IMG/VR virus record: IMGVR_UViG_3300042447_001246
DNA length: 64,000 nt
Direction: 5' to 3' (one strand)
Origin: an uncultured virus (IMG/VR IMGVR_UViG_3300042447_001246)
Taxonomy: Duplodnaviria > Heunggongvirae > Uroviricota > Caudoviricetes
Part shown: piece by piece, positions 1-64,000 of the stretch
Numbering within the stretch: position 1 is the stretch's first letter
Layout of the letters: each line of letters opens with the position of its first letter
Program-made: the position numbers and the translations under genes
Notes under the pieces: model-generated
Databases searched by the model: none
What the model was told of the DNA's origin: nothing
The model's input: the letters and a program-made list of their open reading frames with translations, nothing else

Positions 1-2
1 GA

Positions 3-593
3 CATTATTTCCTGCCAAAACCAAACCAGGTTAATTATCAGAACCTTGGTTCCGAATGGACAGAGATAGAGCGAGTTGGAAGAATTCCATTGGTCGACTG
101 GAAAAACTACAGACTAATGAAGGTTTCATTTCAGTTTTTAGTTATTCCAGACAATACATATAGAACCGGTGCATTTGGAGAAACAGCAGACGATGGAATA
201 ACGTTCTCAATTGATGAAAAGTTGGAAAATCTTAGAAATATGGCGGCAAGGCCGTACCCGGTAATACTTTATGGATTTGATGACCTTTTGATAAATTCGA
301 ATCCATTTTCTATGTCAACCGGTGCAGGCGTCCAGTTTGTAATAAATGAATTAACAATATCTTCTCTAATCAGAACAACAACAGGCTCGATAAATAGAGC
401 AACGTGTGACATAACTCTTCAAGAAGTACCAATTGAATACATCAATATCATTTCATTGCCAAAACTCGTTCCTGGACAAATAATCCCTCCTCCGCCAACC
501 CTTGTCCCACCAGCATTCGGAGAGAGAGACTCCTTCCTAGACAGAGTGCAAAATTATGGGAATCCATTCAAGACAACAACGCAGGAACCATAG
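3..593 (+). CDS. Tail tube-initiator/baseplate-associated protein, 5'-truncated
   Basis: The frame is open from nt 3 (HYFLPKPNQVNYQNLGSEWTEIERVGRIPLVDWK...), so the gene starts before the window. It lies directly upstream of the hub/spike/wedge genes. Confidence 0.5.
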   Translation, partial: HYFLPKPNQVNYQNLGSEWTEIERVGRIPLVDWKNYRLMKVSFQFLVIPDNTYRTGAFGETADDGITFSIDEKLENLRNMAARPYPVILYGFDDLLINSNPFSMSTGAGVQFVINELTISSLIRTTTGSINRATCDITLQEVPIEYINIISLPKLVPGQIIPPPPTLVPPAFGERDSFLDRVQNYGNPFKTTTQEP

Positions 594-2219
594 ATGGCAA
601 CTTTTCAATACGTAAGTCCAGACATTGGTGCGTATTCAGGGAATCTACCAAATACTGCTGGAAAGATTTCAATTGGCTCACTATCCGATGGCGTGATGAC
701 CAACATAGACCACTCCATCATTTCGGTAAGCGTTGATTACTCCATGAATGAGGCATCCCAGCTGAGCTTCGATGTGATTGAAACAATGAATACTGATTTT
801 TCACAGATTGCAGAAGCTGAGAGAACATATCCAAGAGTTCTTGAATTTGCACAAAATAATTATTTTCAAATCGGCAGAGATGTAATATATGAAACAAATA
901 CCCTGAATGAGATAAGCAATACAAACAACTCTGGAACAAATTTAATAAAACAAAAACAACTTTTTGAGATTGCAAGCGTAACATTTACCCAGGGTCCTGG
1001 CGGAAGTCCAGTATGGCAGGTTAAGTGTTTTACAAAAGCAATACAACAGATGAAGAGAGACAGAAAACCAGGCACGGTAAAAGGAACTGGAAGTACATTT
1101 GTAAAAAATGCAGCAAGAAAATACGGGCTTAAGTACTTTGGTGAAGAAACATCAAAAAAACAGACCGTAACAAAAGCATCTGGAGATAAACAAGCCGACT
1201 CGCTATGGGACGTTCTAACCAGACTTGCGCAAGATGCAAAATTTGTTATTTATGAAGTCGATGGATTCTTGGTGTTCGCTTCAGAAAAATTCCTTATGCA
1301 TAAATGGGGTATTGACAGTGGTGACACTGTTCGAGTTTGGAGTAAAAAAGAAAAAAAGTTTAAAACAAAAAGCACAAAATACATACCGCTTCAATACCCT
1401 GCTGTCGGCAAAGGGACTCCTGGTTATTTTTTTGCTATGTCCTACCCGACTATAAATGTGTCAACAAATGACCCCAGGTACGGAGATGGCTCGATAGTTG
1501 TTGATAGACAAAACGGAACTCAGATAAGACCAGGAATGACAGCGTATGTTGGTGATGTTCCAAGTCTGAACGGATACTACCTAATTGACTCGGTGGGCTT
1601 CACAGACAGAACACCAGACCCGGTGACTGTTAATTTCAGAAAACCAACACTTGAGAAAAAAGAAGAAAAAGAACTACCAGTAGGAGTTAGGTTTCTTCAA
1701 ACAAATGCTGAAAGACCAATACCTACAAGGGTTGCAGCAGCCGCCGTACCATATCCACCAAACGGCGCATACTTTCCGCTTCCGACAGAATTCACTGAAT
1801 ATGATTTTCCATCTGTCTACCCTCGCATGAAAAGCGGTTTGGTGTCTATCGGCAACATCCCTCTTTACTCGCGTCCAATACTGACGGTAAATGGTGAACC
1901 CAAAACTACATTTTCAATCACGATATTCCAAAAACCAGATTTAACAATTAATCCAAATGGATGGAAACCAGGGAATACTGCGGTTCTAATAACACCAATA
2001 TGGACTGTTGGTGGATTTGCGGTAGAACTAACAGAGGCAGAGGCAATTGCTAAGTATCTGTCTGATGGATTGTTTTTAGCAAAACTTGACAGTCCTGCAA
2101 ATGCATCAAAGTATGCAGACTTTATCCATAGGCAGCAAGTAGAGATACTGAGAGTCAGATTTCCAGAAATTGATTTCTATAACGGTGGCGTCTATCCCAA
2201 TACGGCTGGTTTGACATGA
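594..2219 (+). CDS. Baseplate hub / late-control D-like tail protein
   Basis: 541 aa. Contains 'ISVSVDYSMNEASQLSFDV', 'DSLWDVLTRLAQD..FVIYEVDGFLVF' and 'IRPGMTAYVG..NGYYLIDSV', a hub-like pattern. Fits myovirus baseplate gene order. Confidence 0.6.
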   Translation: MATFQYVSPDIGAYSGNLPNTAGKISIGSLSDGVMTNIDHSIISVSVDYSMNEASQLSFDVIETMNTDFSQIAEAERTYPRVLEFAQNNYFQIGRDVIYETNTLNEISNTNNSGTNLIKQKQLFEIASVTFTQGPGGSPVWQVKCFTKAIQQMKRDRKPGTVKGTGSTFVKNAARKYGLKYFGEETSKKQTVTKASGDKQADSLWDVLTRLAQDAKFVIYEVDGFLVFASEKFLMHKWGIDSGDTVRVWSKKEKKFKTKSTKYIPLQYPAVGKGTPGYFFAMSYPTINVSTNDPRYGDGSIVVDRQNGTQIRPGMTAYVGDVPSLNGYYLIDSVGFTDRTPDPVTVNFRKPTLEKKEEKELPVGVRFLQTNAERPIPTRVAAAAVPYPPNGAYFPLPTEFTEYDFPSVYPRMKSGLVSIGNIPLYSRPILTVNGEPKTTFSITIFQKPDLTINPNGWKPGNTAVLITPIWTVGGFAVELTEAEAIAKYLSDGLFLAKLDSPANASKYADFIHRQQVEILRVRFPEIDFYNGGVYPNTAGLT

Positions 2220-2303
2220 GCAATGTGAAAATTATGAACCTTCATTCAATTAAGCACTTTAATGTAAACTTTACTTGTCAAACTCAAAGAAACAAGGCTT
2301 AAC

Positions 2304-2681
2304 ATGACTACCCCTAACATTGTAAATAGAGAAAAAGGCTCGTCTCACCCGCTTCAGCCTGGACAGTTTTATAAGGGAATCGTTGAATATGTTAACGATT
2401 CTGGTCTTGTGACGGTCAAAGTAAACGCACTTGGTGCTTCATTCGGCCCGGTTGCGCCGGTTGGGGTGACTACCCTCAATAAGCTCAACAAGGATGACGT
2501 CGTAACGTGCACATTTACTGATGAATTTTTTACTGAATTGATAGTTTTTGGTTCTTCCAATATAAAAGCCGATGTATTTGCATCGAAGGTTGTTGTCGAC
2601 GGTCTTGTAGCCACAATAACAAGTCTTCAGAGTCAAATCACAGCCCTCGATGGGCGCGTAACCACATTGGAGAACGCATAA
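2304..2681 (+). CDS. Baseplate spike (gpV/gp45-like) protein
   Basis: N-terminal OB-fold-like 'FYKGIVEYVNDSGLVTVKV..DDVVTCTF' and a C-terminal coiled coil. Sits between the hub and wedge genes. Confidence 0.5.
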   Translation: MTTPNIVNREKGSSHPLQPGQFYKGIVEYVNDSGLVTVKVNALGASFGPVAPVGVTTLNKLNKDDVVTCTFTDEFFTELIVFGSSNIKADVFASKVVVDGLVATITSLQSQITALDGRVTTLENA

Positions 2682-2989
2682 TGGACATGATTAAATTTCC
2701 AGTAAAGTTTGACAGAAGCGGTTTACAAAAACACAGAGATGGGAGCGAGGACTACTACGCCCAGCTCTTGACAATATCAATTCTCACAGAGCCAAGAACA
2801 CACGTATTCTCTCCACGTTTTGGCGTTCTTGACCCATCATTTCGCGGAATTGACAAGGGCGTATTTATTTTAAATGCTGCGAGATTCGTGCCTGAAGTAC
2901 AAATAACAAACTTAAATACGAATATCAATACAAATGGGAACGAAATGAAAGTTGAGTTTTCTTTTAGGGTTAAAGGCGAGGTTAGATAA
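2681..2989 (+). CDS. gp25-like baseplate wedge subunit
   Basis: 102 aa with 'IKFP', 'ILTEPRTHVFSPRFG' and 'ARFVPEVQI'. Translationally coupled to its neighbours. Confidence 0.65.
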   Translation: MDMIKFPVKFDRSGLQKHRDGSEDYYAQLLTISILTEPRTHVFSPRFGVLDPSFRGIDKGVFILNAARFVPEVQITNLNTNINTNGNEMKVEFSFRVKGEVR

Positions 2990-4437
2990 TGGCCGCAGAT
3001 TTTTCCAAATATATCGACCTAAGCATATTTGATGCTGAGCCAGGCGACATTTATTTTGACGCGATAGAAGCTGCAAGATTAACTCTTCCTGAATTCAATC
3101 TGCGCGTAGGAACTCCAGAGGACGCAATATTTCAAGCTGCAGCATATATTGGCTCGTTGAGTATTGCATCAATAAACAGACTTCCAGACAGGTTGATGGA
3201 AGGAATAATGAACATACTTGGCTACTCAAAGCAGCAGGCTGTTTCGGCCGAGGTCGACGTAACCATAACTCTCGATTCTTATTCGGGCGGAACGATTCCT
3301 GCTGGAACAATATTTAGTTATGAGACATTATTTGAAGACGAAGTGACAGAATTTGCTTTTCAGACTTCCACAACAGTTGTTATTGAAGGGATTGAGAACC
3401 CTGGACCAGAAGACGACTTGCCTAGTGCCTCGGTAACAGTATCCTGCCTGACTCCAGGAATAATCCCACCAATAACCACGCCGGGGACAGAACTTAATGT
3501 AATCAGTGCTGGAACAAATATATTTTCCGTAGTTACTTTTTCAAATTTTACAAACGGCATAAATGCGGATGAGGATTCAGATTACTTGTCTAAATCCGCA
3601 ACATATCTTCGCTCGCTGAGTTCCGCTATAAATAAATCATCACAGCTTGATGCATATGTTATATCAAGCTATCCAGATGTTGTTGGTCGCGCTAAATCAT
3701 ATGACCTAACAGATGGCGACCCAGGACTTGGCGATATATCTGTTCCAAGACAGTCGAACGTTGTGACAACATTTCTTAATACAAACCTTGCTACTGTTGA
3801 GACTGACGAAAATCACCTATTTGTTGTTGGAGACGTTGTTACCCTTGAAAACTGTGGAGCTTCATTTAACGGACAAAGAACAATCACTGGAGCATCAGAC
3901 ACAACATTTTCTTTTGTTAGCGTAAACACAAACTCTGGAAGCACAAGCATAACTGGAACAGCATCTGCTGGAATCGAAAATCCTGGCAATGTTTCACTAT
4001 TCACTTATGGACTTAATACTTTTTTAACAAGTACCGAAAAAGAAACGATACTCCTAGATATCACAGATAGGTCTGTTGCTGGTCTTTCCTTCAATGTGCT
4101 TGATGCAAATCTATTAACAATGGAGTTGGTTGCATCTATTGTTCTTGACCCATCATTTGTGCAAGAGACATTGCAGGAGAATATTGAAAACAATATAGTT
4201 GCATATCTATCCCCAGCTGAATTTCCATTTGGTGATGACAGGGTTAGAAAAACACGTCTTATTTCTTTAATTAGTAATATCCCTGGTGTAATTTATGTTG
4301 AGTCTCTTTCAATAACTGGAACAAATAATGGATGGCTGCCTCAGTTTGGTGACGATATTCTCTTTTTGAATAAAGGCTCTCTCCCGCTTATCTCTGCAGA
4401 AGATTTGACTATAACTTATACATTGGCGCCTGAATGA
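2989..4437 (+). CDS. Baseplate J-like wedge protein
   Basis: Contains 'GTIPAGTIF' and 'GINADEDSDYL' (the J-family G.D.E.D..Y motif). Follows the gp25-like gene. Confidence 0.75.
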   Translation: MAADFSKYIDLSIFDAEPGDIYFDAIEAARLTLPEFNLRVGTPEDAIFQAAAYIGSLSIASINRLPDRLMEGIMNILGYSKQQAVSAEVDVTITLDSYSGGTIPAGTIFSYETLFEDEVTEFAFQTSTTVVIEGIENPGPEDDLPSASVTVSCLTPGIIPPITTPGTELNVISAGTNIFSVVTFSNFTNGINADEDSDYLSKSATYLRSLSSAINKSSQLDAYVISSYPDVVGRAKSYDLTDGDPGLGDISVPRQSNVVTTFLNTNLATVETDENHLFVVGDVVTLENCGASFNGQRTITGASDTTFSFVSVNTNSGSTSITGTASAGIENPGNVSLFTYGLNTFLTSTEKETILLDITDRSVAGLSFNVLDANLLTMELVASIVLDPSFVQETLQENIENNIVAYLSPAEFPFGDDRVRKTRLISLISNIPGVIYVESLSITGTNNGWLPQFGDDILFLNKGSLPLISAEDLTITYTLAPE

Positions 4438-4438
4438 T

Positions 4439-5965
4439 ATGGCAACAACAGTAAACCTCCTATCGGCTGACAGCGCCCTGCTGAGGTCAACATCTGCAAG
4501 CGTCACTATCCCTATTTCTTCCTCTGGAACAGAATGGATTTCAACAAATAGCACGCTCAGCGTTATACCAACTGAATTCATCACAAACTTGCGGTACGTT
4601 CTACGAATTGCGCCTTCTGGTTCTGGTGATATAACCATAATTCTAGATGAGCAACTTTTAAGACTTGCTGAAAATGGAGAAACATTATCCTTTAACGCAA
4701 AGATAAGACCATCTTCCGAATGCACTATTACTTCTCAGCTCGTGGTTGATGGCGAGACCGCAATCGACCCTCATCAACAAAGTCTTTCTGGTGGAGTGTA
4801 TGGTGCCATACAGTCAAATACTGTTTTGGTTCCAGATGATGAGCAAGTGCATTCTGTTTCCGCATCAATAACGGTATCTGGTCATGGTGGTGGAAATATA
4901 TACTTAACCTATCCAAACCTAATTAATGACAGAGCTTTCTACAACAATCAATACATACCGCTGTCTAGAAACTTCATGCCAGATTTCTATTGGGAAATAG
5001 ATAGCGCAGAGCAGTATCCGACTGCTCCATTTCATAGATTAATCGATGTTCTCACATCTGCAGGAAATGAGGTAATGGCCGAGTACCAATCAATATATCC
5101 ATTTGAACGTAACGAAATCAGTAACGCAGAACAGCTTGCAGAGCTAGAAATAAACAGCTCTCTTACAAATCCTGCATTTGTAAAAGACAAGTACATTAAC
5201 TGGCTCTCTCAGTTCAGCGGCTCCGGTATTCGAAAAAATATTTCCAAATCAGATGGGTCACGATTTTTTGAAACTTATGGGGAAGAAAGAGAATTCATAG
5301 AATGGCAGCTGCTTACATCCTATTATGGACGTGGTTCTGGTACTCGAGGTGCTTTACTCAACTCGGCAAAGCAAGTGCTAATAAAAACCAAAGACGATAC
5401 CGAATCATCAAGAAGCGTTTCTATAACTCCAAACTACAACGGGGATAATTGGAGCTTTCTTGTAAGAACTCTAGAGAACGAAACGCCAGATGCATCAAAC
5501 GGTGAATCCAGCCATCTCGTCCTTGCTGCAATGGAACCAGCAAGGCCAATGGGTTATAAAATTTACCATAGCACCGTTGATGAGTTCTATTTAACACTTA
5601 ACGATATATCATTTGGGCGTCTCTCGGAGATAAGACTTGGTGTCGTTGTTGCCCCCACAGACGCTCCAGACAGCATTACCGTGACCTCTGTGACGTCTAC
5701 AAGTGCAACCCTTACGTTCTTGCCACTTTCTGTTCCAGGGGGCGGAGATGGTGGTGGAATCATCTCGAATTACCAGTATGCGCTGTCAACAAATGGGACA
5801 ACTTATGGTTCATACACAGCACTGTCGCCTGCAAAGGGGAGCCCGCCCATCACCATAACAGGGCTTAGTAGTTCAACAAATTATTGGGTCAAGTTGAAAG
5901 CGGTTAATGAAGCTGGTGTTAGCGCAGTTGAATCAGCCGCCGTTACCTTCACGACTTCGGCATAA
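4439..5965 (+). CDS. Baseplate wedge/tail protein I-like, with C-terminal fibronectin type III domain
   Basis: 'YINWLSQFSG' and 'YGRGSGTRGAL' resemble gpI motifs. The C-terminus 'APDSITVTSVTSTSATL..ITITGLSSSTNYWVKLKAVNEAGVS' is FN3-like. Confidence 0.6.
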   Translation: MATTVNLLSADSALLRSTSASVTIPISSSGTEWISTNSTLSVIPTEFITNLRYVLRIAPSGSGDITIILDEQLLRLAENGETLSFNAKIRPSSECTITSQLVVDGETAIDPHQQSLSGGVYGAIQSNTVLVPDDEQVHSVSASITVSGHGGGNIYLTYPNLINDRAFYNNQYIPLSRNFMPDFYWEIDSAEQYPTAPFHRLIDVLTSAGNEVMAEYQSIYPFERNEISNAEQLAELEINSSLTNPAFVKDKYINWLSQFSGSGIRKNISKSDGSRFFETYGEEREFIEWQLLTSYYGRGSGTRGALLNSAKQVLIKTKDDTESSRSVSITPNYNGDNWSFLVRTLENETPDASNGESSHLVLAAMEPARPMGYKIYHSTVDEFYLTLNDISFGRLSEIRLGVVVAPTDAPDSITVTSVTSTSATLTFLPLSVPGGGDGGGIISNYQYALSTNGTTYGSYTALSPAKGSPPITITGLSSSTNYWVKLKAVNEAGVSAVESAAVTFTTSA

Positions 5966-6009
5966 ATAAAAATGATAAACTTTTCACTTAATAATAAGGA
6001 GATTTAAAA

Positions 6010-6987
6010 ATGGCTGGCTCAGGAATCAGGGTATTTGCTTCTGGAGAGATACTCACGGCAGCACAGGTTAATGGCTATCTCATGGACCAGACTGTCACCC
6101 GTTTCGCGGACGCCGCAACTCGCGACGCCGCTTTTGGCGGAGTGGGGCAGCCAGCGCTAGATGAGGGCCGTATTTGCTACCTCGATGATGTGAACTTAAT
6201 TCAATTTTTTGACGGCGCTACATGGGTTGACTCAGCCCAGTTTACCGTAGGCGACGGAACAATCTCTAACGTAAAGCTTGCTGCAAACTCTGTAACATCA
6301 GACAAAATTGCTCCGGGAACCGTAATCGCGGCGGATATAGCTGCTGGAACAATCACGGCAACAGAGTTGGCAGATGGGGCGGTTACTTCAGGCAAAATTC
6401 TTAACGACACCATTGTCAACGCCGATATAAACAGTTCCGCGGCAATTGCTGACACCAAGCTTGCAACAATTTCAACTGCTGGAAAAGTTTCTAACTCGGC
6501 AACAACTGCTACAGATGCCAACACTGCTTCCGCGATAGTGGCCCGAGATGCTTCTGGAAACTTTGTTGCTGGAAAAGCAACGCTTGCAACGGCAGATGTA
6601 ACCACAGTAATTGAAATGGCAAATATTGTTTCAGCTTCAGCCAATGGGACAATCAATATTGATTTCAACACAAATCCAACTGTGTACTACACCGGAAATG
6701 CATCAGCTGACTGGACGCTAAACGTAAGAGGAACATCAAGCGTCTCTCTTAATGACACTATCTCAACTGGACAAATTGCTACAGTGACTTTTCTTGCAAC
6801 GATAGGTACGACGCAGAGAAGACCGACTGTATTCCAAGTCGACGGTTCAGCTATTACGCCAAAGTGGATGGGTGGAGCAGCTCCAACTATCGGAAATGCA
6901 AGCTCGATAGACGCCTATACGCTGGCAATTATAAAGACTGGTAGCGCTGCGTTCACGATGCTTGCGAGTCAGACAAGATTCGCATAA
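6010..6987 (+). CDS. Tail fibre-like structural protein
   Basis: RBS AAGGAG upstream. N-terminus 'FASGEILTAAQVNGYLM', short 'AVTS.KI' repeats and a beta-rich C-terminal domain. Confidence 0.65.
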   Translation: MAGSGIRVFASGEILTAAQVNGYLMDQTVTRFADAATRDAAFGGVGQPALDEGRICYLDDVNLIQFFDGATWVDSAQFTVGDGTISNVKLAANSVTSDKIAPGTVIAADIAAGTITATELADGAVTSGKILNDTIVNADINSSAAIADTKLATISTAGKVSNSATTATDANTASAIVARDASGNFVAGKATLATADVTTVIEMANIVSASANGTINIDFNTNPTVYYTGNASADWTLNVRGTSSVSLNDTISTGQIATVTFLATIGTTQRRPTVFQVDGSAITPKWMGGAAPTIGNASSIDAYTLAIIKTGSAAFTMLASQTRFA

Positions 6988-6993
6988 AAATAT

Positions 6994-7929
6994 ATGCCAT
7001 TTGTCAATCGCATCGGAAGCGGAGCAACCCGCAAGTTCGGGTTTGGGACAGGGGTTAAACCTGGCGCACCAACGATTGGGACGGCCACACGGGGAGACCA
7101 GCAGGCAAGCGTTGTTTTTACTGAACCCGCAGTACTTGGAACTGGGGCACCTACGTATACGGCTACTTCAAGCCCAGGTGGCTTAACGGCGTCCGGTGCA
7201 AGCTCGCCAGTCGTGGTTACAGGTTTAACAAACGGTACCGAATACACATTTACAGTCACGGCATCCAACTCTTTTGGCTCGTCGACATCTGGGTCTTCAA
7301 ATTCAGTGACCCCAGCAGGAGTTCCAGCTACACCTTCAGCTCCAACGCAATCTGCAGGGAACGCTTCAGTCGCCCTCTCATGGACTGCACCATCGGCCAA
7401 TGGTTCTGCAATTACCGATTACAAGATTTACTACGCAACTTCAGAAGCCGGCACTTACACGCTATTCAGCGACACCGTAAGCACCACTACGTCAGTCACG
7501 GTTACTGGACTAACGAATGGCACAGCCTATTACTTCAAGATTGCCGCAGTAAACTCAGTTGGAGATAGCGCCCTGTCTGCTGCTTCTGCTTCTTCCACTC
7601 CTGCCGCTCCACCGTTCTTCCCGTTCTTCCCTACCTTCGCTCCACCGTTCTTCCCGTTCTTCCCGTTCTTCCCTGACTTCGTCGACCCATGTGCTGGCGT
7701 GAATTGCGCTGCATACGGAGCCCCACCAGGGGGAGTATGGCAATCACAGGGATTTAACACCCAACCTTGGGACCCACACTGCATTAATGCAGGATACCCT
7801 GCAGACCCACCATACTGCTGTAACTTTGGCACCAACACATGTGGGAGCGGTAATTCGTATTGGACCTCGTATATCAGCTCAGATGGTTGTTGTCAATTTA
7901 ACTTGTATGTATACTGTGCTTGCAGTTAA
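6994..7929 (+). CDS. FN3-repeat virion protein with (PFF)n linker and 10-Cys C-terminal tail (paralogue A)
   Basis: Two FN3 domains ('VTGLTNGTEYTFTVTASN', 'VTGLTNGTAYYFKIAAVN'), then PPFFPFFPTFAPPFFPFFPFFPDF, then a Cys-rich tail. Confidence 0.8.
   Translation: MPFVNRIGSGATRKFGFGTGVKPGAPTIGTATRGDQQASVVFTEPAVLGTGAPTYTATSSPGGLTASGASSPVVVTGLTNGTEYTFTVTASNSFGSSTSGSSNSVTPAGVPATPSAPTQSAGNASVALSWTAPSANGSAITDYKIYYATSEAGTYTLFSDTVSTTTSVTVTGLTNGTAYYFKIAAVNSVGDSALSAASASSTPAAPPFFPFFPTFAPPFFPFFPFFPDFVDPCAGVNCAAYGAPPGGVWQSQGFNTQPWDPHCINAGYPADPPYCCNFGTNTCGSGNSYWTSYISSDGCCQFNLYVYCACS
7606..7680 (+). repeat. Coding tandem repeat of CCGTTCTTC (Pro-Phe-Phe) within a short internal duplication
   Basis: gctccaccgttcttcccgttcttccc occurs twice in tandem, with 2 and then 3 copies of the 9-mer. 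Confidence 0.9.
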
Positions 7930-7966
7930 GATGTTCACAACCAACACGCTAAAGGATTGACTATCA

Positions 7967-8200
7967 ATGGAACCAATTAACATTTATCCGCAAGATAACC
8001 CGGACAACTTTCTATGGGTTGCTTTTGTCGTTGATGGAGAGGTTGGGGTCAAAATGCCGTTTCCACTACAAGCAAACCTATTGACAGCGGTTATGTCATC
8101 AAACCCACAGGCTATTGTCATCACTGAAGAAGACAGACTCAATGTTACAACCGGATGGACATATAGTGACGGAGTATTCAGTCCGCCGGCAGGTGAGTGA
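7967..8200 (+). CDS. Small 'VVDGEV' protein, paralogue of 37147-37392
   Basis: Shares VVDGEV...S(N/D)P..I.I...GW.Y..G with 37147-37392. Confidence 0.7.
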   Translation: MEPINIYPQDNPDNFLWVAFVVDGEVGVKMPFPLQANLLTAVMSSNPQAIVITEEDRLNVTTGWTYSDGVFSPPAGE

Positions 8201-8430
8201 GAATGACGCCATGGCAGGAATATAAGAAAAAACTTGGCACGACCAGGCCATGGGACATGGTCAATCCAAAAGCTGAGCATGTTTCGGTAGAGGAGGCTAC
8301 GGCGCGTATGGATATATGCGAATTGTGCCCAAGTCTTCTAGGGGCTACTCATCAATGCAAGGAGTGCGGATGTTTCATGAAGTTGAAGACGAAACTCAAG
8401 AACGCTGAGTGCCCTCTTGGAAAATGGTAA
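8197..8430 (+). CDS. Small Cys-rich, putatively metal-binding protein (DUF6171-like)
   Basis: R..IC..CP.......CKECGCFM..KT......CPLGKW pattern. Confidence 0.65.
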   Translation: MRMTPWQEYKKKLGTTRPWDMVNPKAEHVSVEEATARMDICELCPSLLGATHQCKECGCFMKLKTKLKNAECPLGKW

Positions 8431-8446
8431 TTTCAATCACTAATCT

Positions 8447-9118
8447 TTAATACCTGTTTCTTTCGTAAAAACCTATTTCTTTTACGAAACCAACTACAAC
8501 ATACCTCACTGGTCCATCAGAAACAGTCTTTACCCCATGTTCGTACTCGCTGTTGCCAGGGAAAAATAAAAGGTCTTTTGGATTTGGTTTCAAGGCAATT
8601 TCACGATTCTTGAAGAAAATCTCCCCAGAATTGTAATCATCGTTTATATATAGTATTGAGGCATACCTGATTGACGGGTCAGTATGTTGGTCAACATGTG
8701 ATTTCAATTCCGTGCCGGGTGGCAATCTTTGCACGGTTGATAAACCGCTAAGAGTTAGAGATTGGTCGCATTCAAGTATCATTGATGACAAGCGGCGATG
8801 AATAGAGCGACAAACACCAAGATGCTCAATACCTAGTGTCTTGTCTGAAAAACCATGGGTGATTTCAAATTTTCCCTCTGCAATCAAGTTGTCAATATCG
8901 GTTCTTCCAAACTTGAGCTTGCAAAAATTAACAACACCAGACATGTAGTGGGTTTCCCAATCTTTTTGCGTAGTGTTCTCTATTGCACTAGTTATCGCAT
9001 CTAGCTCTTCCTGTGTTATGAAATTTTTAATCCGAATCAACTCGTCGGTAATTTCTTCAAATTCCAGATTATTCAACTTGAGTTGAAGCAGAAAGTTCTC
9101 AATCATTGGCGACACCAC
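8447..9118 (-). CDS. 2OG-Fe(II) oxygenase, prolyl-4-hydroxylase-like
   Basis: HVD...YINDDYNSGEIFF...HGV...RY: the HxD..H triad plus the 2OG-binding Arg. Confidence 0.85.
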   Translation of the reverse strand: MVSPMIENFLLQLKLNNLEFEEITDELIRIKNFITQEELDAITSAIENTTQKDWETHYMSGVVNFCKLKFGRTDIDNLIAEGKFEITHGFSDKTLGIEHLGVCRSIHRRLSSMILECDQSLTLSGLSTVQRLPPGTELKSHVDQHTDPSIRYASILYINDDYNSGEIFFKNREIALKPNPKDLLFFPGNSEYEHGVKTVSDGPVRYVVVGFVKEIGFYERNRY

Positions 9119-9795
9119 AAACAGTCACAATATTCCTCAACAAAATAACTATGATTCATTTGTTTTTCATTTCTAAGCCTATAATCTGTATCTGGCTTGT
9201 AGTCTCTGCTATGAGTGACATATCGCTGGTCGAATATCTGCGCCACTTTAGACCTGTTAGAAGCAACTGTTTTTCTAAATAAGTGATGTGTAGGTGTTTT
9301 TTTTGGTTTTGCATTATTTTTGAGTCTTTCTTCATTTTCTTCAAAATGTTTTTTTACGTCAGCTAAAAGACTAAGACCTATTTCACTATGTAATTTAAGA
9401 ATAAAATTACAATTGTTGGACCCAGGAAGCCCATTTACTTGGTCCCCATTTGGCAAGGCAACCATTTCTATTGTGTGGTTTAATTCATGAAGTATTGGCT
9501 CTATATTTAATATTGGAATTGAATCCAAATCCGCATACATGCCGCCGTAAAAACAGGTCACAGAATATCTCCAGATATCCGATTGAGTCATTCCTGAATA
9601 ATTGTCATATATTTCGGCCTCAATTGGAGATAGGCATAAAATATTTATTACTTCTTCGCGTCTTTCTTTGGGGTTTTTAAAACAATATTTCCAATCTGGA
9701 TATGTGTTTTTCCATAAGTTGCAGCATTTTTTGAAAGATTCATGAAGTTCTTCAAAGTCGCACTCATATGTTTGAAATATGTTTTTATTCCACAT
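9103..9795 (-). CDS. Glycosyltransferase, GT32/OCH1-like DXD family
   Basis: 'KNIFQTY', 'W...YPDWKY' and 'QSDIWRY....YGGMYADLD'. Confidence 0.8.
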   Translation of the reverse strand: MWNKNIFQTYECDFEELHESFKKCCNLWKNTYPDWKYCFKNPKERREEVINILCLSPIEAEIYDNYSGMTQSDIWRYSVTCFYGGMYADLDSIPILNIEPILHELNHTIEMVALPNGDQVNGLPGSNNCNFILKLHSEIGLSLLADVKKHFEENEERLKNNAKPKKTPTHHLFRKTVASNRSKVAQIFDQRYVTHSRDYKPDTDYRLRNEKQMNHSYFVEEYCDCLWCRQ

Positions 9796-9824
9796 TTCAA
9801 ATTCTTACACTGTTATATAATTTT

Positions 9825-10529
9825 TTATTTTGTTGTGTCATTCACATATAATCTTAACACTTTTGCTTCGTGCGAACCTATGGATTCGTTCTTCTCGTTT
9901 ACTGCATCCCTGTACCAGTCGGTGAACTCTCCAGCTCGATTAAGTTTTTGCGCTGCGTACCCATAGCTCGAATTTGCTTTAAGTCTTGTGTTTTCTGGGT
10001 CCGAATAAGTTGTGATATTTATTGACGAATTATTTAAAGCAGTTAGCGATATAGGGATTATTGTGGCAATTGGTGTTCCAGCTATTATTCGTGTCTCCGC
10101 ATTGGCATTTTTTGCTTTTATTGCCAGAGGTATCGGGTGGTCATAAAATGACGTGCTAATAAAGTTGGACATTGTCTCAAAATCATTATTAAAATAATTG
10201 ACTGGATTGATTGTCCAAAGACTTATGTCTTCGGCGGTTCTAAAAATTAGTCCGGTGTTTAAACTTATCGAAGACTGACCCCTGCCAGCATATGCATCAA
10301 TAGGGCTTGTTATTTTTATATGGTCTGGGGTCTGGTCGTTGATTCCGTCCCATGTGAAAACTATGTCTTCTTTACAGGAGAGGCTCCACCCGACCACATT
10401 CGCCTGCGTGACCGGGAAGCACCTATACGCATGGTTCCCTGATGTTTCGTCCATCCAGTCTCTTTTTACGGACATCTGAGAGATTTCAAAAATTGAACCG
10501 TTTGTTTTTTCAACAGAAATTTCAATCAT
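9825..10529 (-). CDS. DUF6065-family protein
   Basis: 'KRDWMD....HAYRCFPVTQANVVGW'. Paralogue of 23360-24061. Confidence 0.7.
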   Translation of the reverse strand: MIEISVEKTNGSIFEISQMSVKRDWMDETSGNHAYRCFPVTQANVVGWSLSCKEDIVFTWDGINDQTPDHIKITSPIDAYAGRGQSSISLNTGLIFRTAEDISLWTINPVNYFNNDFETMSNFISTSFYDHPIPLAIKAKNANAETRIIAGTPIATIIPISLTALNNSSINITTYSDPENTRLKANSSYGYAAQKLNRAGEFTDWYRDAVNEKNESIGSHEAKVLRLYVNDTTK

Positions 10530-11191
10530 TTCTCATCATTCCATTTCCTGTCGTACATATCTGGCGTATGATATTTTTTGCTGTAATCAAGCATGGTTAC
10601 GATTGAGTACTTTGTCCCTGCGGTCACCGGCATGGCTTGATGTGGGTACATGTAGTTTGACGGAAATACATAAAGGTCTCCTGCCTGTGGTTTTATTTTT
10701 AAATTTTGCAGTCTAAAAAATAGCTCTCCGCCTTCGTAATCGTCGTTGACATATCCAACCAACGAGACCGTGCAGTTATATGAGAATCCGTGGTCTTGGT
10801 GTTCTTTGAAGTGCTGACCTGGGCCATACTTAACAAAATTCATTGCTTCCCAATACTTGAGGGACGCTATGTTGTGTTCGGAGCGATAGTCTCTGACGGC
10901 CGGAAGTGCGGAATCATAAATGTCCTGCCAAAGCGATTGTAAATTCAAGCTAACAGTGCTTTTGTCGTGTTCAATATCTGTTTTTTTAAATTTAAAATCA
11001 ACACAGTCTCTGTACTCTGGCACTAATTCTTGGTATCCAACATATGCTGGCTGCCAACTATAACCAGTTGTATCGCCGACTGGTTTTAGGTTCGATTCAA
11101 TTCTATTGATAACATCAAAACTCGATTTGATTATATTTCTGTAACACTTTATGCCATGCCCAAAATCGATTTTTTCTGTCCATGTTTGCAT
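10526..11191 (-). CDS. 2OG-Fe(II) oxygenase (P4H-like, RDC subgroup)
   Basis: HQD, 'YVNDDYEGGELFF', 'FPSNYMYPH' and 'GTKYS'. Start moved to MQTW (11191) to avoid a long overlap. Confidence 0.85.
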   Translation of the reverse strand: MQTWTEKIDFGHGIKCYRNIIKSSFDVINRIESNLKPVGDTTGYSWQPAYVGYQELVPEYRDCVDFKFKKTDIEHDKSTVSLNLQSLWQDIYDSALPAVRDYRSEHNIASLKYWEAMNFVKYGPGQHFKEHQDHGFSYNCTVSLVGYVNDDYEGGELFFRLQNLKIKPQAGDLYVFPSNYMYPHQAMPVTAGTKYSIVTMLDYSKKYHTPDMYDRKWNDEK

Positions 11192-11201
11192 TTGAAATGC
11201 C

Positions 11202-11978
11202 CTACTTGTATTTTCTTCTTGACCAAATTTTGTTTTTGTAAACCCCACCATCGGGCTGGCGGTAAAATCTTGCATTGTTCATGTATTTGGACTGCATTTC
11301 TTCTTGTCCCAACATTTCCACTTTGTGTTCCCAGTCTTCTCTTTTGAACGGGAAAATCTGGAGATAGGGAGTCCCAGCAGGTATTACGCCCTCCCAGCCC
11401 TCAATGAGGAAAAACGGAAAACTTCCCAGTAAATGAACCTTATCTGAGTCAACGATTCCTGTTGTGTTCAAGAATGGAAGGTCAAACCTATTCATCGGCG
11501 TCATAAACAAGGCACTATAACCTTCTGGGAGTTCTATGCCCCAGTCAGCAAACCATGCAAAATGGTGGTCGTAATAACCCTGTGGATGTACGAAATCCGG
11601 CATCGGCGTTCTTGGCGTGCAGAAGTTTTTATACTGACTATTTTCTACCTTGACGTCAATTAAACCTTGAGTGTTTTTGTAAAATGTCAAGTCGCAAGGA
11701 GTTTTAAAAACATATCCGGTTAAAAAGGCGTCCAGAATAGCAGGACAGGCTTTCCATGTCGGAATTTTACCGTAATCGTCTGTTGTTCCTTCTTTTGGAA
11801 ATGGACAAATTTCTTTTGTTGCTTTACGGTATTCCCCGTTTAGATTTTTTTCAAAACTGTCAGCATCTTTATACCATTGTGGAGCGGCGCTTTGTGCTGC
11901 TGATGGGGCGTATTTATTTTCTTTGTCCAGCCATGGTCTATGTGGTCTGAATATTGCGATGTTGTATTGCTCGCTCAT
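11202..11978 (-). CDS. DUF6065-related protein
   Basis: 'TWKACPAILDAFLTGY' and 'WGIELPEGYSALFMTPMNRFDLPF..GIVDSD..IPAGTPYLQIFPFKR'. Distantly similar to the two DUF6065 genes. Confidence 0.5.
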   Translation of the reverse strand: MSEQYNIAIFRPHRPWLDKENKYAPSAAQSAAPQWYKDADSFEKNLNGEYRKATKEICPFPKEGTTDDYGKIPTWKACPAILDAFLTGYVFKTPCDLTFYKNTQGLIDVKVENSQYKNFCTPRTPMPDFVHPQGYYDHHFAWFADWGIELPEGYSALFMTPMNRFDLPFLNTTGIVDSDKVHLLGSFPFFLIEGWEGVIPAGTPYLQIFPFKREDWEHKVEMLGQEEMQSKYMNNARFYRQPDGGVYKNKIWSRRKYK

Positions 11979-12688
11979 TGTTTATGCCCTAGCTTATTTA
12001 TGTCGGTCATGACTACTACACAGTACTTTATGCCAGATTTTATTGGAAGTGACGCATGCTCGTAAATATAATTTGATGGAAAAATTGCAATATCCCCAAC
12101 TTTTGGTTTGTGCACATAACCGTCAAGTCTTGGGAATTCAATTTCTCCACCCTCATAATCGTCGTTGATGTAGATGACGGCAGAAACAGTGCAATTGTAT
12201 GCCGGTCCATGGTCTGCATGTATATTGAAATGCTTACCCTCGCCATCGTATTTTACGAAGTTGAAAGCTTCATAGTAAACAACACTTATACCCCAGTATC
12301 TAGCATAGTCATCAATGCAAAACTTGAGTTTTTCATATATCTCTTGATGAAGGTCCAGAAGCTCGGAGTTGTGCTCGTCTCTTGGTCCTAGATTTTCTTG
12401 CTTGTATTTGAAATCGTAACAGTCTCTTGCTTTTTTTATCGGAATATTAGAATTTGTTACCTGGGCTTCGTTCCAGCTGTATTTTTTGTTCCCGGACAAA
12501 TTTGACTCAAGAATCTTGATGTATCTATTTGAATCTTCAAGCGAAAAAGTATTTTGGTATATGTTTAATCCTAGTGCTGGATTTTGGGCTGTAATTGTTT
12601 CACTGGCAGCTCGATGGATTCTATTTGACGCAGTCTCTGACCTGTCTTTTGTGAACCATGGAATTGCGTTTTCATCATAAATACTCAT
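11975..12688 (-). CDS. 2OG-Fe(II) oxygenase (P4H-like, RDC subgroup)
   Basis: HAD, 'YINDDYEGGEIEF', 'FPSNYIYEH' and 'GIKY'. Confidence 0.85.
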   Translation of the reverse strand: MSIYDENAIPWFTKDRSETASNRIHRAASETITAQNPALGLNIYQNTFSLEDSNRYIKILESNLSGNKKYSWNEAQVTNSNIPIKKARDCYDFKYKQENLGPRDEHNSELLDLHQEIYEKLKFCIDDYARYWGISVVYYEAFNFVKYDGEGKHFNIHADHGPAYNCTVSAVIYINDDYEGGEIEFPRLDGYVHKPKVGDIAIFPSNYIYEHASLPIKSGIKYCVVVMTDINKLGHKQ

Positions 12689-12694
12689 ACATGT

Positions 12695-12722
12695 ATCTTA
12701 TAGTCAGGCTCGGTGCTAGCAT
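12695..12722. promoter_or_regulatory. Divergent pair of putative leaderless -10 elements
   Basis: TAAGAT (minus, 12695-12700) is 6 nt from the ATG at 12688. TAGCAT (plus, 12717-12722) is 6 nt from the ATG at 12729. Confidence 0.55.
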
Positions 12723-12728
12723 CGTTAC

Positions 12729-13028
12729 ATGGAATTAATAGGAACATGGTTCATAACCGCAACCTCGCCCCTGGGAAAAGAGACATATAACCTGCGTTTG
12801 AATGACGATGGTTCTGGCTCAATTTCACATGACAGGGGAATCGTGGAATTTTCAGATGCTCTAATCAGCACCTCTGACGAGTCCATGACAGTGAAGATTT
12901 GCGGCCACACAGACATACCAATGAGCGTCGACTTTCTGTGTCAATTTGAGTCAGTAGGCAAATCTCTTGCTGGATTTGTAGAAATCGGCAAATACGCAAA
13001 CATCGAAATAAACGGGGTAAAGATATGA
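12729..13028 (+). CDS. Hypothetical small beta-rich protein
   Basis: 99-aa ORF ('GTWFITATSPLG') heading a plus-strand operon. Overlaps the next gene by ATGA. Confidence 0.6.
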   Translation: MELIGTWFITATSPLGKETYNLRLNDDGSGSISHDRGIVEFSDALISTSDESMTVKICGHTDIPMSVDFLCQFESVGKSLAGFVEIGKYANIEINGVKI

Positions 13029-13648
13029 GCATCAAGTCAGTTTTTGATATGCCGATAAAATCTGTAGATGGAACGTTTGATGTTATGGACTCGGTTCGTG
13101 GCAAGGTTTGCTTATTCACGAACATCGTCACCAAGACTGGCTACACCCCAAAATGTAGCCCCATCTGGTCTTACGCAAGAGCTGCCAGACAATTATGGGA
13201 GCTACAGCAGCTTCATGAAATGTTTTCAGACAAAGGTTTTAGCGTTGTGGGATTTCCGTGCAATCAGTTTGGCCAAATGGAACCATCCGACAATGAGGAT
13301 ATAAGTCAATTCATATCAGAGGCCTATCCATTTGTGACTTTCCCAATTACAGAAAAAATTGAAGTAAACGGTCCGGGCGAACATAAAATATGGAGTTTCC
13401 TAAAAGGTGACACCGTTCGTGCTTTTGATGACAGCAAGGCAGATGGTTCAGATAAAGCTGCATCCGGGCAGAACCTAGCTGGACAAGCGATAATGCGCAT
13501 ACCTCACAACTATGAGAAATTCATGGTTAGCAGAGAAGGTCAGCAAGTTGCGAGATTGAACTGGGCCGACCTCCCACTTGCCGAACAGCCGCTTGCAGCG
13601 GGCTCCTCATGGACCGTTATAGAGGCAGTGAAGTCTCTTGTAGGTTGA
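13025..13648 (+). CDS. Glutathione peroxidase-like protein with atypical active site
   Basis: 'RGKVCLFTN', 'GFSVVGFPCNQFGQMEP', 'VTFPITEKIEVNG' and 'NYEKFMV'. Confidence 0.85.
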   Translation: MSIKSVFDMPIKSVDGTFDVMDSVRGKVCLFTNIVTKTGYTPKCSPIWSYARAARQLWELQQLHEMFSDKGFSVVGFPCNQFGQMEPSDNEDISQFISEAYPFVTFPITEKIEVNGPGEHKIWSFLKGDTVRAFDDSKADGSDKAASGQNLAGQAIMRIPHNYEKFMVSREGQQVARLNWADLPLAEQPLAAGSSWTVIEAVKSLVG

Positions 13649-13650
13649 TT

Positions 13651-14649
13651 ATGAAAATGCCTTCGACCCCGACCATTGGGGCCAATGAACTTAAAGAGAT
13701 AAGTGAATTAGTTGTCGAGGACCTTGGCAGTGGAATAGTCGTTTTTAGAAACGCTTTTTCCGTTGAGGACTTTATTCTCAGACATATAGACGATTGTGCT
13801 GCAGAGGCACATAAGAGCAGATGGTCGTATGTAACCGATGAGGATGGGGTTGAATACGGGATAAACGAGGACGGCTTTAGATACCGCCTAGAAGACGTCC
13901 CAAATGCCCCTGTAAGGCTCCTGGAGCCCGTTACAGAGGCGACAAGCCCCAATGTGGTCGAATACTTCACCTATCTTGAGGACGCAATCTACAAGTGTCT
14001 AATACGCTATACGGACATGTTTCCGCTGATAGTCGGAAGCCTCTGGTGGAGGACCAGGGGTCACATACTCAGATATGACGGTGGGGGCATTCTTGGGTGG
14101 CATCAAGACAATGACACGAACTACAAAGTGACCCAGGGTGTCAGGTATATGCCAAGGGGGCAGGTGGCGCTCCGACAGACCGCTGGAGCCCTTGCGTATT
14201 TCAACGACTGCGTTGACACTAAGGAAGAACTTGATGGCACCAACTTTTCTGGCGGCCATCTTAAGTTTGCATACCTCGGGATTGACTACAAGCCCAAAAA
14301 GGGGGACATCATTATGTTCCCTACAAACTACATATGCGCTCACGGTGTAACAAAGATGGATGGTGGCACAAGATATGCATATCTCTCGTTCTTCGGACAA
14401 GGCGGAACAGATAATGCTGCAAACATAAGAATAAAGGAAAAAGACGCGAGTATTCAATGGTGTGAGCCAGTTTGGTTCGACAACATCTATGACGACTACG
14501 AGTTTTATTGCAAGTCTGAATACTCAATCTGGTCAAAACCAACCCCAGGTTTAGAGCTTGGCTCAAACCCTGTATTCCAAAATAGATGCGTCACTCAATA
14601 CGGCGATACGCACACTGCGCTGGAGGTGAACCAAGTTGAAACGATATGA
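13651..14649 (+). CDS. 2OG-Fe(II) oxygenase (LGGG/WW subgroup)
   Basis: HQD, 'FPTNYICAHGV' and 'GTRYAYL'. Start taken at MKMPS. Confidence 0.8.
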   Translation: MKMPSTPTIGANELKEISELVVEDLGSGIVVFRNAFSVEDFILRHIDDCAAEAHKSRWSYVTDEDGVEYGINEDGFRYRLEDVPNAPVRLLEPVTEATSPNVVEYFTYLEDAIYKCLIRYTDMFPLIVGSLWWRTRGHILRYDGGGILGWHQDNDTNYKVTQGVRYMPRGQVALRQTAGALAYFNDCVDTKEELDGTNFSGGHLKFAYLGIDYKPKKGDIIMFPTNYICAHGVTKMDGGTRYAYLSFFGQGGTDNAANIRIKEKDASIQWCEPVWFDNIYDDYEFYCKSEYSIWSKPTPGLELGSNPVFQNRCVTQYGDTHTALEVNQVETI

Positions 14650-15607
14650 GACCAGGACACTTGAAGTCACGGATGAGGTTATAGAAGAAATATCGAATCT
14701 TGAATTCACGGACCTTGGTGGAGGTGTGATTGTATTTCATAATGCAGTCGACGTTGACCTAGAAACCATGTCGAATTGGATTGACAAAAATGCTCTTGCA
14801 GCACACCAGCAAAGATGGAAGTACGACATCGACATAAATGGCGTAGTCTACGCAAAGAACGAAGATGGGAATAAGTTCTCTATCGAGCAAGTGGAGAGAG
14901 TCCCTGTAAGAGTTCTTGAGCCGGTCCAGGACCATACAGAAGAAGAAATTGTATCCGTGTTCAGAAACTGGGAAGACTGCATATACAAGTCTCTAATACG
15001 GTATGTGGATATGTTTCCACTCGTGGTTGGGACTATATGGTGGAGAAGCAGGGGACACGTTCTGAGGTACGACTCTGGAAAGTACCTGGGACTACACAAC
15101 GACAACGACACAAACTATAGAGCCACGAACGGGGAGAGGTACATCCCCTATGGTCAGCTTGGAGCCAGGCAGACAGTTGCCGTCTTGCTGTATATAAATG
15201 ACTGCGTTGCCACTCCGGACGAATTAGACGGAACGAATTACTCTGGAGGGGAGCTCTACTTCCCATACCTTGGAATTAGCCATATGGCAAAGCGTGGGGA
15301 CATCATAATATTCCCAACAAATTACATTGCTTCGCACGGGGTAAACACCGTCACCGGCGGAACAAGGTACGCCTATCTTGAATTCTTTTCGCAAGGAAGC
15401 CCTGACCCAAACGCAAGGATAGAAGTCTCGGAAGAGGATGAGGTTTCCAGCTGGTGCGTTCCGCACTGGATTGATACGATTTACGATGACTACCAAAAGT
15501 ACGCGTCCTCAGTTAACCCAGGTGACAGCAAAACACTCGTAAGAAATCTTGAGGGCAAAAATGGTTACATTAATCCGTTGAACATGAAAGCTGAATCAGT
15601 TGAGTAA
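14636..15607 (+). CDS. 2OG-Fe(II) oxygenase (LGGG/WW subgroup)
   Basis: HND, 'YSGGELYFP', 'FPTNYIASHGV' and 'GTRYAYL'. Close paralogue of the preceding gene. Confidence 0.85.
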   Translation: MKRYETRTLEVTDEVIEEISNLEFTDLGGGVIVFHNAVDVDLETMSNWIDKNALAAHQQRWKYDIDINGVVYAKNEDGNKFSIEQVERVPVRVLEPVQDHTEEEIVSVFRNWEDCIYKSLIRYVDMFPLVVGTIWWRSRGHVLRYDSGKYLGLHNDNDTNYRATNGERYIPYGQLGARQTVAVLLYINDCVATPDELDGTNYSGGELYFPYLGISHMAKRGDIIIFPTNYIASHGVNTVTGGTRYAYLEFFSQGSPDPNARIEVSEEDEVSSWCVPHWIDTIYDDYQKYASSVNPGDSKTLVRNLEGKNGYINPLNMKAESVE

Positions 15608-16142
15608 GGTTGGAATAGTATCTCTTGGCAATATGGGTGTGACAATTGCTCACAGCGTTATTAATTCTGGGCATATTGTCCACTGGACATCAGAAGGTCG
15701 TTCTGAAACGACAGTTGCCGCAGGCAGAAAAATAAAAGATGCCATAGAACACGAGTCGGTTAAAGAACTATTTGGCTCAGTAGACATTTTCATTTGCATC
15801 GGCAGAGGTGGAGTTGCAGAGGAAACAATAGAGCTGGCAAAGAAGTACGCATTTACAGGAATATATGTAGACGGCAACAATCTCCACGGTCTAGAATCAG
15901 AACTGAATATTGCATCAATAGCGGAATCTGGCGGGATTAATTATGTGGAGGCTCTTTTCCGAGGCTATCCGCTTGGTTATGACCAAGGTGGAGGAGAGGA
16001 CAAAAGAAATTTATATCTTTCAGGTCTGTGGAAGTCAGCAAAAGTGATTGAATCACTATTCGTTGACGGAATATGGAAAGTAGAAATTGTTGCAGAGTCA
16101 GCAAAAGCTTTAAACCGAACAAGATTTAAAAGACTTTTTTAA
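15600..16142 (+). CDS. NAD(P)-binding Rossmann protein (6PGD/HIBADH N-domain-like)
   Basis: 'KVGIVSLGNMG' and 'GIYVDGN'. Short, so it may lack the C-terminal domain. Confidence 0.65.
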   Translation: MSKVGIVSLGNMGVTIAHSVINSGHIVHWTSEGRSETTVAAGRKIKDAIEHESVKELFGSVDIFICIGRGGVAEETIELAKKYAFTGIYVDGNNLHGLESELNIASIAESGGINYVEALFRGYPLGYDQGGGEDKRNLYLSGLWKSAKVIESLFVDGIWKVEIVAESAKALNRTRFKRLF

Positions 16143-16879
16143 TGGTTTTGTGTTTTATGCTCGCCGACTAAAACCTGTTTTTGTTGGCTATTCAGCAAAC
16201 CAACATCTGACCTGAATTTATTAACCCAATCATAAGCGCCTGGTTTATTTTCTTGGCCATTACCGTGATAAAACCACGACAGAAATGCCCAGCGCTCTCC
16301 ACTTGTGACTTCATCTACTTCGTGGCAACCAATAAAATTAGATGGATATATAAGTGCGGAGCCAAACTCCGGTTTTGCATTTATTCCCCAGGTCCTGAAT
16401 CTGACGTCCCCGCCTGCATAGCCATCATTTATAAAAATTGATGTTGTGAGCGTGTTGAAAGCAGGGCTTGTTGTTAGTGGTTCCAATGTTCCGGGTTTGT
16501 AAGGAATGTTGCAGTCTGAATGCGGCCCCATTCCATTGCCAGTTAGGTATCTAATTAGGTATCCATCGGTTTGACCAGTTATGCACTCCGTTGCAACAGG
16601 AAAAATTTTGCAGTACTCCACAGCAGCTGAATAAATTGCTTTTCTTAGCAATGTTGTTATCCCGAGTTCTTCTATGTCCGTGTATCTGCTTGGAGCTGCT
16701 TGCTTGCCTTGTTCGTCAAATTCATAACCACCATCACTTATAAGCTTGCCGTCAATAAGCGAATAACCCTGAGGAATCTTTGCATTGGCTATATGCAGCA
16801 ATTCGTTTTCGTCAATTTCATCACGCTCGATTAGGCCATAAACGATGGCTATCCCATGACCCAAGTGTTTGATTTTCAT
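16139..16879 (-). CDS. 2OG-Fe(II) oxygenase
   Basis: HSD, 'INDGYAGGDV', 'YPSNFIGCHEV' and 'GERWAF'. Confidence 0.85.
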   Translation of the reverse strand: MKIKHLGHGIAIVYGLIERDEIDENELLHIANAKIPQGYSLIDGKLISDGGYEFDEQGKQAAPSRYTDIEELGITTLLRKAIYSAAVEYCKIFPVATECITGQTDGYLIRYLTGNGMGPHSDCNIPYKPGTLEPLTTSPAFNTLTTSIFINDGYAGGDVRFRTWGINAKPEFGSALIYPSNFIGCHEVDEVTSGERWAFLSWFYHGNGQENKPGAYDWVNKFRSDVGLLNSQQKQVLVGEHKTQNH

Positions 16880-17766
16880 GCGTGTTCACCCATTGCCAGT
16901 CGATATGTATTAGAAGATTTTTCCTCGCCAACCGATTCCAGATATTCAATAAATCTTTCCCTGAGATGCGGGATATAAACATTGGAGGATACAGCCGCTT
17001 TTTCTGGGTTGACGAGAGGGTCTTCAACTTCTTCGTTAACTGATGGATTTGGCGTTCCATGAGCGTACCATCCAAGATAGGTGAATCTGTTGCCTGATTC
17101 AACCGGAGTAACTTCATGCGCAGCAATATAGTTTGATGGAAACATCAAAACATCGCCTCTTCTTGGAATGTACTCAATATCCAAATATGTAAACTTATGA
17201 TGCCCACCTGTAAAGTCACCCAGCTCAAAAACTTTCTCCCCATCTAGGCAGTTACCAAAATAAACCAAACATGACAGTGTGTTTCTTGAAGCAAGCTGAT
17301 GTTGAGGGTGTGGTAATCCATAAACATAGTCAACGCTCGTGTCGCTATGCTCCCCTATGAAACCCCCACACTCGGAAGAGTAATTGACTAAATGTCCTTT
17401 CACTTTCCACCATATGTTTTTGAAAACAATTGGGAACATGTGCATATATCTGAAAAGATATTTATCTTTGCATTCCTCAATAAAACAAAATAATTCAGCT
17501 ACTTCTGGTCTTGTGTCCTGGTGTACCCTAGACCCCCTTCTTGGCATTCTATCTATCCCATTTTTTGAAAAAAAATAACCACTTCTGTTAACATATTCTT
17601 CCAAGCCATTGTCTGGATTGATAGCCGGCTGGTACATATCGCCCATCTCTCTGTCAACAATTTCTTTAGATATTCGGTTAACGTAATCCCAATCAAGGCT
17701 TATGGCGTTACGAAATACAACAACACCACCACCAAGATGTTCGGCTTTAGAGTTGTTAAAAATCAT
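16876..17766 (-). CDS. 2OG-Fe(II) oxygenase (LGGG/WW subgroup)
   Basis: 'HLGGGVVVFRNA', HSD, 'FPSNYIAAHEV' and 'GNRFTYLGW'. Confidence 0.85.
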   Translation of the reverse strand: MIFNNSKAEHLGGGVVVFRNAISLDWDYVNRISKEIVDREMGDMYQPAINPDNGLEEYVNRSGYFFSKNGIDRMPRRGSRVHQDTRPEVAELFCFIEECKDKYLFRYMHMFPIVFKNIWWKVKGHLVNYSSECGGFIGEHSDTSVDYVYGLPHPQHQLASRNTLSCLVYFGNCLDGEKVFELGDFTGGHHKFTYLDIEYIPRRGDVLMFPSNYIAAHEVTPVESGNRFTYLGWYAHGTPNPSVNEEVEDPLVNPEKAAVSSNVYIPHLRERFIEYLESVGEEKSSNTYRLAMGEHA

Positions 17767-18623
17767 TGATGGTCATCTTTTCTTGATTTGAATGGAGTCT
17801 TTCCTGATGGTATCTTACCCTCATCACCATATTTATCCATTAAGTATTGTTCGTAGTCTTCAACTATGGTTTTCATCCACCATTGTCCACCCACCGGCCT
17901 TTGTGCGGAATCCGTTGGCTCTTGCGGTGAGACCCCTTTGTCTTGTTGCGGGGAGCCCTGTGCAAACCACGAAAGGTATGAGTACCTAGAACCTGAAGTT
18001 ACTTCTAGTATTTCATGAGCGCCCAAGTAGTTTGCTGGCATAAAAAGAATTGTTCCACTTTTAGGTTTTATGGTTATGTCAAAATACGGCAAAACCATTT
18101 CTCCGCCAGTAAATGAATACTCATCGCAATCCGATTCATCGCAATTATCGTTTATATAGAGGAGAGCACTTATGACGTTTCTAGTGGCGTGCTCAAAAGG
18201 AGGGAAATGACCATACCTGTAGTTGACATCGTTGTCGCAGTGGAAACCCAGTTTTGAGCCAGATGGATATTTAAGTGCGTGCCCTTCGCTTTTCCACCAA
18301 AGACACTGCAGTACAGCGGGAAACATTTCTACATACTCAAGTAAGCACCTGTAGATAGCTTCTTCGCACTCTATAAAGAAACCGTGATTCAGCTCTTGAA
18401 CTCTTATTGGAGTTTTTGATATTTCATTAAGTTCGTAAATAAAACCACTTTTGTTTATTGCGTGAATTGGTTTTCCGTCAATATCGTATACATACTCATA
18501 CTGTGCTTTTATGGCTGCGTCAGAAAGTTCATCTATCAGGCCTGTAATCTCCACGACTGGAACATTTACTGCATCCCTGAATACAACTACACCACCACCG
18601 AGATTTTCCACATTGAAAGACAT
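17763..18623 (-). CDS. 2OG-Fe(II) oxygenase (LGGG/WW subgroup)
   Basis: 'NLGGGVVVFRDA', HCD, 'MPANYLGAHEI' and 'GSRYSYLSW'. Confidence 0.85.
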   Translation of the reverse strand: MSFNVENLGGGVVVFRDAVNVPVVEITGLIDELSDAAIKAQYEYVYDIDGKPIHAINKSGFIYELNEISKTPIRVQELNHGFFIECEEAIYRCLLEYVEMFPAVLQCLWWKSEGHALKYPSGSKLGFHCDNDVNYRYGHFPPFEHATRNVISALLYINDNCDESDCDEYSFTGGEMVLPYFDITIKPKSGTILFMPANYLGAHEILEVTSGSRYSYLSWFAQGSPQQDKGVSPQEPTDSAQRPVGGQWWMKTIVEDYEQYLMDKYGDEGKIPSGKTPFKSRKDDHQ

Positions 18624-18632
18624 GTCAGTATG

Positions 18633-19283
18633 TTAGTCAGTTTTTTTAACCACCGGAGATTCTATGATTGGTCTATCCGTGTATATTCCCCAATCTGCAT
18701 TTGGGTTTACTCTGGGTTCAATTGGGCTAAGATTCATGCTTACAACAATCCTTGGACTTTCAATCATTTGCCGTGCTGTCATGTGGGTAATAAATGAGTT
18801 AAAAATAATCAACAGTCCATCTTGCGGCTTAACAGAAATAGTGTTGTGCATATAACCACACCAGTGCGCTGAAAAAATTAAATCCGCAGAATCAAGTGGG
18901 GCAGATGGGTAGTAAGCAATAGAAAAATAGTCACCAGGGTGTGTGTGATGGTTTTTGTAATGACTGTGAGCTATCACACTCTGCCCAGGCATTAATTTTA
19001 TCGCCCATATTTCATCAATTTTGTATTTACGATTTGTTACTTCGTCAACAATTTGAACAATTAATTTTTCAAGTTTTGTGAATTCAGGTGTTACTGGAAC
19101 AACTGTATCTTCATACTGCACAAAACCACGACTTACTGAGCCATATTCTTCGCAATCTGCATTAACTGGAAAACCGTATAAGTTTATATCGGACACAATC
19201 TGTTCATTGTCTATGTCCAAAAGCTGCGATGTAAATATGTTTTGATTTATTAAAGGAATAGTATTTATTTTACTCATATACAA
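18633..19283 (-). CDS. Putative 2OG-Fe(II) oxygenase (TIGR02466-like)
   Basis: 'W.....PGQSVIAHSH', 'KPQDGLLIIFNSFITH' and 'RIVVSMN'. Confidence 0.75.
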   Translation of the reverse strand: MYMSKINTIPLINQNIFTSQLLDIDNEQIVSDINLYGFPVNADCEEYGSVSRGFVQYEDTVVPVTPEFTKLEKLIVQIVDEVTNRKYKIDEIWAIKLMPGQSVIAHSHYKNHHTHPGDYFSIAYYPSAPLDSADLIFSAHWCGYMHNTISVKPQDGLLIIFNSFITHMTARQMIESPRIVVSMNLSPIEPRVNPNADWGIYTDRPIIESPVVKKTD

Positions 19284-19941
19284 AGTTGGACATATCTACT
19301 GGTGGGTTTGATTTCAGCCACACATTGACAACCATTACATTTCTAACCCCATACAAACAAGGGCTAGTTTGATGCACAACCCGACCTGCATCAAATATAA
19401 CCAATCGATTTTCTCTAAAGGCAATTCGCTCTCGCATCTCAATCGGGTCAATATGTTTTTTCAAATTTTCCCATTCAAGCGCATTGTGCTCACCAAAGAC
19501 AAGCTTTGATTCAAAAAGCTCAAGAAACCCACCAACCACTTTTTCTTTTGATGGGCCGTAATAGACACACCCAACTTCAGGCCCGTTGTATATTTTTTTA
19601 TCCTGATAAAGAAAAGTGTCTTCATCAACATGGGGTCCAAGAAACTGTCCAGCCCCAAATGTTCTTGTCCAGTACTCAAATCCAAGAACTTCACTTATCG
19701 GCATTGGTAGATTGGTTTCCCATATCTCCCTAATGACTTGCTTCCTAAGTGTGTTGGCCGAAGAAGACCACCAACCATGCCAAAACATATAAGGTGCATA
19801 GCAGCTGGATTTTTCATCATGATAAGAGTTGAGCTCGCTAGCAATGCGTGAATCAGCTGTCATTGGACCAGGGAAAAATGATGCATCCTGGATGATTGCT
19901 GAATAAACAGTCTCATCTATGGCGTCATCGTAAATTTTCAT
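19270..19941 (-). CDS. Putative 2OG-Fe(II) oxygenase
   Basis: 'GFEYWT...HVDEDT', 'GGFLEL', 'NRLVIFDAG..VH' and 'R..MVVNVW'. Confidence 0.75.
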   Translation of the reverse strand: MKIYDDAIDETVYSAIIQDASFFPGPMTADSRIASELNSYHDEKSSCYAPYMFWHGWWSSSANTLRKQVIREIWETNLPMPISEVLGFEYWTRTFGAGQFLGPHVDEDTFLYQDKKIYNGPEVGCVYYGPSKEKVVGGFLELFESKLVFGEHNALEWENLKKHIDPIEMRERIAFRENRLVIFDAGRVVHQTSPCLYGVRNVMVVNVWLKSNPPVDMSNFVYE

Positions 19942-20762
19942 ATATTTTTAACTTTATTCAATTTGTAAAATGGTACGCTTGGCTTTAGGTGGTGGTTAAG
20001 GTGCTTATGGTGTAGTCCGGTAAATATGAATCCAAAAACAAATTTATTATTTTTTGCAGTAAAATTTTGGTTCTCTGCCTCTGTTGTTTTCCCAGAAACG
20101 TACGAATAGCTTATGTGTGGGAACCACGATAAGAAAACGAACACTAGATACGGAAAAATAAAGGTTGGGAAAAGCCATATGAACGTAAATTCCATCAGTT
20201 TCCCAAACATATACGACGAAAGAAATAAGACGAAAGTTGCTCTGTAAAAATTAACTTGAGCCTTATCTTTATACATTAAATACGCAAATATCGCCTCTCT
20301 TCTGCCTAACGTTTTTTTTAAAAGCTTAATGCCACCTGGAAAACAAACAACTACTTTTTCGTACAATCTTTTTGTTGGGAATTCAATTATTGAAATAGCA
20401 CCATCCGAACAACTACTATCAGGGTCCAATTTTGAATTTGCGTACCTATGATGCGCGATATGTAATTTGCCGTAACCCAAAAACGGCAAACCCAAAAACA
20501 CGGAACTAGAATGACCAACTAACTTATTCAAAAATTTAAACTTTTTTATTCCACCGTTTACGTTCCCGTGTATTGCCTCGTGCATTACCACAAATAGGTA
20601 GTAACAAATTACCGTGTTTATTAATGTGGCGATAAACAGTGGGAAATGCCCAACAATGGAAACTAACGCAACCAACACGTAGGAGAACATAAGAGAAATC
20701 CAGAAAAAAATTATCGGCCACCTTATTCCGTCGTTTGTTTTGTCTGGGTACAGTTGGTTCAC
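19938..20762 (-). CDS. Membrane His-box desaturase/hydroxylase (fatty acid desaturase family)
   Basis: Three His boxes (HEAIH, HIAHH, HLNHHL) plus 'P.VPFYKL' and several TM segments. Confidence 0.8.
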   Translation of the reverse strand: MNQLYPDKTNDGIRWPIIFFWISLMFSYVLVALVSIVGHFPLFIATLINTVICYYLFVVMHEAIHGNVNGGIKKFKFLNKLVGHSSSVFLGLPFLGYGKLHIAHHRYANSKLDPDSSCSDGAISIIEFPTKRLYEKVVVCFPGGIKLLKKTLGRREAIFAYLMYKDKAQVNFYRATFVLFLSSYMFGKLMEFTFIWLFPTFIFPYLVFVFLSWFPHISYSYVSGKTTEAENQNFTAKNNKFVFGFIFTGLHHKHLNHHLKPSVPFYKLNKVKNI

Positions 20763-21454
20763 AGGTACCCACTACCAACCGTATCGCGTAGATACTCTAG
20801 GTCAAAATCAAATATTAAAACCACCCTGTCATTTGTTCCTTCGTGTATTACAGAGTGCCTGTATGGCGGGCCATCCTTGAACGCAAGAATTTTCCCCTCA
20901 TCCCATGTCCTGGTCTCATTTCCAACGGTAATTTTGCATTGTTTATCGTTTACAATGCATAAGTGACATCTCATTATTTTGTCAGAACCATTGTGTGGAT
21001 TAATTATTGCCCCTGGTTTCACTATGCTGAACATTCCGCCAGAACACTGTCCATCATCTGCAAACTCTGAGACTATTGAATTAAATGTCTTAAAATAAGA
21101 ACTTGAGTAATCAAGATGTGCCTCTAGGTCTTTTTTTGTCTTCCACTTAACCACGCTACCCAGCAGTTCGGTATTTCCCCACTGCCTGCTATCTGCGCTT
21201 GGTCTTGTCCCAGCAAAACAAACATCCCACACCCCTGAATAAAGGTCTATTTCTTCTTCTTCTTCTTTTTCGTTTGATTTTATCTTGAGCTTTGGCGACG
21301 CAAGAGTGTTGCCGCCACCCCTGGTTGGGAATGGGTGGCTATGTTCCATATAGGAATTAAATTCGTCTTTTATAGAGAGCCAATTTTTTTCAATCTCCAC
21401 GCATACGGGGATTTCCCTAATAATATCATCCCAGAATGCTGGCTCCATTGACAT
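20759..21454 (-). CDS. Aspartyl/asparaginyl beta-hydroxylase (AspH/LpxO-like) 2OG oxygenase
   Basis: 'FSIVKPGAIINPHNG...RCHL..V.NETRTWDEGKILAF.D...HSVIHEG...RVVLIFD'. Start taken at MSMEP. Confidence 0.85.
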   Translation of the reverse strand: MSMEPAFWDDIIREIPVCVEIEKNWLSIKDEFNSYMEHSHPFPTRGGGNTLASPKLKIKSNEKEEEEEIDLYSGVWDVCFAGTRPSADSRQWGNTELLGSVVKWKTKKDLEAHLDYSSSYFKTFNSIVSEFADDGQCSGGMFSIVKPGAIINPHNGSDKIMRCHLCIVNDKQCKITVGNETRTWDEGKILAFKDGPPYRHSVIHEGTNDRVVLIFDFDLEYLRDTVGSGYL

Positions 21455-21455
21455 T

Positions 21456-22217
21456 TTAGTCCTTAACGAAAGCCGTGTATCCGTAACTTTCAGAGTTGTG
21501 AAATGTGCTTCCATTTGAAAACTTTAGCACTTCGTGTAAATCACTTAGTGGGTGCAGGTTGTAATCGTCTCTGTAAATCTTCCCGGAATTGTTTGTTGAG
21601 TTTATCAGCAGCACACCGCCAGAAGACAGGGAGCCAATGCATTTTTCAAGCAACTCTATATCGTAAGCAACATCCCAGCCCATAACTTGAATTAGGTCAA
21701 AACCGGAAGCCTCTCCGTCGCCTATCTCGTCTGGCTCGACAACGCCATAACTTGTATCTCTAAGGCTTTCCGAACCGATACTCATGGAGTGGTCACGTAG
21801 AAAAGTTTCAAAATTATAAAGAGATTGATTGTTAACAAAATTTATGCTGATGTTTTTTCTCTTAGAGAATTCTATGAATTGCGAACTCCACAAATCCGGA
21901 CTAAAAAACAGTATTTTTTCTGGATTCTTGACAGACATAAACAACTCAACCGAGTTATGCATGTTTGCCATTATCTCTCTCCACCCAGTCTGTGGGTTTA
22001 GGAGCAAATCCATATACCAAACCCCCTCCGAAGTACCCCTGGATGCGATTGACATATTCAAGTTCAAGGATGCTCGCCAATCAATTGCTTTTTGCGCTGA
22101 CTCAAAGACCTCGTTAGTTATATCTTCCCAGGATGATTCCGTCCCCAGAACACGCTGCATGGGAGTATTACTCAACAGATGCGTAACCATTGCAGTACGT
22201 AGCCACCTATTGTCCAT
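21456..22217 (-). CDS. Hypothetical protein with a class I methyltransferase-like C-terminal fold
   Basis: 'FDLIQV...LLEKCIGSLSSGGVLLI' resembles the late SAM-MTase motifs, but there is no clear GxG motif I. Start taken at MDNRW. Confidence 0.4.
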   Translation of the reverse strand: MDNRWLRTAMVTHLLSNTPMQRVLGTESSWEDITNEVFESAQKAIDWRASLNLNMSIASRGTSEGVWYMDLLLNPQTGWREIMANMHNSVELFMSVKNPEKILFFSPDLWSSQFIEFSKRKNISINFVNNQSLYNFETFLRDHSMSIGSESLRDTSYGVVEPDEIGDGEASGFDLIQVMGWDVAYDIELLEKCIGSLSSGGVLLINSTNNSGKIYRDDYNLHPLSDLHEVLKFSNGSTFHNSESYGYTAFVKD

Positions 22218-22527
22218 TTTCAGACGCCTTTGCCAACTTGTAGTTCCAGTATGCCTCTCGTGCAATACTTGTCATCTTTACATTTATTTTTGCCAAAAAT
22301 CTTGGTATTGAATTAGACGTATAATCAGCGCTTGCGCCTCCCCTAATGTCACTGCTGTACTTCCAGAGCTGGCGTATTTTTACAGCTGCGTAATCAATCC
22401 TCATTGAATCAATGTCGCTTGGGTCTTGGTCTGTAATAAAACATATGACCGCAAGTTTTTGTTCATTTCTTTTGGCGTCTTTTTCGGCGTCGTACAAGTT
22501 TGCTCCGCCACTTTCCCTAGTTCTCAT
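22207..22527 (-). CDS. Hypothetical protein
   Basis: 106-aa ORF, overlapping its neighbours in a co-oriented operon. Confidence 0.6.
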   Translation of the reverse strand: MRTRESGGANLYDAEKDAKRNEQKLAVICFITDQDPSDIDSMRIDYAAVKIRQLWKYSSDIRGGASADYTSNSIPRFLAKINVKMTSIAREAYWNYKLAKASENGQ

Positions 22528-22825
22528 TTGCTATTTCCTCCACTAATTCGTTACGGGTGAAGTCTCCAGGTTCTGTTTCTTCCCATTTTCTCTGTGGGTC
22601 ATTTGACTGGAGTAGGTCGCAAAAAAAGGCAGCTCCATCTGGGAGTTCAAAGGATAAAAGCGCTGGATTCCAGCGAGGAACTTGGCTATCCCTATTCGGG
22701 TTTTGCATTGGTTCTTGGATGAATGGATAATCCGGGTCCATATCTGGGCATATTTCATACCTCCCAGAATTTAGTGCAATTTCGACTATTGAAATCTTCC
22801 GTGGTATTTTTGGAGCTATTTTCAT
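22517..22825 (-). CDS. Hypothetical protein
   Basis: 102-aa ORF in the operon. Confidence 0.6.
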   Translation of the reverse strand: MKIAPKIPRKISIVEIALNSGRYEICPDMDPDYPFIQEPMQNPNRDSQVPRWNPALLSFELPDGAAFFCDLLQSNDPQRKWEETEPGDFTRNELVEEIANEN

Positions 22826-22834
22826 AACCGCCCA

Positions 22835-23068
22835 CTAATCCCGGAGTCTTGCCAGCGCCGCCAATTGAAGTTTCAAACATTCGTATGCATCGTACTGTGC
22901 AAGCAATGCAGTGTTTTCGTTTACCGAAAGGTCAACTGGGTTTTCCATACCAGCCTCTAGGTCATCATCTTCCACACCAAGAACAAAAGCAAGCGTGTAT
23001 ATTGAGTATTCGAGTATCTGAATTGCTTCAGCCTTGGCCTTTGCCAATTGTTCTGGTGTTAGTGCCAT
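22835..23068 (-). CDS. Hypothetical helical protein
   Basis: 77-aa ORF in the operon. Confidence 0.6.
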   Translation of the reverse strand: MALTPEQLAKAKAEAIQILEYSIYTLAFVLGVEDDDLEAGMENPVDLSVNENTALLAQYDAYECLKLQLAALARLRD

Positions 23069-23077
23069 GTTGGAAGC

Positions 23078-23314
23078 TTACTCAGCAATTCTTAACTTGA
23101 TGTTGTTAATCTTTGAGATAAAATCAGCAATCAATTTGTGGCCATGAATAATGCCGTTTGAGTCCATACCTGGGGTGAAGTTGACATCATCAAACGTGTC
23201 TGGGTCGAAACCTTCTTGGAGCAGTCTCTCCATAAGCTGTCTCTCAATGTCCTTCAGGGTGCGCTGATAAACAAGCTTTTTTTCCTGAGTTGTAAAAGAA
23301 GATTCAAATTTCAT
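23078..23314 (-). CDS. Hypothetical helical protein
   Basis: 78-aa ORF with a GGAG RBS and TAGAAT (23352-23357, minus) upstream. Confidence 0.65.
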   Translation of the reverse strand: MKFESSFTTQEKKLVYQRTLKDIERQLMERLLQEGFDPDTFDDVNFTPGMDSNGIIHGHKLIADFISKINNIKLRIAE

Positions 23315-23359
23315 GGCTGCTCCGTAATCCGTACGTTGGACAAGTACCCATATTCTACA

Positions 23360-24061
23360 CTACGGATTGGCCAATTTCGGCAGACCAGTGAATGTCGGCC
23401 CTATCCGATTATCGTCAGCGTCAAGACCTGTACGAATCCCTTTGGTCCAAGTCCATGGTTTTTCAATACCATTTCGCGCCTTGAGTTCACCATATTTCAT
23501 TCTAGAATCCACCAGCTCGGCATCGTCCCAGAAATTTGAAACAATAACTTCGGTGTTTTCCAGAATTGAATTATCGTAAATATTAAAAAAACAAAATGGA
23601 CTTCCTGCTTCAAAAACTACAGGCTCTCCAATTTTTGTTATTTTCCAGTTCATTTGAGATTCATCCGGCCACCAGTAGCTGGGTATTGTCGCAGTGAGCG
23701 GTATTGCTCCATCTACAAAATAGTTTGGAGAGCCTGAAAACCACGTGTTGTAACCTTCTTCAGTATTAATGACCCACCCCATATGGATGGAAATCATTCC
23801 TATTATTGAAGATGTAGCCTGAACGCGACCGGATGAAGATATCTCGCCAGAAAGAATAACGGGAGGAGTATTTCCTCCATCCCACTGGACAACAAGGTCT
23901 TCCTCCATTTGCAATTCCCATCCGTAGACGTTTGCAACAGTCATTGGCAGGCACTGATAAGCGTGTTTATTGTAGGTGTTATCCATCCAGTCTCTTTTAA
24001 TACGAGACTGTTCTATAACAGGTGGTTTCGAGTGCATTTTTTTAAGGAATAACTTTGTCAT
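23360..24061 (-). CDS. DUF6065-family protein
   Basis: 'KRDWMDNTYNKHAYQCLPMTVANVYGW' and 'GSPNYFVDG...MNWKIT'. Confidence 0.75.
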   Translation of the reverse strand: MTKLFLKKMHSKPPVIEQSRIKRDWMDNTYNKHAYQCLPMTVANVYGWELQMEEDLVVQWDGGNTPPVILSGEISSSGRVQATSSIIGMISIHMGWVINTEEGYNTWFSGSPNYFVDGAIPLTATIPSYWWPDESQMNWKITKIGEPVVFEAGSPFCFFNIYDNSILENTEVIVSNFWDDAELVDSRMKYGELKARNGIEKPWTWTKGIRTGLDADDNRIGPTFTGLPKLANP

Positions 24062-24792
24062 TTTTTAAAAATAAACCTTTCCCCAATGTCGCTAGATGTT
24101 GAAAAAACATTTGACTTATCGTATGTTGCTTTTTCCCCGTCAAGGTCTTTGCCGTAACCTTTCCACATTTTATGGAATCTGTCATTGTAGTCAAACATTG
24201 TAACTGCTGCGTATTTGGTACCCCTCGTTACAGGCAGAGATGCATGAGCATAAATGTATGTAGATGGGAACATCACTATGTCGCCATAAGTTGGTTTGAA
24301 CTTTATGTCAAGGTATGGGAACCATAATTCTCCACCCTCGTAATCGTCATTTAAATACATAACCGAAGACACTGTGCATATGTAAGAAAAACCATGGTCA
24401 GCGTGTATGCTGAAGTGCTGCCCCTCCCTGTATCTAACATAATTAATTGCCTCCATAAAATCCATGCGCAAGTTGTATCTTGCTTCGTAATCTTGAAGGC
24501 AGGCTGTTAATCCATATACGGTATCGTTGTATATATTTATTAATTCAGAAAATTCTGATGGACAATTTTCAAGATGTGTTGGACTTATTTTACAGTCCAC
24601 GCAATCTCTGTAGTCCTTCATTACTTCACCATCGCCAACCAGCGCCTGCATCCATGAGTATGGTGGCGTACTGCTTCCCCCAACAGTCGCCTCGAGGCGC
24701 TCTGGGATTCTCAAATCCTCGCTAAGCACATTTCTGTAAACTAGAAAACCTGCTTTGGGGTCGCCAACATATTCTACTTCAATGTTTTTCAT
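24058..24792 (-). CDS. 2OG-Fe(II) oxygenase (P4H-like, RDC subgroup)
   Basis: 'YRDCVDCK', HAD, 'YLNDDYEGGELWFP' and 'FPSTYIYAH'. Confidence 0.85.
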   Translation of the reverse strand: MKNIEVEYVGDPKAGFLVYRNVLSEDLRIPERLEATVGGSSTPPYSWMQALVGDGEVMKDYRDCVDCKISPTHLENCPSEFSELINIYNDTVYGLTACLQDYEARYNLRMDFMEAINYVRYREGQHFSIHADHGFSYICTVSSVMYLNDDYEGGELWFPYLDIKFKPTYGDIVMFPSTYIYAHASLPVTRGTKYAAVTMFDYNDRFHKMWKGYGKDLDGEKATYDKSNVFSTSSDIGERFIFKK

Positions 24793-24796
24793 GAAA

Positions 24797-25330
24797 TCAT
24801 CCTACACCCTCAAACCAGAGCGGCAACACCAAGCGATAGCCGTTTTTTACATTATCCACATAGTGCGAATAATCGATTCCGCTTGGGAAAAGCACGCAGC
24901 TACGAGCAATTGGTTTGTATGAAATAGATAATTTTGGAAAAACTAGTTCTCCTCCTAAAAAATCATCATTAAAGTAAACAATCGAAGAAACAACAAAATT
25001 TGAACAGCCATCCTTGTGGGAGCCATCCATGTTGACATTGTCTGCATGCTCTTCCGGTTTGTGGCCGACCTCCGTTTTGAACAAATTTGGCACACAGGAA
25101 TCAAGACTCAAACCGAACATTTCCTCAGCAGCAATTCGCACCCTTTCGGAAATAGAAAAAAGAATACCGTAGACAAAATCGTCTAAACACAAAATATAAT
25201 CACTACTGTAATACCTTACGCAATCATCGTCTTTTGCGTGATTTTCAACTTCTGGATATTTATTTACAAATTCAATAATTAACGAGCGTTCTTTCTCGGA
25301 AATAAAATTAAATTCATAGAATATTTTCAC
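24797..25330 (-). CDS. 2OG-Fe(II) oxygenase (P4H-like)
   Basis: HAD, 'YFNDDFLGGELVFP' and 'HYVD.V..GYRL'. Confidence 0.85.
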   Translation of the reverse strand: MKIFYEFNFISEKERSLIIEFVNKYPEVENHAKDDDCVRYYSSDYILCLDDFVYGILFSISERVRIAAEEMFGLSLDSCVPNLFKTEVGHKPEEHADNVNMDGSHKDGCSNFVVSSIVYFNDDFLGGELVFPKLSISYKPIARSCVLFPSGIDYSHYVDNVKNGYRLVLPLWFEGVG

Positions 25331-25960
25331 TCACTTCTCCACAGTATAAAAAGATGGCGTTGTATACCTGTAGCCTTTTTCAATCATGGTCACACCATGC
25401 AAATAATTAACATCTCCTGGGTGTATTACTGCTAAACCTGGTCTTGGTTTAACGCTGATTTCGTGTTGCGGATAATAAAGTTCGCCACCGTCAAAATCAT
25501 CGTTGTAATAAAATAACGAGTTTATATCGTAATTTACAAAAGCGTTTGGTCTTCCATCATTGAGCTGTTTGTCTGCATGCGGGCGTTGCTCTATCCCGGG
25601 TCGCCACTTCATTATCACGGGTGGTCGGACTGATACCTGTACATTGAAAATATTTTCAATTGTGTTCTTCATTTTATGTATATATTTATCTATTATTTTA
25701 TGGACATCAGGATTTAGTCTAAGAATGATTTCGCTGCTGCACTGTCTATCATTCCAATAATCAGCGTTGTACAAACATGTTCCATCTTCCGAGTAAACGC
25801 TTTCTGCTTCATTGTTCCACTCGTTTATAGTTGGGCAAAAATTTTGTATTTTGTTTAGGTCTTCTTGGTCTATAAAATTTTCGATTATATGAATATTTTC
25901 TGGACCGCTACCAAAATGGCCCGGTGGTATTTCCCATGGTGAATTTTCAATTGCCGACAT
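25331..25960 (-). CDS. 2OG-Fe(II) oxygenase (P4H-like)
   Basis: HAD, 'YYNDDFDGGELYYP' and 'HGVT.I..GYRYT'. Confidence 0.85.
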   Translation of the reverse strand: MSAIENSPWEIPPGHFGSGPENIHIIENFIDQEDLNKIQNFCPTINEWNNEAESVYSEDGTCLYNADYWNDRQCSSEIILRLNPDVHKIIDKYIHKMKNTIENIFNVQVSVRPPVIMKWRPGIEQRPHADKQLNDGRPNAFVNYDINSLFYYNDDFDGGELYYPQHEISVKPRPGLAVIHPGDVNYLHGVTMIEKGYRYTTPSFYTVEK

Positions 25961-25978
25961 GTCAACAAGACTACCAAA

Positions 25979-26740
25979 TTACCGTTTCTGCACCAAATCA
26001 TACAAATATTGGTCTATCTCAGAACGTCGTTTTATTTCTTTTATGTGGCTTTTATCTGGTTTGAATCCATTTTTATTTGAACAATTTAATGTGTTATAAA
26101 TTGATTTATCCAAAGAAAAACCATGTGATTTTTTTAATTTTTGCTCAAGCCAGCTAATTGCCTCTAATCTTTTAGGAAGCGAAAACAAGTTCATATATTC
26201 AATTAACTCTTTTATCCCATCTTCGTCCGGCATGTCATTTTCTATAAAAACAATATTTTCATCATTCCGAACATCGTCATTACTAAGCGACACAAGAGAC
26301 TTGTCAACAAATGCAATTCTGCAAAACAACATTTTTGACTGTATGTTTCCAGAGTTTGAAAACAGCTCATTAACCCCAAAGGGTGTCATGTTCCCATAGA
26401 TGAACTCATCCATGTATTCATTCGACATTTTTAAACCAGCGCCAACTGATGCGTAAGCCGCAATACTCACAAAATGCTCTACTGGGTCTCTGACTATTGA
26501 GAAAACTTCAAAGCCGTCGTTATTGTAAACAATTGGATTTTTTGCAAAGTGTCCAGATATGAAAGGAAAGTCTCTCATTCCTTCGTCGTCGTACATTAGC
26601 TGTGATTCATGTGCGTCTGGTAAATACACATCAACAATTCCATTATTGTAAAATGTTTTCCATAGTGCGTGGCAAATACCCATTCCTGAAGTTCTGGGTA
26701 TATGCAAGTGGTACAAGCGCTTCATAAATTTATCGTGCAT
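25979..26740 (-). CDS. Sulfotransferase family 2-like protein
   Basis: 5'-PSB-like 'HLHIPRTSG', 'ISGHF', 3'-PB-like 'VRDPVEHFVS' and C-terminal 'D..LY'. Confidence 0.75.
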   Translation of the reverse strand: MHDKFMKRLYHLHIPRTSGMGICHALWKTFYNNGIVDVYLPDAHESQLMYDDEGMRDFPFISGHFAKNPIVYNNDGFEVFSIVRDPVEHFVSIAAYASVGAGLKMSNEYMDEFIYGNMTPFGVNELFSNSGNIQSKMLFCRIAFVDKSLVSLSNDDVRNDENIVFIENDMPDEDGIKELIEYMNLFSLPKRLEAISWLEQKLKKSHGFSLDKSIYNTLNCSNKNGFKPDKSHIKEIKRRSEIDQYLYDLVQKR

Positions 26741-27479
26741 CAAGAATTCTTTTTTGTTCTTTAGTAAAAAGTATGTTGTAAATTTCAAAATCTAGCCAAA
26801 TTTTTGACATGATTAAATTTTTATGTTTTTTGCTTATCTTAAAATCTAGTCTTGGTGTTGAATTTACTATCTCAATGCTGTTCTCTATTTTTATCTGAAA
26901 CAAATCATACAAATACGCATTTAAAATATTGATAAAATAATCTCTATTTACAACAGTTCCAATAATTATGTTTTCAATTTTATTCATCACATCTTCTATT
27001 GATTGTGGTTTTTCCACAAACACAACTTTTTCGTGATTTGCAGTTTGCAATGCGAGGTATGAAGTCTTTGAATAAAGAAAACAAGACTGAGGGTTTTCGC
27101 AGCCGGACATACCCTCAAATTGAGACAACATTTCATTGCCCTCTGTCAAAAAAAAATCAAGAAAATCTTCCGTGAACGGTTGATTCGTATAGCTCGCAGC
27201 GTATTTTAATGTGCTTAGGTATTGTTCGTATGGCTCACGAATCATAGAAAATGAAAAAATGTTTTTAACTGTTTCTATTGGATTTCTCCCGAAATGTCCA
27301 CAGATTATTTCATTTGTTTTGGCTGTATCTGGGTTGAATACAAATTCAAATTCGCCCGGCAAATACACAGAAGGCTTAACTTTGTTTTTGCATTTACGAG
27401 CAGCATTTAACAAGTCGTACTGCATCTTCATTCCGGATGTTTTTGGTATGTGCAAAAAATAAGCTTTTTTATATTTCAT
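26730..27479 (-). CDS. Sulfotransferase family 2-like protein
   Basis: 'FLHIPKTSG', 'ICGHF', 'IREPYEQYLS' and 'LDFEIY'. Confidence 0.8.
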   Translation of the reverse strand: MKYKKAYFLHIPKTSGMKMQYDLLNAARKCKNKVKPSVYLPGEFEFVFNPDTAKTNEIICGHFGRNPIETVKNIFSFSMIREPYEQYLSTLKYAASYTNQPFTEDFLDFFLTEGNEMLSQFEGMSGCENPQSCFLYSKTSYLALQTANHEKVVFVEKPQSIEDVMNKIENIIIGTVVNRDYFINILNAYLYDLFQIKIENSIEIVNSTPRLDFKISKKHKNLIMSKIWLDFEIYNILFTKEQKRILDAR

Positions 27480-28083
27480 TAATTTTAGCCATGTCAACCA
27501 ACATTTTATTTTTTGTTGGAACCCAAAAATGGGCAGATGTGTACCGCACGCCAGAAATAATTTCGTTAACTCCGTGAGTGTAATTTCTGTTTGATGGGAA
27601 AAATATGAGTGTCCCAGGTTTCGGTTTAAGTTTTATGTGATATTTTGGGAAAAAAATTTCTCCGCCCTCATAGTTGTCGTTCAAATACATAATTGAACCA
27701 TAATCAACTATGTAGTTGTATGTAGGCCATCCACCTGCGGTTTCTCCGTCAGCATGAAGGTCTTGTCTTTCGCCTGGATGCCATTTCCTTAAACCTGGAT
27801 TTGCTTTTTCGAGTTCTCTACCAAAATGATATTCAATTTCATATTGAACATCATTTACACAATTTTGCAGTATCTGGTGTATCTGCGGAGAATTGTTTTG
27901 TATTTGAATATGTGTATGAATACTGTCAGAACCTAGTGGGCTCTGTGTTCCCCACTCAGTTGTTTTTTTGCAATATTCGTATATTTTTTTTACATTTTCC
28001 GCAGAAATAAAATTTTCTTTTATAACTATGTTTCCAGGGTTTGAAAATGGAAGAGACTCTACATCAATCCAATCTGAATCCAT
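27469..28083 (-). CDS. 2OG-Fe(II) oxygenase (P4H-like)
   Basis: HAD, 'YLNDNYEGGEIFFP' and 'HGVNEIISGVRYT'. Begins 9 nt after the PPFF gene. Confidence 0.85.
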   Translation of the reverse strand: MDSDWIDVESLPFSNPGNIVIKENFISAENVKKIYEYCKKTTEWGTQSPLGSDSIHTHIQIQNNSPQIHQILQNCVNDVQYEIEYHFGRELEKANPGLRKWHPGERQDLHADGETAGGWPTYNYIVDYGSIMYLNDNYEGGEIFFPKYHIKLKPKPGTLIFFPSNRNYTHGVNEIISGVRYTSAHFWVPTKNKMLVDMAKINEI

Positions 28084-28092
28084 CTACAGCGC

Positions 28093-29334
28093 TCACTTAA
28101 ATCCTGGAAAGAATGACGGAGGGAAGAACGGTGGGAAGAAAGGTGGGAAAAACGGTGGGAAAAACGGTGGGAAGAAAGGTGGAAAAAATGGAGGGAAGAA
28201 TGGCGGGAAGAATGGAGGAAAATAAGGTGGAAAGTAAGGTGGGGCAACTGGTGTAACCGAACCTGAAGTTGCAGATTGCGAGCCATACGCGTTTGATGCC
28301 GTTACGGTAAACGTATAAGAAGTACCGTTGCTAAGACCAGTAAGGGTGACTGGTGATGCCCCAGTTGATGAAACCCCACCAGGGGACGAAACTGTTGTAT
28401 GCGTTGTAGCACCAGTTCCAGCAGTGGCATTTGTATATGTAATAGTTGCTTGCGCGTTGCCGCCAGCAGCAGAAACGCTCGTTGGCGCTCCTGGTCTATT
28501 TCCTGCAGTAACAGAGTTTGATGATACTGACGTTGCAGAGCCGTATGTCGTAGATGCACTGACGGTGAATGTATAAGCGGTTCCAGCTGTTAGCCCAGTT
28601 GCTCTGATTGGACTTGTACCAGTAAAAGTCAAGCTGCCTGGAGTCGTGGTTACCGTATAAGTTGGAGAACCAGTCCCAGCTGAACCAGGAGTGAAGGGGA
28701 CATCGATTGCTCTGTCCACGTTTTGAACTATTGCTGCGGTACCAATTGTTGGAGCGGTTGGAGCGTTACCTGCAGTCACTGAGTTTGAAGAACCAGAAGT
28801 TGCTGAACCAAATAGGTTTGATGCAGTAACGGTAAACGTATAAGCGGTTCCAGCAGTTAGGCCGGTAACTCGAATTGGGCTAGAACCAGTTGCGGTTATT
28901 CCACCGGGTGATGATGTCGCGGTAAAAGTTGTTACACCAGTTCCTGCAGTTCCAGCTGTGTATGGAACATCAATTGCTCTATCGACGTTTGCGACAATTG
29001 AAGCAGTTCCAATTGTTGGTGCACCTGGGTTTTGGCCGATTGCAACAGACCCAGTTGTGACAGTGTCGGATGGAACTCCATAGTTTGTGTTTGCTACTAG
29101 AGAAAATGTATAAGTTGTTCCAGAAGTAAGACCTGTGAGTGTTATTGGTGAGCTAGATGCTGAAGCACTAACGTCTCCAGGGCTAGACGTCACCGTATAG
29201 GTAATTGTGTCTTTGCCAATATATTCAGACGGGGTAAAAGATATTGAAGCTACTGTGCCTGCGCCGGTATTGGTCGCAACGACATCTGTCGGTGTCGTTG
29301 GCTTTTTACCGCCACTATCTTTTAGTGCTTCCAT
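28093..29334 (-). CDS. Four-FN3-repeat virion protein ending in (PPYF)2(PPFF)8 (paralogue B)
   Basis: Four repeats of 'TGL(T/S).GT.YTF.V.A'. C-terminus APPYFPPYF(PPFF)8PPSFFPGFK. Confidence 0.85.
   Translation of the reverse strand: MEALKDSGGKKPTTPTDVVATNTGAGTVASISFTPSEYIGKDTITYTVTSSPGDVSASASSSPITLTGLTSGTTYTFSLVANTNYGVPSDTVTTGSVAIGQNPGAPTIGTASIVANVDRAIDVPYTAGTAGTGVTTFTATSSPGGITATGSSPIRVTGLTAGTAYTFTVTASNLFGSATSGSSNSVTAGNAPTAPTIGTAAIVQNVDRAIDVPFTPGSAGTGSPTYTVTTTPGSLTFTGTSPIRATGLTAGTAYTFTVSASTTYGSATSVSSNSVTAGNRPGAPTSVSAAGGNAQATITYTNATAGTGATTHTTVSSPGGVSSTGASPVTLTGLSNGTSYTFTVTASNAYGSQSATSGSVTPVAPPYFPPYFPPFFPPFFPPFFPPFFPPFFPPFFPPFFPPFFPPSFFPGFK
28105..28243 (-). repeat. 12-bp-period coding repeat (Pro-Pro-Phe/Tyr-Phe)
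   Basis: Ten complete units plus a variant. Synonymous codons differ between units. Confidence 0.9.
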
Positions 29335-29337
29335 GAT

Positions 29338-30114
29338 TTACGCCGAAAGGTCTCCGATGAGCACCCAGGTATCGGCTGCTCTTTTTATCAGCGTAGCACC
29401 AGACCACTGTGCGCGAAGCTTACGTCCTGGAGTTGCATTGACTGTCACCCCTGAACCTTGTGTTACAGTGCACTGCCCTGAGCCGGTCTGAATAATCGTG
29501 ATGTGAGTTCCAGTGGGAAATAGGACTGTTGAGTCTGGCGGAACCGTCAAAGTGTTTGCAGTTCCAACACCCATTTCAACAATCTTATTTCTATCTGAAA
29601 GCACAAGTACGTAACTGGCTGCTTGAGCATTTGTCAATGGCTCGGCCAATTTGTTTCTACCTATTCCAGCATCTGATGATATGTCTCCGTCGACGATGGT
29701 TCCATCTTCAATCATGTATGAAGTAATCACTGCCTGGTCTGTTAAAACTACAGCAGTACCCGCAATTTTGTCCGGGTTAATTTCTGCGCCGCTGGTAATA
29801 TGGATATCGCTAATAGCGTCATCATTAATCGTCAAAACACCAGAGCTAGTCATTTCAACATCGCCGGATATGGCGGTTGAAGTAGCAACACCGGATGAGT
29901 TGTACATAACAATTTTCCCAGCGTCGCTGTCCACAAGTCTGTTGAGAGGAACAGAATCCTCGGTTAGAGACGAACCAGCAACAGCGCCCGAAGAAAACAT
30001 TGCTGATGGGATTGTTACAAGAACCCAACCAGAACCGTTGAAGGTCCAGGTCTTACCCGCACTTACGTGAAGGTCGCCTGATTGCGCGTCTGATGGAAAG
30101 TCAATCGCTGGCAT
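29338..30114 (-). CDS. Short tail fibre/adaptor protein
   Basis: N-terminus 'IDFPSD..SAGKTWTFNGSGW' is similar to 36230-36412. The C-terminal domain ending 'W(V/F)(L/V)IGDL.A' is shared with 38482-41541. Start taken at MPAIDFP. Confidence 0.65.
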   Translation of the reverse strand: MPAIDFPSDAQSGDLHVSAGKTWTFNGSGWVLVTIPSAMFSSGAVAGSSLTEDSVPLNRLVDSDAGKIVMYNSSGVATSTAISGDVEMTSSGVLTINDDAISDIHITSGAEINPDKIAGTAVVLTDQAVITSYMIEDGTIVDGDISSDAGIGRNKLAEPLTNAQAASYVLVLSDRNKIVEMGVGTANTLTVPPDSTVLFPTGTHITIIQTGSGQCTVTQGSGVTVNATPGRKLRAQWSGATLIKRAADTWVLIGDLSA

Positions 30115-30116
30115 GA

Positions 30117-32882
30117 TTAAGCCTGTGCTTCCGTCCATGAGAGGCGGGCAAACACTGTCGCAGAAGCAGAACCGATGTTTGTAGCAACAATGTGCAATGT
30201 GTCTGGACCGTCTGGGTAAATGCCTGTTGTTGTTATCGTCGTGCCTCCGCCAAGAATTGAGTTACCAAGGTCTCGAACGTCTCCGAGGTCAATCTGCACA
30301 CCACCTGTACCACCCACAAAGAAACCACCAGTTACTTCGCCACCGCTAACCGTTGTTGATGTTCCTTGGTAGTCTGCAATTTGGGCCAAACTTGATGTAA
30401 CCGCTGTTGGCTTTGCCCATGTACGAGAGTTTGATGGAACACCATTCAGGATAGCCTGAACAAGAACGTTTGATGTAGAAGAAGTAGTCGTTACGTCAAG
30501 GTTTCTTAGCACCAACTGCATTCTGTTAACAAGCTCTCTTTCACCGAAGAACGCCGAGGTTCCGTTGTCTGCTGATGGAGAGACGCGAATAGCAATCAGG
30601 GTTCGTGTTGCTCCTGCCGAGATAGAAATACCGGTTGTCTGACCATAAGTAAACACGAGCGACTTGTCGTCGTCGAATCTTCCGTCCATGATTGCCGATG
30701 TACCCCAGTGAGATATTGAAGGCGCATATGTTGGGAATGCAAGCTCAACTCCAACTGGATTGGATGCTGAGTATGTAAATGCAAGAGCTGCGCTTGTTCC
30801 CATCGGGATTGCGTTTACTGTTGGGTTAGCCCCAGTCACAGCAGCACTTAACTTGATATTGGTGCCATCAATCTGTTGAATGAATGTTCCGTCTGGTACG
30901 TCTGTTCCAGTGACTCTTTGACCGACTTGCAGTCCAGAGTTTGATGCGACAGTTCCATCGTTTGCCCCAGCAGCAATTGTTAAGGCGAGGGAAGCGTTTC
31001 CTGTTTTTTGTCTTGTAAGACCAGTAAATGTTGTTGCAGTTTTCCCAGTGTAGTTGATGTATTCGTAACCAGTTGCCGTATTGAATACACACAATGTTCC
31101 AATGCTTGGGAATCCTGTTGTGCTTCCAACATTCATCGTTGTTGTTTCGGAGTCAGACAAAGTTCCAGTTAGCTGCGTATGTGGCGGCTGGCTGAGAGAT
31201 TCGTATCGCGCTGGAAGGTTTCCCGAACGCATGTACGCTTCGGCATTTGTGTTGTTGTTGATTATCTTGTGACAGTAAGTAACTTTTCCGTCTTTTGCAC
31301 GCATACCCCAACGGATGAAACCAGCACCATACCAAGAATAGTCGATGTAGAACATCTGCATTCTAGAAAGGTCAACGTTGTAACCAGATGCTCCAGTTCC
31401 ATCAAACTTGTCTAGATTCCATTCAGCTTGTGGATACTTTGAGTCCACTGTTTTGGAAACTGAAACCATGGTTGAAGTAGAACCACGCCATGCAGGGCTG
31501 ATTGTCAATTCAGTGTTGCTTGCAATGTCGGTAATTCTGTACGACTGACCTCGAGCAACGATGTAGTCACCGATTTCAAGCTGACCAGCATATCTCGTTG
31601 GGAACGCTGCGTTTGTTTGAGTCACGGTGCATGAGCCATTTGTGAATGTTGACTTTCCAGAAATCTGGAATGTTGATGAACGTTTTACGGCCCACAACGT
31701 TTGCCCGTCAAATTCAAAGAACACTCCGTTTTGGTCGTCAAACAAACCAATTCTGTTTACGTTTCCATACCAACCTGCAACGGTAATGTAATAAGGACCA
31801 GAAGCAAGAACGTTCGTTCCAGTCGAAGTTGCTGGAGTATACGTAAATGTATTGTACCCAGTAATCGTATAAACGGTTGTTGTACCGTTAAAGATTGCCT
31901 CATTAGCACCAAAAATGGTTATTGTCGAGCCTGGGTAGAGGTTATGCTTTTCCTTGGTTTGCACTGTAACCAAGTTTGTTGACGTGCTGTATGACAACTG
32001 GTCCAACTGAAGGTCTGGTTTGAGCAGTGTTCCAGATGACATCTGGATGCCTTTTCCTGACTGATAGCGGAAATAACGGCGTGTTTGACGTGCGGCCATT
32101 TCGTAATTAGATGTTCCGTTGTTTGAGAAAATAACACCGCCGTCAAAAGGTCTGTGTAGAAAGTTTCCTGATGGGGCTGTATAAATCGCCGCGCTTGTTG
32201 CTGTAAGAGTCCCGGTTGGTGCAACTGGGGCATGATAAACAAACTGTGTTGCGCTAATTATTCTTGAAACAAAGTTTGCGCCGTTTGGTGGGTTTGTGCC
32301 TGAAGTAGTAATTCCAGTTACTGCCACTTCGTTACCGATTGAAAGACCGTGCGGAATTGTCGTGGTCACTGTAACTGCAGTGCCAGAATACGAAACTGTT
32401 GGAGCTGCGCCTATTTTTGCGTTTGTAAAAATAACACCAGTAAAAATTGAAGTCTTATTTGCATCAAAAATTGCTGTCAATGTTCCGGTGTTTACCGCTT
32501 TACCTGTGTACGTAAATGATGTATTTGTCGTAACAGATTCAATTAGGTACGCACCGTTGGCAATAGATAGCTGTGTATCTCTGACGGTAATAGGCGTTCC
32601 AACAGCAAGCCCAGTTGTATCAGTCAGTGCAACCGTGACTGTTCTTGATGAAGTACTCATCGTAATGCCAGTAATCGACGATATAAAACTTGCCGAGTCA
32701 TAAATAAACGGTCTATTTCCAACTGTCGTAAGGTTTTCCCACTTTGAAATTTGTGTTCCATACTCAAAGTCGGTGTCAATCAACGACTGTGGCTGTGAGA
32801 CTCTTAACTTTTGGACAGGGTCAAAAAGTACTTCTTCTGGTGTAATCGGCGTTAAGCCAGGTGGTATTTGGTTAAGACCCAT
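30117..32882 (-). CDS. Large virion structural protein
   Basis: 921 aa, Thr/Ser/Gly-rich. 'KLRVSQPQSLIDTDFEYG', 'RQTRRYFRYQSGK' and 'IDYSWYGAG' are motifs I recall from aquatic myophage structural proteins. Confidence 0.65.
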   Translation of the reverse strand: MGLNQIPPGLTPITPEEVLFDPVQKLRVSQPQSLIDTDFEYGTQISKWENLTTVGNRPFIYDSASFISSITGITMSTSSRTVTVALTDTTGLAVGTPITVRDTQLSIANGAYLIESVTTNTSFTYTGKAVNTGTLTAIFDANKTSIFTGVIFTNAKIGAAPTVSYSGTAVTVTTTIPHGLSIGNEVAVTGITTSGTNPPNGANFVSRIISATQFVYHAPVAPTGTLTATSAAIYTAPSGNFLHRPFDGGVIFSNNGTSNYEMAARQTRRYFRYQSGKGIQMSSGTLLKPDLQLDQLSYSTSTNLVTVQTKEKHNLYPGSTITIFGANEAIFNGTTTVYTITGYNTFTYTPATSTGTNVLASGPYYITVAGWYGNVNRIGLFDDQNGVFFEFDGQTLWAVKRSSTFQISGKSTFTNGSCTVTQTNAAFPTRYAGQLEIGDYIVARGQSYRITDIASNTELTISPAWRGSTSTMVSVSKTVDSKYPQAEWNLDKFDGTGASGYNVDLSRMQMFYIDYSWYGAGFIRWGMRAKDGKVTYCHKIINNNTNAEAYMRSGNLPARYESLSQPPHTQLTGTLSDSETTTMNVGSTTGFPSIGTLCVFNTATGYEYINYTGKTATTFTGLTRQKTGNASLALTIAAGANDGTVASNSGLQVGQRVTGTDVPDGTFIQQIDGTNIKLSAAVTGANPTVNAIPMGTSAALAFTYSASNPVGVELAFPTYAPSISHWGTSAIMDGRFDDDKSLVFTYGQTTGISISAGATRTLIAIRVSPSADNGTSAFFGERELVNRMQLVLRNLDVTTTSSTSNVLVQAILNGVPSNSRTWAKPTAVTSSLAQIADYQGTSTTVSGGEVTGGFFVGGTGGVQIDLGDVRDLGNSILGGGTTITTTGIYPDGPDTLHIVATNIGSASATVFARLSWTEAQA

Positions 32883-33193
32883 TACGCTATCTCCATCCCG
32901 CTGATGTGGAATTTAATGTCAGTTGAGTTTGCATTCCCAGTGATTGTGTCCCCTGCCGCGAGAACCTGCTTGAGGTCTAGGGAAATAACAGAATTTCCAG
33001 GTATTTCAAGTGTTGGAACAAGAGGGATACCATCCAGACCGATTGAGTATGTGCCGCCAGCTACGGCATTATTGGCCACGACAATATTCGTAACAACAGT
33101 AGTCGTCAACGACGGCACTGTGTAGAGCACCGTCGCAGGGTTTGTGTAAACCGTTGCAGCGCCTCTAAAAAGAATTTCAGCTGTATTAGCCAT
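32882..33193 (-). CDS. Small virion structural protein
   Basis: 'LYTVPS.TTTVVTNIVVAN...VL.AGD.I...SGMEI'. GGAG RBS upstream. Confidence 0.6.
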   Translation of the reverse strand: MANTAEILFRGAATVYTNPATVLYTVPSLTTTVVTNIVVANNAVAGGTYSIGLDGIPLVPTLEIPGNSVISLDLKQVLAAGDTITGNANSTDIKFHISGMEIA

Positions 33194-33209
33194 TGATTAC
33201 TCCAGTCAT

Positions 33210-36200
33210 TTAGAACGCTCCCATGATAGACGCTACTCCGACATCGTCGGTGCTAGTTGAACGAGATACAAGAACCCAGGCTCCGTCATAGTAGACGAAA
33301 ACTTCGCTAGTTGTATTTTTAAACCAAAATTGTCCATTGGACGGGTTTTCTGGAGAGCTAGACCCAATGACGGCACCAATTCCAGATGAGCCAATTTCAA
33401 CCCAGTACGAGTCGTAGTAGACAAAGGTTATGGCGGAGTCTGTCTCAAACCAGAAGTCACCATCATCTGGGGAGCTTGGCGGCGTTGTACTTAGCGTCAT
33501 TTTTGCGCCAGCGTCAATGATGTGGTAGCTACTTCCGTCTCTAGTTGCTTCCCATCTGTCTTCTATTTCATTCCATCTAATATCGACGCTTGCACTTGAG
33601 CCTCGGTCAATTACGATTGCACCGTTGACCGTAGGTGCGCCAATTGTCCCAGCATTAAGAACAATCTTGCTGTCGGCGATATTTAGTTCTGCTTGGCTAG
33701 TTGTTTCTTGGTTTGTAGCAAATAGGTTAGTTACTACAAGTGTGTCAAACTGAACGCATGCGCTGGTTCCAACTTCCTGCCCAATTGAAATAGTTGGGGT
33801 TGCGCTTTCCCCGGAATTTTCAATAATCGTTACACCTGTGCCAGCAATAAGGTTGGCTACATAATTCCCAGTTGTATCAGTTCCCATTACAACAGAGTTT
33901 GGCTGGATGGCTGTTGACATCGTCACATTGCCAAGGTCGGTGAAGGTAACTGAGCCAGAAACATCACCAGACAATGTCAGTATTGGAGATACGCCAGTAA
34001 TTATTGGGCTTGTTAAGGTCTTATTTGTTAACGTGTCTGTGGTGTTCGTTCCAATTAGGGTGGTAGTTGCGTCTGGGAATGAAATAACCCTATCTGCTGT
34101 TGGATTTGTAAACGTGATTACTGTTTCAAATTCATCAGGGCTTGAGCCTTCAAAGGTTATTCCTCCGCCAAACTTCACCTCTGGGCTTCCAGACGAGATT
34201 GATGATGACGGTGTTACTACTGGGGTGTATCTAAACTGGTATGCAGATGTTACTTGAGCAACAGTAAAGTCTCCGTTATACCCCTCTTGCGTTGCTCCGG
34301 AAACTGTAATCCTTGCTCCGACATAAAGGCCGTGCTCGGAAAGAGTGTTGACAGTAGCAAGATTTGTTCCTGCATTATATGTCAAGTTGCCGTTTACGCT
34401 TAGGTTTGTGTTCCCTATCGAGAGTCCTGAAAATAGTGGTGAGTCTCCAGAACCGACAGGTTGTCCGATATTGATAGTTGGGGTTCCTGCCTCTGAAGCC
34501 ACTCCATTTGTTAGAGAAACACCAGTTCCGGCTATGACCGAAGCAACGAAGTTTCCACTTGTGTCAGTGCTTAGGTCAACCAAATCTGGAACCCAAGCTG
34601 TTCCGTTCCACTTAAGAAACTGACCACTTGTTGGTGCTGATGCAGAAACATCAGAAAGTTCATCCAATGCATGAGTTGATATTGATGAAACTGTTGCCGA
34701 GTTTCCTGAGATGCTTCCGTCAACAGAACCGGTTACGTTTCCGGTTAAGTTTCCAGTTACGTTTCCAAATAGGTTTCCAGTAACATTTCCAAGAACATCT
34801 CCGCTTACGCTTCCAGAGACGTTTCCAATCAGGTTTCCCGTTACATCTCCTGATACGTTTCCAATATGAAGACCTGTTGTATCTCCAAACACATCTCCGT
34901 AGACATTGCCAGTTAAATCTCCGGTTACATTTCCTGCCACGCTTCCAGAAACACTTCCGTATAGAATTCCTGTTACATCTCCAGTAACTTCTCCAATATG
35001 AGTACCAACTAGCGTGCCTTGAAACTCGGAGGCATAGATATTGTTGGTTGCGGTTATATTGCTGTAGAAAATTGGATTAAGCAGGTCTGCTTTTTCATTT
35101 AGCTGTGATTGAATATTTGCGCTTGCGCTATTTAGATATTCGAGCTGTTCTCTTGTGGTTGCAATTTCAAATAATTTATTTAAATCACCAGAAGTTGCAG
35201 TAAGACCATTTATGTCTGTTGTGTATAGGGTGATATTAGCTGAACCATCAAATGATTGACCGCCAATCAATCTTGGCGTTTCAAGAACTACAGCTTCAGC
35301 GGCTACACCGTTTAGATATGCAGTTACTCCAGCAAATGTAACGCTTGAGCTTGTGGCTACATTTTGACCAATAGCAAGTGTGTTTCCGGTTTTTGTTATT
35401 CCAGTTCCAGCTGTTATTGGTGCTGTTCCAGAAAATTGTGTAAAGTTTATTGCGTCTACGCCGATTATGTGTGCTTTGTCATCACCGGTTCCAGACGAGA
35501 CAACTAGAAAACCTTGGTTTACATTGGTTGCTCCAGAACCTACATAAAGTGCTTCTCCAGGTTGTATTTCTGCGCTATATGTACTTGAGTCAAAATCTGA
35601 AGCTCTTTCCAAAACCCATTGAGAAGAAACACTTCCCTGAGCTTCTACAACGTAGACACCGTTATGAATGGGATTGGCTTGGTTCTTTACAAGAATTCGT
35701 TGCCCGTCTGATGCGTTTTGTCCGTCAACAACAAGTCTTGCGTTGCCAACAGAAGTGAGTGTTGCGCCAACACCATTAGTTCCATTTGAGTACGTTGGTG
35801 TGTTTGGAAGAACTGCGGCAGTAGCGAAGATTGCAAAATCATGCCAATTTATAGACGCAGCAATTCCGTCAACATAGGCTTTTGTGGCTGCATGGGAGTC
35901 ATCTGTCGGGAGATTATTAAGAGTTACCTGAGCAAATGCTGGAGACGCTGAAACAGCAACGCTCTGCCCGATGTTTATGGTCGGCGTAGTTCCAGAGCCT
36001 GAGTTGCCCGTAATTGTTACGCCAGTGCCCTGTGTGAGGGACTCTACGTAGTTGACAGCGTCAAGACTTCCATAGAAATAGTCAAGCTCAGTCCATGAAC
36101 TCGACCCATCGCCAAGCTTTATCTTCTCAGTGTCTGACTCAAGGCCTATTTCGCCGGCCGAAAGTACTGGGTCTACTGAGGTCCAGTTGGCAGCAAGGTC

Positions 36201-36230
36201 GCGACGGAATAAAATCTTCTTATAAGCCAT
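33210..36230 (-). CDS. Long tail fibre with Mtd/hyaluronidase-like N-terminal anchor
   Basis: N-terminus 'ILFRRDLAANWTSVDPVLSAGEIGLESDTEKIKLGDG..W..L.Y', G-x-V-x repeats and modular fibre segments. Confidence 0.8.
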   Translation of the reverse strand: MAYKKILFRRDLAANWTSVDPVLSAGEIGLESDTEKIKLGDGSSSWTELDYFYGSLDAVNYVESLTQGTGVTITGNSGSGTTPTINIGQSVAVSASPAFAQVTLNNLPTDDSHAATKAYVDGIAASINWHDFAIFATAAVLPNTPTYSNGTNGVGATLTSVGNARLVVDGQNASDGQRILVKNQANPIHNGVYVVEAQGSVSSQWVLERASDFDSSTYSAEIQPGEALYVGSGATNVNQGFLVVSSGTGDDKAHIIGVDAINFTQFSGTAPITAGTGITKTGNTLAIGQNVATSSSVTFAGVTAYLNGVAAEAVVLETPRLIGGQSFDGSANITLYTTDINGLTATSGDLNKLFEIATTREQLEYLNSASANIQSQLNEKADLLNPIFYSNITATNNIYASEFQGTLVGTHIGEVTGDVTGILYGSVSGSVAGNVTGDLTGNVYGDVFGDTTGLHIGNVSGDVTGNLIGNVSGSVSGDVLGNVTGNLFGNVTGNLTGNVTGSVDGSISGNSATVSSISTHALDELSDVSASAPTSGQFLKWNGTAWVPDLVDLSTDTSGNFVASVIAGTGVSLTNGVASEAGTPTINIGQPVGSGDSPLFSGLSIGNTNLSVNGNLTYNAGTNLATVNTLSEHGLYVGARITVSGATQEGYNGDFTVAQVTSAYQFRYTPVVTPSSSISSGSPEVKFGGGITFEGSSPDEFETVITFTNPTADRVISFPDATTTLIGTNTTDTLTNKTLTSPIITGVSPILTLSGDVSGSVTFTDLGNVTMSTAIQPNSVVMGTDTTGNYVANLIAGTGVTIIENSGESATPTISIGQEVGTSACVQFDTLVVTNLFATNQETTSQAELNIADSKIVLNAGTIGAPTVNGAIVIDRGSSASVDIRWNEIEDRWEATRDGSSYHIIDAGAKMTLSTTPPSSPDDGDFWFETDSAITFVYYDSYWVEIGSSGIGAVIGSSSPENPSNGQFWFKNTTSEVFVYYDGAWVLVSRSTSTDDVGVASIMGAF
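34700..35010 (-). repeat. Tetrapeptide G(N/D/S)(V/L)(T/S/x) repeat tract within the fibre
   Basis: GEVTGDVTGILYGSVSGSVAGNVTGDLTGNVYGDVFG...GNVTGNLTGNVTG. Confidence 0.8.
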
Positions 36231-36412
36231 TAAGCATCGCCTCCGTCAGCAACCTGGGTATCGTTGGCCTCATCGATTTCGATGTCGGCAAACCCACCGT
36301 CAATTATCGCAGATTTAAACCTTTGCCAACGCAACCCATTCCACACCCAAGACTTTCCGGCGACAGAAAACTCGTCATTTGTTGACGGCGATGGTGGGAA
36401 AACAATTGGCAT
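36230..36412 (-). CDS. Small fibre-associated protein
   Basis: 'IVFPPSPSTNDEFSVAGKSWVWNG..W' matches the N-terminus of 29338-30114. CATAAT lies 6 nt upstream. Confidence 0.65.
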   Translation of the reverse strand: MPIVFPPSPSTNDEFSVAGKSWVWNGLRWQRFKSAIIDGGFADIEIDEANDTQVADGGDA

Positions 36413-36431
36413 GTGTTCATTATGGCATACC

Positions 36432-36674
36432 TCAGTCTTTCACTACCTCTAGTCTTTCGTTTTCCATTAGCTTTTTTGAAAATGTATTCAGTCCGTGAAC
36501 ATAGCCGAGTGGTTCTGGAATGTTTAATTCAATGCAAACATCTACGAGCTTTCCGTCCCTAATGTCAGTCCAGGCATCAATCATTGCTTGCGCCCCAGAT
36601 TTGCCACTGATGTGGTATTTATCTGAAATAAGCTGAACAAGCTCATCATCGTAATTCCATGTTTTTAAAGTCAT
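36432..36674 (-). CDS. Hypothetical protein
   Basis: 80-aa ORF coupled by ATGA to the GNAT gene. Confidence 0.55.
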   Translation of the reverse strand: MTLKTWNYDDELVQLISDKYHISGKSGAQAMIDAWTDIRDGKLVDVCIELNIPEPLGYVHGLNTFSKKLMENERLEVVKD

Positions 36675-37138
36675 TGTGGATTTTCTTCTGCTCGCTTCTG
36701 CTCAATGTATTTTTGAGCCCATCTTGCTCCGGCTGCAGTGCTTTTTACACCCAATAGACCCTCATTGAAGTCGTATTCATATCCGCGCCCGTTCAGAAAC
36801 TCTTCTCGCGAATAATCCAAGACCTTTGAAGCTATTCCCATATTTTGGTAATCTGGGTGGACATTGAGCATGAACGGCTTTTGCACCTCGTCTTTTATGT
36901 ACGAACCGTAAACACACAGAAGCAAGCCATCTTCTCCGCGATATAAATCTATGTTTACATCGACCGAATTCTCGTGGCCGAAAAGGTGTGGGGCGGCTGC
37001 TGGAATTGTCTGTTTAGAAAAACCTGGCTCTCCAAATTCTCCAAACCTATACTCCAAAAAAGACCATTCGGCAAATGTGAAATCCTGAACGTTGGTATCT
37101 AGATTTTCCCATGGCTTATCTACGTTTGCATCGCTCAT
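36671..37138 (-). CDS. GNAT-family N-acetyltransferase-like protein
   Basis: Motif A: 'LNVHPDYQNMGIASKVL'. Confidence 0.7.
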   Translation of the reverse strand: MSDANVDKPWENLDTNVQDFTFAEWSFLEYRFGEFGEPGFSKQTIPAAAPHLFGHENSVDVNIDLYRGEDGLLLCVYGSYIKDEVQKPFMLNVHPDYQNMGIASKVLDYSREEFLNGRGYEYDFNEGLLGVKSTAAGARWAQKYIEQKRAEENPQ

Positions 37139-37146
37139 AACTGTGA

Positions 37147-37392
37147 CTAATCCTCCAATGGCGCTCGTGGGGCGCCGTTTTCATACACCCATCCACCTCG
37201 GATGTGGTCGTAGTATTCACTATCTATTGGTATCTCTATTATCTTTGGGTCACTTGCTAGGGCTGTAACAATATATTCATAGCCGCCCTGCTGGTCTATC
37301 CATTCAGGATTTGGAGCCCAAGTAAAGGCAACTTCTCCGTCAACGACAACTGAGAATTTTCTTAAACGTTTTGCAGTTTTTTGTTGTTCCAT
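37147..37392 (-). CDS. Small 'VVDGEV' protein, paralogue of 7967-8200
   Basis: 'FSVVVDGEV...ALASDPKIIEI...GWVYENG'. Confidence 0.7.
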   Translation of the reverse strand: MEQQKTAKRLRKFSVVVDGEVAFTWAPNPEWIDQQGGYEYIVTALASDPKIIEIPIDSEYYDHIRGGWVYENGAPRAPLED

Positions 37393-37444
37393 AGTGTTTA
37401 GATTCTAGCGGTATCTAATGCACTACCGAATACCGATTCACACT

Positions 37445-38485
37445 CTAGATACATATAAAACCGTCCTTAAACCCGCCGCAACCAGCTGGAGGGCAACATG
37501 GTCCAATTCCTGGACAGTCAGGGCATGCGAAGGTCGGGAAGAACGGGAAGAACGGGAAGAACGGGAAGAACGGGAAGAACGGCGGCGCTGGGTTGGTGGT
37601 TTCTGATATGTAGATAGCGTCAGAGTTTGCCCACCCTGGTTTTGAAACATATACATATGTGTATCTAGTTGTGTCATAACCAAGACCAAACCATCCATGA
37701 CAACTTCCAGATTGGTCGTTTGGCGCGTCAACATTGAATCCGTAGTAATTGTACGTAGCGGTTCCACCGTTGCCAGGTTGCTCTAGGCCATCAGTGAAGT
37801 AGTTGGTGTAACACCATGGAATTGAACTTTCCGTCTCTGCAATATCTCCAATAATCGGAGTTGGAACCTTGCCGAACAACGGAGTGATTGAGCTAGACGC
37901 AGTCGAGTAGCTTCCAGTCCCAATTCCGTTTATTGCATTCACTCTGAATACATATGCAGTTCCGTTTGTCAAACCGGTAACCGTCACGGAAGTTGCTGTC
38001 GACGCGGCACGGCTGAACGTCGTCCATGTCGAACCACTGTCTGACGAGTATTGAACTGTGTAGTCAGTAATCGAAGAGCCAACAGAGGCTGGCGCAATCC
38101 AGGCTACAGAAGCCGTTGTATTTCCATAAGTGCTTGGAAGAGTTACTGTTGGTGTTGCTGGAGCGGAAGGTGCAGAACCAAGAACAAGTGGACTAGAAGA
38201 TGCTGACGCCACTGATTCAGTAGCACTTGTTGACTCAATCGCAACAGCAGAGAATGTGTAAGTTTCTCCCGGGGTGAGTCCGGCCAGCATGGATACCGTT
38301 GTGGAACTAGTTGTTGCAGTTACTCCATTGCTCGCAGTTACGCGATATGTAACTATTCCAGACTTGCCCTTATATCCAGTATGGGTGATTGTTATGTCTG
38401 CTGTTCCGCCAGCACCTACAACACTAGTTACTTCGCTTGGTGGGTCGATAAACTTCCCACCACTTGCCTGATTGCCAGGAATCAT
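37445..38485 (-). CDS. FN3-repeat virion protein with (PFF)5 linker and 6-Cys tail (paralogue C)
   Basis: FN3 'ITDYTVQYS...TSVTVTGLTNGTAYVFRVNAIN'. Ends PAPPFFPFFPFFPFFPFFPTFACPDCPGIGPCCPPAGCGGFKDGFICI. Confidence 0.8.
   Translation of the reverse strand: MIPGNQASGGKFIDPPSEVTSVVGAGGTADITITHTGYKGKSGIVTYRVTASNGVTATTSSTTVSMLAGLTPGETYTFSAVAIESTSATESVASASSSPLVLGSAPSAPATPTVTLPSTYGNTTASVAWIAPASVGSSITDYTVQYSSDSGSTWTTFSRAASTATSVTVTGLTNGTAYVFRVNAINGIGTGSYSTASSSITPLFGKVPTPIIGDIAETESSIPWCYTNYFTDGLEQPGNGGTATYNYYGFNVDAPNDQSGSCHGWFGLGYDTTRYTYVYVSKPGWANSDAIYISETTNPAPPFFPFFPFFPFFPFFPTFACPDCPGIGPCCPPAGCGGFKDGFICI
37535..37579 (-). repeat. Perfect 9-bp tandem repeat x5 (CGGGAAGAA on +, encodes FFP on -)
   Basis: Five identical copies read directly from the sequence. 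Confidence 0.95.
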
Positions 38486-41400
38486 GACGCCGCCAAGTCA
38501 CCTATAACAAACCATTCGTTTGCATTTTCTGTTTTGACCAATGTGCAAGATGAATAGCGTGCTCTTAGATAAACACCAGGTGTTGCAAGAAGTGTCACTC
38601 CAGAGCCAGCAAGTATTCTTGTTTTACCGGTTCCTCTTTGAACAACGGTAATGCTTGTGCCAGTACCGAACGCAACAACTGAAGCGCTTGGAACAGTCAA
38701 GTCATTAGCAGAGCTCGAGTCCATAATGATGATTGTCTCTGCGGCATCTCCGGAAGCGAGCGTATAGTTGCCGGCCTTTGCACTGAGTGATTGAACACCC
38801 GTTGTTGAAACCGAAGCAGTAGAGCCTTCGCCCTGAGTGTGAGAGATAGCGATTCCAGTTCCAGCAGATACGTTGAGCATGTAGTCACCGACGGTATCTG
38901 TGCCAAGATTAATTGAATCGTTAACCCATACGGTTGATGCACTGTTGTAGCGCAAGAATTGACCGTCAGACACTCCATTGATTTTTACGTTGTGGAGTTC
39001 TTCTATCTCGTAACCGTTTTGACACTTGACATACATGATACCGTTTCCGGAGTTTGCCCTGGCCACCACTCCAACAAACACGGTATGAGCAGGAGCAACT
39101 GGCTTCGTTACGGTGAACGTTCCGGGAGTTGAACCCAGCCAGAGTGCGTCACCAGCAGTGTATGAACCCAATGCGATTCCACTTACATATCCAAGCGTTG
39201 TAACTGTTACATTTGCGCCTGAATCCGCGCCAACAGAAACAACACCGACAGTTTTGGATGATGTTGCCTCTGATGAATTAGATGCCCTCTTTACTGAAGC
39301 CAAGTCCCCAGCAGCACCAAATAGGTAAACAACTTCTCCAACGCTAAGTGCGTTTGCTTCGGCATTTCTTGCATACGTTACCGTAGAAGCAAATTCGTTG
39401 ACCCAGTTTGTTCCGTCATAAACAAGAGACTGACGATTAAGCGGACTTGTAATGACTGTATCGTTGAGACTGTCTTGACCTATTTCTGACAGAAGCAGAA
39501 CGTTGTTATAAGTAGTTCCGTCGTTGGTGAAGTCCCATCTATCTGCGGACTCGTTCCAGCGCATAACGACATTTGCGGAAGTTCCACGCTCTACTTCAAT
39601 TCCAGAGTTAAGTGTTGGTAACCCTGTGATTCCCGAATTCAAAACAACTATGTTGTCTTCGACTAATAACGTTTCGGTGTTTAATGTCGTGGTGGTTCCG
39701 TTTACAGTTAAGTCCCCACCGACAACGACATCACCAGATGTTTCAAGTCTTGCAAATGAAACAGACGAACTAGTTGCTACAGCTTGCCCAATTGCAATAG
39801 TTGCATTTGAGCCCTCACCTGGAGTATGTGTAATTGTTATGCCAGTGCCCTGGGTAAGGTCGGACATGTAGTTCCCGGTTGTGTCAGTTCCGAGCGCTAT
39901 GGAACCAGCAAGCGCCACAGTTCCATCTGCATTGGGGAGTGTGATTGTCCTATCTGCAGTTGGGTCTGTTGCAACAAGGAATGTTTCGTAGTCGTTTGCG
40001 GTGGCTCCTTCAAAGACAACTCCGCCACCCACAGTGACGCTTCCGGCAACAGTTAGATGGCCTGGGTCGGAAATAGAAGAAGATGCAAGAATTTCAGCTG
40101 AGCCCTGTATCTCTGTCTTGCCACCACCAGCGGCGGCGTTTGAAGTCACTCGCACGAACCTGGTTGCCTCGTGGCTTATTAATTCAACGGTGCCGGTGTT
40201 TGGTGCAATAAACCTTATTCCGCTAGCTGTTCCTGCATTATCAGCTAAAAGCGCAGTTCTTGCTCTTCCGTCAGTGAAGTATAAATTTGTAGTTCCCTCT
40301 GTTACGTTGTCAGAGTTTCCAGTTGTATCTGTCCCAAGCGCTACGGAGTTTGGCTGAATTGTTGCAGTTATACTTACATCAGACGAACCATTGAACGATA
40401 CAGAACCAGTAACATCTCCACCTAAAGAGATTGTTCGTGCATTTTCAAGAGTTGTAGCAGTAGAGGAATTACCGATTAATGGTGCAGTGACTGCTGCGAA
40501 CTGAACAGAAGATGAAGTTCCGACGGCCTGACCAATTGCCACGGTTGGGCTTGAGCCTTCACCAGGTGTATGAGTTATGGTGACACCAGTTCCAGCAGTC
40601 AGGTCGTTTACATAGTTTCCTGTTGTGTCGGTCCCAAGTGTAACGCTATTTGGTTGAATAGTCGTAGAAATATTTACGCTTGCAGAACTGTCAAATAAAA
40701 CAGAGCCAGACACATCTCCGCTTAATGCAATTATATGAGAACCGAGCAAATTTGAAACAGTGTCGTTGTACCAATCAAGACCATCAAATGCAAGAACGTC
40801 GCCAGTACTAGCTGTGCTGATGTATACGTTATTAAGCTCTTCGACTGTTGGGAATTCTGGTGTGAGCGTTACTTGAATCCAAGAACCTGAGTAATAGGTA
40901 TAAAGCTCAAGTTCGCTTGAGTTATACCAAAGGTCGCCGACTCTTATCTCGTCAGTAGGTTCCGTGTCCGAGACTGTAATGAAGTGGATTGTTTCGTTAA
41001 TCCAAGCAGAAGCAGAGTTCTTGTAAACAAGGAAATCTCCCTCTTCTACATCACTGATTGTTACGTCGCCAATGTCGTTTAGGCTGTTGATTGTCGGGAT
41101 TGATGCCCACTCGACTCCAGCGGATGCTGAGCTACTTGCTTTGAGGAAGTAGCCTTCTGCTCCAACACCCAAACGAAGAAGGTTGGTTCCATCAGTGACG
41201 AGTAAGTCACCTTTGGTGGTGAGTTTGCTTACAAGTTCATTGGCTTCATCTGCGTCGTTGGCGGTGAATACTGGGTAGATGACAGAGCCAATTTGGTGCT
41301 CTGAAGCGGTGGTGTCATCCTGAGCTCTAACGAGAGTGAGGGTTGAACCGGAAATCGTTGCCAGACACTTTTCTTCATAAATAGAAGATGGATTGATGAC

Positions 41401-41541
41401 AACATAAAAAGGGATACCAGCAATTGATGGCCAGCCAGTGGTTGCTGCAATGTCAACAGTTGTTCCGACATTCGTCAAGAGTGTCGTCGTTGTCGTATTG
41501 CGAGCCGCGCCCGAATATTGTTTACGTGTATATGCTGCCAT
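38482..41541 (-). CDS. Long tail fibre protein
   Basis: 1019 aa with recurring 'LGTDTTGNY..L..GTG.TITHTPGEGS..T.AIGQ' modules shared with 33210-36230. Its C-terminal domain is shared with 29338-30114. AGGAG RBS upstream. Confidence 0.75.
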   Translation of the reverse strand: MAAYTRKQYSGAARNTTTTTLLTNVGTTVDIAATTGWPSIAGIPFYVVINPSSIYEEKCLATISGSTLTLVRAQDDTTASEHQIGSVIYPVFTANDADEANELVSKLTTKGDLLVTDGTNLLRLGVGAEGYFLKASSSASAGVEWASIPTINSLNDIGDVTISDVEEGDFLVYKNSASAWINETIHFITVSDTEPTDEIRVGDLWYNSSELELYTYYSGSWIQVTLTPEFPTVEELNNVYISTASTGDVLAFDGLDWYNDTVSNLLGSHIIALSGDVSGSVLFDSSASVNISTTIQPNSVTLGTDTTGNYVNDLTAGTGVTITHTPGEGSSPTVAIGQAVGTSSSVQFAAVTAPLIGNSSTATTLENARTISLGGDVTGSVSFNGSSDVSITATIQPNSVALGTDTTGNSDNVTEGTTNLYFTDGRARTALLADNAGTASGIRFIAPNTGTVELISHEATRFVRVTSNAAAGGGKTEIQGSAEILASSSISDPGHLTVAGSVTVGGGVVFEGATANDYETFLVATDPTADRTITLPNADGTVALAGSIALGTDTTGNYMSDLTQGTGITITHTPGEGSNATIAIGQAVATSSSVSFARLETSGDVVVGGDLTVNGTTTTLNTETLLVEDNIVVLNSGITGLPTLNSGIEVERGTSANVVMRWNESADRWDFTNDGTTYNNVLLLSEIGQDSLNDTVITSPLNRQSLVYDGTNWVNEFASTVTYARNAEANALSVGEVVYLFGAAGDLASVKRASNSSEATSSKTVGVVSVGADSGANVTVTTLGYVSGIALGSYTAGDALWLGSTPGTFTVTKPVAPAHTVFVGVVARANSGNGIMYVKCQNGYEIEELHNVKINGVSDGQFLRYNSASTVWVNDSINLGTDTVGDYMLNVSAGTGIAISHTQGEGSTASVSTTGVQSLSAKAGNYTLASGDAAETIIIMDSSSANDLTVPSASVVAFGTGTSITVVQRGTGKTRILAGSGVTLLATPGVYLRARYSSCTLVKTENANEWFVIGDLAAS

Positions 41542-41564
41542 GATTACTCCTAGTTTACTTCATC

Positions 41565-43976
41565 TCAACTAACAAGGGCCTGAATACCCCAGTACCCAGC
41601 AGTAATGCCTGATACTGGGTCTTGGTCATAAGTTGCAAATCCTCCGGATATACCAGTTCCACTTGCGGTTCTAGGCGCAGTGTGCAGACCAACTGCAGTA
41701 TCTCCTGCAGTAGCTCCGCCGGTACCAGTTGCTGTAAGTGGAGTTGTTATTAGTTGAGTTGTTGACTGCGAACTTTGACCATGTGCTGATGCTGTTCTTA
41801 GGATTGTCAGCAATTGAACTAATGATGATGAACCATTTCCATTTCCATTTGCAGCTCTTGGTGCTGTGTGCAGACCTATCGCTATGTCCCCAACGGTTGC
41901 GCCACCAGAAGCAGTTGCTGAACGCAAATTGCCATGAAGGGTTAGGTTGCTAGAGCCGCTAGTTCCTGTTCCAGTTGCGGTTCTTGGTGCTGTGTGCAAT
42001 CCGACAGCAGTATCTCCTGCCGTAGCTCCGCCTGATGCAGTTGCCCCTCTCGGTGAAGTGTGCTTTCCGATTGCTGTTTGTGTCGCTGTTCCAGAAGATA
42101 TTGATGTTCTATAAAGAATCTTGAATTCGTTAGTGCTTTGGCTTCCAGTTCCAGAACCAGTTGCACTTCTAGGAGCGATATGTAGACAAATCGCTTCATC
42201 TCCAGCTGTCGCTCCACCAGATGCAGTTGCGGAGCGGAGATTACTGTGAAGAGTCGTATTGCTTGACCCACCAGTTCCAAAACCTGATGCAGTGCGTGGA
42301 GCAGTATGCAATCCGATTGCAGTATCGCCAGCAGTCGCAGAGCCAGAGCCATATCCGGTTCGTAGATTCGAGTACAGAATTGTGTTATTCGAAGTTCCAG
42401 CACCAGAACCAGAAGCAGTTCTAATGAATGTTGTAATAATCGATGCTGAAGAATCACCAGTTCCAGAACCGTTTGCATCTCGTGGTGCAGTATGCAAACC
42501 AGTTGAATCCTCTGAACCCTGACCGGACGCGCCTCCTGTTCTGATTGGAGTCTTAAATGATGCAGTACTTTCTGAACCGACTCCATCTCCACTGGCTGAA
42601 CGAGGTGCGGTATGGAGGCCAATCGCTTCGTCATTAACAGTTGCTCCACCATCACCGTATGCGGTTCTAATTTTTCCATATCTAAATGATGCAAGAGACC
42701 CAGACTGTCCTGATGCTGTTCCAGTTCTATAAACTGTGTGCAATTGCTCTGAAGTTGAAGAGCCGCTTCCATTAGCTGAAACAGTTCTAAAGAATGTGCT
42801 CTTTTCTTCAGATGTCTCTGAACCTGTTCCACTTGCAGATGCTGTTCTAAGCGAAGAGTGAAGAATCGTTGCTTCATCACCAGCTGTAGCCGAACCAGAA
42901 CCATATCCAGTTCTGATATTTGAATACAGAACAGAGTTATTTGATGAACCAGTGCCCGATGCAGATGCCGTTCTCGGATGAGTGAACAGCTGAGAAACTG
43001 ATGAATCTCCATCGCCAGAACCATTTGCTGTTCGTGGCGCTGTATGCAGACCATTTGAAGAATCAGAAGATTGTCCTGCTGCAGAACCTGTTCTGACTGG
43101 GGTCTTAAATGATGATGAACTTTCAGAACCGCTTCCAGAAGCACTTGCAGTTCTGAGACTTGAATGAAGGATTAATGCAGTGTCACCTGCAGTTGCGGAA
43201 CCTGAACCTTGAGCGGTTCTAAGGTTCGAATGAACGATTGAGTTGTTTGATGTTCCAGAACCACTAGCTGAAGCAGTTCTAAGATGCGTGTGAAGGGCGG
43301 AAACAAATGAATCGCCATTTCCTGAACCGGTAACACTTCTTGGTGAAATGATAAGTCGTGTTGCAGACTCGCTTGACGTTCCATCTGCAGTTGCTGTTCT
43401 TGGGGATGTGTGCAGTCCAGTTGCAGTTGAACCACTTGTTGCTGAACCGGAAGCAGAAACAACAGCTGTTCTAACTCTTGTTGATGATTCACTGGACTGA
43501 CCAGAACCAGTTGCCCCTCTAGGAGCTGTGTGAAGACCAATTGCTTCGTCACCAGCTGTCGCCCCACCTGATGCACTTGCAGCTCTAAGGAATGTTATTA
43601 CTTCACTTAGATTGCTTGAAGAGCCGGTTCCGCTTCCGCTTGCTGTTCTTGGCGAGATATGCAAGCCAGTTGCAGAGCTGTTTCCGGCTGCAGAAGCAGA
43701 GGCTTGTCTTGGTGAGACGTGTAGACCAATTGCTTCGTCTCCCGCAGTTGCAGAACCAGAGCCAGTGGCCCCTCGTGGAGAAATATGTACCGAGACAATA
43801 GCGTGGCTAGATGTAGCAGATGCTGAAGCGGTTCTTATCGCCGTATGAAGTTGCGATACGGACGAAGAACCGATTGCTGTAGCGGAGGCAGTCTCCGATA
43901 CTGTTTTAAATCCTACATAGAACGACGACGTCCCTCGGAACGGCTCCGAGAAACTAATTATCTCTTGTTCATCCAT
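41565..43976 (-). CDS. Ser/Gly/Ala/Thr-rich tandem-repeat protein (approx. 22-aa period), putative virion appendage
   Basis: More than 30 degenerate repeats of approximately 'AIGLHTAPRTA(S/T)GSG(S/G)ATAGD'. Confidence 0.75.
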   Translation of the reverse strand: MDEQEIISFSEPFRGTSSFYVGFKTVSETASATAIGSSSVSQLHTAIRTASASATSSHAIVSVHISPRGATGSGSATAGDEAIGLHVSPRQASASAAGNSSATGLHISPRTASGSGTGSSSNLSEVITFLRAASASGGATAGDEAIGLHTAPRGATGSGQSSESSTRVRTAVVSASGSATSGSTATGLHTSPRTATADGTSSESATRLIISPRSVTGSGNGDSFVSALHTHLRTASASGSGTSNNSIVHSNLRTAQGSGSATAGDTALILHSSLRTASASGSGSESSSSFKTPVRTGSAAGQSSDSSNGLHTAPRTANGSGDGDSSVSQLFTHPRTASASGTGSSNNSVLYSNIRTGYGSGSATAGDEATILHSSLRTASASGTGSETSEEKSTFFRTVSANGSGSSTSEQLHTVYRTGTASGQSGSLASFRYGKIRTAYGDGGATVNDEAIGLHTAPRSASGDGVGSESTASFKTPIRTGGASGQGSEDSTGLHTAPRDANGSGTGDSSASIITTFIRTASGSGAGTSNNTILYSNLRTGYGSGSATAGDTAIGLHTAPRTASGFGTGGSSNTTLHSNLRSATASGGATAGDEAICLHIAPRSATGSGTGSQSTNEFKILYRTSISSGTATQTAIGKHTSPRGATASGGATAGDTAVGLHTAPRTATGTGTSGSSNLTLHGNLRSATASGGATVGDIAIGLHTAPRAANGNGNGSSSLVQLLTILRTASAHGQSSQSTTQLITTPLTATGTGGATAGDTAVGLHTAPRTASGTGISGGFATYDQDPVSGITAGYWGIQALVS

Positions 43977-43998
43977 GAGGGGTCACTCCCCTTGTGGA

Positions 43999-44367
43999 TT
44001 AGTCGAGTGTTAGTGTAAGAGAAGTAATCTCGAAAGTGTCGCCTGCAGTAACTGAAGCGTTTGCAGAAAGAGCACCGTACCAGAGGCAGTTGCCAGCTGT
44101 TGAGTTGTCCCACATTGACCAGTGTGAGTATGTCTCTGTTGCAGCTACAAGTAACCACTCAACAGTTGCTGTTGAAGTCTTTGAACCGCCAGATGCAGCG
44201 CCAAAAGCGACAGCCTTTCGGTCTGTTTCTACTGCAGGGTTGCCGGTTCCATTTTCGCCCGGGTCCCCAAGATGAAGCTTGAGATAAGTAGCAGAAGCCG
44301 AGTATGCCGAACCCGAACCATCCAAGGTATCGAGTAGCTCGTTTTCTAAGTAGTTTGAAATTGTCAT
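43999..44367 (-). CDS. Small phage structural (fibre/decoration) protein
   Basis: 'ISNYLENELLD...YLKLH.GDPGE.G..R.AV.F.AAS.G..WD..T.GN.L..G.L......GD', a widespread phage structural motif set. Confidence 0.7.
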   Translation of the reverse strand: MTISNYLENELLDTLDGSGSAYSASATYLKLHLGDPGENGTGNPAVETDRKAVAFGAASGGSKTSTATVEWLLVAATETYSHWSMWDNSTAGNCLWYGALSANASVTAGDTFEITSLTLTLD

Positions 44368-44423
44368 GTGAATGATACCTTTTCGCTAGGGGCCGGTTAA
44401 TACCGCTTGCTAATAGAATACAC

Positions 44424-44858
44424 CTATGGAGTGAACTCTATTTGAACAGTTAGGTCCATTCCTGGATTTAATGAACCAACAGTGTCAATATCAACAGTTA
44501 TGTAGTCACCTGCAGAAAACTCTTTGATATTCGGTGTAGACGTTGACACAAGAGTTTGACCAGCAAAAATTTTGGGCCTGTTTGCTTGGGTGGTGAAAAC
44601 GGTTGTCCCATTTTTGTTCACATCTATGGTTATGTCCGCCCCTGTTGGCGCTGTACCAACAGATGCTCTGACGTTTCCGAGAGTAATTGGCCCCGGGATA
44701 TAGAACTTTGCCCTACCTGTTCCCACGCTCAGGGTTCCAGGAACGGTAAAAACCTGCACCTGGTAAGTGAACTGCTGAACCCCAGGAGCACGCGTAGTTG
44801 TAACGAGAACCCTGTTAGGGGTTTCTGTCGTAATTACTTGGACAACATTCTGCGTCAT
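44424..44858 (-). CDS. Structural protein (beta-sandwich)
   Basis: 'VRASVGTAPTGADITIDVNKNGT..F..GDYITVDIDTVGS..PG.DL.V'. Confidence 0.6.
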   Translation of the reverse strand: MTQNVVQVITTETPNRVLVTTTRAPGVQQFTYQVQVFTVPGTLSVGTGRAKFYIPGPITLGNVRASVGTAPTGADITIDVNKNGTTVFTTQANRPKIFAGQTLVSTSTPNIKEFSAGDYITVDIDTVGSLNPGMDLTVQIEFTP

Positions 44859-45283
44859 CGCGTCACCTCTTTGGAGAGGATAAAGTCACCCTCAAGAATT
44901 CTGTCTACTTCATTTGAGGGCGAGATTATCTCAATGTCATAAACGCCGGATGTTGATATCGCCCTGGTGTCCTCGGCCCGTATAAAAAGATTTATCGTTC
45001 CGTCATCTGGGTCTGCATTCCCAAGAATTATTCTAAATGTTGATATGTTCTCAGTTGTCAGGGTGGCAATTGGTGTTGCCGAATCAATGTACTTTCTAAC
45101 CTGCATTCTTGCTGTGTATCCAGTTAAGTCCCAAATCAGGAATTCTGGGCAAACTTCTGGGTCTTCGCAATTCCCTGGATAATCCGGGTTCGTGTACTGC
45201 AGGGTCAGTTGGAGGTCAAAAGTTGACCCTTGCTGACAAGTTATATTGTATTTTCCCGCAACCATTGACACGGTTTTCTCCAA
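44855..45283 (-). CDS. Ig-like virion adaptor protein (BppU-N-like)
   Basis: 'YNITCQQGSTF', 'DLTGYTARMQVR' and 'GVYDIEI...V.RILEG.F.LS.EVTR'. Confidence 0.65.
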   Translation of the reverse strand: MEKTVSMVAGKYNITCQQGSTFDLQLTLQYTNPDYPGNCEDPEVCPEFLIWDLTGYTARMQVRKYIDSATPIATLTTENISTFRIILGNADPDDGTINLFIRAEDTRAISTSGVYDIEIISPSNEVDRILEGDFILSKEVTR

Positions 45284-45338
45284 TCATTGACCTAGAAGAT
45301 TGTAGATTAGAACACGTCGACTTGGTCGGTAGTTAGCA

Positions 45339-45554
45339 TCAAATTGCTGAAGCAGAGTCCTTATTTGGTCCGACCTTCTTGAGACCCATTGACATTGCCA
45401 CTGAGAGAGCAACGGCTGTAACTCCAACTTTCAAATTGCTCTGGTTGACCAAACCATCAAAGTCGGCTCCAGTAGCAACCCATGCGGCAAGGTAGGCCTG
45501 AAGAAAAGTTCTGACTGCTCGCTCAACTGTGTCTTTAACAAATTTGCTTTCCAT
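45339..45554 (-). CDS. Holin, r1t-like
   Basis: 'FVKDTVERAVRTFLQAYLA' plus two hydrophobic segments. Start taken at MESKF. Confidence 0.7.
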   Translation of the reverse strand: MESKFVKDTVERAVRTFLQAYLAAWVATGADFDGLVNQSNLKVGVTAVALSVAMSMGLKKVGPNKDSASAI

Positions 45555-45637
45555 ATCTATCTCCTCAATCTTTCGGTATACCCAATTTACCACACCTGCC
45601 TACTCTGCAACTTTTTGGATTCTGCTAAAGTCTCGGC

Positions 45638-46735
45638 GTGGCTCCAAAAAAACGAAAACCAACAATCGGTTTCTTGACCAGCGACTGGTCATGGGGGACT
45701 GACCCACTTCAGCCAAACGGCTGTGCGTGGTATAGATGCAAACTGCCTTCTGACGAACTAAACAAAAGGGGCTGGTTCACTACCGTTGGTTTCCCTGGTT
45801 TCAATCCACAACGCGGATTTGGGATGGTTGTACCTGGAGACAAGGCTGTCCACGGCTGGGACATTATTGTTTTCAAGCTTTTAATGCAGCGTGCGGTTTT
45901 GGAGGCGATGCCGCGAGCCAAGGAGCTTGGTCAAAAAATAGTTGTCGACATAGATGACTGGTTCGATGGTTTGGCTGTAACCAATCGCGCACATGCAGCA
46001 ACTGACCCCAAAAACAATCCAGACAATAACCGTGAAATTTATGCTGAAATAATCATGCGGGCTGATGCGGTAATTACATCAACTCCGTTTCTTTTTGATT
46101 ATTACGCAAAGAAGCGCGACAACGTATTCCTGGTTAGAAATGGGATTGATATTAATAGGTGGAGACCACGAACCCCAAGAATGAACCATCGGTTAAAACT
46201 TGGCTGGGTTGGTGCGACCCCGTGGCGTTCCAACGACCTGGAGACACTTTCGCCGTTTTTAGGTAAATACCTAGTGAGCAGAAAGATGGGTTTTCATCAC
46301 TCTGGACACACATTAAACGGAGCTCCATTTGCCAATAAACAACTTGGGATACCAGACAACATAACAAGAACCTCTCCATTAGTTCCGATTATGTCTTATC
46401 CGAAACTGTTTGAGCCAATCGACATAGGGATGGTTCCACTTAGCAATGTCCCTTTTAATCATGCAAAGTCGTTCATTAAAGGTCTTGAGTACGCAGCTGC
46501 TGGGGTTCCCTTTATATCTTCTTACTCTCCTGAGTACAAATACCTAGCCGATAAGGGTATTGGCAGAGTTGCCTATACGGCAGATGACTGGATTTATCAT
46601 TTTGATGAATTGAGGATAACTCAAATCAGAAGAGATGAAATAGAGCACAATTTAGAGATGCTGAAGGATTTTACGATAGACAAAAGAGGTGAAGATTGGG
46701 ATGCCACTTTTAGGGTGATTTTGGAAAAAATATAG
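45638..46735 (+). CDS. Glycosyltransferase (GT-B/GT4-like)
   Basis: 'KIVVDIDD', 'ADAVITSTPFL', 'VRNGID' and 'DIGMVPL...FNHAKS.IKGLEYAAAGVPFISS'. Confidence 0.85.
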   Translation: MAPKKRKPTIGFLTSDWSWGTDPLQPNGCAWYRCKLPSDELNKRGWFTTVGFPGFNPQRGFGMVVPGDKAVHGWDIIVFKLLMQRAVLEAMPRAKELGQKIVVDIDDWFDGLAVTNRAHAATDPKNNPDNNREIYAEIIMRADAVITSTPFLFDYYAKKRDNVFLVRNGIDINRWRPRTPRMNHRLKLGWVGATPWRSNDLETLSPFLGKYLVSRKMGFHHSGHTLNGAPFANKQLGIPDNITRTSPLVPIMSYPKLFEPIDIGMVPLSNVPFNHAKSFIKGLEYAAAGVPFISSYSPEYKYLADKGIGRVAYTADDWIYHFDELRITQIRRDEIEHNLEMLKDFTIDKRGEDWDATFRVILEKI

Positions 46736-46744
46736 GCCACCGTA

Positions 46745-47401
46745 ATGAGCGATATAGATTTTACATTTGGCATAATCACTGTCTACGAGGACAAGCAAAG
46801 ACTTGACGAAATAATAGACAATATTCGAAGTTTAAAAATTCCAAGATTTGAAATACTTATTGTTGGTGGTGGTGATTCATCTGGTATTGATGGACCAGAC
46901 ATTGTGAAAATTGACTTTGACGAATCAGTTAAACCAAAGTGGATTACAAGGAAGAAAAACATTCTTGTTCAGAATGCAAAGTACGAGAATATTGTGCTGA
47001 TGCATGACTATCACGTATTTGACGCGAGCTGGTATGAGGAGTTCAAGAAGTTTGGTACAGACTGGGAAATCTGTTCGTGCCCCCAGTACCTAATCAATGG
47101 CGACAGAAATCCAATGGATTGGTCACTTTGGGACAAGCCAGGACATGGGCGCGCCTGGTCGCTTGATTACAACGACTGGACGCAAACACAATATATGTAC
47201 ATATCTGGTGGATTCTTCATGATTAAAAAGCACGTCATGATTGAGGAACCTCTTGATGAATCGCGCGGGTGGAACGAAGAAGAAGACGTTGAGTGGTCAA
47301 TGCGTGTGCGCAACAAATACGTAATGAAGTGCAACGGAAATAGTATTGTTCGTCACAACAAGTGGCACAGACATGCAGGGCCCAATCCAAATGAAAAATA
47401 A
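46745..47401 (+). CDS. Glycosyltransferase (GT-A/GT2-like)
   Basis: 'RKKNILVQNAKYENIVLMHD' and 'GWNEEEDVEWSMR'. Confidence 0.75.
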   Translation: MSDIDFTFGIITVYEDKQRLDEIIDNIRSLKIPRFEILIVGGGDSSGIDGPDIVKIDFDESVKPKWITRKKNILVQNAKYENIVLMHDYHVFDASWYEEFKKFGTDWEICSCPQYLINGDRNPMDWSLWDKPGHGRAWSLDYNDWTQTQYMYISGGFFMIKKHVMIEEPLDESRGWNEEEDVEWSMRVRNKYVMKCNGNSIVRHNKWHRHAGPNPNEK

Positions 47402-48764
47402 CTTTCTTGTCATCTTCGACCTCGATGGGGTTCTGATTGAATCACGAGAAGTCCACTACGATTCGCTGAACATCGCTCTAAGTCGAATTGGACAAGAGTA
47501 TGTTATTTCCGAAGAAGAGCACCTATCCAGATATGACGGCCTTGGAACAACAACAAAACTAAAGATGCTCACCGAGGAAAAGGGTTTACCAGAGTCAGCG
47601 CATCAGCAAGTCTGGGAAGACAAGCAAAAAGCTACTCTTCAAATACTTTCAGGTTTTCCCAAAAACTATATAGCCATTGACATAATGCAGACCCTTAAAG
47701 AAAAGGGTTGGCGAATAGCTGTTGCGTCAAACGCTATAAGAGACACTGTAATTACAGCACTAGATGCAATTGGCGTACTCAAATATGTCAGTTACATAAT
47801 GAGCAATGAAGATGTAAGGAACCACAAACCTCATCCTGAAATGTATTGGCAATGCATGGTCTCCCTTGATGCGACACCAGCAAATACTATAATTATTGAG
47901 GATTCCCATATCGGCAGGGAAGGTGCGCTTAGTTCTGGGGCAAACCTACATGCAATAAAGAACGCCAGCGACTTAAGCAAAGAACGTTTAATGCGCTTTG
48001 TTGATGAAATAGAAACAAGAGGCAAGAAGCCTGTTGCGTGGAGGAATGAAAAAATGAATGTTTTAATACCAATGGCTGGAGCTGGTTCGCGTTTTGCGCA
48101 GGCTGGATATACGTTTCCAAAACCGCTAATCGAAGTTAACGGGAAGCCAATGATTCAAGTTGTTGTTGAGAACTTGAATATTGATGCTCACTTCATATTC
48201 CTTGTTCAAAAAGAACATTACGAGAAATACAACCTAAAACAAGTATTAGGACTCATCAAGCCAGGTTGCGACATTGTTTTAGTTGATGGAATGACCGAAG
48301 GTGCTGCATGCACGACGCTTTTGGCATCTGGTCTAATAGATAACGACGAACCATTATTGATGGCAAACTCCGACCAGATAGTGGACTGGAATAGCAACGA
48401 GTGCTTGTACGCATTTGGAGCAGAAGGTGTTGATGGTGGGATTCTTACATTTAAGGCAACTCATCCAAAGTGGTCATACGCGAAGCTTGGGGATGACGGC
48501 CTTGTCGATGAGGTTGCAGAAAAGAACCCAATTTCAGATAATGCCACAGTTGGAATTTATTACTGGAAGCACGGCTCGGATTACGTGAAATACGCAAATC
48601 AAATGATTGAAAAAGACATCAGAACTAATAATGAGTTCTATGTTTGCCCAGTATTCAATGAAGCAATTCAAGATGGGAAAAAGATTCGGATAAAGGAAGT
48701 TCCAAAGATGTGGGGTATTGGAACACCGGAAGACCTCAATTACTACTTGGAGAACAACAAATGA
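47391..48764 (+). CDS. HAD phosphatase fused to NTP-transferase (sugar nucleotidyltransferase-like)
   Basis: N-terminal 'IFDLDGVL', 'KPHPEMY', 'IIEDS'. C-terminal 'LIPMAGAGSRF...PKPLIEVNGKPMI' and 'GIGTPEDL'. Confidence 0.85.
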   Translation: MKNNFLVIFDLDGVLIESREVHYDSLNIALSRIGQEYVISEEEHLSRYDGLGTTTKLKMLTEEKGLPESAHQQVWEDKQKATLQILSGFPKNYIAIDIMQTLKEKGWRIAVASNAIRDTVITALDAIGVLKYVSYIMSNEDVRNHKPHPEMYWQCMVSLDATPANTIIIEDSHIGREGALSSGANLHAIKNASDLSKERLMRFVDEIETRGKKPVAWRNEKMNVLIPMAGAGSRFAQAGYTFPKPLIEVNGKPMIQVVVENLNIDAHFIFLVQKEHYEKYNLKQVLGLIKPGCDIVLVDGMTEGAACTTLLASGLIDNDEPLLMANSDQIVDWNSNECLYAFGAEGVDGGILTFKATHPKWSYAKLGDDGLVDEVAEKNPISDNATVGIYYWKHGSDYVKYANQMIEKDIRTNNEFYVCPVFNEAIQDGKKIRIKEVPKMWGIGTPEDLNYYLENNK

Positions 48765-49468
48765 GCAAAAGTAAAAAAGATTATCTAGCTATGCAAAATT
48801 CGTATTATGACGAATATGCATCAAAATGGTCGCTTGACTTCAGAGACCCAGTTGTTGGCTCGTACGACGCACACAATAACTGGTCAGACTATGACAATTT
48901 CTTATTCAAGGACTTTGATACAAATGGTCTTGTAGCACTTGAATATGGATGCGGACCTGGGAGAAACTTGGTCAAGTTTGCAGACAGATTTGCTCGAGTT
49001 GACGGAATTGATATATCTGATGTAAATATAGAAAAAGCCAGAATCAATACAAAAGCAAATAATATTTCAGAGCCAAATCTCTATGTAACCAGCGGAGATA
49101 ATCTTTCAGCAATTGAGGACGACATTTACGATGTTGTTTTTGCAGTTATTTGTTTTCAGCATATTTGCGTGCATGAAATCAGATTTAACATCCTTAAAGA
49201 CATCTTCAGAGTCTTGAAGCCAGGTGGAAAGTTGTGTTTCCAGATGGGGTACGGCGGAAAAGGTGAAATACCGACTGCTGGCTATTACGACAATAACTAC
49301 GATGCTGGAAGCACTAATGGTCACTCGGATGTAAGCATCCAGGATGAGCAAACACTTTTTGATGACCTGGTTGGCAAAATTGGTTTCACGAACTTTAAAT
49401 ACGACATTAGGCCAACTGGCCCTGGTGATAACCACAAGAACTGGATATGGGTTCAGGTTGAAAAATGA
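48761..49468 (+). CDS. Class I SAM-dependent methyltransferase
   Basis: 'ALEYGCGPGR', 'GIDIS', 'YDVVFA' and 'RVLKPGG'. Confidence 0.9.
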   Translation: MSKSKKDYLAMQNSYYDEYASKWSLDFRDPVVGSYDAHNNWSDYDNFLFKDFDTNGLVALEYGCGPGRNLVKFADRFARVDGIDISDVNIEKARINTKANNISEPNLYVTSGDNLSAIEDDIYDVVFAVICFQHICVHEIRFNILKDIFRVLKPGGKLCFQMGYGGKGEIPTAGYYDNNYDAGSTNGHSDVSIQDEQTLFDDLVGKIGFTNFKYDIRPTGPGDNHKNWIWVQVEK

Positions 49469-50739
49469 TTTACATATCTCACAGAGGAAACACAACAGGT
49501 CCAAAACCAGAATTTGAGAATCATCCAGACTATGTGGAGGAAGCAATAGCAAATGGTTTTGACGTAGAAGTAGACCTTTGGGTTAACGAGTCTGGGATAT
49601 TTCTTGGCCACGATAGCCCTCAATACTCAGTGCCTAAAGAATGGCTTATCGATAGGACGCATCAGTTATGGGTCCATTGCAAAAATCCAGAGGCTCTTAG
49701 CTTTTCACTGCATTATCAATTGCATTGTTTTTTCCACAATACGGACGATTACACAATTACAAGCAGGGGTTATGTTTGGGCATACCCAGGTAAAAAATCA
49801 ACTTCAGATAAATGTATAAATGTTTTGCCAGAGCGTTCATGGTGGGAAATTGATTCCAATTGGAAAATAGGTTTTTCAGGTGTTTGTTCAGACTTTGTTG
49901 GGATGTTAAATAAACCACAAATCAAGATACCTGATGCTCCAGTATTCAAGCCAATTGACTATGACAAACATTTCGTAATTGGAACACCGCTTGTTGCCTG
50001 GAAATGTGACGCTAAAGAACACTTGAACTGGCTGTCAGACAGAGTTGAGATATGTCGAAAGTTCCCAAATGTGAAATGGTTTTCTGCATTCGAGGTTGAC
50101 AACAGAGGGATAGAGCCTTTTGCAGAAGTAATTGAAGCTCTTCGTGAAGTAAATGGGGATTACTGGACATACTCCATAAACGACATGCAAGCCAAAGTGG
50201 ATTCCGGAAACAGATGGATTCGCATAGAAACCGGCAGAAACCTAATAAGAGAATTTGCTCAAAGAAACAGAGTGACAAGCGGTCATCATTGGGGCGAAGA
50301 TTGCACTGAATTGAATTATGGCGTAATTAATTACTCTGCAGTACTTTACATAGATTCTGACATGTCTCTTGATAGCAACGCTATTGAAAAAATGCTTGAA
50401 GTCAACAGGCCTCTAGTGGGTGTGGATGTTCCTGCCTACTGCCTGTCTGGTCCAATCATTAACCAGGAACCAAGAATTGAAGAGCACTGGAATACCGCAG
50501 GAGCGCTTCTTGTTAATGCTCCGGCGTTCTATGACTTGCCATGGTCGCACAATGCTTATCTAAACCTGAGTGATGACCCGACGTTCCAGTCCATGGCCGA
50601 GAGATTGTTGCGCAGAGAAGGTGCTGAGAATCTTGACACAACATACGGAATGACTTGGGTTAGAAAAGACGTGCAGGCAAAGCACGAAGGCAAGCTAGTG
50701 GCTGTTGAGCAAAGGAAGATAGCGGACAGAGCTATTTGA
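49465..50739 (+). CDS. PLC/GDPD-like phosphodiesterase domain fused to a GT-A-like domain
   Basis: N-terminal 'ISHRGN..EN....GFDVEVDLW...LGHD..W.HCKN..GVCSD'. C-terminal 'VLYIDSD' (DXD) and 'SDD..F'. Confidence 0.7.
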   Translation: MIYISHRGNTTGPKPEFENHPDYVEEAIANGFDVEVDLWVNESGIFLGHDSPQYSVPKEWLIDRTHQLWVHCKNPEALSFSLHYQLHCFFHNTDDYTITSRGYVWAYPGKKSTSDKCINVLPERSWWEIDSNWKIGFSGVCSDFVGMLNKPQIKIPDAPVFKPIDYDKHFVIGTPLVAWKCDAKEHLNWLSDRVEICRKFPNVKWFSAFEVDNRGIEPFAEVIEALREVNGDYWTYSINDMQAKVDSGNRWIRIETGRNLIREFAQRNRVTSGHHWGEDCTELNYGVINYSAVLYIDSDMSLDSNAIEKMLEVNRPLVGVDVPAYCLSGPIINQEPRIEEHWNTAGALLVNAPAFYDLPWSHNAYLNLSDDPTFQSMAERLLRREGAENLDTTYGMTWVRKDVQAKHEGKLVAVEQRKIADRAI

Positions 50740-51619
50740 TTTTTTGATTTAGATACTCATCAATATCTTCGCTAATTGACTTAAGCGAAAACTCAATCCC
50801 TTTTCTCTGTTCTTTTGTTGGCCAACTTGATTCCTGCTCATGGCTTGTTGGCTCCTGGTTCTCCTGTGGGGTCATGACTGGATTCCAATCACGTTTTCCA
50901 TTTTCCTGATATCTCTCTTCAACCCATGGGAAAGCTATGCCAATATAATCTCTTTCTCCAAGCAGGAATCCATTTGCGTATCTTTTAACTTTTGTTCCAG
51001 TTCTATCAACTAAAAACTTTTCAAAATTTCCTCTTAGCGGGGGAAATGATTTTTTGTTTTCTGGGTTTAGCAGCTTGTAGTCCGACCAAGGGACGTCCTC
51101 ATCGTGGAACGGCAATCCGTTTTCATCCTTGTCAGCCTCATATGCACCAGTGAGATAATGCCAAAGTGTGTGTTGCTCTTGTTCTTTTACTTTTCCTGGG
51201 ACAAAATCAGAGTCATATCGATGCTTGTCATATCTGCCATTAGTAAGTTCTGAAAACTCGTAAGTAACGTCAAAGTGGTCAACTGCATATTTTTGAGATA
51301 CCTGCCCAGGAGTCAATTCAAGATTGTTAATTTCGATATATTTCTTAATCCCATCTTGAAATTCTGGATATCCGTGGCAGGTGAAGTCGTCTACAACTAC
51401 AGCAATTATTGAGAAGTCTTTTTCGTCTTTGTACTTTTGATTCAACTCCTCAATAACCGAGTGCTGTGGGATATTTCCACATCCTGCAGCAACGTTGAAT
51501 ATCAATGTGACTTTTCCTTTTTGGCTTGACAGGATGTCGCTCTTCTTGCCACCCGCAGACTGAAGCTCGATGTCGTATATCGAGATTGGGATAATTTTTT
51601 CAAAATTGTTGTAAGCCAT
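50732..51619 (-). CDS. Divergent glutathione peroxidase-like protein
   Basis: 'KGKVTLIFNVAAGCGNIPQ' and 'GNFEKFLVDR.G..VKRY'. Confidence 0.75.
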   Translation of the reverse strand: MAYNNFEKIIPISIYDIELQSAGGKKSDILSSQKGKVTLIFNVAAGCGNIPQHSVIEELNQKYKDEKDFSIIAVVVDDFTCHGYPEFQDGIKKYIEINNLELTPGQVSQKYAVDHFDVTYEFSELTNGRYDKHRYDSDFVPGKVKEQEQHTLWHYLTGAYEADKDENGLPFHDEDVPWSDYKLLNPENKKSFPPLRGNFEKFLVDRTGTKVKRYANGFLLGERDYIGIAFPWVEERYQENGKRDWNPVMTPQENQEPTSHEQESSWPTKEQRKGIEFSLKSISEDIDEYLNQKIK

Positions 51620-51700
51620 ACGAACATGTTACATCACGAAAATTCATCAGTTTAATAATTTCTGAATGGTAGAATTGGAGGCTCTTTTAAAGGAGGCACC

Positions 51701-54700
51701 ATGTTCGTACGGCGTCGCCGCGTTAATAAGCCTGCATTGATAATGGCGGTTCCTTCGGTATTCCTTTTGTTGGTATCGATTTTCGGTTTTTCTGCGCCAG
51801 TCCAGGCTGATTCTTTCCCTGATGCTGGATTTGAGGATGGAACCTTTACGGGCTGGGAAAAGGGAAGCCAGTCAGGGAGCCTAGGAAGCACCATTACTGG
51901 AAACGGAACTGGCGTAACTATATTTACTGGTTCTAGGACATTCACCCATAGTCAACATGGAGCAATGGGCAGCCCTACAAAACAAGATGGGTCAGCGAAC
52001 CCATATTACGCTCCAGCGGTATCTGCTGGAAGTTGGACATTTGGGCCAAACAATGCAGCAAAAGCAGTCGCCCTGCAACCGATGGGACAAATTACATTCT
52101 CTGACGCAATGACTGCGCTCGGATTGTCTGGGTCTCCGCAAACAGCAATACAGGCACAGTTGACAGCAGATAGAAATGCATCTGGGTTTGGGAGTCCTAC
52201 GCCAACCAACGCGGCATGGATTACTAGAGAAGTACAACTAACTGCTGGCACTACCTACACAATGTCTTGGAACTACCTAGGAACGGACTATGTTCCTTAT
52301 AACGATGGTTCCGTGACCGGCCTTGTGCCAGTAACTGTAACTGGAACTCCAGTTATAAGAGTGAACAATTACGTACAGTCGTATGCCCTTCTTGGATTCA
52401 CCAACCCAGGAACTGGCGACTATTCAACGAATTCCTATGGTGCTACTGGTTGGCAAACATCTACATACAAAGTCGATATAACCGGAACATACAAACTTGG
52501 TTTTGCTGTCTTTAACCTTGGGGACACCTCCCTCTCTCCAGTGCTGATGATTGACAGCGAGGCTGGCTCAACAGAGCGTTGCGTCTCTGGAACTTGCACT
52601 ACATTCGGTGGAGTTGCTTCTAATAGCGAAACCGCACCAACGGTTCCCCCTACAACTACAACTACAACTACTGTTGCCCAAACTACTACTACCAGTAGCA
52701 CAACTACCACAAGTACTACGACTACTACTATTCCTGCTGCAACATCGCTTGAAGTTACAAGTCTCTTGGATGATGGTTCAAGCGGAACTCTTCGCTGGGC
52801 AATCAATCAAGCCAACGCAAATGCTGGTGGGATTTACGATGCCATTGACATCACCACAGAAGGAACAATCACCCTCACTTCCGACTTGCCCAACATTACG
52901 GCTGGGGTGACAATCACCGGCACGGGAATGGCTACGACAATTATTGATGGCAATAATTTGTGGCGAGCCATTTACAACAATGGCTCAAGAACAATTGTTA
53001 TTGAAGACATCACATTCAAGCAAGGTAAAAATGTTTCATGGAACGGTGGGCTGATTTACAACGCCTCTGGAACAATGACGTTCAATCGGATAAAGATTTC
53101 CAATCATTCATCGTGGGCTTTCTACCAAGGCGGCGGTGGAGTTACCACATTCAATGATTCCCAATTCACCAATAATGGTTATGCAATTACCTCTGACCAC
53201 GGCGGAACACCTACAGCCCTGAGCCTTACGGATACTGATTACTCAAATCGTATTTATGTAAACGATTCAACATTTACATCAAATACTTATGGCATTCGTA
53301 CCGAGCGCTTTGTCAAAATAAATAACAGTCAGTTCACAGGCAACACACAGGTTGGTGCGTATCTAGGAGGGCTCAACCGTCAGCAAGTTCTAAATTCAAC
53401 ATTTACTTCAAACGGTGTTGGCGTGTACTTCTCGTCATGGATTCCGACAAGTTGGGCGGTTGGCGCTGGCAACCAAACGGTTTCAGGTAATACATTCAAC
53501 GGCAACACCACTGCTATTCAGTTTGCAAACAATTGGAATAACGGCTCTTCGGTGTACAACGGAGTAAGTGCGAACTCGTTCTCCACAGCCAGTGAAAACA
53601 CCTTTGGCATTACTGCGCAAAACACAAACAATTTCTCGGGCTCTGGATATGTGGAGTCCAATAACACAATCACTGCGGCTTATCTGAATCCAGTCACAAA
53701 CTTGACGGCTGTGGCAAACGCAGACGGAAGTGTTGACCTTGATTGGGATGCATCGGCGGCAAGTAATTGCGTCATCTACGGATACTCAGTAAGTTTCTAC
53801 GACCTCACCGTAATTGGTGGAGCAACATCGGGTGGTTGGGGGGTTTGGACTAATCAAGGAACCAGCTACTCGTTAAGCACTGAAATGTTCTCTGGCAGTA
53901 ATCCTGTCACGACTGGATACGGACCAGTTCGCTTTGGTATCAAAGCAATGACGGCTGGGTGTGCCGGAGTTGGAACTGGTAGTTGCACTTATGGTCCTGA
54001 AGTAACCGTTGATGCAACTGTTCTTGACCCGACAACCACTTCATCTACTACTACAACTACGACCAGTACGACTGTCGCTCCTGTCGTCGTGACTCCCCCA
54101 TACGGTACAACAGTGCCACTCCCGCAATACCCAGAGCCTGAAACAGAATCCACAACGGTGCCGCTTCCCGTAGAAACAGGAATTGGAATCGAATTGCCAA
54201 CAGAGACAATTCCAGAATACTCAGAACCAATTGGAATAGACCCAACAGAAACCGAAACGGTAGTAGTAATAATTCCACCAGATGATTATACCGTCACAGA
54301 CATAGAAGACAACGAGCCAATCACGACAGTCATATTGGACAATATCCTAGAAAATACGTTCACTACCGATATTGAGGCTGACGAGGTTGGTGCTGTTCTT
54401 GACACTCTCCTTGGCGCTGAACTTACCAACACCCAGTTTGACAATGTTCTAGAAGCCGTCTTTACCGAAGATGTTTCGGCAGATGTATTCACCGAGGCAC
54501 TAACGACAATGCTGGATGCAGACATCACCAGCGCACAGTTGACGGCAGTTTTGGATTCAGCGTTCTCAGAAGATACTTCTGCTGAGAATATGGTGTCGGC
54601 TTTGGTGTCAATCTTTGATGGTCCGCTTAGTTCTGGCGACCTAGACACAGTTATGGCAGCCGTATTTGACGAAGATATATCGGTTGCGGACACTATGACC

Positions 54701-55708
54701 GTACTTGGAGACTTGCTTGAAACAAACCTAAGCGCGTCAGAAACAGAAGCAATCTTTGACAGCGTGTTTGACAGTGACCTTTCCGACGCAGAAACCATTG
54801 ACCTCATCGTTGATGTGTTGGAGGACGAACTCACCTCAGAGTTGTTGAACACTGTTCTTGGTGCGGTCTTTGACGAAGAAGTAAGCAACGAGGTTTTGAT
54901 TGAAACCTTCACCGCTGTCTTGGGTAATGAACTAGACGCTGAATCGGTCGGAGTAATCGTGGATGTGTTGGAATCCGACACAATTACGAGCGAGCAGGTT
55001 GGACAAGTCGTTACGTTGGTAATTGAGCAAGAGGGTGGCATCGAGTCTGGACAAGCAACCGAACTTGCAACAAGCTCCAAGGTTCTTGAAAGCATTGACG
55101 GCGAACAAGCATCCGCAGTGTTTAACGCAATCGTTGTTGCTGAGGTTTCAGAAGAGGCTGGTGCTGCAATTTCAGAAGCACTCACCGAGGCACCAACCGA
55201 TGTTAAGGAATCATTTGAAGAAGAAATCAACGTATTCGCCGGCGTGTTCGATACGTATACCGCATTAGGTTCTTCTATAGATGTTGGTACAAGAAGAAGC
55301 GTAATTGCGGTAAACTTGGTGACCAGTACTGTGGCTCTAGCCGCTGCTGCTGGTGGAATACCAACCCCAGGCTCTAGCCCATCTAACCCATCTGGCCCAA
55401 GACAAGACGTTGCGGTTCGCAGGGAAGATGAGGAAGCCGAGGAAGGTGGAGCCATTGAGGGCGAAGGTCCTGAATGGATTAAGCGGATATCTATTTACAA
55501 ATATGAAGATGGAGTGAGAGTTATGGACTGGAAGAACTTTACAAGAAAATTTGTTTACGGAGTTATGGCATCTGGTTTCACGCTTGCTGGAGCCACGGTT
55601 ATGTACTTCACTCTTTCTGGATTCACACAAAAGATTGCCCTCTGGGGAACGGTCTTGGCATTCACTGCATCGATGTATCTCCACATGAAGGAACCAGACG
55701 GAGAGTAA
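51701..55708 (+). CDS. Large secreted, membrane-anchored surface protein
   Basis: AGGAGG RBS. Signal peptide (RRRR, hydrophobic core, VQA-D), Thr-rich linkers, a beta-helix-like region, an FN3-like segment, acidic 17-aa repeats and two C-terminal TM helices. Confidence 0.8.
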   Translation: MFVRRRRVNKPALIMAVPSVFLLLVSIFGFSAPVQADSFPDAGFEDGTFTGWEKGSQSGSLGSTITGNGTGVTIFTGSRTFTHSQHGAMGSPTKQDGSANPYYAPAVSAGSWTFGPNNAAKAVALQPMGQITFSDAMTALGLSGSPQTAIQAQLTADRNASGFGSPTPTNAAWITREVQLTAGTTYTMSWNYLGTDYVPYNDGSVTGLVPVTVTGTPVIRVNNYVQSYALLGFTNPGTGDYSTNSYGATGWQTSTYKVDITGTYKLGFAVFNLGDTSLSPVLMIDSEAGSTERCVSGTCTTFGGVASNSETAPTVPPTTTTTTTVAQTTTTSSTTTTSTTTTTIPAATSLEVTSLLDDGSSGTLRWAINQANANAGGIYDAIDITTEGTITLTSDLPNITAGVTITGTGMATTIIDGNNLWRAIYNNGSRTIVIEDITFKQGKNVSWNGGLIYNASGTMTFNRIKISNHSSWAFYQGGGGVTTFNDSQFTNNGYAITSDHGGTPTALSLTDTDYSNRIYVNDSTFTSNTYGIRTERFVKINNSQFTGNTQVGAYLGGLNRQQVLNSTFTSNGVGVYFSSWIPTSWAVGAGNQTVSGNTFNGNTTAIQFANNWNNGSSVYNGVSANSFSTASENTFGITAQNTNNFSGSGYVESNNTITAAYLNPVTNLTAVANADGSVDLDWDASAASNCVIYGYSVSFYDLTVIGGATSGGWGVWTNQGTSYSLSTEMFSGSNPVTTGYGPVRFGIKAMTAGCAGVGTGSCTYGPEVTVDATVLDPTTTSSTTTTTTSTTVAPVVVTPPYGTTVPLPQYPEPETESTTVPLPVETGIGIELPTETIPEYSEPIGIDPTETETVVVIIPPDDYTVTDIEDNEPITTVILDNILENTFTTDIEADEVGAVLDTLLGAELTNTQFDNVLEAVFTEDVSADVFTEALTTMLDADITSAQLTAVLDSAFSEDTSAENMVSALVSIFDGPLSSGDLDTVMAAVFDEDISVADTMTVLGDLLETNLSASETEAIFDSVFDSDLSDAETIDLIVDVLEDELTSELLNTVLGAVFDEEVSNEVLIETFTAVLGNELDAESVGVIVDVLESDTITSEQVGQVVTLVIEQEGGIESGQATELATSSKVLESIDGEQASAVFNAIVVAEVSEEAGAAISEALTEAPTDVKESFEEEINVFAGVFDTYTALGSSIDVGTRRSVIAVNLVTSTVALAAAAGGIPTPGSSPSNPSGPRQDVAVRREDEEAEEGGAIEGEGPEWIKRISIYKYEDGVRVMDWKNFTRKFVYGVMASGFTLAGATVMYFTLSGFTQKIALWGTVLAFTASMYLHMKEPDGE

Positions 55709-55728
55709 TCCTGATATAGACTCTTTTC

Positions 55729-56598
55729 ATGTCTGGAAAAATTGATAAAAATCAGCTTTTATCCGACATATATGAAAAGAACTTTAGTCCTGGAGTATTA
55801 AAATTTTCTGCGCAAGCAGAGTTCCCTCCCAAAAGATACCCCTATGAGGAATCTGGTTATTCAGGTCCGGATATCCTTGCAAACTTATATCACCCAGATG
55901 TTCTTTACAGGCTAAATACCGATGGGTTCTTTGGTGATGACTTTATTAAAAACTCGGACATCATTGCGCTTGGGTGCTCTATAACAGCAGGCGTTGGAGT
56001 GCAAACGAAATACTCGTGGCCGCAGATAGTAAAAGAACGAACGGGGATGAGCGTAAATCACATAGGGTTGCTTGGTGGCTCAATACAACAACTGGTGACA
56101 CTTGTTGTTGATTTTATGGCTATATATGGAAAACCCAAACATCTTCTATTCCTTGCACCAGATATGACTAGGCAGTGGGTTTTTGATTCTGTCTATCCAT
56201 TTAGACATAGATACGAATTCGACGAATCAATAGATGACTTTTTTTGCTTTGACAAAAAACCAACGATAAAAAAGAGTCTAAACGGATTGAATATTGATAT
56301 GAAATTGGTTGCCCAAAATTCATTTAACTCACTATCAATCCTGTCCAACCTGTGCCAACTGCTTGATATTAATTATGGGTTTTGCACATGGAGTCATAGC
56401 GACTCAAAGATATATGAGAATTTTAATGTGAAAAACTATATTCCAAATATCCCACAAGATGTTTTGAATAAGAAATTAAGCTCATACAAACCCAACGATG
56501 AAAATTCCGCCTATTGGGATATTGGTACAGACAAAATGCACCAAGGAGTTCGTGGACATCTCTTTCATGCTGAAAGATTTATGACAATACTGGACTAA
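55729..56598 (+). CDS. SGNH-hydrolase-like hypothetical protein
   Basis: 'YRLNTDGF', 'ALGCSITAGVG...SWP' and C-terminal 'D.MH.G..GH'. Confidence 0.55.
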   Translation: MSGKIDKNQLLSDIYEKNFSPGVLKFSAQAEFPPKRYPYEESGYSGPDILANLYHPDVLYRLNTDGFFGDDFIKNSDIIALGCSITAGVGVQTKYSWPQIVKERTGMSVNHIGLLGGSIQQLVTLVVDFMAIYGKPKHLLFLAPDMTRQWVFDSVYPFRHRYEFDESIDDFFCFDKKPTIKKSLNGLNIDMKLVAQNSFNSLSILSNLCQLLDINYGFCTWSHSDSKIYENFNVKNYIPNIPQDVLNKKLSSYKPNDENSAYWDIGTDKMHQGVRGHLFHAERFMTILD

Positions 56599-56699
56599 AA
56601 AACCATTTGATAATTAGTACATAATAATTGACCAACTATTGTTGTAAAATTGCAGCACGCCAACTTGGCGAATTGACACTTTTTACGAAATGAGTTGAC

Positions 56700-57470
56700 A
56701 TGAGCAAAGTTGCATGGAATTACATCGTCCCTGTAGTGCTTCCAAAAGACCTTAAAGGAATTGAGCCAGGGAAGCTTCCAGCCAACCTTTTGAGGGCTGT
56801 TCCCGGCGGCGGCAAGATGCATTGGATTGCTGCATCGGCATGGACTGCTATGGTCGAAAAGGCAAAGGCTGAAGGCGTTGAGCTAAAACCGACTTCCAGC
56901 GGCGACACATATAGAGATTACGAGACCCAGAAAAAAGGATTTCTCACCCGCTACACACTTGACAAAGTGGACGGAACCAGCACTAAAACCTTTGAAGGCA
57001 AGACTTGGTATCTCAAGAAAGGTATGGCGATGCTTGCCACGCCTGGTAAATCGCAGCATAACCTCGGTTTGGCCTGTGACGTTCATTCCGCGTCTGAGCC
57101 AAAGCGCCTCAACTGGCTTATTGCGAATGTCAAAGAGTTTGGCTTCTCATGGGAAGTAGTTCCATCTGAGCCATGGCATCTTCGCTATGTTTCCGGAGAC
57201 AATGTTCCAGCCTCTGTAAAGGCATGGATGGACGCCAACGGAGTTACCGCACCAGCAGCAGGCGGAGCGCCAGTCGTAACACCTGCAGCAGGCGGCAATG
57301 ACATCAGCAAGCTCCAAGAGGCACTTAAAGCTAAGGGTTTCTATAAAGGCGCTATCAATGGTCAAAAAGATGTCGCAACCGACGCTGCGGTAAAAGCTTT
57401 CAAAGTAGCAAACAAGCTTGCTGCTGACTCTGTAGTTGGTCCAAAAGTAAAAGAACTGCTCGGACTCTAA
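56700..57470 (+). CDS. Endolysin: M15 (VanY-like) Zn peptidase plus peptidoglycan-binding domain
   Basis: 'YR.Y..Q', 'ATPGKSQHNLGLACD' and 'EPWH.RY'. C-terminal 'LQEALKAKGFY.G.I.G....T..AVKAF.....L.AD.VVGP'. Confidence 0.85.
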   Translation: MSKVAWNYIVPVVLPKDLKGIEPGKLPANLLRAVPGGGKMHWIAASAWTAMVEKAKAEGVELKPTSSGDTYRDYETQKKGFLTRYTLDKVDGTSTKTFEGKTWYLKKGMAMLATPGKSQHNLGLACDVHSASEPKRLNWLIANVKEFGFSWEVVPSEPWHLRYVSGDNVPASVKAWMDANGVTAPAAGGAPVVTPAAGGNDISKLQEALKAKGFYKGAINGQKDVATDAAVKAFKVANKLAADSVVGPKVKELLGL

Positions 57471-57475
57471 TAGTC

Positions 57476-57724
57476 ATGACCGAGATAATCGTCGCCCTTG
57501 TTGGTGTTATTGGACTTATAGCCGTAGCGCTCATTGAAAAAGACCGTCGTTCATCAAAGATTATGTGGGAAGAAAACAAGGCAGACCATAACTACGTTGT
57601 CGAGAAGATTGAAACTCTTGGCAAAAGTCTTGGACGCTCAATTGATAAAACCAATAAATCACTCGACAGGGTGGAAGACAAACTCGACACACACATTCGC
57701 GACCACGCAATAGGAGACCTCTAA
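57476..57724 (+). CDS. Small membrane protein (lysis-cassette associated)
   Basis: N-terminal TM plus coiled coil ending 'LDTHIRDH'. Directly follows the endolysin. Confidence 0.6.
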   Translation: MTEIIVALVGVIGLIAVALIEKDRRSSKIMWEENKADHNYVVEKIETLGKSLGRSIDKTNKSLDRVEDKLDTHIRDHAIGDL

Positions 57725-57957
57725 TGGCAAGTGGAAAGCCAGCTAAAAGAAACGTATCAAACACTGTCGTTTCAACACCAAAAATTGACGATGGCCAAAA
57801 CGTACTTTACGTTGGCGCCGGTAAATCTGTGTTTCATAAATGCCCTGTTTGCAGTAAGTCAACAGGCAAGGGAATGGTGAGAGAATACAAAAGCGAACTT
57901 TTCTGCTCTCGCGGTTGTGTTGTCTCTCATAAATCAAAGACTGAAGTTTCCGTATGA
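57724..57957 (+). CDS. Small Zn-finger protein
   Basis: CPVC...FCSRGC. Confidence 0.6.
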   Translation: MASGKPAKRNVSNTVVSTPKIDDGQNVLYVGAGKSVFHKCPVCSKSTGKGMVREYKSELFCSRGCVVSHKSKTEVSV

Positions 57958-58226
57958 AAAAGGACTTACTCGTAAATGTCTTACTTAGAATTCTTGCTAC
58001 TTTCGCCGCATCTGGTCTTGGCGTTATCGGCGCAGGAACTATCGCTGGTGTTCCAGTACTCAAAGCTGTCTTCATGGCTGGAATTGCAGGGGTTGCAGTC
58101 GTAGTTGAAGGACTCTCACGCGCATTCCTCGAAGATGGAAAACTTTCAAGTTCTGAAATCAATGATGTGTTCAACAAGGTTGACAAAAAAGCACCAGCGA
58201 AAGCAAAGGAAAATAATGCCCGGTAG
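57954..58226 (+). CDS. Small two-TM membrane protein, possible holin
   Basis: Two hydrophobic helices and a charged C-terminus. Confidence 0.55.
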   Translation: MKKDLLVNVLLRILATFAASGLGVIGAGTIAGVPVLKAVFMAGIAGVAVVVEGLSRAFLEDGKLSSSEINDVFNKVDKKAPAKAKENNAR

Positions 58227-58341
58227 CCACGAAAAGTCTGAGTGCCAATGTGCACATTGCGGTTGTGAAACTTGGTGCATGAACGATTGTCCTTGCACCG
58301 AATTAATGGGTGCCAGTGCATGCACAAGTCAACACGATTAA
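58216..58341 (+). CDS. Metallothionein-like 41-aa Cys/His-rich peptide
   Basis: AAGGA RBS at 58206-58210. Sequence MPGSHEKSECQCAHCGCETWCMNDCPCTELMGASACTSQHD has 8 Cys and 3 His. Confidence 0.5.
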   Translation: MPGSHEKSECQCAHCGCETWCMNDCPCTELMGASACTSQHD

Positions 58342-58553
58342 TTAAACTGCTTCCAATCATGCTGATTGCAGTTTCAGCCTGCGGCTATGATGGAAAGTAT
58401 CGTTATCCATGCCAAGACCCAGAAAATTGGGGCAAAAGTGAATGTGAGCCACCAGAATGCAAGGTAGATGGAGCGTGCACAGAGACGCTGCTTGGATGGG
58501 ACCCAAGCGCAGAGGTAACAGAAACTACAACAGGAGAGGTAGTCGCCCCATGA
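58320..58553 (+). CDS. Small Cys-rich lipoprotein
   Basis: Signal/lipobox 'LLPIMLIAVSAC', then 'RYPCQDPENW...C.PP.C...G.C'. Confidence 0.65.
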   Translation: MHKSTRLIKLLPIMLIAVSACGYDGKYRYPCQDPENWGKSECEPPECKVDGACTETLLGWDPSAEVTETTTGEVVAP

Positions 58554-58831
58554 GACCACGCCTAACACCAGCCGAACTAGATGCTCGCCTTAAGTTTGTT
58601 ATTGGCTGCATGCTTGGATTTGTTCTCCTCATAACAACCGTTGGAGTCCTCTGGGCACTTGTATTCGTGACACAGCCAATTGGTGCTCAAGCCGAAAACG
58701 ACAAGATGTTCTTTGGGGTCCTGTCCTCGGTTGCAACATTTATCACCGGAACTTTGGCTGGATTGATGATTTCAACAGGTCGTAATGCAGAAGACAAAAA
58801 CGGTAACGGGATTCCAGACAGCGAAGAGTAA
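58550..58831 (+). CDS. Two-TM membrane protein
   Basis: Starts MRPRLTPAELDARLKF by ATGA coupling. Two TM helices. Confidence 0.65.
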   Translation: MRPRLTPAELDARLKFVIGCMLGFVLLITTVGVLWALVFVTQPIGAQAENDKMFFGVLSSVATFITGTLAGLMISTGRNAEDKNGNGIPDSEE

Positions 58832-58834
58832 ATA

Positions 58835-59437
58835 GTGTCTTTACACGAATTGGGTCTGAAACATGGAACCGATAAATCGACGTTCCATAAGTACATGGAG
58901 TTCTACGAAAAGCACATTCCAAAGAATGAGATAAAAACATTCCTTGAGATAGGCGTCCAAGGTGGATTCTCGCTCCGCACATGGAGAGAGTGGTTTAATG
59001 ATGATTGTGAAATTGAGGGTTGGGACATAAACCCTCTTATACACATACCTGGATGTACCGTAAAGATAGTCGACCAGGCTGAAAGAAAACAAATAAAATC
59101 AAGTTCTAGAGATTTCTATGACCTCATTATTGATGATGGAGGTCATACCCCAGAACAGATGCAGACGTCATTTTCTGTCCTCTTCCCTAAATGTAAGTAC
59201 TTCATAATTGAGGACCTCCACGCGCCTTGGTGTGGAAGCGAGTTCATGCCAGAAGGCGAAGAGAACACCGTCGACCTGATAGAACGGATACCAATGTGGA
59301 GCTCCAAGCACTCAACCAAAGAAGAATCTGATTACATAAATCAGAATGCTGAAGTTGTTGAGCTGTATATCCAAGGGGAAAGACACCACCCACAATCAAT
59401 GACGGTATTCATAAAAAATAGACAAAACCTCGAATAG
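58835..59437 (+). CDS. SAM-dependent O-methyltransferase-like protein
   Basis: 'GTDK...H.Y...Y', 'LEIGVQGG', 'DLIIDDGGH' and 'IIEDL'. Confidence 0.75.
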   Translation: MSLHELGLKHGTDKSTFHKYMEFYEKHIPKNEIKTFLEIGVQGGFSLRTWREWFNDDCEIEGWDINPLIHIPGCTVKIVDQAERKQIKSSSRDFYDLIIDDGGHTPEQMQTSFSVLFPKCKYFIIEDLHAPWCGSEFMPEGEENTVDLIERIPMWSSKHSTKEESDYINQNAEVVELYIQGERHHPQSMTVFIKNRQNLE

Positions 59438-59475
59438 GGGCTAGGATAGACTTAGTCTTTAATAAAAGGGGGATA

Positions 59476-59652
59476 ATGCCAGTAAAAGGTGGATATCAGG
59501 CTCGCAAGGACTATGAGCGAGAAAGAAAGAATCGTAAGCGCATAGAGGCCTACATGCTGCTCCCCGAGCCAGAGCGCTCCAAAAAGCTGGAGGCAAACGC
59601 CAGACGCAGAGCATACCAGATGAGATGGACTCAGGAAAAAACCTACTTTTAA
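59476..59652 (+). CDS. Small basic hypothetical protein (58 aa, below the ORF-track cutoff)
   Basis: AGGGGGA RBS. Sequence MPVKGGYQARKDYERERKNRKRIEAYMLLPEPERSKKLEANARRRAYQMRWTQEKTYF. Confidence 0.55.
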   Translation: MPVKGGYQARKDYERERKNRKRIEAYMLLPEPERSKKLEANARRRAYQMRWTQEKTYF

Positions 59653-59740
59653 GCCATACCCTACTCACCTGAAAATGGTGGTAATTTCTTTGTGTACACC
59701 ACCTGCTTTGGGATGGGCGAGTTTTTTCAGATTTATCCAA

Positions 59741-60076
59741 ATGGCTTCAAACAATAACGCTGACATGCTCTGGCATGATGATGGGCACTCTATAGAGCTG
59801 CGCATAAACAGGTCAGAATTAGAAGTTCTTTCCATAAAGTGTCCAAAGACCGATGACCGCAAATGCGCATCAGAAGACCACGACTGCGTTGTTGAGTATT
59901 ACATACAGCGATTTGGCATGGAATGCAATGCTGGGGTGTGTCCTGCTTCAGAGAACATCCCAATCTGCTGGACGCTTCTCGGAGACCAAAGAAACCTTGA
60001 CCTAGCTCAAGTCTGGTTCATGCCGAAAACTGACGAACTATTTTCCGCCTGGCTCATTGCCACAAAAAACCCTTAA
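59741..60076 (+). CDS. Hypothetical Cys-containing protein
   Basis: ORF with the start taken at MASNN. Confidence 0.55.
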   Translation: MASNNNADMLWHDDGHSIELRINRSELEVLSIKCPKTDDRKCASEDHDCVVEYYIQRFGMECNAGVCPASENIPICWTLLGDQRNLDLAQVWFMPKTDELFSAWLIATKNP

Positions 60077-60531
60077 AAAGGTTCGTCCTCTTTTTGCTCC
60101 GGAGCTGAGGCTTCCTTCTTTTTCGGCTTTCGAAGGGCCGATATTGCATCAAAAAACTTGCGTATATCAGGGTGTTTTAAGACCTCTTCTTCATTGACTT
60201 TGTAAATATTTTGTCGGTTGACTTTTGTCTTTGTAATTAACCCTGATGCAATAAGGGATTTAACCGTTTTGTCAATCATTGTCTCACTCAGGTCAAGGTA
60301 AACGGAAATTGCTCGCTGAGTTAATTTTGGGTCTTCGCTTAATACAACGAGAACACGACCAGCCGTTGACAAGAGACTAATCACGTCGTCGTTGTGGTAT
60401 CTGAACACTTTCTGTTTATCAAGGGCACGCATGACCGCTTCCACGGCATCTTCATCTGAATCAGATTGGTTCACGCCAAGGGCAGCTTGAATGGCCTTTT
60501 TGACCTCATCTGCCCGGTTGTCGTTTTTCAT
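60073..60531 (-). CDS. Winged-helix (MarR-like) DNA-binding protein
   Basis: 'RVLVVLSEDPKLTQRAISVYLDLSETMIDKTVKSLIASGLITK..RQNIY.V'. Confidence 0.75.
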   Translation of the reverse strand: MKNDNRADEVKKAIQAALGVNQSDSDEDAVEAVMRALDKQKVFRYHNDDVISLLSTAGRVLVVLSEDPKLTQRAISVYLDLSETMIDKTVKSLIASGLITKTKVNRQNIYKVNEEEVLKHPDIRKFFDAISALRKPKKKEASAPEQKEDEPF

Positions 60532-60663
60532 AAAATCTGCCTAGGTGTACCTGTTATTTAAATCACAATGGTGTAGTATCTCTGATGGGTCACTGATACC
60601 GCACTTGCGGTCTTGGTGAGCGGAACTCACAAGACCTACAACTTAGGAGATTAGCAGGTAAAT

Positions 60664-60942
60664 ATGCCACTCAAAGACACACTCAAATTAATCGCGGATA
60701 AATCCGGAATGGGCTCGATGTGCAAGTTTGGGAGGATTTACTCCGACATGGACGCAGAGACTAAAGACGCCCTACGCAGCGCCATGACGAGTAGCGCGTC
60801 GACTATGGATATCTGCAGAGCCCTAAATGATGACGGAATCAAAATCCGTAGAGAATTCTTAGGGGAGAAAAGAAAGTGCTTCTCATCAATTTCAGCAGCA
60901 TCAAATTGTTGCCTCAACTCAGAAAGTAACGCACCAAAATGA
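60664..60942 (+). CDS. Hypothetical protein
   Basis: 92-aa ORF coupled to the phosphoesterase gene. Confidence 0.6.
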   Translation: MPLKDTLKLIADKSGMGSMCKFGRIYSDMDAETKDALRSAMTSSASTMDICRALNDDGIKIRREFLGEKRKCFSSISAASNCCLNSESNAPK

Positions 60943-62153
60943 CAACAAAAAAGCCAAAATCGAGCATTGCAAAACTGGCTGAAACACAGCGAAAAAACGA
61001 CTCAAATTCAGCCCTTGCTGCACAGTTGGCTGATTTGATAATGAAGAACAATATTGACCTTGATGAAATTGGCAATATTCAGAAAGTATCGATTAGGCAC
61101 AATATCGGTCCTGACAAGAATGGCGTTCCACAGGGGAAGACAACTACAAGCATTCAGTTGTCACCAAAGTGGGATACTGGCCCAGAATGGCCTTTAATTA
61201 CGCCAGCTCCAAGGCCTGCAAAACAACAACAAAAGTCAAATACAAAATCCAAGTCCATGAAGGGGTGGGAAACAGCTGTAATCGTCCCTGATATACAGTT
61301 CGGTTTCTACAAGACTGGAGTGGCTCATGATGCTCCAATTGCTGCAATTCATGATGACGAGGCTATCTCTGTAGCGCTTCAAGTAATCAAGGATGTGAAC
61401 CCTGACCAAGTCGTAATGGTTGGAGACAACCTAGATTTTGCTGAATTTGGCAAATATCTAACCGCACCTACGTTCAAGCAAATGATTCAGCCAGCAATCG
61501 ATAGGGCTGCCCAGTTCCTTGAGGACCTGCGCGAAGCGGCACCAAATGCCAAAATCACATGGATTCAAGGCAATCACGAGAAGCGTCTGCCGATGTATAT
61601 ACAGAGCAATGCCGAGGCTGCCTTTGGAATCACTAGAGGAAAGACCAAGCAATCTTCGCTCCGAGACAACTGGCCAGTGCTATCTCTCCCAGTTTTGCTT
61701 TGGATGGATGACCTTGACATTCAGTATCTGTCGGGTTATCCAGAAGCCGCCTATTACCTAAACTCAAATCTACGCATTGTCCACGGAGACAAGGTTGTTT
61801 CAAACGGAAGCACAACCAATAAATACCTGAACACAAACTCTGTTTCAGTGATTTACGGTCACATCCATAGAAATGAAATGGCATTTCAAACCAGAGAAAC
61901 CGACCAGGGTCCACGAACAATCATGGCGGCAAGCCCTGGATGTTTGTGCCGTATCGATGGCGCCGTACCTTCAGTTAAATCAGGACTAGATGAATTCGGT
62001 GTTCCTGTACTCCAAGGCGCAGAGAACTGGCAACAAGGCTTGGGTGTTGTCCAATACCAGCCAAGAGGCGTTGGAGGAGAGTACTTCAACTATGAGCCAA
62101 TGTGGATTTTCAAGGGCAGAGGGGTATTCAGAGGCCAGGAGTACGTTGCATAA
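60939..62153 (+). CDS. Calcineurin-like metallophosphoesterase
   Basis: 'PDIQ', 'GDNLD', 'GNHE', 'HGD' and 'GHIH' motifs. Confidence 0.85.
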   Translation: MTTKKPKSSIAKLAETQRKNDSNSALAAQLADLIMKNNIDLDEIGNIQKVSIRHNIGPDKNGVPQGKTTTSIQLSPKWDTGPEWPLITPAPRPAKQQQKSNTKSKSMKGWETAVIVPDIQFGFYKTGVAHDAPIAAIHDDEAISVALQVIKDVNPDQVVMVGDNLDFAEFGKYLTAPTFKQMIQPAIDRAAQFLEDLREAAPNAKITWIQGNHEKRLPMYIQSNAEAAFGITRGKTKQSSLRDNWPVLSLPVLLWMDDLDIQYLSGYPEAAYYLNSNLRIVHGDKVVSNGSTTNKYLNTNSVSVIYGHIHRNEMAFQTRETDQGPRTIMAASPGCLCRIDGAVPSVKSGLDEFGVPVLQGAENWQQGLGVVQYQPRGVGGEYFNYEPMWIFKGRGVFRGQEYVA

Positions 62154-62368
62154 TGGACGAAGAGGAACTTCAACGTAAAGTAATTAGCGAAACTCTTGAA
62201 GAGTGCGTGAAGCTTGGGTTGGTTGAAGTCGTCGGAATCAATGAGGCCGGGGAATGGTTGTATGGTGCAACGGAAAAAGGAATCAGGGTTCTAAACTCTG
62301 CTCAAGGATACAAGGCTGCCTATGAAGCAATTCTTGCCATGAGAGAAGATTACGAAGAAGAGGAATAA
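62153..62368 (+). CDS. Hypothetical protein
   Basis: Starts MDEEELQ by TAATG overlap with the upstream stop. Confidence 0.55.
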   Translation: MDEEELQRKVISETLEECVKLGLVEVVGINEAGEWLYGATEKGIRVLNSAQGYKAAYEAILAMREDYEEEE

Positions 62369-62373
62369 ACCCC

Positions 62374-62997
62374 ATGACAACGATTATCGGAATACAGGGA
62401 GATGGTTTCGCATTTGCATGCGTCGACTCCCAGATTTCTGATGTTGATGACAATGGGTACGCAACGCAGATAGCCACTCTCAGAGAGTCTTCATCAAAAC
62501 TCAGCTACAACGGCAGGTACTTGCTTGGAGCCGCAGGGGATGTAAGAGCGATAAACATTCTCCACCATGCCTTCAACCCTCCAGTTTGTCCACCGACTTT
62601 AAAGGGAAAGAAGCTCGACCACTTCGTTACAGTTAAATTTATCCCAGCCTTAAGGGAATGTTTTGAAACCCACGGGTACAACTCGCCACAGAACGAGAAT
62701 TCCGAGCATGTTGCTGAACACGGTTCAGTCATTTTCATGGCTATCAATGGCGTGATATACGTAATCGACGGAGACTACTCATGGATGTCGGATATGAATG
62801 GAGTCTATGCAATTGGGACTGGCGCGCAATATGCGCTAGGGGCGCTGCATGTCCTGATGCCAAAGACCAAGATGACTATGGCTGTCGCCAAGAAGATTGG
62901 AATCAAAGCCATAGTGACTGCCGCCAGGTTTGACCCATATACCGGCGCGCCGTACCACTCATTTACGACTGGGACCGAGAAGAAGCCAAGACCTTAG
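62374..62997 (+). CDS. Proteasome beta-subunit/HslV-like Ntn threonine protease
   Basis: N-terminal M-TTIIGI, 'DSQ', 'SK', 'GAAG', 'YAIGTGAQYALGAL' and 'D.YTG'. Confidence 0.8.
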   Translation: MTTIIGIQGDGFAFACVDSQISDVDDNGYATQIATLRESSSKLSYNGRYLLGAAGDVRAINILHHAFNPPVCPPTLKGKKLDHFVTVKFIPALRECFETHGYNSPQNENSEHVAEHGSVIFMAINGVIYVIDGDYSWMSDMNGVYAIGTGAQYALGALHVLMPKTKMTMAVAKKIGIKAIVTAARFDPYTGAPYHSFTTGTEKKPRP

Positions 62998-63400
62998 CAC
63001 AGGCTTTACAGCCTCTATTAGGACGACCATTTCTCATTTTCACCCTGGTGTTCTCTGCGGTGAATTCATGTCCACGCTTGCAGTGGGTCAGATTAGCCAG
63101 TTGATTACTGCCCCTCTCTGACCTTTGAACCCCTGCAGTGCTTGGGTCTGTAGCCAGCAAGTGTTCAGGATTGAGGCAACCAACATCGCCGCAGGTTCTG
63201 TATATGTTGTGGGAGTAGTCGATATCCCCAACATGCATAAGGTACGAGAGTCTATGGGCATGCATAGATGTCCCTTTCCACATGAACTTAGGATGTTCCT
63301 TGATTACATCTCCGTTTAGCTTCATGAAGTACCAACAAGAATCAGTTACTTTTATTCTCTTTTTGAACGCTGTCTGGATAGATTTATCCGGAGTTTTCAC
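62963..63400 (-). CDS. HNH endonuclease-like protein
   Basis: 'CW', 'AHRLSY', 'C....CLNPEHL' and C-terminal 'THCKRGHEFTAENT...R.CKAC'. Confidence 0.8.
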   Translation of the reverse strand: MKTPDKSIQTAFKKRIKVTDSCWYFMKLNGDVIKEHPKFMWKGTSMHAHRLSYLMHVGDIDYSHNIYRTCGDVGCLNPEHLLATDPSTAGVQRSERGSNQLANLTHCKRGHEFTAENTRVKMRNGRPNRGCKACAKVLASSRSQS

Positions 63401-63403
63401 TGA

Positions 63404-63730
63404 CTAGCTCCGGCTCCTCATGATTTCGGCTCTTGTCATAGCGTCTCCGAATACACCATTACTCATAGCTGCTCTCATGCGGCTTCCGCTAGAGCGCTCG
63501 TAAGTAGTGCTTGCTTCAGAGCGAGTGCCAATCTCTCCAGGCTTGCACGTCAAGCACTGCTTGTACTTTCGACCACTTCCCTTATTTAGAATACGAACAT
63601 TGTCATCTGAAAGCTCATGTCCTAACTTGCAGTGAGTTCGTTCGGCTCGTTCCTTAATCTGTCGTCCCATGTGATTTCCTTCCTTCGTAGGTATGCATAG
63701 ATTACACAAAGGAGAGGAACGAAGCAACAA
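63404..63730 (-). CDS. Small protein with an HNH-associated Zn-finger
   Basis: 'THCKLGHELSDDN....C.TC'. The true start may be the internal MGRQ. Confidence 0.5.
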   Translation of the reverse strand: MLLRSSPLCNLCIPTKEGNHMGRQIKERAERTHCKLGHELSDDNVRILNKGSGRKYKQCLTCKPGEIGTRSEASTTYERSSGSRMRAAMSNGVFGDAMTRAEIMRSRS

Positions 63731-63886
63731 TTGGAGGAAAGAAACGCCGCTTAATTTGCTGCCACGGGGTTAGCAAAAGCTGGGTAGTCCACTATACCTA
63801 GAAGGGAATAATAGATGTGCTTATATAGGGAGACGTAATTAATGAGAACTCAATAAAGGGTTCTTAAGAAAGATTGCCCAATTATA

Positions 63887-64000
63887 ATGCCCAAACAAAA
63901 AAAGGTAAATAAAACTACCCAACCAACAGAATTACCGTATATCCAAAGATTCGGTTGGTTTGAACTAGCAGCCTGTAAGAATAAGACCGCACTTATGTTT
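63887..64000 (+). CDS. whiB: WhiB-family transcription factor, 3'-truncated
   Basis: MPKQ...GWFELAACKNKTALMF matches the WhiB N-terminal W..xA.C......xF pattern. Only the first Cys is inside the window. Confidence 0.55.
   Translation, partial: MPKQKKVNKTTQPTELPYIQRFGWFELAACKNKTALMF

What the first reader, a model, noticed from the sequence alone, without database searches (positions are those of the whole stretch)
6994..38485. Candidate phage-encoded tailoring system: Pro/Phe-repeat FN3 tip proteins bracketing about 20 kb of hydroxylases, sulfo-, glycosyl- and acetyltransferases
Seen in sequence: three paralogous FN3 proteins (6994-7929 +, 28093-29334 -, 37445-38485 -) each end in a Pro/Phe tandem repeat. 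The (PPFF)8 gene is followed 9 nt later, on the same strand, by a P4H-like 2OG oxygenase, two sulfotransferases and a long run of further oxygenases. Paralogue A faces a convergent block with a GT32 and more oxygenases. Paralogue C is followed by a GNAT. About 15 2OG-Fe(II) enzymes lie between A and B. Established: P4H-type enzymes hydroxylate Pro in repetitive peptides (collagen, extensins), and Hyp is a platform for glycosylation; AspH-type enzymes hydroxylate Asp/Asn in disulfide-rich domains. Inference: the repeats and Cys tails are substrates, or enzyme-recruiting tags, for a RiPP-like hydroxylate/glycosylate/sulfate/acetylate pathway that decorates virion fibre tips. I know of no description of this substrate-plus-enzyme organisation. 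The alternative is that the enzymes act on host envelope lipids or glycans.
Basis: partly seen in the sequence, partly recalled or inferred. Interest (0 to 1): 0.88.

Follow-up and report, generated by a model that had tools for sequence, protein, structure and literature searches.

The report
Phage Pro-Phe fibre tails beside hydroxylases
An uncultured lake phage encodes three fibre-region proteins that end in proline-phenylalanine repeats, next to about 15 proline-hydroxylase-like enzymes, and because repeat and enzymes sit together in most related phage fragments, the repeat is a testable but unproven candidate target for a common and long-unexplained class of phage enzymes.

Summary
Three FN3 proteins (6994-7929 +, 28093-29334 -, 37445-38485 -) end in Pro/Phe arrays. 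15 2OG-Fe(II) oxygenase genes lie between the first two.

The island is an expanded copy of a conserved module of lake phages: a fibre with a conserved C-terminal domain, then an FN3 protein with a Pro/Phe array, then prolyl-hydroxylase-type oxygenases plus dUTPase-fold DUF6065 proteins.

- Forward test: 89 of 100 IMG/VR loci with such an array and at least 6 kb downstream carry oxygenases.
- Reverse test: 47 of 52 DUF6065-anchored loci have an array gene upstream on the same strand, and 51 of 52 have one somewhere in the locus.
- Control: 1 of 75 prokaryote loci fetched by the same DNA pattern has such enzymes, and it is the only one with a real array.

The enzymes keep the catalytic motif, and a model of one matches solved prolyl hydroxylases.

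Most likely (about 0.5) the arrays are hydroxylated. No chemistry is shown. 85 of 87 loci fall in one gene-sharing network, so inherited gene order is not excluded.

Sulfation, glycosylation, acetylation and modification of the Cys tails rest on weak or rarely conserved genes.

Earlier notes of this scan describe the same module on other DNA many times. Tandem phage dioxygenase arrays with a dUTPase-fold protein are in print (PMC2938197). My searches found no printed link to Pro/Phe arrays.

The parts
6010..6987 (+). Fibre-like structural gene directly upstream of array gene A. Its C-terminus differs from the conserved fibre C-terminal domain.
   Evidence: PHROG tail-fibre and virion-structural hits; C-terminus printed.
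6994..7929 (+). Array protein A: two FN3 domains, a PFF/PPFF array, then a Cys-rich tail (10 Cys in the last 100 residues). It is convergent with the core cassette.
   Evidence: tail-type PHROG hits through the FN3 domains.
8447..9118 (-). Core-cassette 2OG-Fe(II) oxygenase, the last gene of the conserved cassette.
   Evidence: Pfam 2OG-FeII_Oxy_3 E 2.5e-9; homologues in 127 fetched loci; phrog_61.
9103..9795 (-). GT32-like glycosyltransferase, an accessory gene.
   Evidence: Pfam Gly_transf_sug E 9e-10; homologues in only 6 loci.
9825..10529 (-). DUF6065 protein with a dUTPase-like fold and an invariant Cys37; part of the core cassette.
   Evidence: Pfam DUF6065 E 1.7e-24; alignment A1; model with pLDDT 81; the top Foldseek hits listed are all dUTPases, E 9e-5 to about 2e-3.
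10526..11275 (-). Core-cassette oxygenase of prolyl-hydroxylase type.
   Evidence: Pfam E 5e-15; PDB sequence hits to B. anthracis P4H and to LH3; HxD...H invariant; model with pLDDT 87; the top Foldseek hits are prolyl hydroxylases.
11202..11978 (-). DUF6065-like paralogue in the core cassette; function unknown.
   Evidence: phrog_7084 E 9e-33, the same PHROG as the DUF6065 gene 9825-10529; homologues in 87 loci; no Pfam hit and no significant PDB match.
11975..12688 (-). Core-cassette oxygenase. In most relatives this is the first gene after the array gene.
   Evidence: Pfam E 5e-10; synteny; PDB hits to P4H, LH3 and mimivirus L230.
12729..16142 (+). Insert on the + strand: an unknown 99-aa ORF, a glutathione peroxidase (13025-13648), two oxygenases (13609-14649, 14636-15607) and an NAD-binding protein (15600-16142).
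   Evidence: Pfam.
16139..19941 (-). Five further 2OG-Fe(II) oxygenase genes: 16139-16879, 16876-17766, 17763-18623, 18633-19283 (Oxy_5 type) and 19270-19941 (below the Pfam cut-off).
   Evidence: Pfam; own HMM.
19938..21514 (-). Fatty-acid desaturase (19938-20762) and Asp/Asn beta-hydroxylase-like gene (20759-21514); accessory genes.
   Evidence: Pfam E 1.5e-24 and 6e-23; homologues in 0 loci and 1 locus.
21456..23314 (-). Unannotated ORFs: 21456-22265, 22207-22527, 22517-22825 and 23078-23314 on the minus strand, and 22849-23100 on the plus strand.
   Evidence: No Pfam hit for any of the five; no PHROG hit for the three searched, 21456-22265, 22207-22527 and 22517-22825.
23360..24061 (-). 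Second DUF6065 gene.
   Evidence: Pfam DUF6065 E 2.5e-43.
24058..25960 (-). Three oxygenases: 24058-24792, 24797-25330 and 25331-25960 (the last below the Pfam cut-off).
   Evidence: Pfam; homologues in 124-128 loci.
25979..27497 (-). Two sulfotransferase-like genes (25979-26788, 26730-27497); weak assignment.
   Evidence: phrog_3347 E 2e-6 and 6e-6 only; no Pfam hit; no PDB match for 25979-26788, the one searched.
27469..28083 (-). P4H-like oxygenase starting 9 nt after array gene B.
   Evidence: Pfam E 3.8e-8; PDB hits to B. anthracis P4H, P3H1 and PBCV-1 P4H.
28093..29334 (-). Array protein B: four FN3-like units, then (PPYF)2(PPFF)8, with no cap domain.
   Evidence: repeat number differs among close relatives.
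29338..30138 (-). Fibre protein with the conserved C-terminal domain (...ATPG.KLRAQWS.ATLIKR...W..IGDLSA), directly upstream of B.
   Evidence: homologues in 100 loci.
36671..37138 (-). GNAT-like ORF; weak and not conserved.
   Evidence: Pfam E 4e-4, below the cut-off; homologue in 1 locus; no PHROG hit.
37445..38485 (-). Array protein C: two FN3 domains, a middle domain, a PFF array, then a Cys-rich tail (7 Cys in the last 100 residues).
38482..41541 (-). Large fibre protein with the same conserved C-terminal domain, directly upstream of C.
   Evidence: homologues in 92 loci.

Best explanation
The region is an expanded copy of a conserved module of uncultured lake phages, probably phages of actinobacteria. 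The module has three parts in a fixed order. First comes a tail-fibre protein with a conserved C-terminal domain. Next comes a small FN3 protein whose C-terminal half is a polymer of Pro-Phe-Phe and Pro-Pro-Phe-Phe units. Last comes a battery of prolyl-hydroxylase-type 2OG-Fe(II) oxygenases together with two dUTPase-fold DUF6065-type proteins.

The most likely working is this. During late infection the oxygenases hydroxylate prolines of the Pro/Phe arrays of the phage's own fibre-associated proteins. The different paralogues may handle different positions or residues. This would turn a very hydrophobic tract into a hydroxylated, stiffer or more soluble rod or adhesive at the fibre.

Shown: the anatomy, the enzyme class with an intact catalytic motif, and the conserved adjacency. 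Inferred: that the array is the substrate, which residues are modified, and what the modification achieves. The extra genes of this window (GT32-like, sulfotransferase-like, desaturase, AspH-like, peroxidases) are lineage-specific additions of uncertain relation to the arrays.
For: 1. Forward test. Of 155 fetched loci of at least 4 kb, 133 hold an array ORF of at least 100 aa. Of the 100 with at least 6 kb downstream of such an ORF, 89 have at least one oxygenase and 80 a DUF6065-like gene (HMMs built from A2 and A1, E<1e-3).
2. Reverse test. Of the 80 loci kept when anchoring on DUF6065 (40-100% identity), 52 have at least 3 kb upstream. 47 of these have a Pro/Phe-rich ORF upstream on the same strand within 6 kb, with a median gap of 1.7 kb, and 51 of 52 have one somewhere in the locus. 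The five exceptions are the window's closest relatives (79-100% identity), which have the expanded layout.
3. Control. Among 75 prokaryote-genome loci of at least 4 kb (0.98 Mb) fetched with the same DNA pattern, only one (L359) has a real long array, and it alone has oxygenases (8) and DUF6065 (1).
4. The pairing persists while everything around it changes. The repeat type varies (PFF/PPFF versus (A/S)PP(G/S)FF). The C-terminal cap varies (none, Cys-rich, or Hint-like). The repeat number varies, and so does the length of the upstream fibre.
5. Co-occurrence without adjacency. Of 5 array-bearing contigs with no oxygenase within 10 kb, 3 have PF13640 genes elsewhere on the record. The other 2 records are estimated 26-31% complete.
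6. Enzyme class. HxD...H is invariant in 21 of 21 aligned sequences, and K or R stands 10 residues after the second His in all 21, as I read from the alignment. The best PDB sequence hits are B. anthracis P4H, lysyl hydroxylase LH3, mimivirus L230, P3H1 and PBCV-1 P4H. The model (pLDDT 87) has prolyl hydroxylases as its top Foldseek hits: Pseudomonas P4H, algal P4H with a (Ser-Pro)5 peptide, PHD2, PBCV-1 vCPH and human C-P4H-II, at E 9e-12 to about 1e-9.
7. Array gene B and the next oxygenase are 9 nt apart on one strand.
8. All three arrays and all P4H-type oxygenases of the 172.5-kb genome lie in this window.
Against: - No chemistry is shown for this or any related phage.
- The loci are not independent. 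85 of 87 loci with at least 4 ORFs outside the module fall into one network of shared flanking proteins, so the adjacency may simply be inherited gene order within one broad lineage.
- The same enzyme class occurs without Pro/Phe arrays. In cyanophages S-H9-1 and Syn9 the oxygenases also follow the fibre genes, but no array is present.
- Six to fifteen different oxygenases are more than a polymer of two residue types seems to need.
- 11 of 100 array loci have no oxygenase within 10 kb.
- In the closest known case, chlorovirus PBCV-1, the reference list of the Chloroviruses review (PMC7019647) cites an unpublished amino-acid analysis that detected no hydroxyproline in purified particles.
- Arrays A and C in the window are not co-oriented with any oxygenase.
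Confidence: 0.5

Rival explanations
1. The oxygenase battery is an auxiliary metabolic or secondary-metabolite island acting on small molecules or host metabolism: 2OG levels, lipids, or halogenated or hydroxylated metabolites. It sits after the fibre genes only because that spot is a hyperplastic insertion site. On this reading the neighbouring Pro/Phe array is inherited gene order.
For: - Published readings of phage 2OG oxygenases are of this kind: modulation of 2OG or DNA repair (PMC3037559, passages), AMGs (PMC11561400, passages), and secondary metabolites for the Syn9 array (PMC2938197, passages).
- The window's enzymes fall in the same phrog_61.
- The island has lower G+C than the structural genes (0.34-0.43 against 0.45-0.50).
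- It carries a desaturase, peroxidases and an NAD-binding protein.
- The loci form one gene-sharing network.
- Cyanophage arrays lack Pro/Phe proteins.
Against: - The adjacency survives changes of repeat type, cap, fibre and island content.
- 3 of 5 contigs where the two are not adjacent still carry both.
- The nearest solved relatives act on proteins, not small molecules.
- No scaffold-building enzyme (NRPS, PKS or ATP-grasp) was found by Pfam in the island.
Confidence: 0.2
2. The enzymes modify phage structural proteins, but not the Pro/Phe tract itself. Candidate targets are the fibre's conserved C-terminal domain, the FN3 domains, the Cys-rich caps or the capsid. On this reading the tract is a linker or a docking site that recruits the enzymes.
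For: - The upstream fibre's C-terminal domain is as conserved a partner as the array.
- A further AspH-like gene lies right beside the major capsid gene elsewhere in the genome.
- Syn9 and S-H9-1 place oxygenases behind fibre genes that have no Pro/Phe tract.
- Many paralogues fit many targets.
Against: - The array is the one invariant feature of an otherwise variable neighbouring protein.
- The enzyme fold is closest to proline hydroxylases, and the arrays are about one third to one half proline.
- The Cys tails lack the AspH consensus, and caps are absent from 75 of 191 array proteins.
Confidence: 0.15
3. The Pro/Phe tract is an unmodified hydrophobic spacer or membrane- or envelope-contacting element of the fibre. 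The oxygenases act on host envelope components during infection. The two are linked only through a shared role in adsorption or exit.
For:
- The tract is extremely hydrophobic, and its length varies between close relatives, as with a contingency element.
- A desaturase and a GT32-like gene are present.
Against: - The envelope-directed accessory genes are rare among relatives (0-6 loci), while the P4H-type core is common.
- By established knowledge of this enzyme class, 2OG oxygenases need intracellular cofactors.
- No signal of export was looked for.
Confidence: 0.1

Closest known systems
Tandem dioxygenase array of Synechococcus phage Syn9 (gp41-gp54), described by Iyer, Abhiman, de Souza and Aravind, Nucleic Acids Res 2010 (PMC2938197; passages read)
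   Same: [quoted passage not shown]
- Syn9 gp43 matches my DUF6065 HMM (E 7e-8).
- The array lies directly downstream of the tail-fibre gene cluster on the same strand.
- The same paper proposed, for bacterial operons, that co-encoded collagen-like or tail-collar proteins are hydroxylated and then sulfated.
   Different: - Syn9 has tryptophan halogenases and a JmjC-type member, and no Pro/Phe-array protein. Its fibre cluster holds Gly-rich proteins instead.
- The authors read the phage arrays as secondary-metabolite synthesis.
- The window's enzymes are only distantly related to cyanophage oxygenases (about 23-42% identity over partial lengths).
Chlorovirus PBCV-1 prolyl 4-hydroxylase (vCPH, PDB 5c5t) and the virus's own proline-rich repeat proteins (Eriksson et al. 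1999, seen only as a reference-list entry in PMC7019647; the details of its peptide substrates are recalled)
   Same: A virus encodes both a P4H-type enzyme and proteins with proline-rich repeats. 5c5t is among the best sequence and fold matches of the window's enzymes.
   Different: - It is a eukaryotic virus with one enzyme rather than 6-15.
- Its repeats are charged Pro-rich units rather than Pro/Phe (recalled).
- No gene adjacency was reported (recalled).
- An unpublished analysis cited in the review's reference list found no hydroxyproline in particles.
Collagen-type protein hydroxylases of bacteria and giant viruses (B. anthracis P4H 3itq/5hv0; mimivirus L230 6ax6)
   Same: These are the best PDB sequence matches. 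They hydroxylate Pro or Lys in repetitive structural proteins.
   Different: Their substrates are Gly-X-Y collagen-like repeats, and the window has none. Similarity is low (E 1e-5 to 2e-4, over the C-terminal core only).
[quoted passage not shown]
   Same: The same tripeptide unit. The paper reports helical, collagen-mimicking fibres held by an aromatic zipper, with a Young's modulus of 60-90 GPa for Hyp-Phe-Phe. Adding the hydroxyl group changes the material's properties.
   Different: These are free synthetic tripeptides in crystals and fibres, not a genetically encoded polymer. Nothing shows that the phage tract folds in this way.

Membership tests
Prolyl-4-hydroxylase-type 2OG-Fe(II) oxygenases (Pfam 2OG-FeII_Oxy_3) | Pfam score above the curated cut-off | tested here: met
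   13 of the 15 oxygenase-type genes between A and B score above their family's cut-off. 19270-19941 (24.2 bits) and 25331-25960 (24.4 bits) fall below 27 bits.
Prolyl-4-hydroxylase-type 2OG-Fe(II) oxygenases (Pfam 2OG-FeII_Oxy_3) | Iron-binding HxD...H triad, and a basic residue about 10 positions after the second His that binds 2OG | tested here: met
   H159, D161 and H212 are invariant in 21 of 21 sequences of A2. K or R at +10 is present in all 21, as I read from the alignment. The rule for the +10 residue is recalled.
Prolyl-4-hydroxylase-type 2OG-Fe(II) oxygenases (Pfam 2OG-FeII_Oxy_3) | Fold closest to solved prolyl hydroxylases | tested here: met
   For the model of 10526-11275 (pLDDT 87), the top Foldseek hits are nearly all prolyl hydroxylases (4iw3, 3gze, 5l9b, 5c5t, 7zsc), with E 9e-12 to about 1e-9 and TM 0.5-0.7. 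Only one of the 15 enzymes was modelled.
Prolyl-4-hydroxylase-type 2OG-Fe(II) oxygenases (Pfam 2OG-FeII_Oxy_3) | Hydroxylation of peptidyl proline | not testable with these tools
   This needs enzymology or mass spectrometry.
DUF6065 / dUTPase-fold protein of phage dioxygenase arrays | Pfam DUF6065 above the cut-off, a dUTPase-like fold, and a conserved cysteine | tested here: met
   Pfam E 1.7e-24 and 2.5e-43. C37 is invariant in 20 of 20 sequences. The top Foldseek hits listed are all dUTPases, at about 10% identity, with TM 0.35-0.43 on the query and 0.55-0.74 on the target. The fold match covers only part of the 234-aa model.
DUF6065 / dUTPase-fold protein of phage dioxygenase arrays | dUTPase catalytic motifs or activity | not tested
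   The motifs were not compared. A profile of A1 finds no PDB chain by sequence.
RiPP biosynthetic cluster | Precursor with leader and core, a recognition element, and a releasing peptidase | tested here: not met
   Pfam at E<=0.01 finds no peptidase and no RRE/PqqD-like domain in 7984-28083. The arrays sit at the end of folded FN3 structural proteins, not on short precursors.
Sulfotransferase (25979-26788, 26730-27497) | Recognisable sulfotransferase domain with a PAPS-binding site | tested here: inconclusive
   Only phrog_3347 at E 2e-6 and 6e-6, over the N-terminal 90-110 residues. No Pfam hit. No PDB match for 25979-26788, the one searched.
GNAT acetyltransferase (36671-37138) | Pfam GNAT domain above the cut-off | tested here: not met
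   Acetyltransf_7 scores 21.1 bits against a cut-off of 27. No PHROG hit.
AspH-type hydroxylation of EGF-like Cys-rich domains | Substrate consensus C-x-[DN]-x4-[FY]-x-C in the Cys-rich tails | tested here: not met
   There is no match in A, B or C. The consensus is recalled. The AspH-like enzyme itself is present (Pfam E 6e-23).
Fibronectin type III domain proteins | Pfam fn3 above the cut-off | tested here: met
   A E 5e-20, B E 1e-17, C E 8e-19.
Hint/intein-like C-terminal caps (in relatives only) | Pfam Hint domain above the cut-off | tested here: inconclusive
   Hint_2 appears in 2 of the 16 proteins scanned, at E 0.003 and 0.0008. Both are below the cut-off and cover only the first 28 positions. 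The sequence pattern C..(D/E)T.I ... HN(K/R) is seen in 21 of 191 array ORFs.

The most novel reading that the evidence does not exclude
The phage makes a genetically encoded Hyp-Phe-Phe-type polymer. The hydroxylase battery would convert (PFF)n and (PPFF)n tracts of up to several hundred residues into a hydroxylated, aromatic-zipper, collagen-like stiff rod or adhesive at the fibre tip. This would be a new class of natural structural biopolymer. It would also be the first assigned protein substrate for the abundant phrog_61 '2OG-Fe(II) oxygenase AMGs' of aquatic phages. The dUTPase-fold DUF6065 proteins would act as substrate-handling partners.
Probability: 0.2. Interest if true: 0.9.

Novelty: new variant of a known kind. 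Interest (0 to 1): 0.72.

Why it matters
2OG-Fe(II) oxygenases are among the most often noted 'auxiliary' genes of aquatic phages. Their role has stayed open since the first cyanophage genomes, with proposals ranging from control of 2OG levels and DNA repair to metabolite synthesis (PMC3037559, PMC11561400, PMC2938197).

Here the same enzyme class (phrog_61) is tied by a strong and reciprocal gene-neighbourhood signal to one peculiar partner: a fibre-associated protein ending in a proline-phenylalanine polymer. That gives a concrete substrate hypothesis, which a co-expression and mass-spectrometry experiment could settle.

If it holds:
- part of what is counted as phage 'metabolic' gene content would be virion-protein tailoring;
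- a new natural Pro/Phe (possibly Hyp/Phe) polymer would be added to structural biology.

If it fails, the finding is still a well-defined conserved module of lake phages.

Tried and rejected
- Complex prediction with oxygenase 10526-11275 (alignment A2) and the PPFF tail of B (residues 352-413) gave no verdict (score 0.01 and 0.00 against a mark of 0.32; controls not run). It counts neither for nor against binding.
- Near-identity DNA search and a protein search with B in deposited phage records found nothing. The low-complexity filter and withheld own records may explain this.
- tblastn with the second DUF6065 gene found no deposited phage.
- Baseplate J gave only distant Gordonia phage hits.
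- PDB sequence searches with 25979-26788, with 11202-11978 and with the DUF6065 profile gave nothing significant.
- Promoter and terminator scans of 6000-45800 found no more sites than shuffled sequence (36 against 44.8; 18 against 16.9; 17 against 29.6; 22 against 18.6). They say nothing about operon structure.
- Test for movement between unrelated phages: after removing everything inside the module span, 85 of 87 loci still join one network at 2 or more shared proteins, although 1,885 of 3,741 pairs share none directly. A cruder version gave a single component of 144 loci. I therefore do not claim independent transfers.
- RNA: six lake metatranscriptome runs hold 35-45% of the sampled words of 22001-31000. 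Contigs of the four runs laid (X19-X22), mostly at least 99% identical, cover scattered parts of 9501-29500, including B at 28490-29500. These are contigs, and carry-over of DNA is not excluded, so expression and co-transcription are not shown.
- The 18 lake-water DNA runs that hold the whole stretch are all flagged as possible sources. They are not independent support.
- Literature searches: 'DUF6065' found 0 papers; 'PPFF' with 'repeat' and 'phage' found 2 irrelevant papers; two searches on prolyl hydroxylase, phage and tail fibre found nothing on phage Pro/Phe arrays.
- My first regular expression, (P{1,2}[FY]F) three or more times, missed the hexapeptide variant and wrongly suggested that 14 of 43 DUF6065 loci lack arrays. 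It was replaced by a composition window.

Full report
**What is there**

The window is bases 26107-90106 of a single 172.5-kb contig of an uncultured phage.
- A (6994-7929 +) has two FN3 domains, a short PFF/PPFF array and a tail with 10 Cys in its last 100 residues.
- B (28093-29334 -) has four FN3-like units and ends in (PPYF)2(PPFF)8.
- C (37445-38485 -) has two FN3 domains, a middle domain, a PFF array and a tail with 7 Cys in its last 100 residues.

The three are paralogues through their FN3 parts (A to B 48% identity, E 5e-28; A to C 39%, E 4e-28). They hit tail-type PHROGs.

Between A and B, Pfam finds 15 oxygenase-type genes, 13 of them above the curated cut-off. It also finds two DUF6065 genes, a GT32-like gene, a fatty-acid desaturase, an AspH-like gene, a glutathione peroxidase and an NAD-binding protein.

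The two 'sulfotransferases' rest only on weak PHROG hits (E 2e-6 and 6e-6). The 'GNAT' scores below the Pfam cut-off.

In the whole genome these are the only three long Pro/Phe arrays, and all P4H-type oxygenases found by my HMM lie in this island. The island has lower G+C (0.34-0.43) than the flanking structural genes (0.45-0.50).

**The phage**

The rest of the genome encodes a portal, a T4-type terminase, an HK97-type capsid protein, a class II ribonucleotide reductase and a WhiB regulator. It also holds two TauD dioxygenases, and a further AspH-like gene beside the capsid gene.
- WhiB is taken in the literature as a mark of phages of actinobacteria (PMC10611076, passage).
- The baseplate J protein finds only Gordonia phages, and distantly.
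- Runs that hold the stretch are lake-water metagenomes, but the 18 DNA runs are all flagged as possible sources.

I read the phage as a lake phage, probably of actinobacteria. The host is an inference. No deposited phage is close.

**The module is conserved**

227 of the 241 loci hold an in-frame array.

Window proteins searched against the ORFs of these loci showed which genes travel with the arrays:
- most of the P4H-type oxygenases: 104-129 loci
- DUF6065: 102-104 loci
- the unknown gene 11202-11978: 87 loci
- the fibre genes 29338-30138, 33210-36230 and 38482-41541: 83-100 loci
- the accessory genes: GT32-like 6, sulfotransferase-like 8 and 7, AspH-like 1, GNAT-like 1, desaturase 0.

Gene maps of nine loci show one order. 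A fibre gene comes first, then the FN3-array gene. Some 30-150 nt later on the same strand come homologues of 11975-12688, 11202-11978, 10526-11275, 9825-10529, two or three further oxygenases, and 8447-9118.

In the window this core cassette (8447-12688) lies about 15 kb from B, behind extra genes, and faces A. So the window holds an expanded version of the module.

The core enzymes are very conserved (E 1e-110 to 1e-137). The array and fibre genes are much less so (E 1e-20 to 1e-35).

**Counts**
- With HMMs built from alignments A2 and A1, 133 of 155 pattern-fetched loci of at least 4 kb have an array ORF of at least 100 aa. 110 of those have an oxygenase and 92 a DUF6065-like gene.
- Of the 100 with at least 6 kb downstream, 89 have an oxygenase and 80 a DUF6065-like gene.
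- Three of the 11 without are second array genes on contigs whose cassette lies beyond the fetched stretch. Eight are other, mostly larger, proteins.
- Five of these contigs were searched whole. Three have PF13640 genes elsewhere on the record, and the other two records are estimated 26-31% complete.
- In the reverse direction, DUF6065 fetched 80 loci at 40-100% identity.
- My first pattern missed a divergent clade that uses (A/S)PP(G/S)FF hexapeptides.
- With a composition window, 47 of 52 loci with at least 3 kb upstream have an array ORF upstream on the same strand within 6 kb, and 51 of 52 have one somewhere in the locus. The five exceptions are the window's closest relatives.
The matches are short runs in spurious or Gly-rich ORFs. 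Of 75 loci of at least 4 kb, only L359, a contig end in a lake MAG, has a long array. It alone has oxygenases (8) and DUF6065 (1).

**Limits of this evidence**

The loci are not independent. After leaving out everything inside the module span, 85 of 87 loci still join one network through at least two shared proteins.

Earlier notes of this scan say that tract and enzymes travel 'between unrelated phages'. My test does not reproduce that. What I can say is that the pairing persists within a broad, diverse lineage while the following all vary:
- the repeat type;
- the repeat number (8 to more than 20 units among close relatives of B);
- the cap (75 none or short, 59 Cys-rich, 21 Hint-like, 36 other, of 191 distinct array ORFs);
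- the length of the upstream fibre;
- the accessory genes.

**The enzymes**

In an alignment of 21 oxygenases (six window paralogues and 15 relatives), HxD and the distal His are invariant. A Lys or Arg stands 10 residues after the distal His in all 21.

The best PDB sequence matches are B. anthracis P4H, lysyl hydroxylase LH3, mimivirus L230, P3H1 and PBCV-1 P4H, at E 1e-5 to 2e-4 for the best.

A model of 10526-11275 (pLDDT 87) has as its top Foldseek matches almost only protein prolyl hydroxylases: Pseudomonas P4H with EF-Tu, algal P4H with a (Ser-Pro)5 peptide, PHD2, PBCV-1 vCPH and human C-P4H-II.

These enzymes belong to phrog_61, the family counted as an AMG in marine viromes (PMC11561400).

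The DUF6065 model (pLDDT 81) resembles dUTPases, and Cys37 is invariant. 11202-11978 shares phrog_7084 with it.

**Comparison with what is known**

[quoted passage not shown] They read the array as metabolite synthesis. For bacterial operons they proposed that co-encoded collagen-like or tail-collar proteins are hydroxylated and then sulfated.

I checked Syn9 directly:
- The array follows the fibre cluster on the same strand.
- gp43 matches my DUF6065 HMM (E 7e-8).
- There is no Pro/Phe array. Gly-rich proteins lie in the fibre cluster instead.

S-H9-1 likewise has two oxygenases right after its short-tail-fibre genes and no array.

So the array-plus-battery is a variant of a known kind of phage gene array. 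What is new is the Pro/Phe partner, for which my four literature searches found no description.

The closest worked case is PBCV-1 P4H with that virus's proline-rich repeats. A review's reference list cites an unpublished analysis that found no hydroxyproline in PBCV-1 particles, which is a caution.

[quoted passage not shown] This is an analogy only.

**Reading and rivals**

I put about 0.5 on the arrays being substrates of the oxygenases, with proline hydroxylation as the likeliest step. The rivals are:
- 0.2: a metabolite or host-metabolism role, with the adjacency inherited.
- 0.15: modification of other virion proteins, with the tract serving as a linker or dock.
- 0.1: an unmodified tract, with enzymes acting on the host envelope.

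The Cys tails lack the AspH consensus.

The complex prediction gave no verdict. The RNA contigs do not show transcription.

**Earlier notes of this scan**

The same module was noted and followed up on other DNA many times. One of those cases is a 172-kb phage with 15 oxygenases between two array genes. I reached the substrate reading before reading these notes. They gave me the lead to the Iyer paper, which I then checked. They are not independent evidence.

Noticed in passing
relatives: e.g. L128:3762-5138, L025:9326-10648, L058:9365-10840, L188:3043-5565: In many relatives the Pro/Phe array is followed by a domain of about 150-190 aa. The domain starts C..(D/E)T.I and ends ...HN(K/R), like a Hint/intein domain placed to cut or ligate exactly at the end of the array. 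Pfam Hint_2 hits are weak and below the cut-off (2 of the 16 proteins scanned).
   Followed up: partly
window 29338-30138 and 38482-41541; relatives: Fibre genes of very different length (about 200 to 1,800 aa) directly upstream of array genes share one C-terminal domain (...ATPG.KLR..WS.ATL.KR...W...GDL.A). It may be the attachment partner of the array protein.
   Followed up: partly
relatives of B (L157, L145, L125, L148, L185, L166 and others): The number of PPFF/PPYF units differs among close relatives (about 10 to more than 20). This suggests frequent in-frame expansion and contraction of the 12-nt DNA repeat.
   Followed up: partly
genome G000:C1:150382-150915 (outside the window), beside the capsid gene at 150992-152368: A further Asp/Asn beta-hydroxylase-like gene lies directly next to the major capsid protein gene. 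Two TauD-type dioxygenases and a carbamoyltransferase lie elsewhere in the genome.
   Followed up: no
window 13025-13648 (+) and 50732-51619 (-); L145:9048-9986: There are two glutathione-peroxidase-like genes. In relative L145, a homologue of 50732-51619 sits directly between the array gene and the first oxygenase. It may guard against peroxide from uncoupled oxygenase turnover.
   Followed up: no
window 45638-50739 (+): A separate block holds a glycosyltransferase (phrog_7162), a HAD hydrolase fused to a nucleotidyltransferase-like part, a SAM methyltransferase and an unknown 424-aa protein. It lies next to the holin gene and could be a sugar-modification unit.
   Followed up: no
window 22300-23520: In all four lake RNA-library runs laid, the deepest contigs over 9501-29500 lie on the small unannotated ORFs 22207-23314 and the start of the second DUF6065 gene. 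These are contigs only, and the tool warns that depth cannot rank genes.
   Followed up: no
PHROG labels; Syn9 annotation: The window's oxygenases also match PHROGs labelled 'ferrochelatase' (phrog_3531) and 'DNA endonuclease V' (phrog_274), through the oxygenase core. The Syn9 genes that Iyer et al. count as dioxygenases carry these same labels, and 'minor coat protein', in RefSeq. The labels look like mis-annotated 2OG oxygenases.
   Followed up: partly
window 11202-11978; The DUF6065-like paralogue has distant homologues (25-36% identity) in 49 records of tailed viruses of haloarchaea (HF1, HF2, the HRTV and HCTV series), all annotated as hypothetical.
   Followed up: no
window 62374-62997 (+) and 51701-55708 (+): A 207-aa ORF has a weak proteasome-subunit hit (E 1.6e-5). 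A 1,335-aa protein has a weak right-handed beta-helix hit.
   Followed up: no
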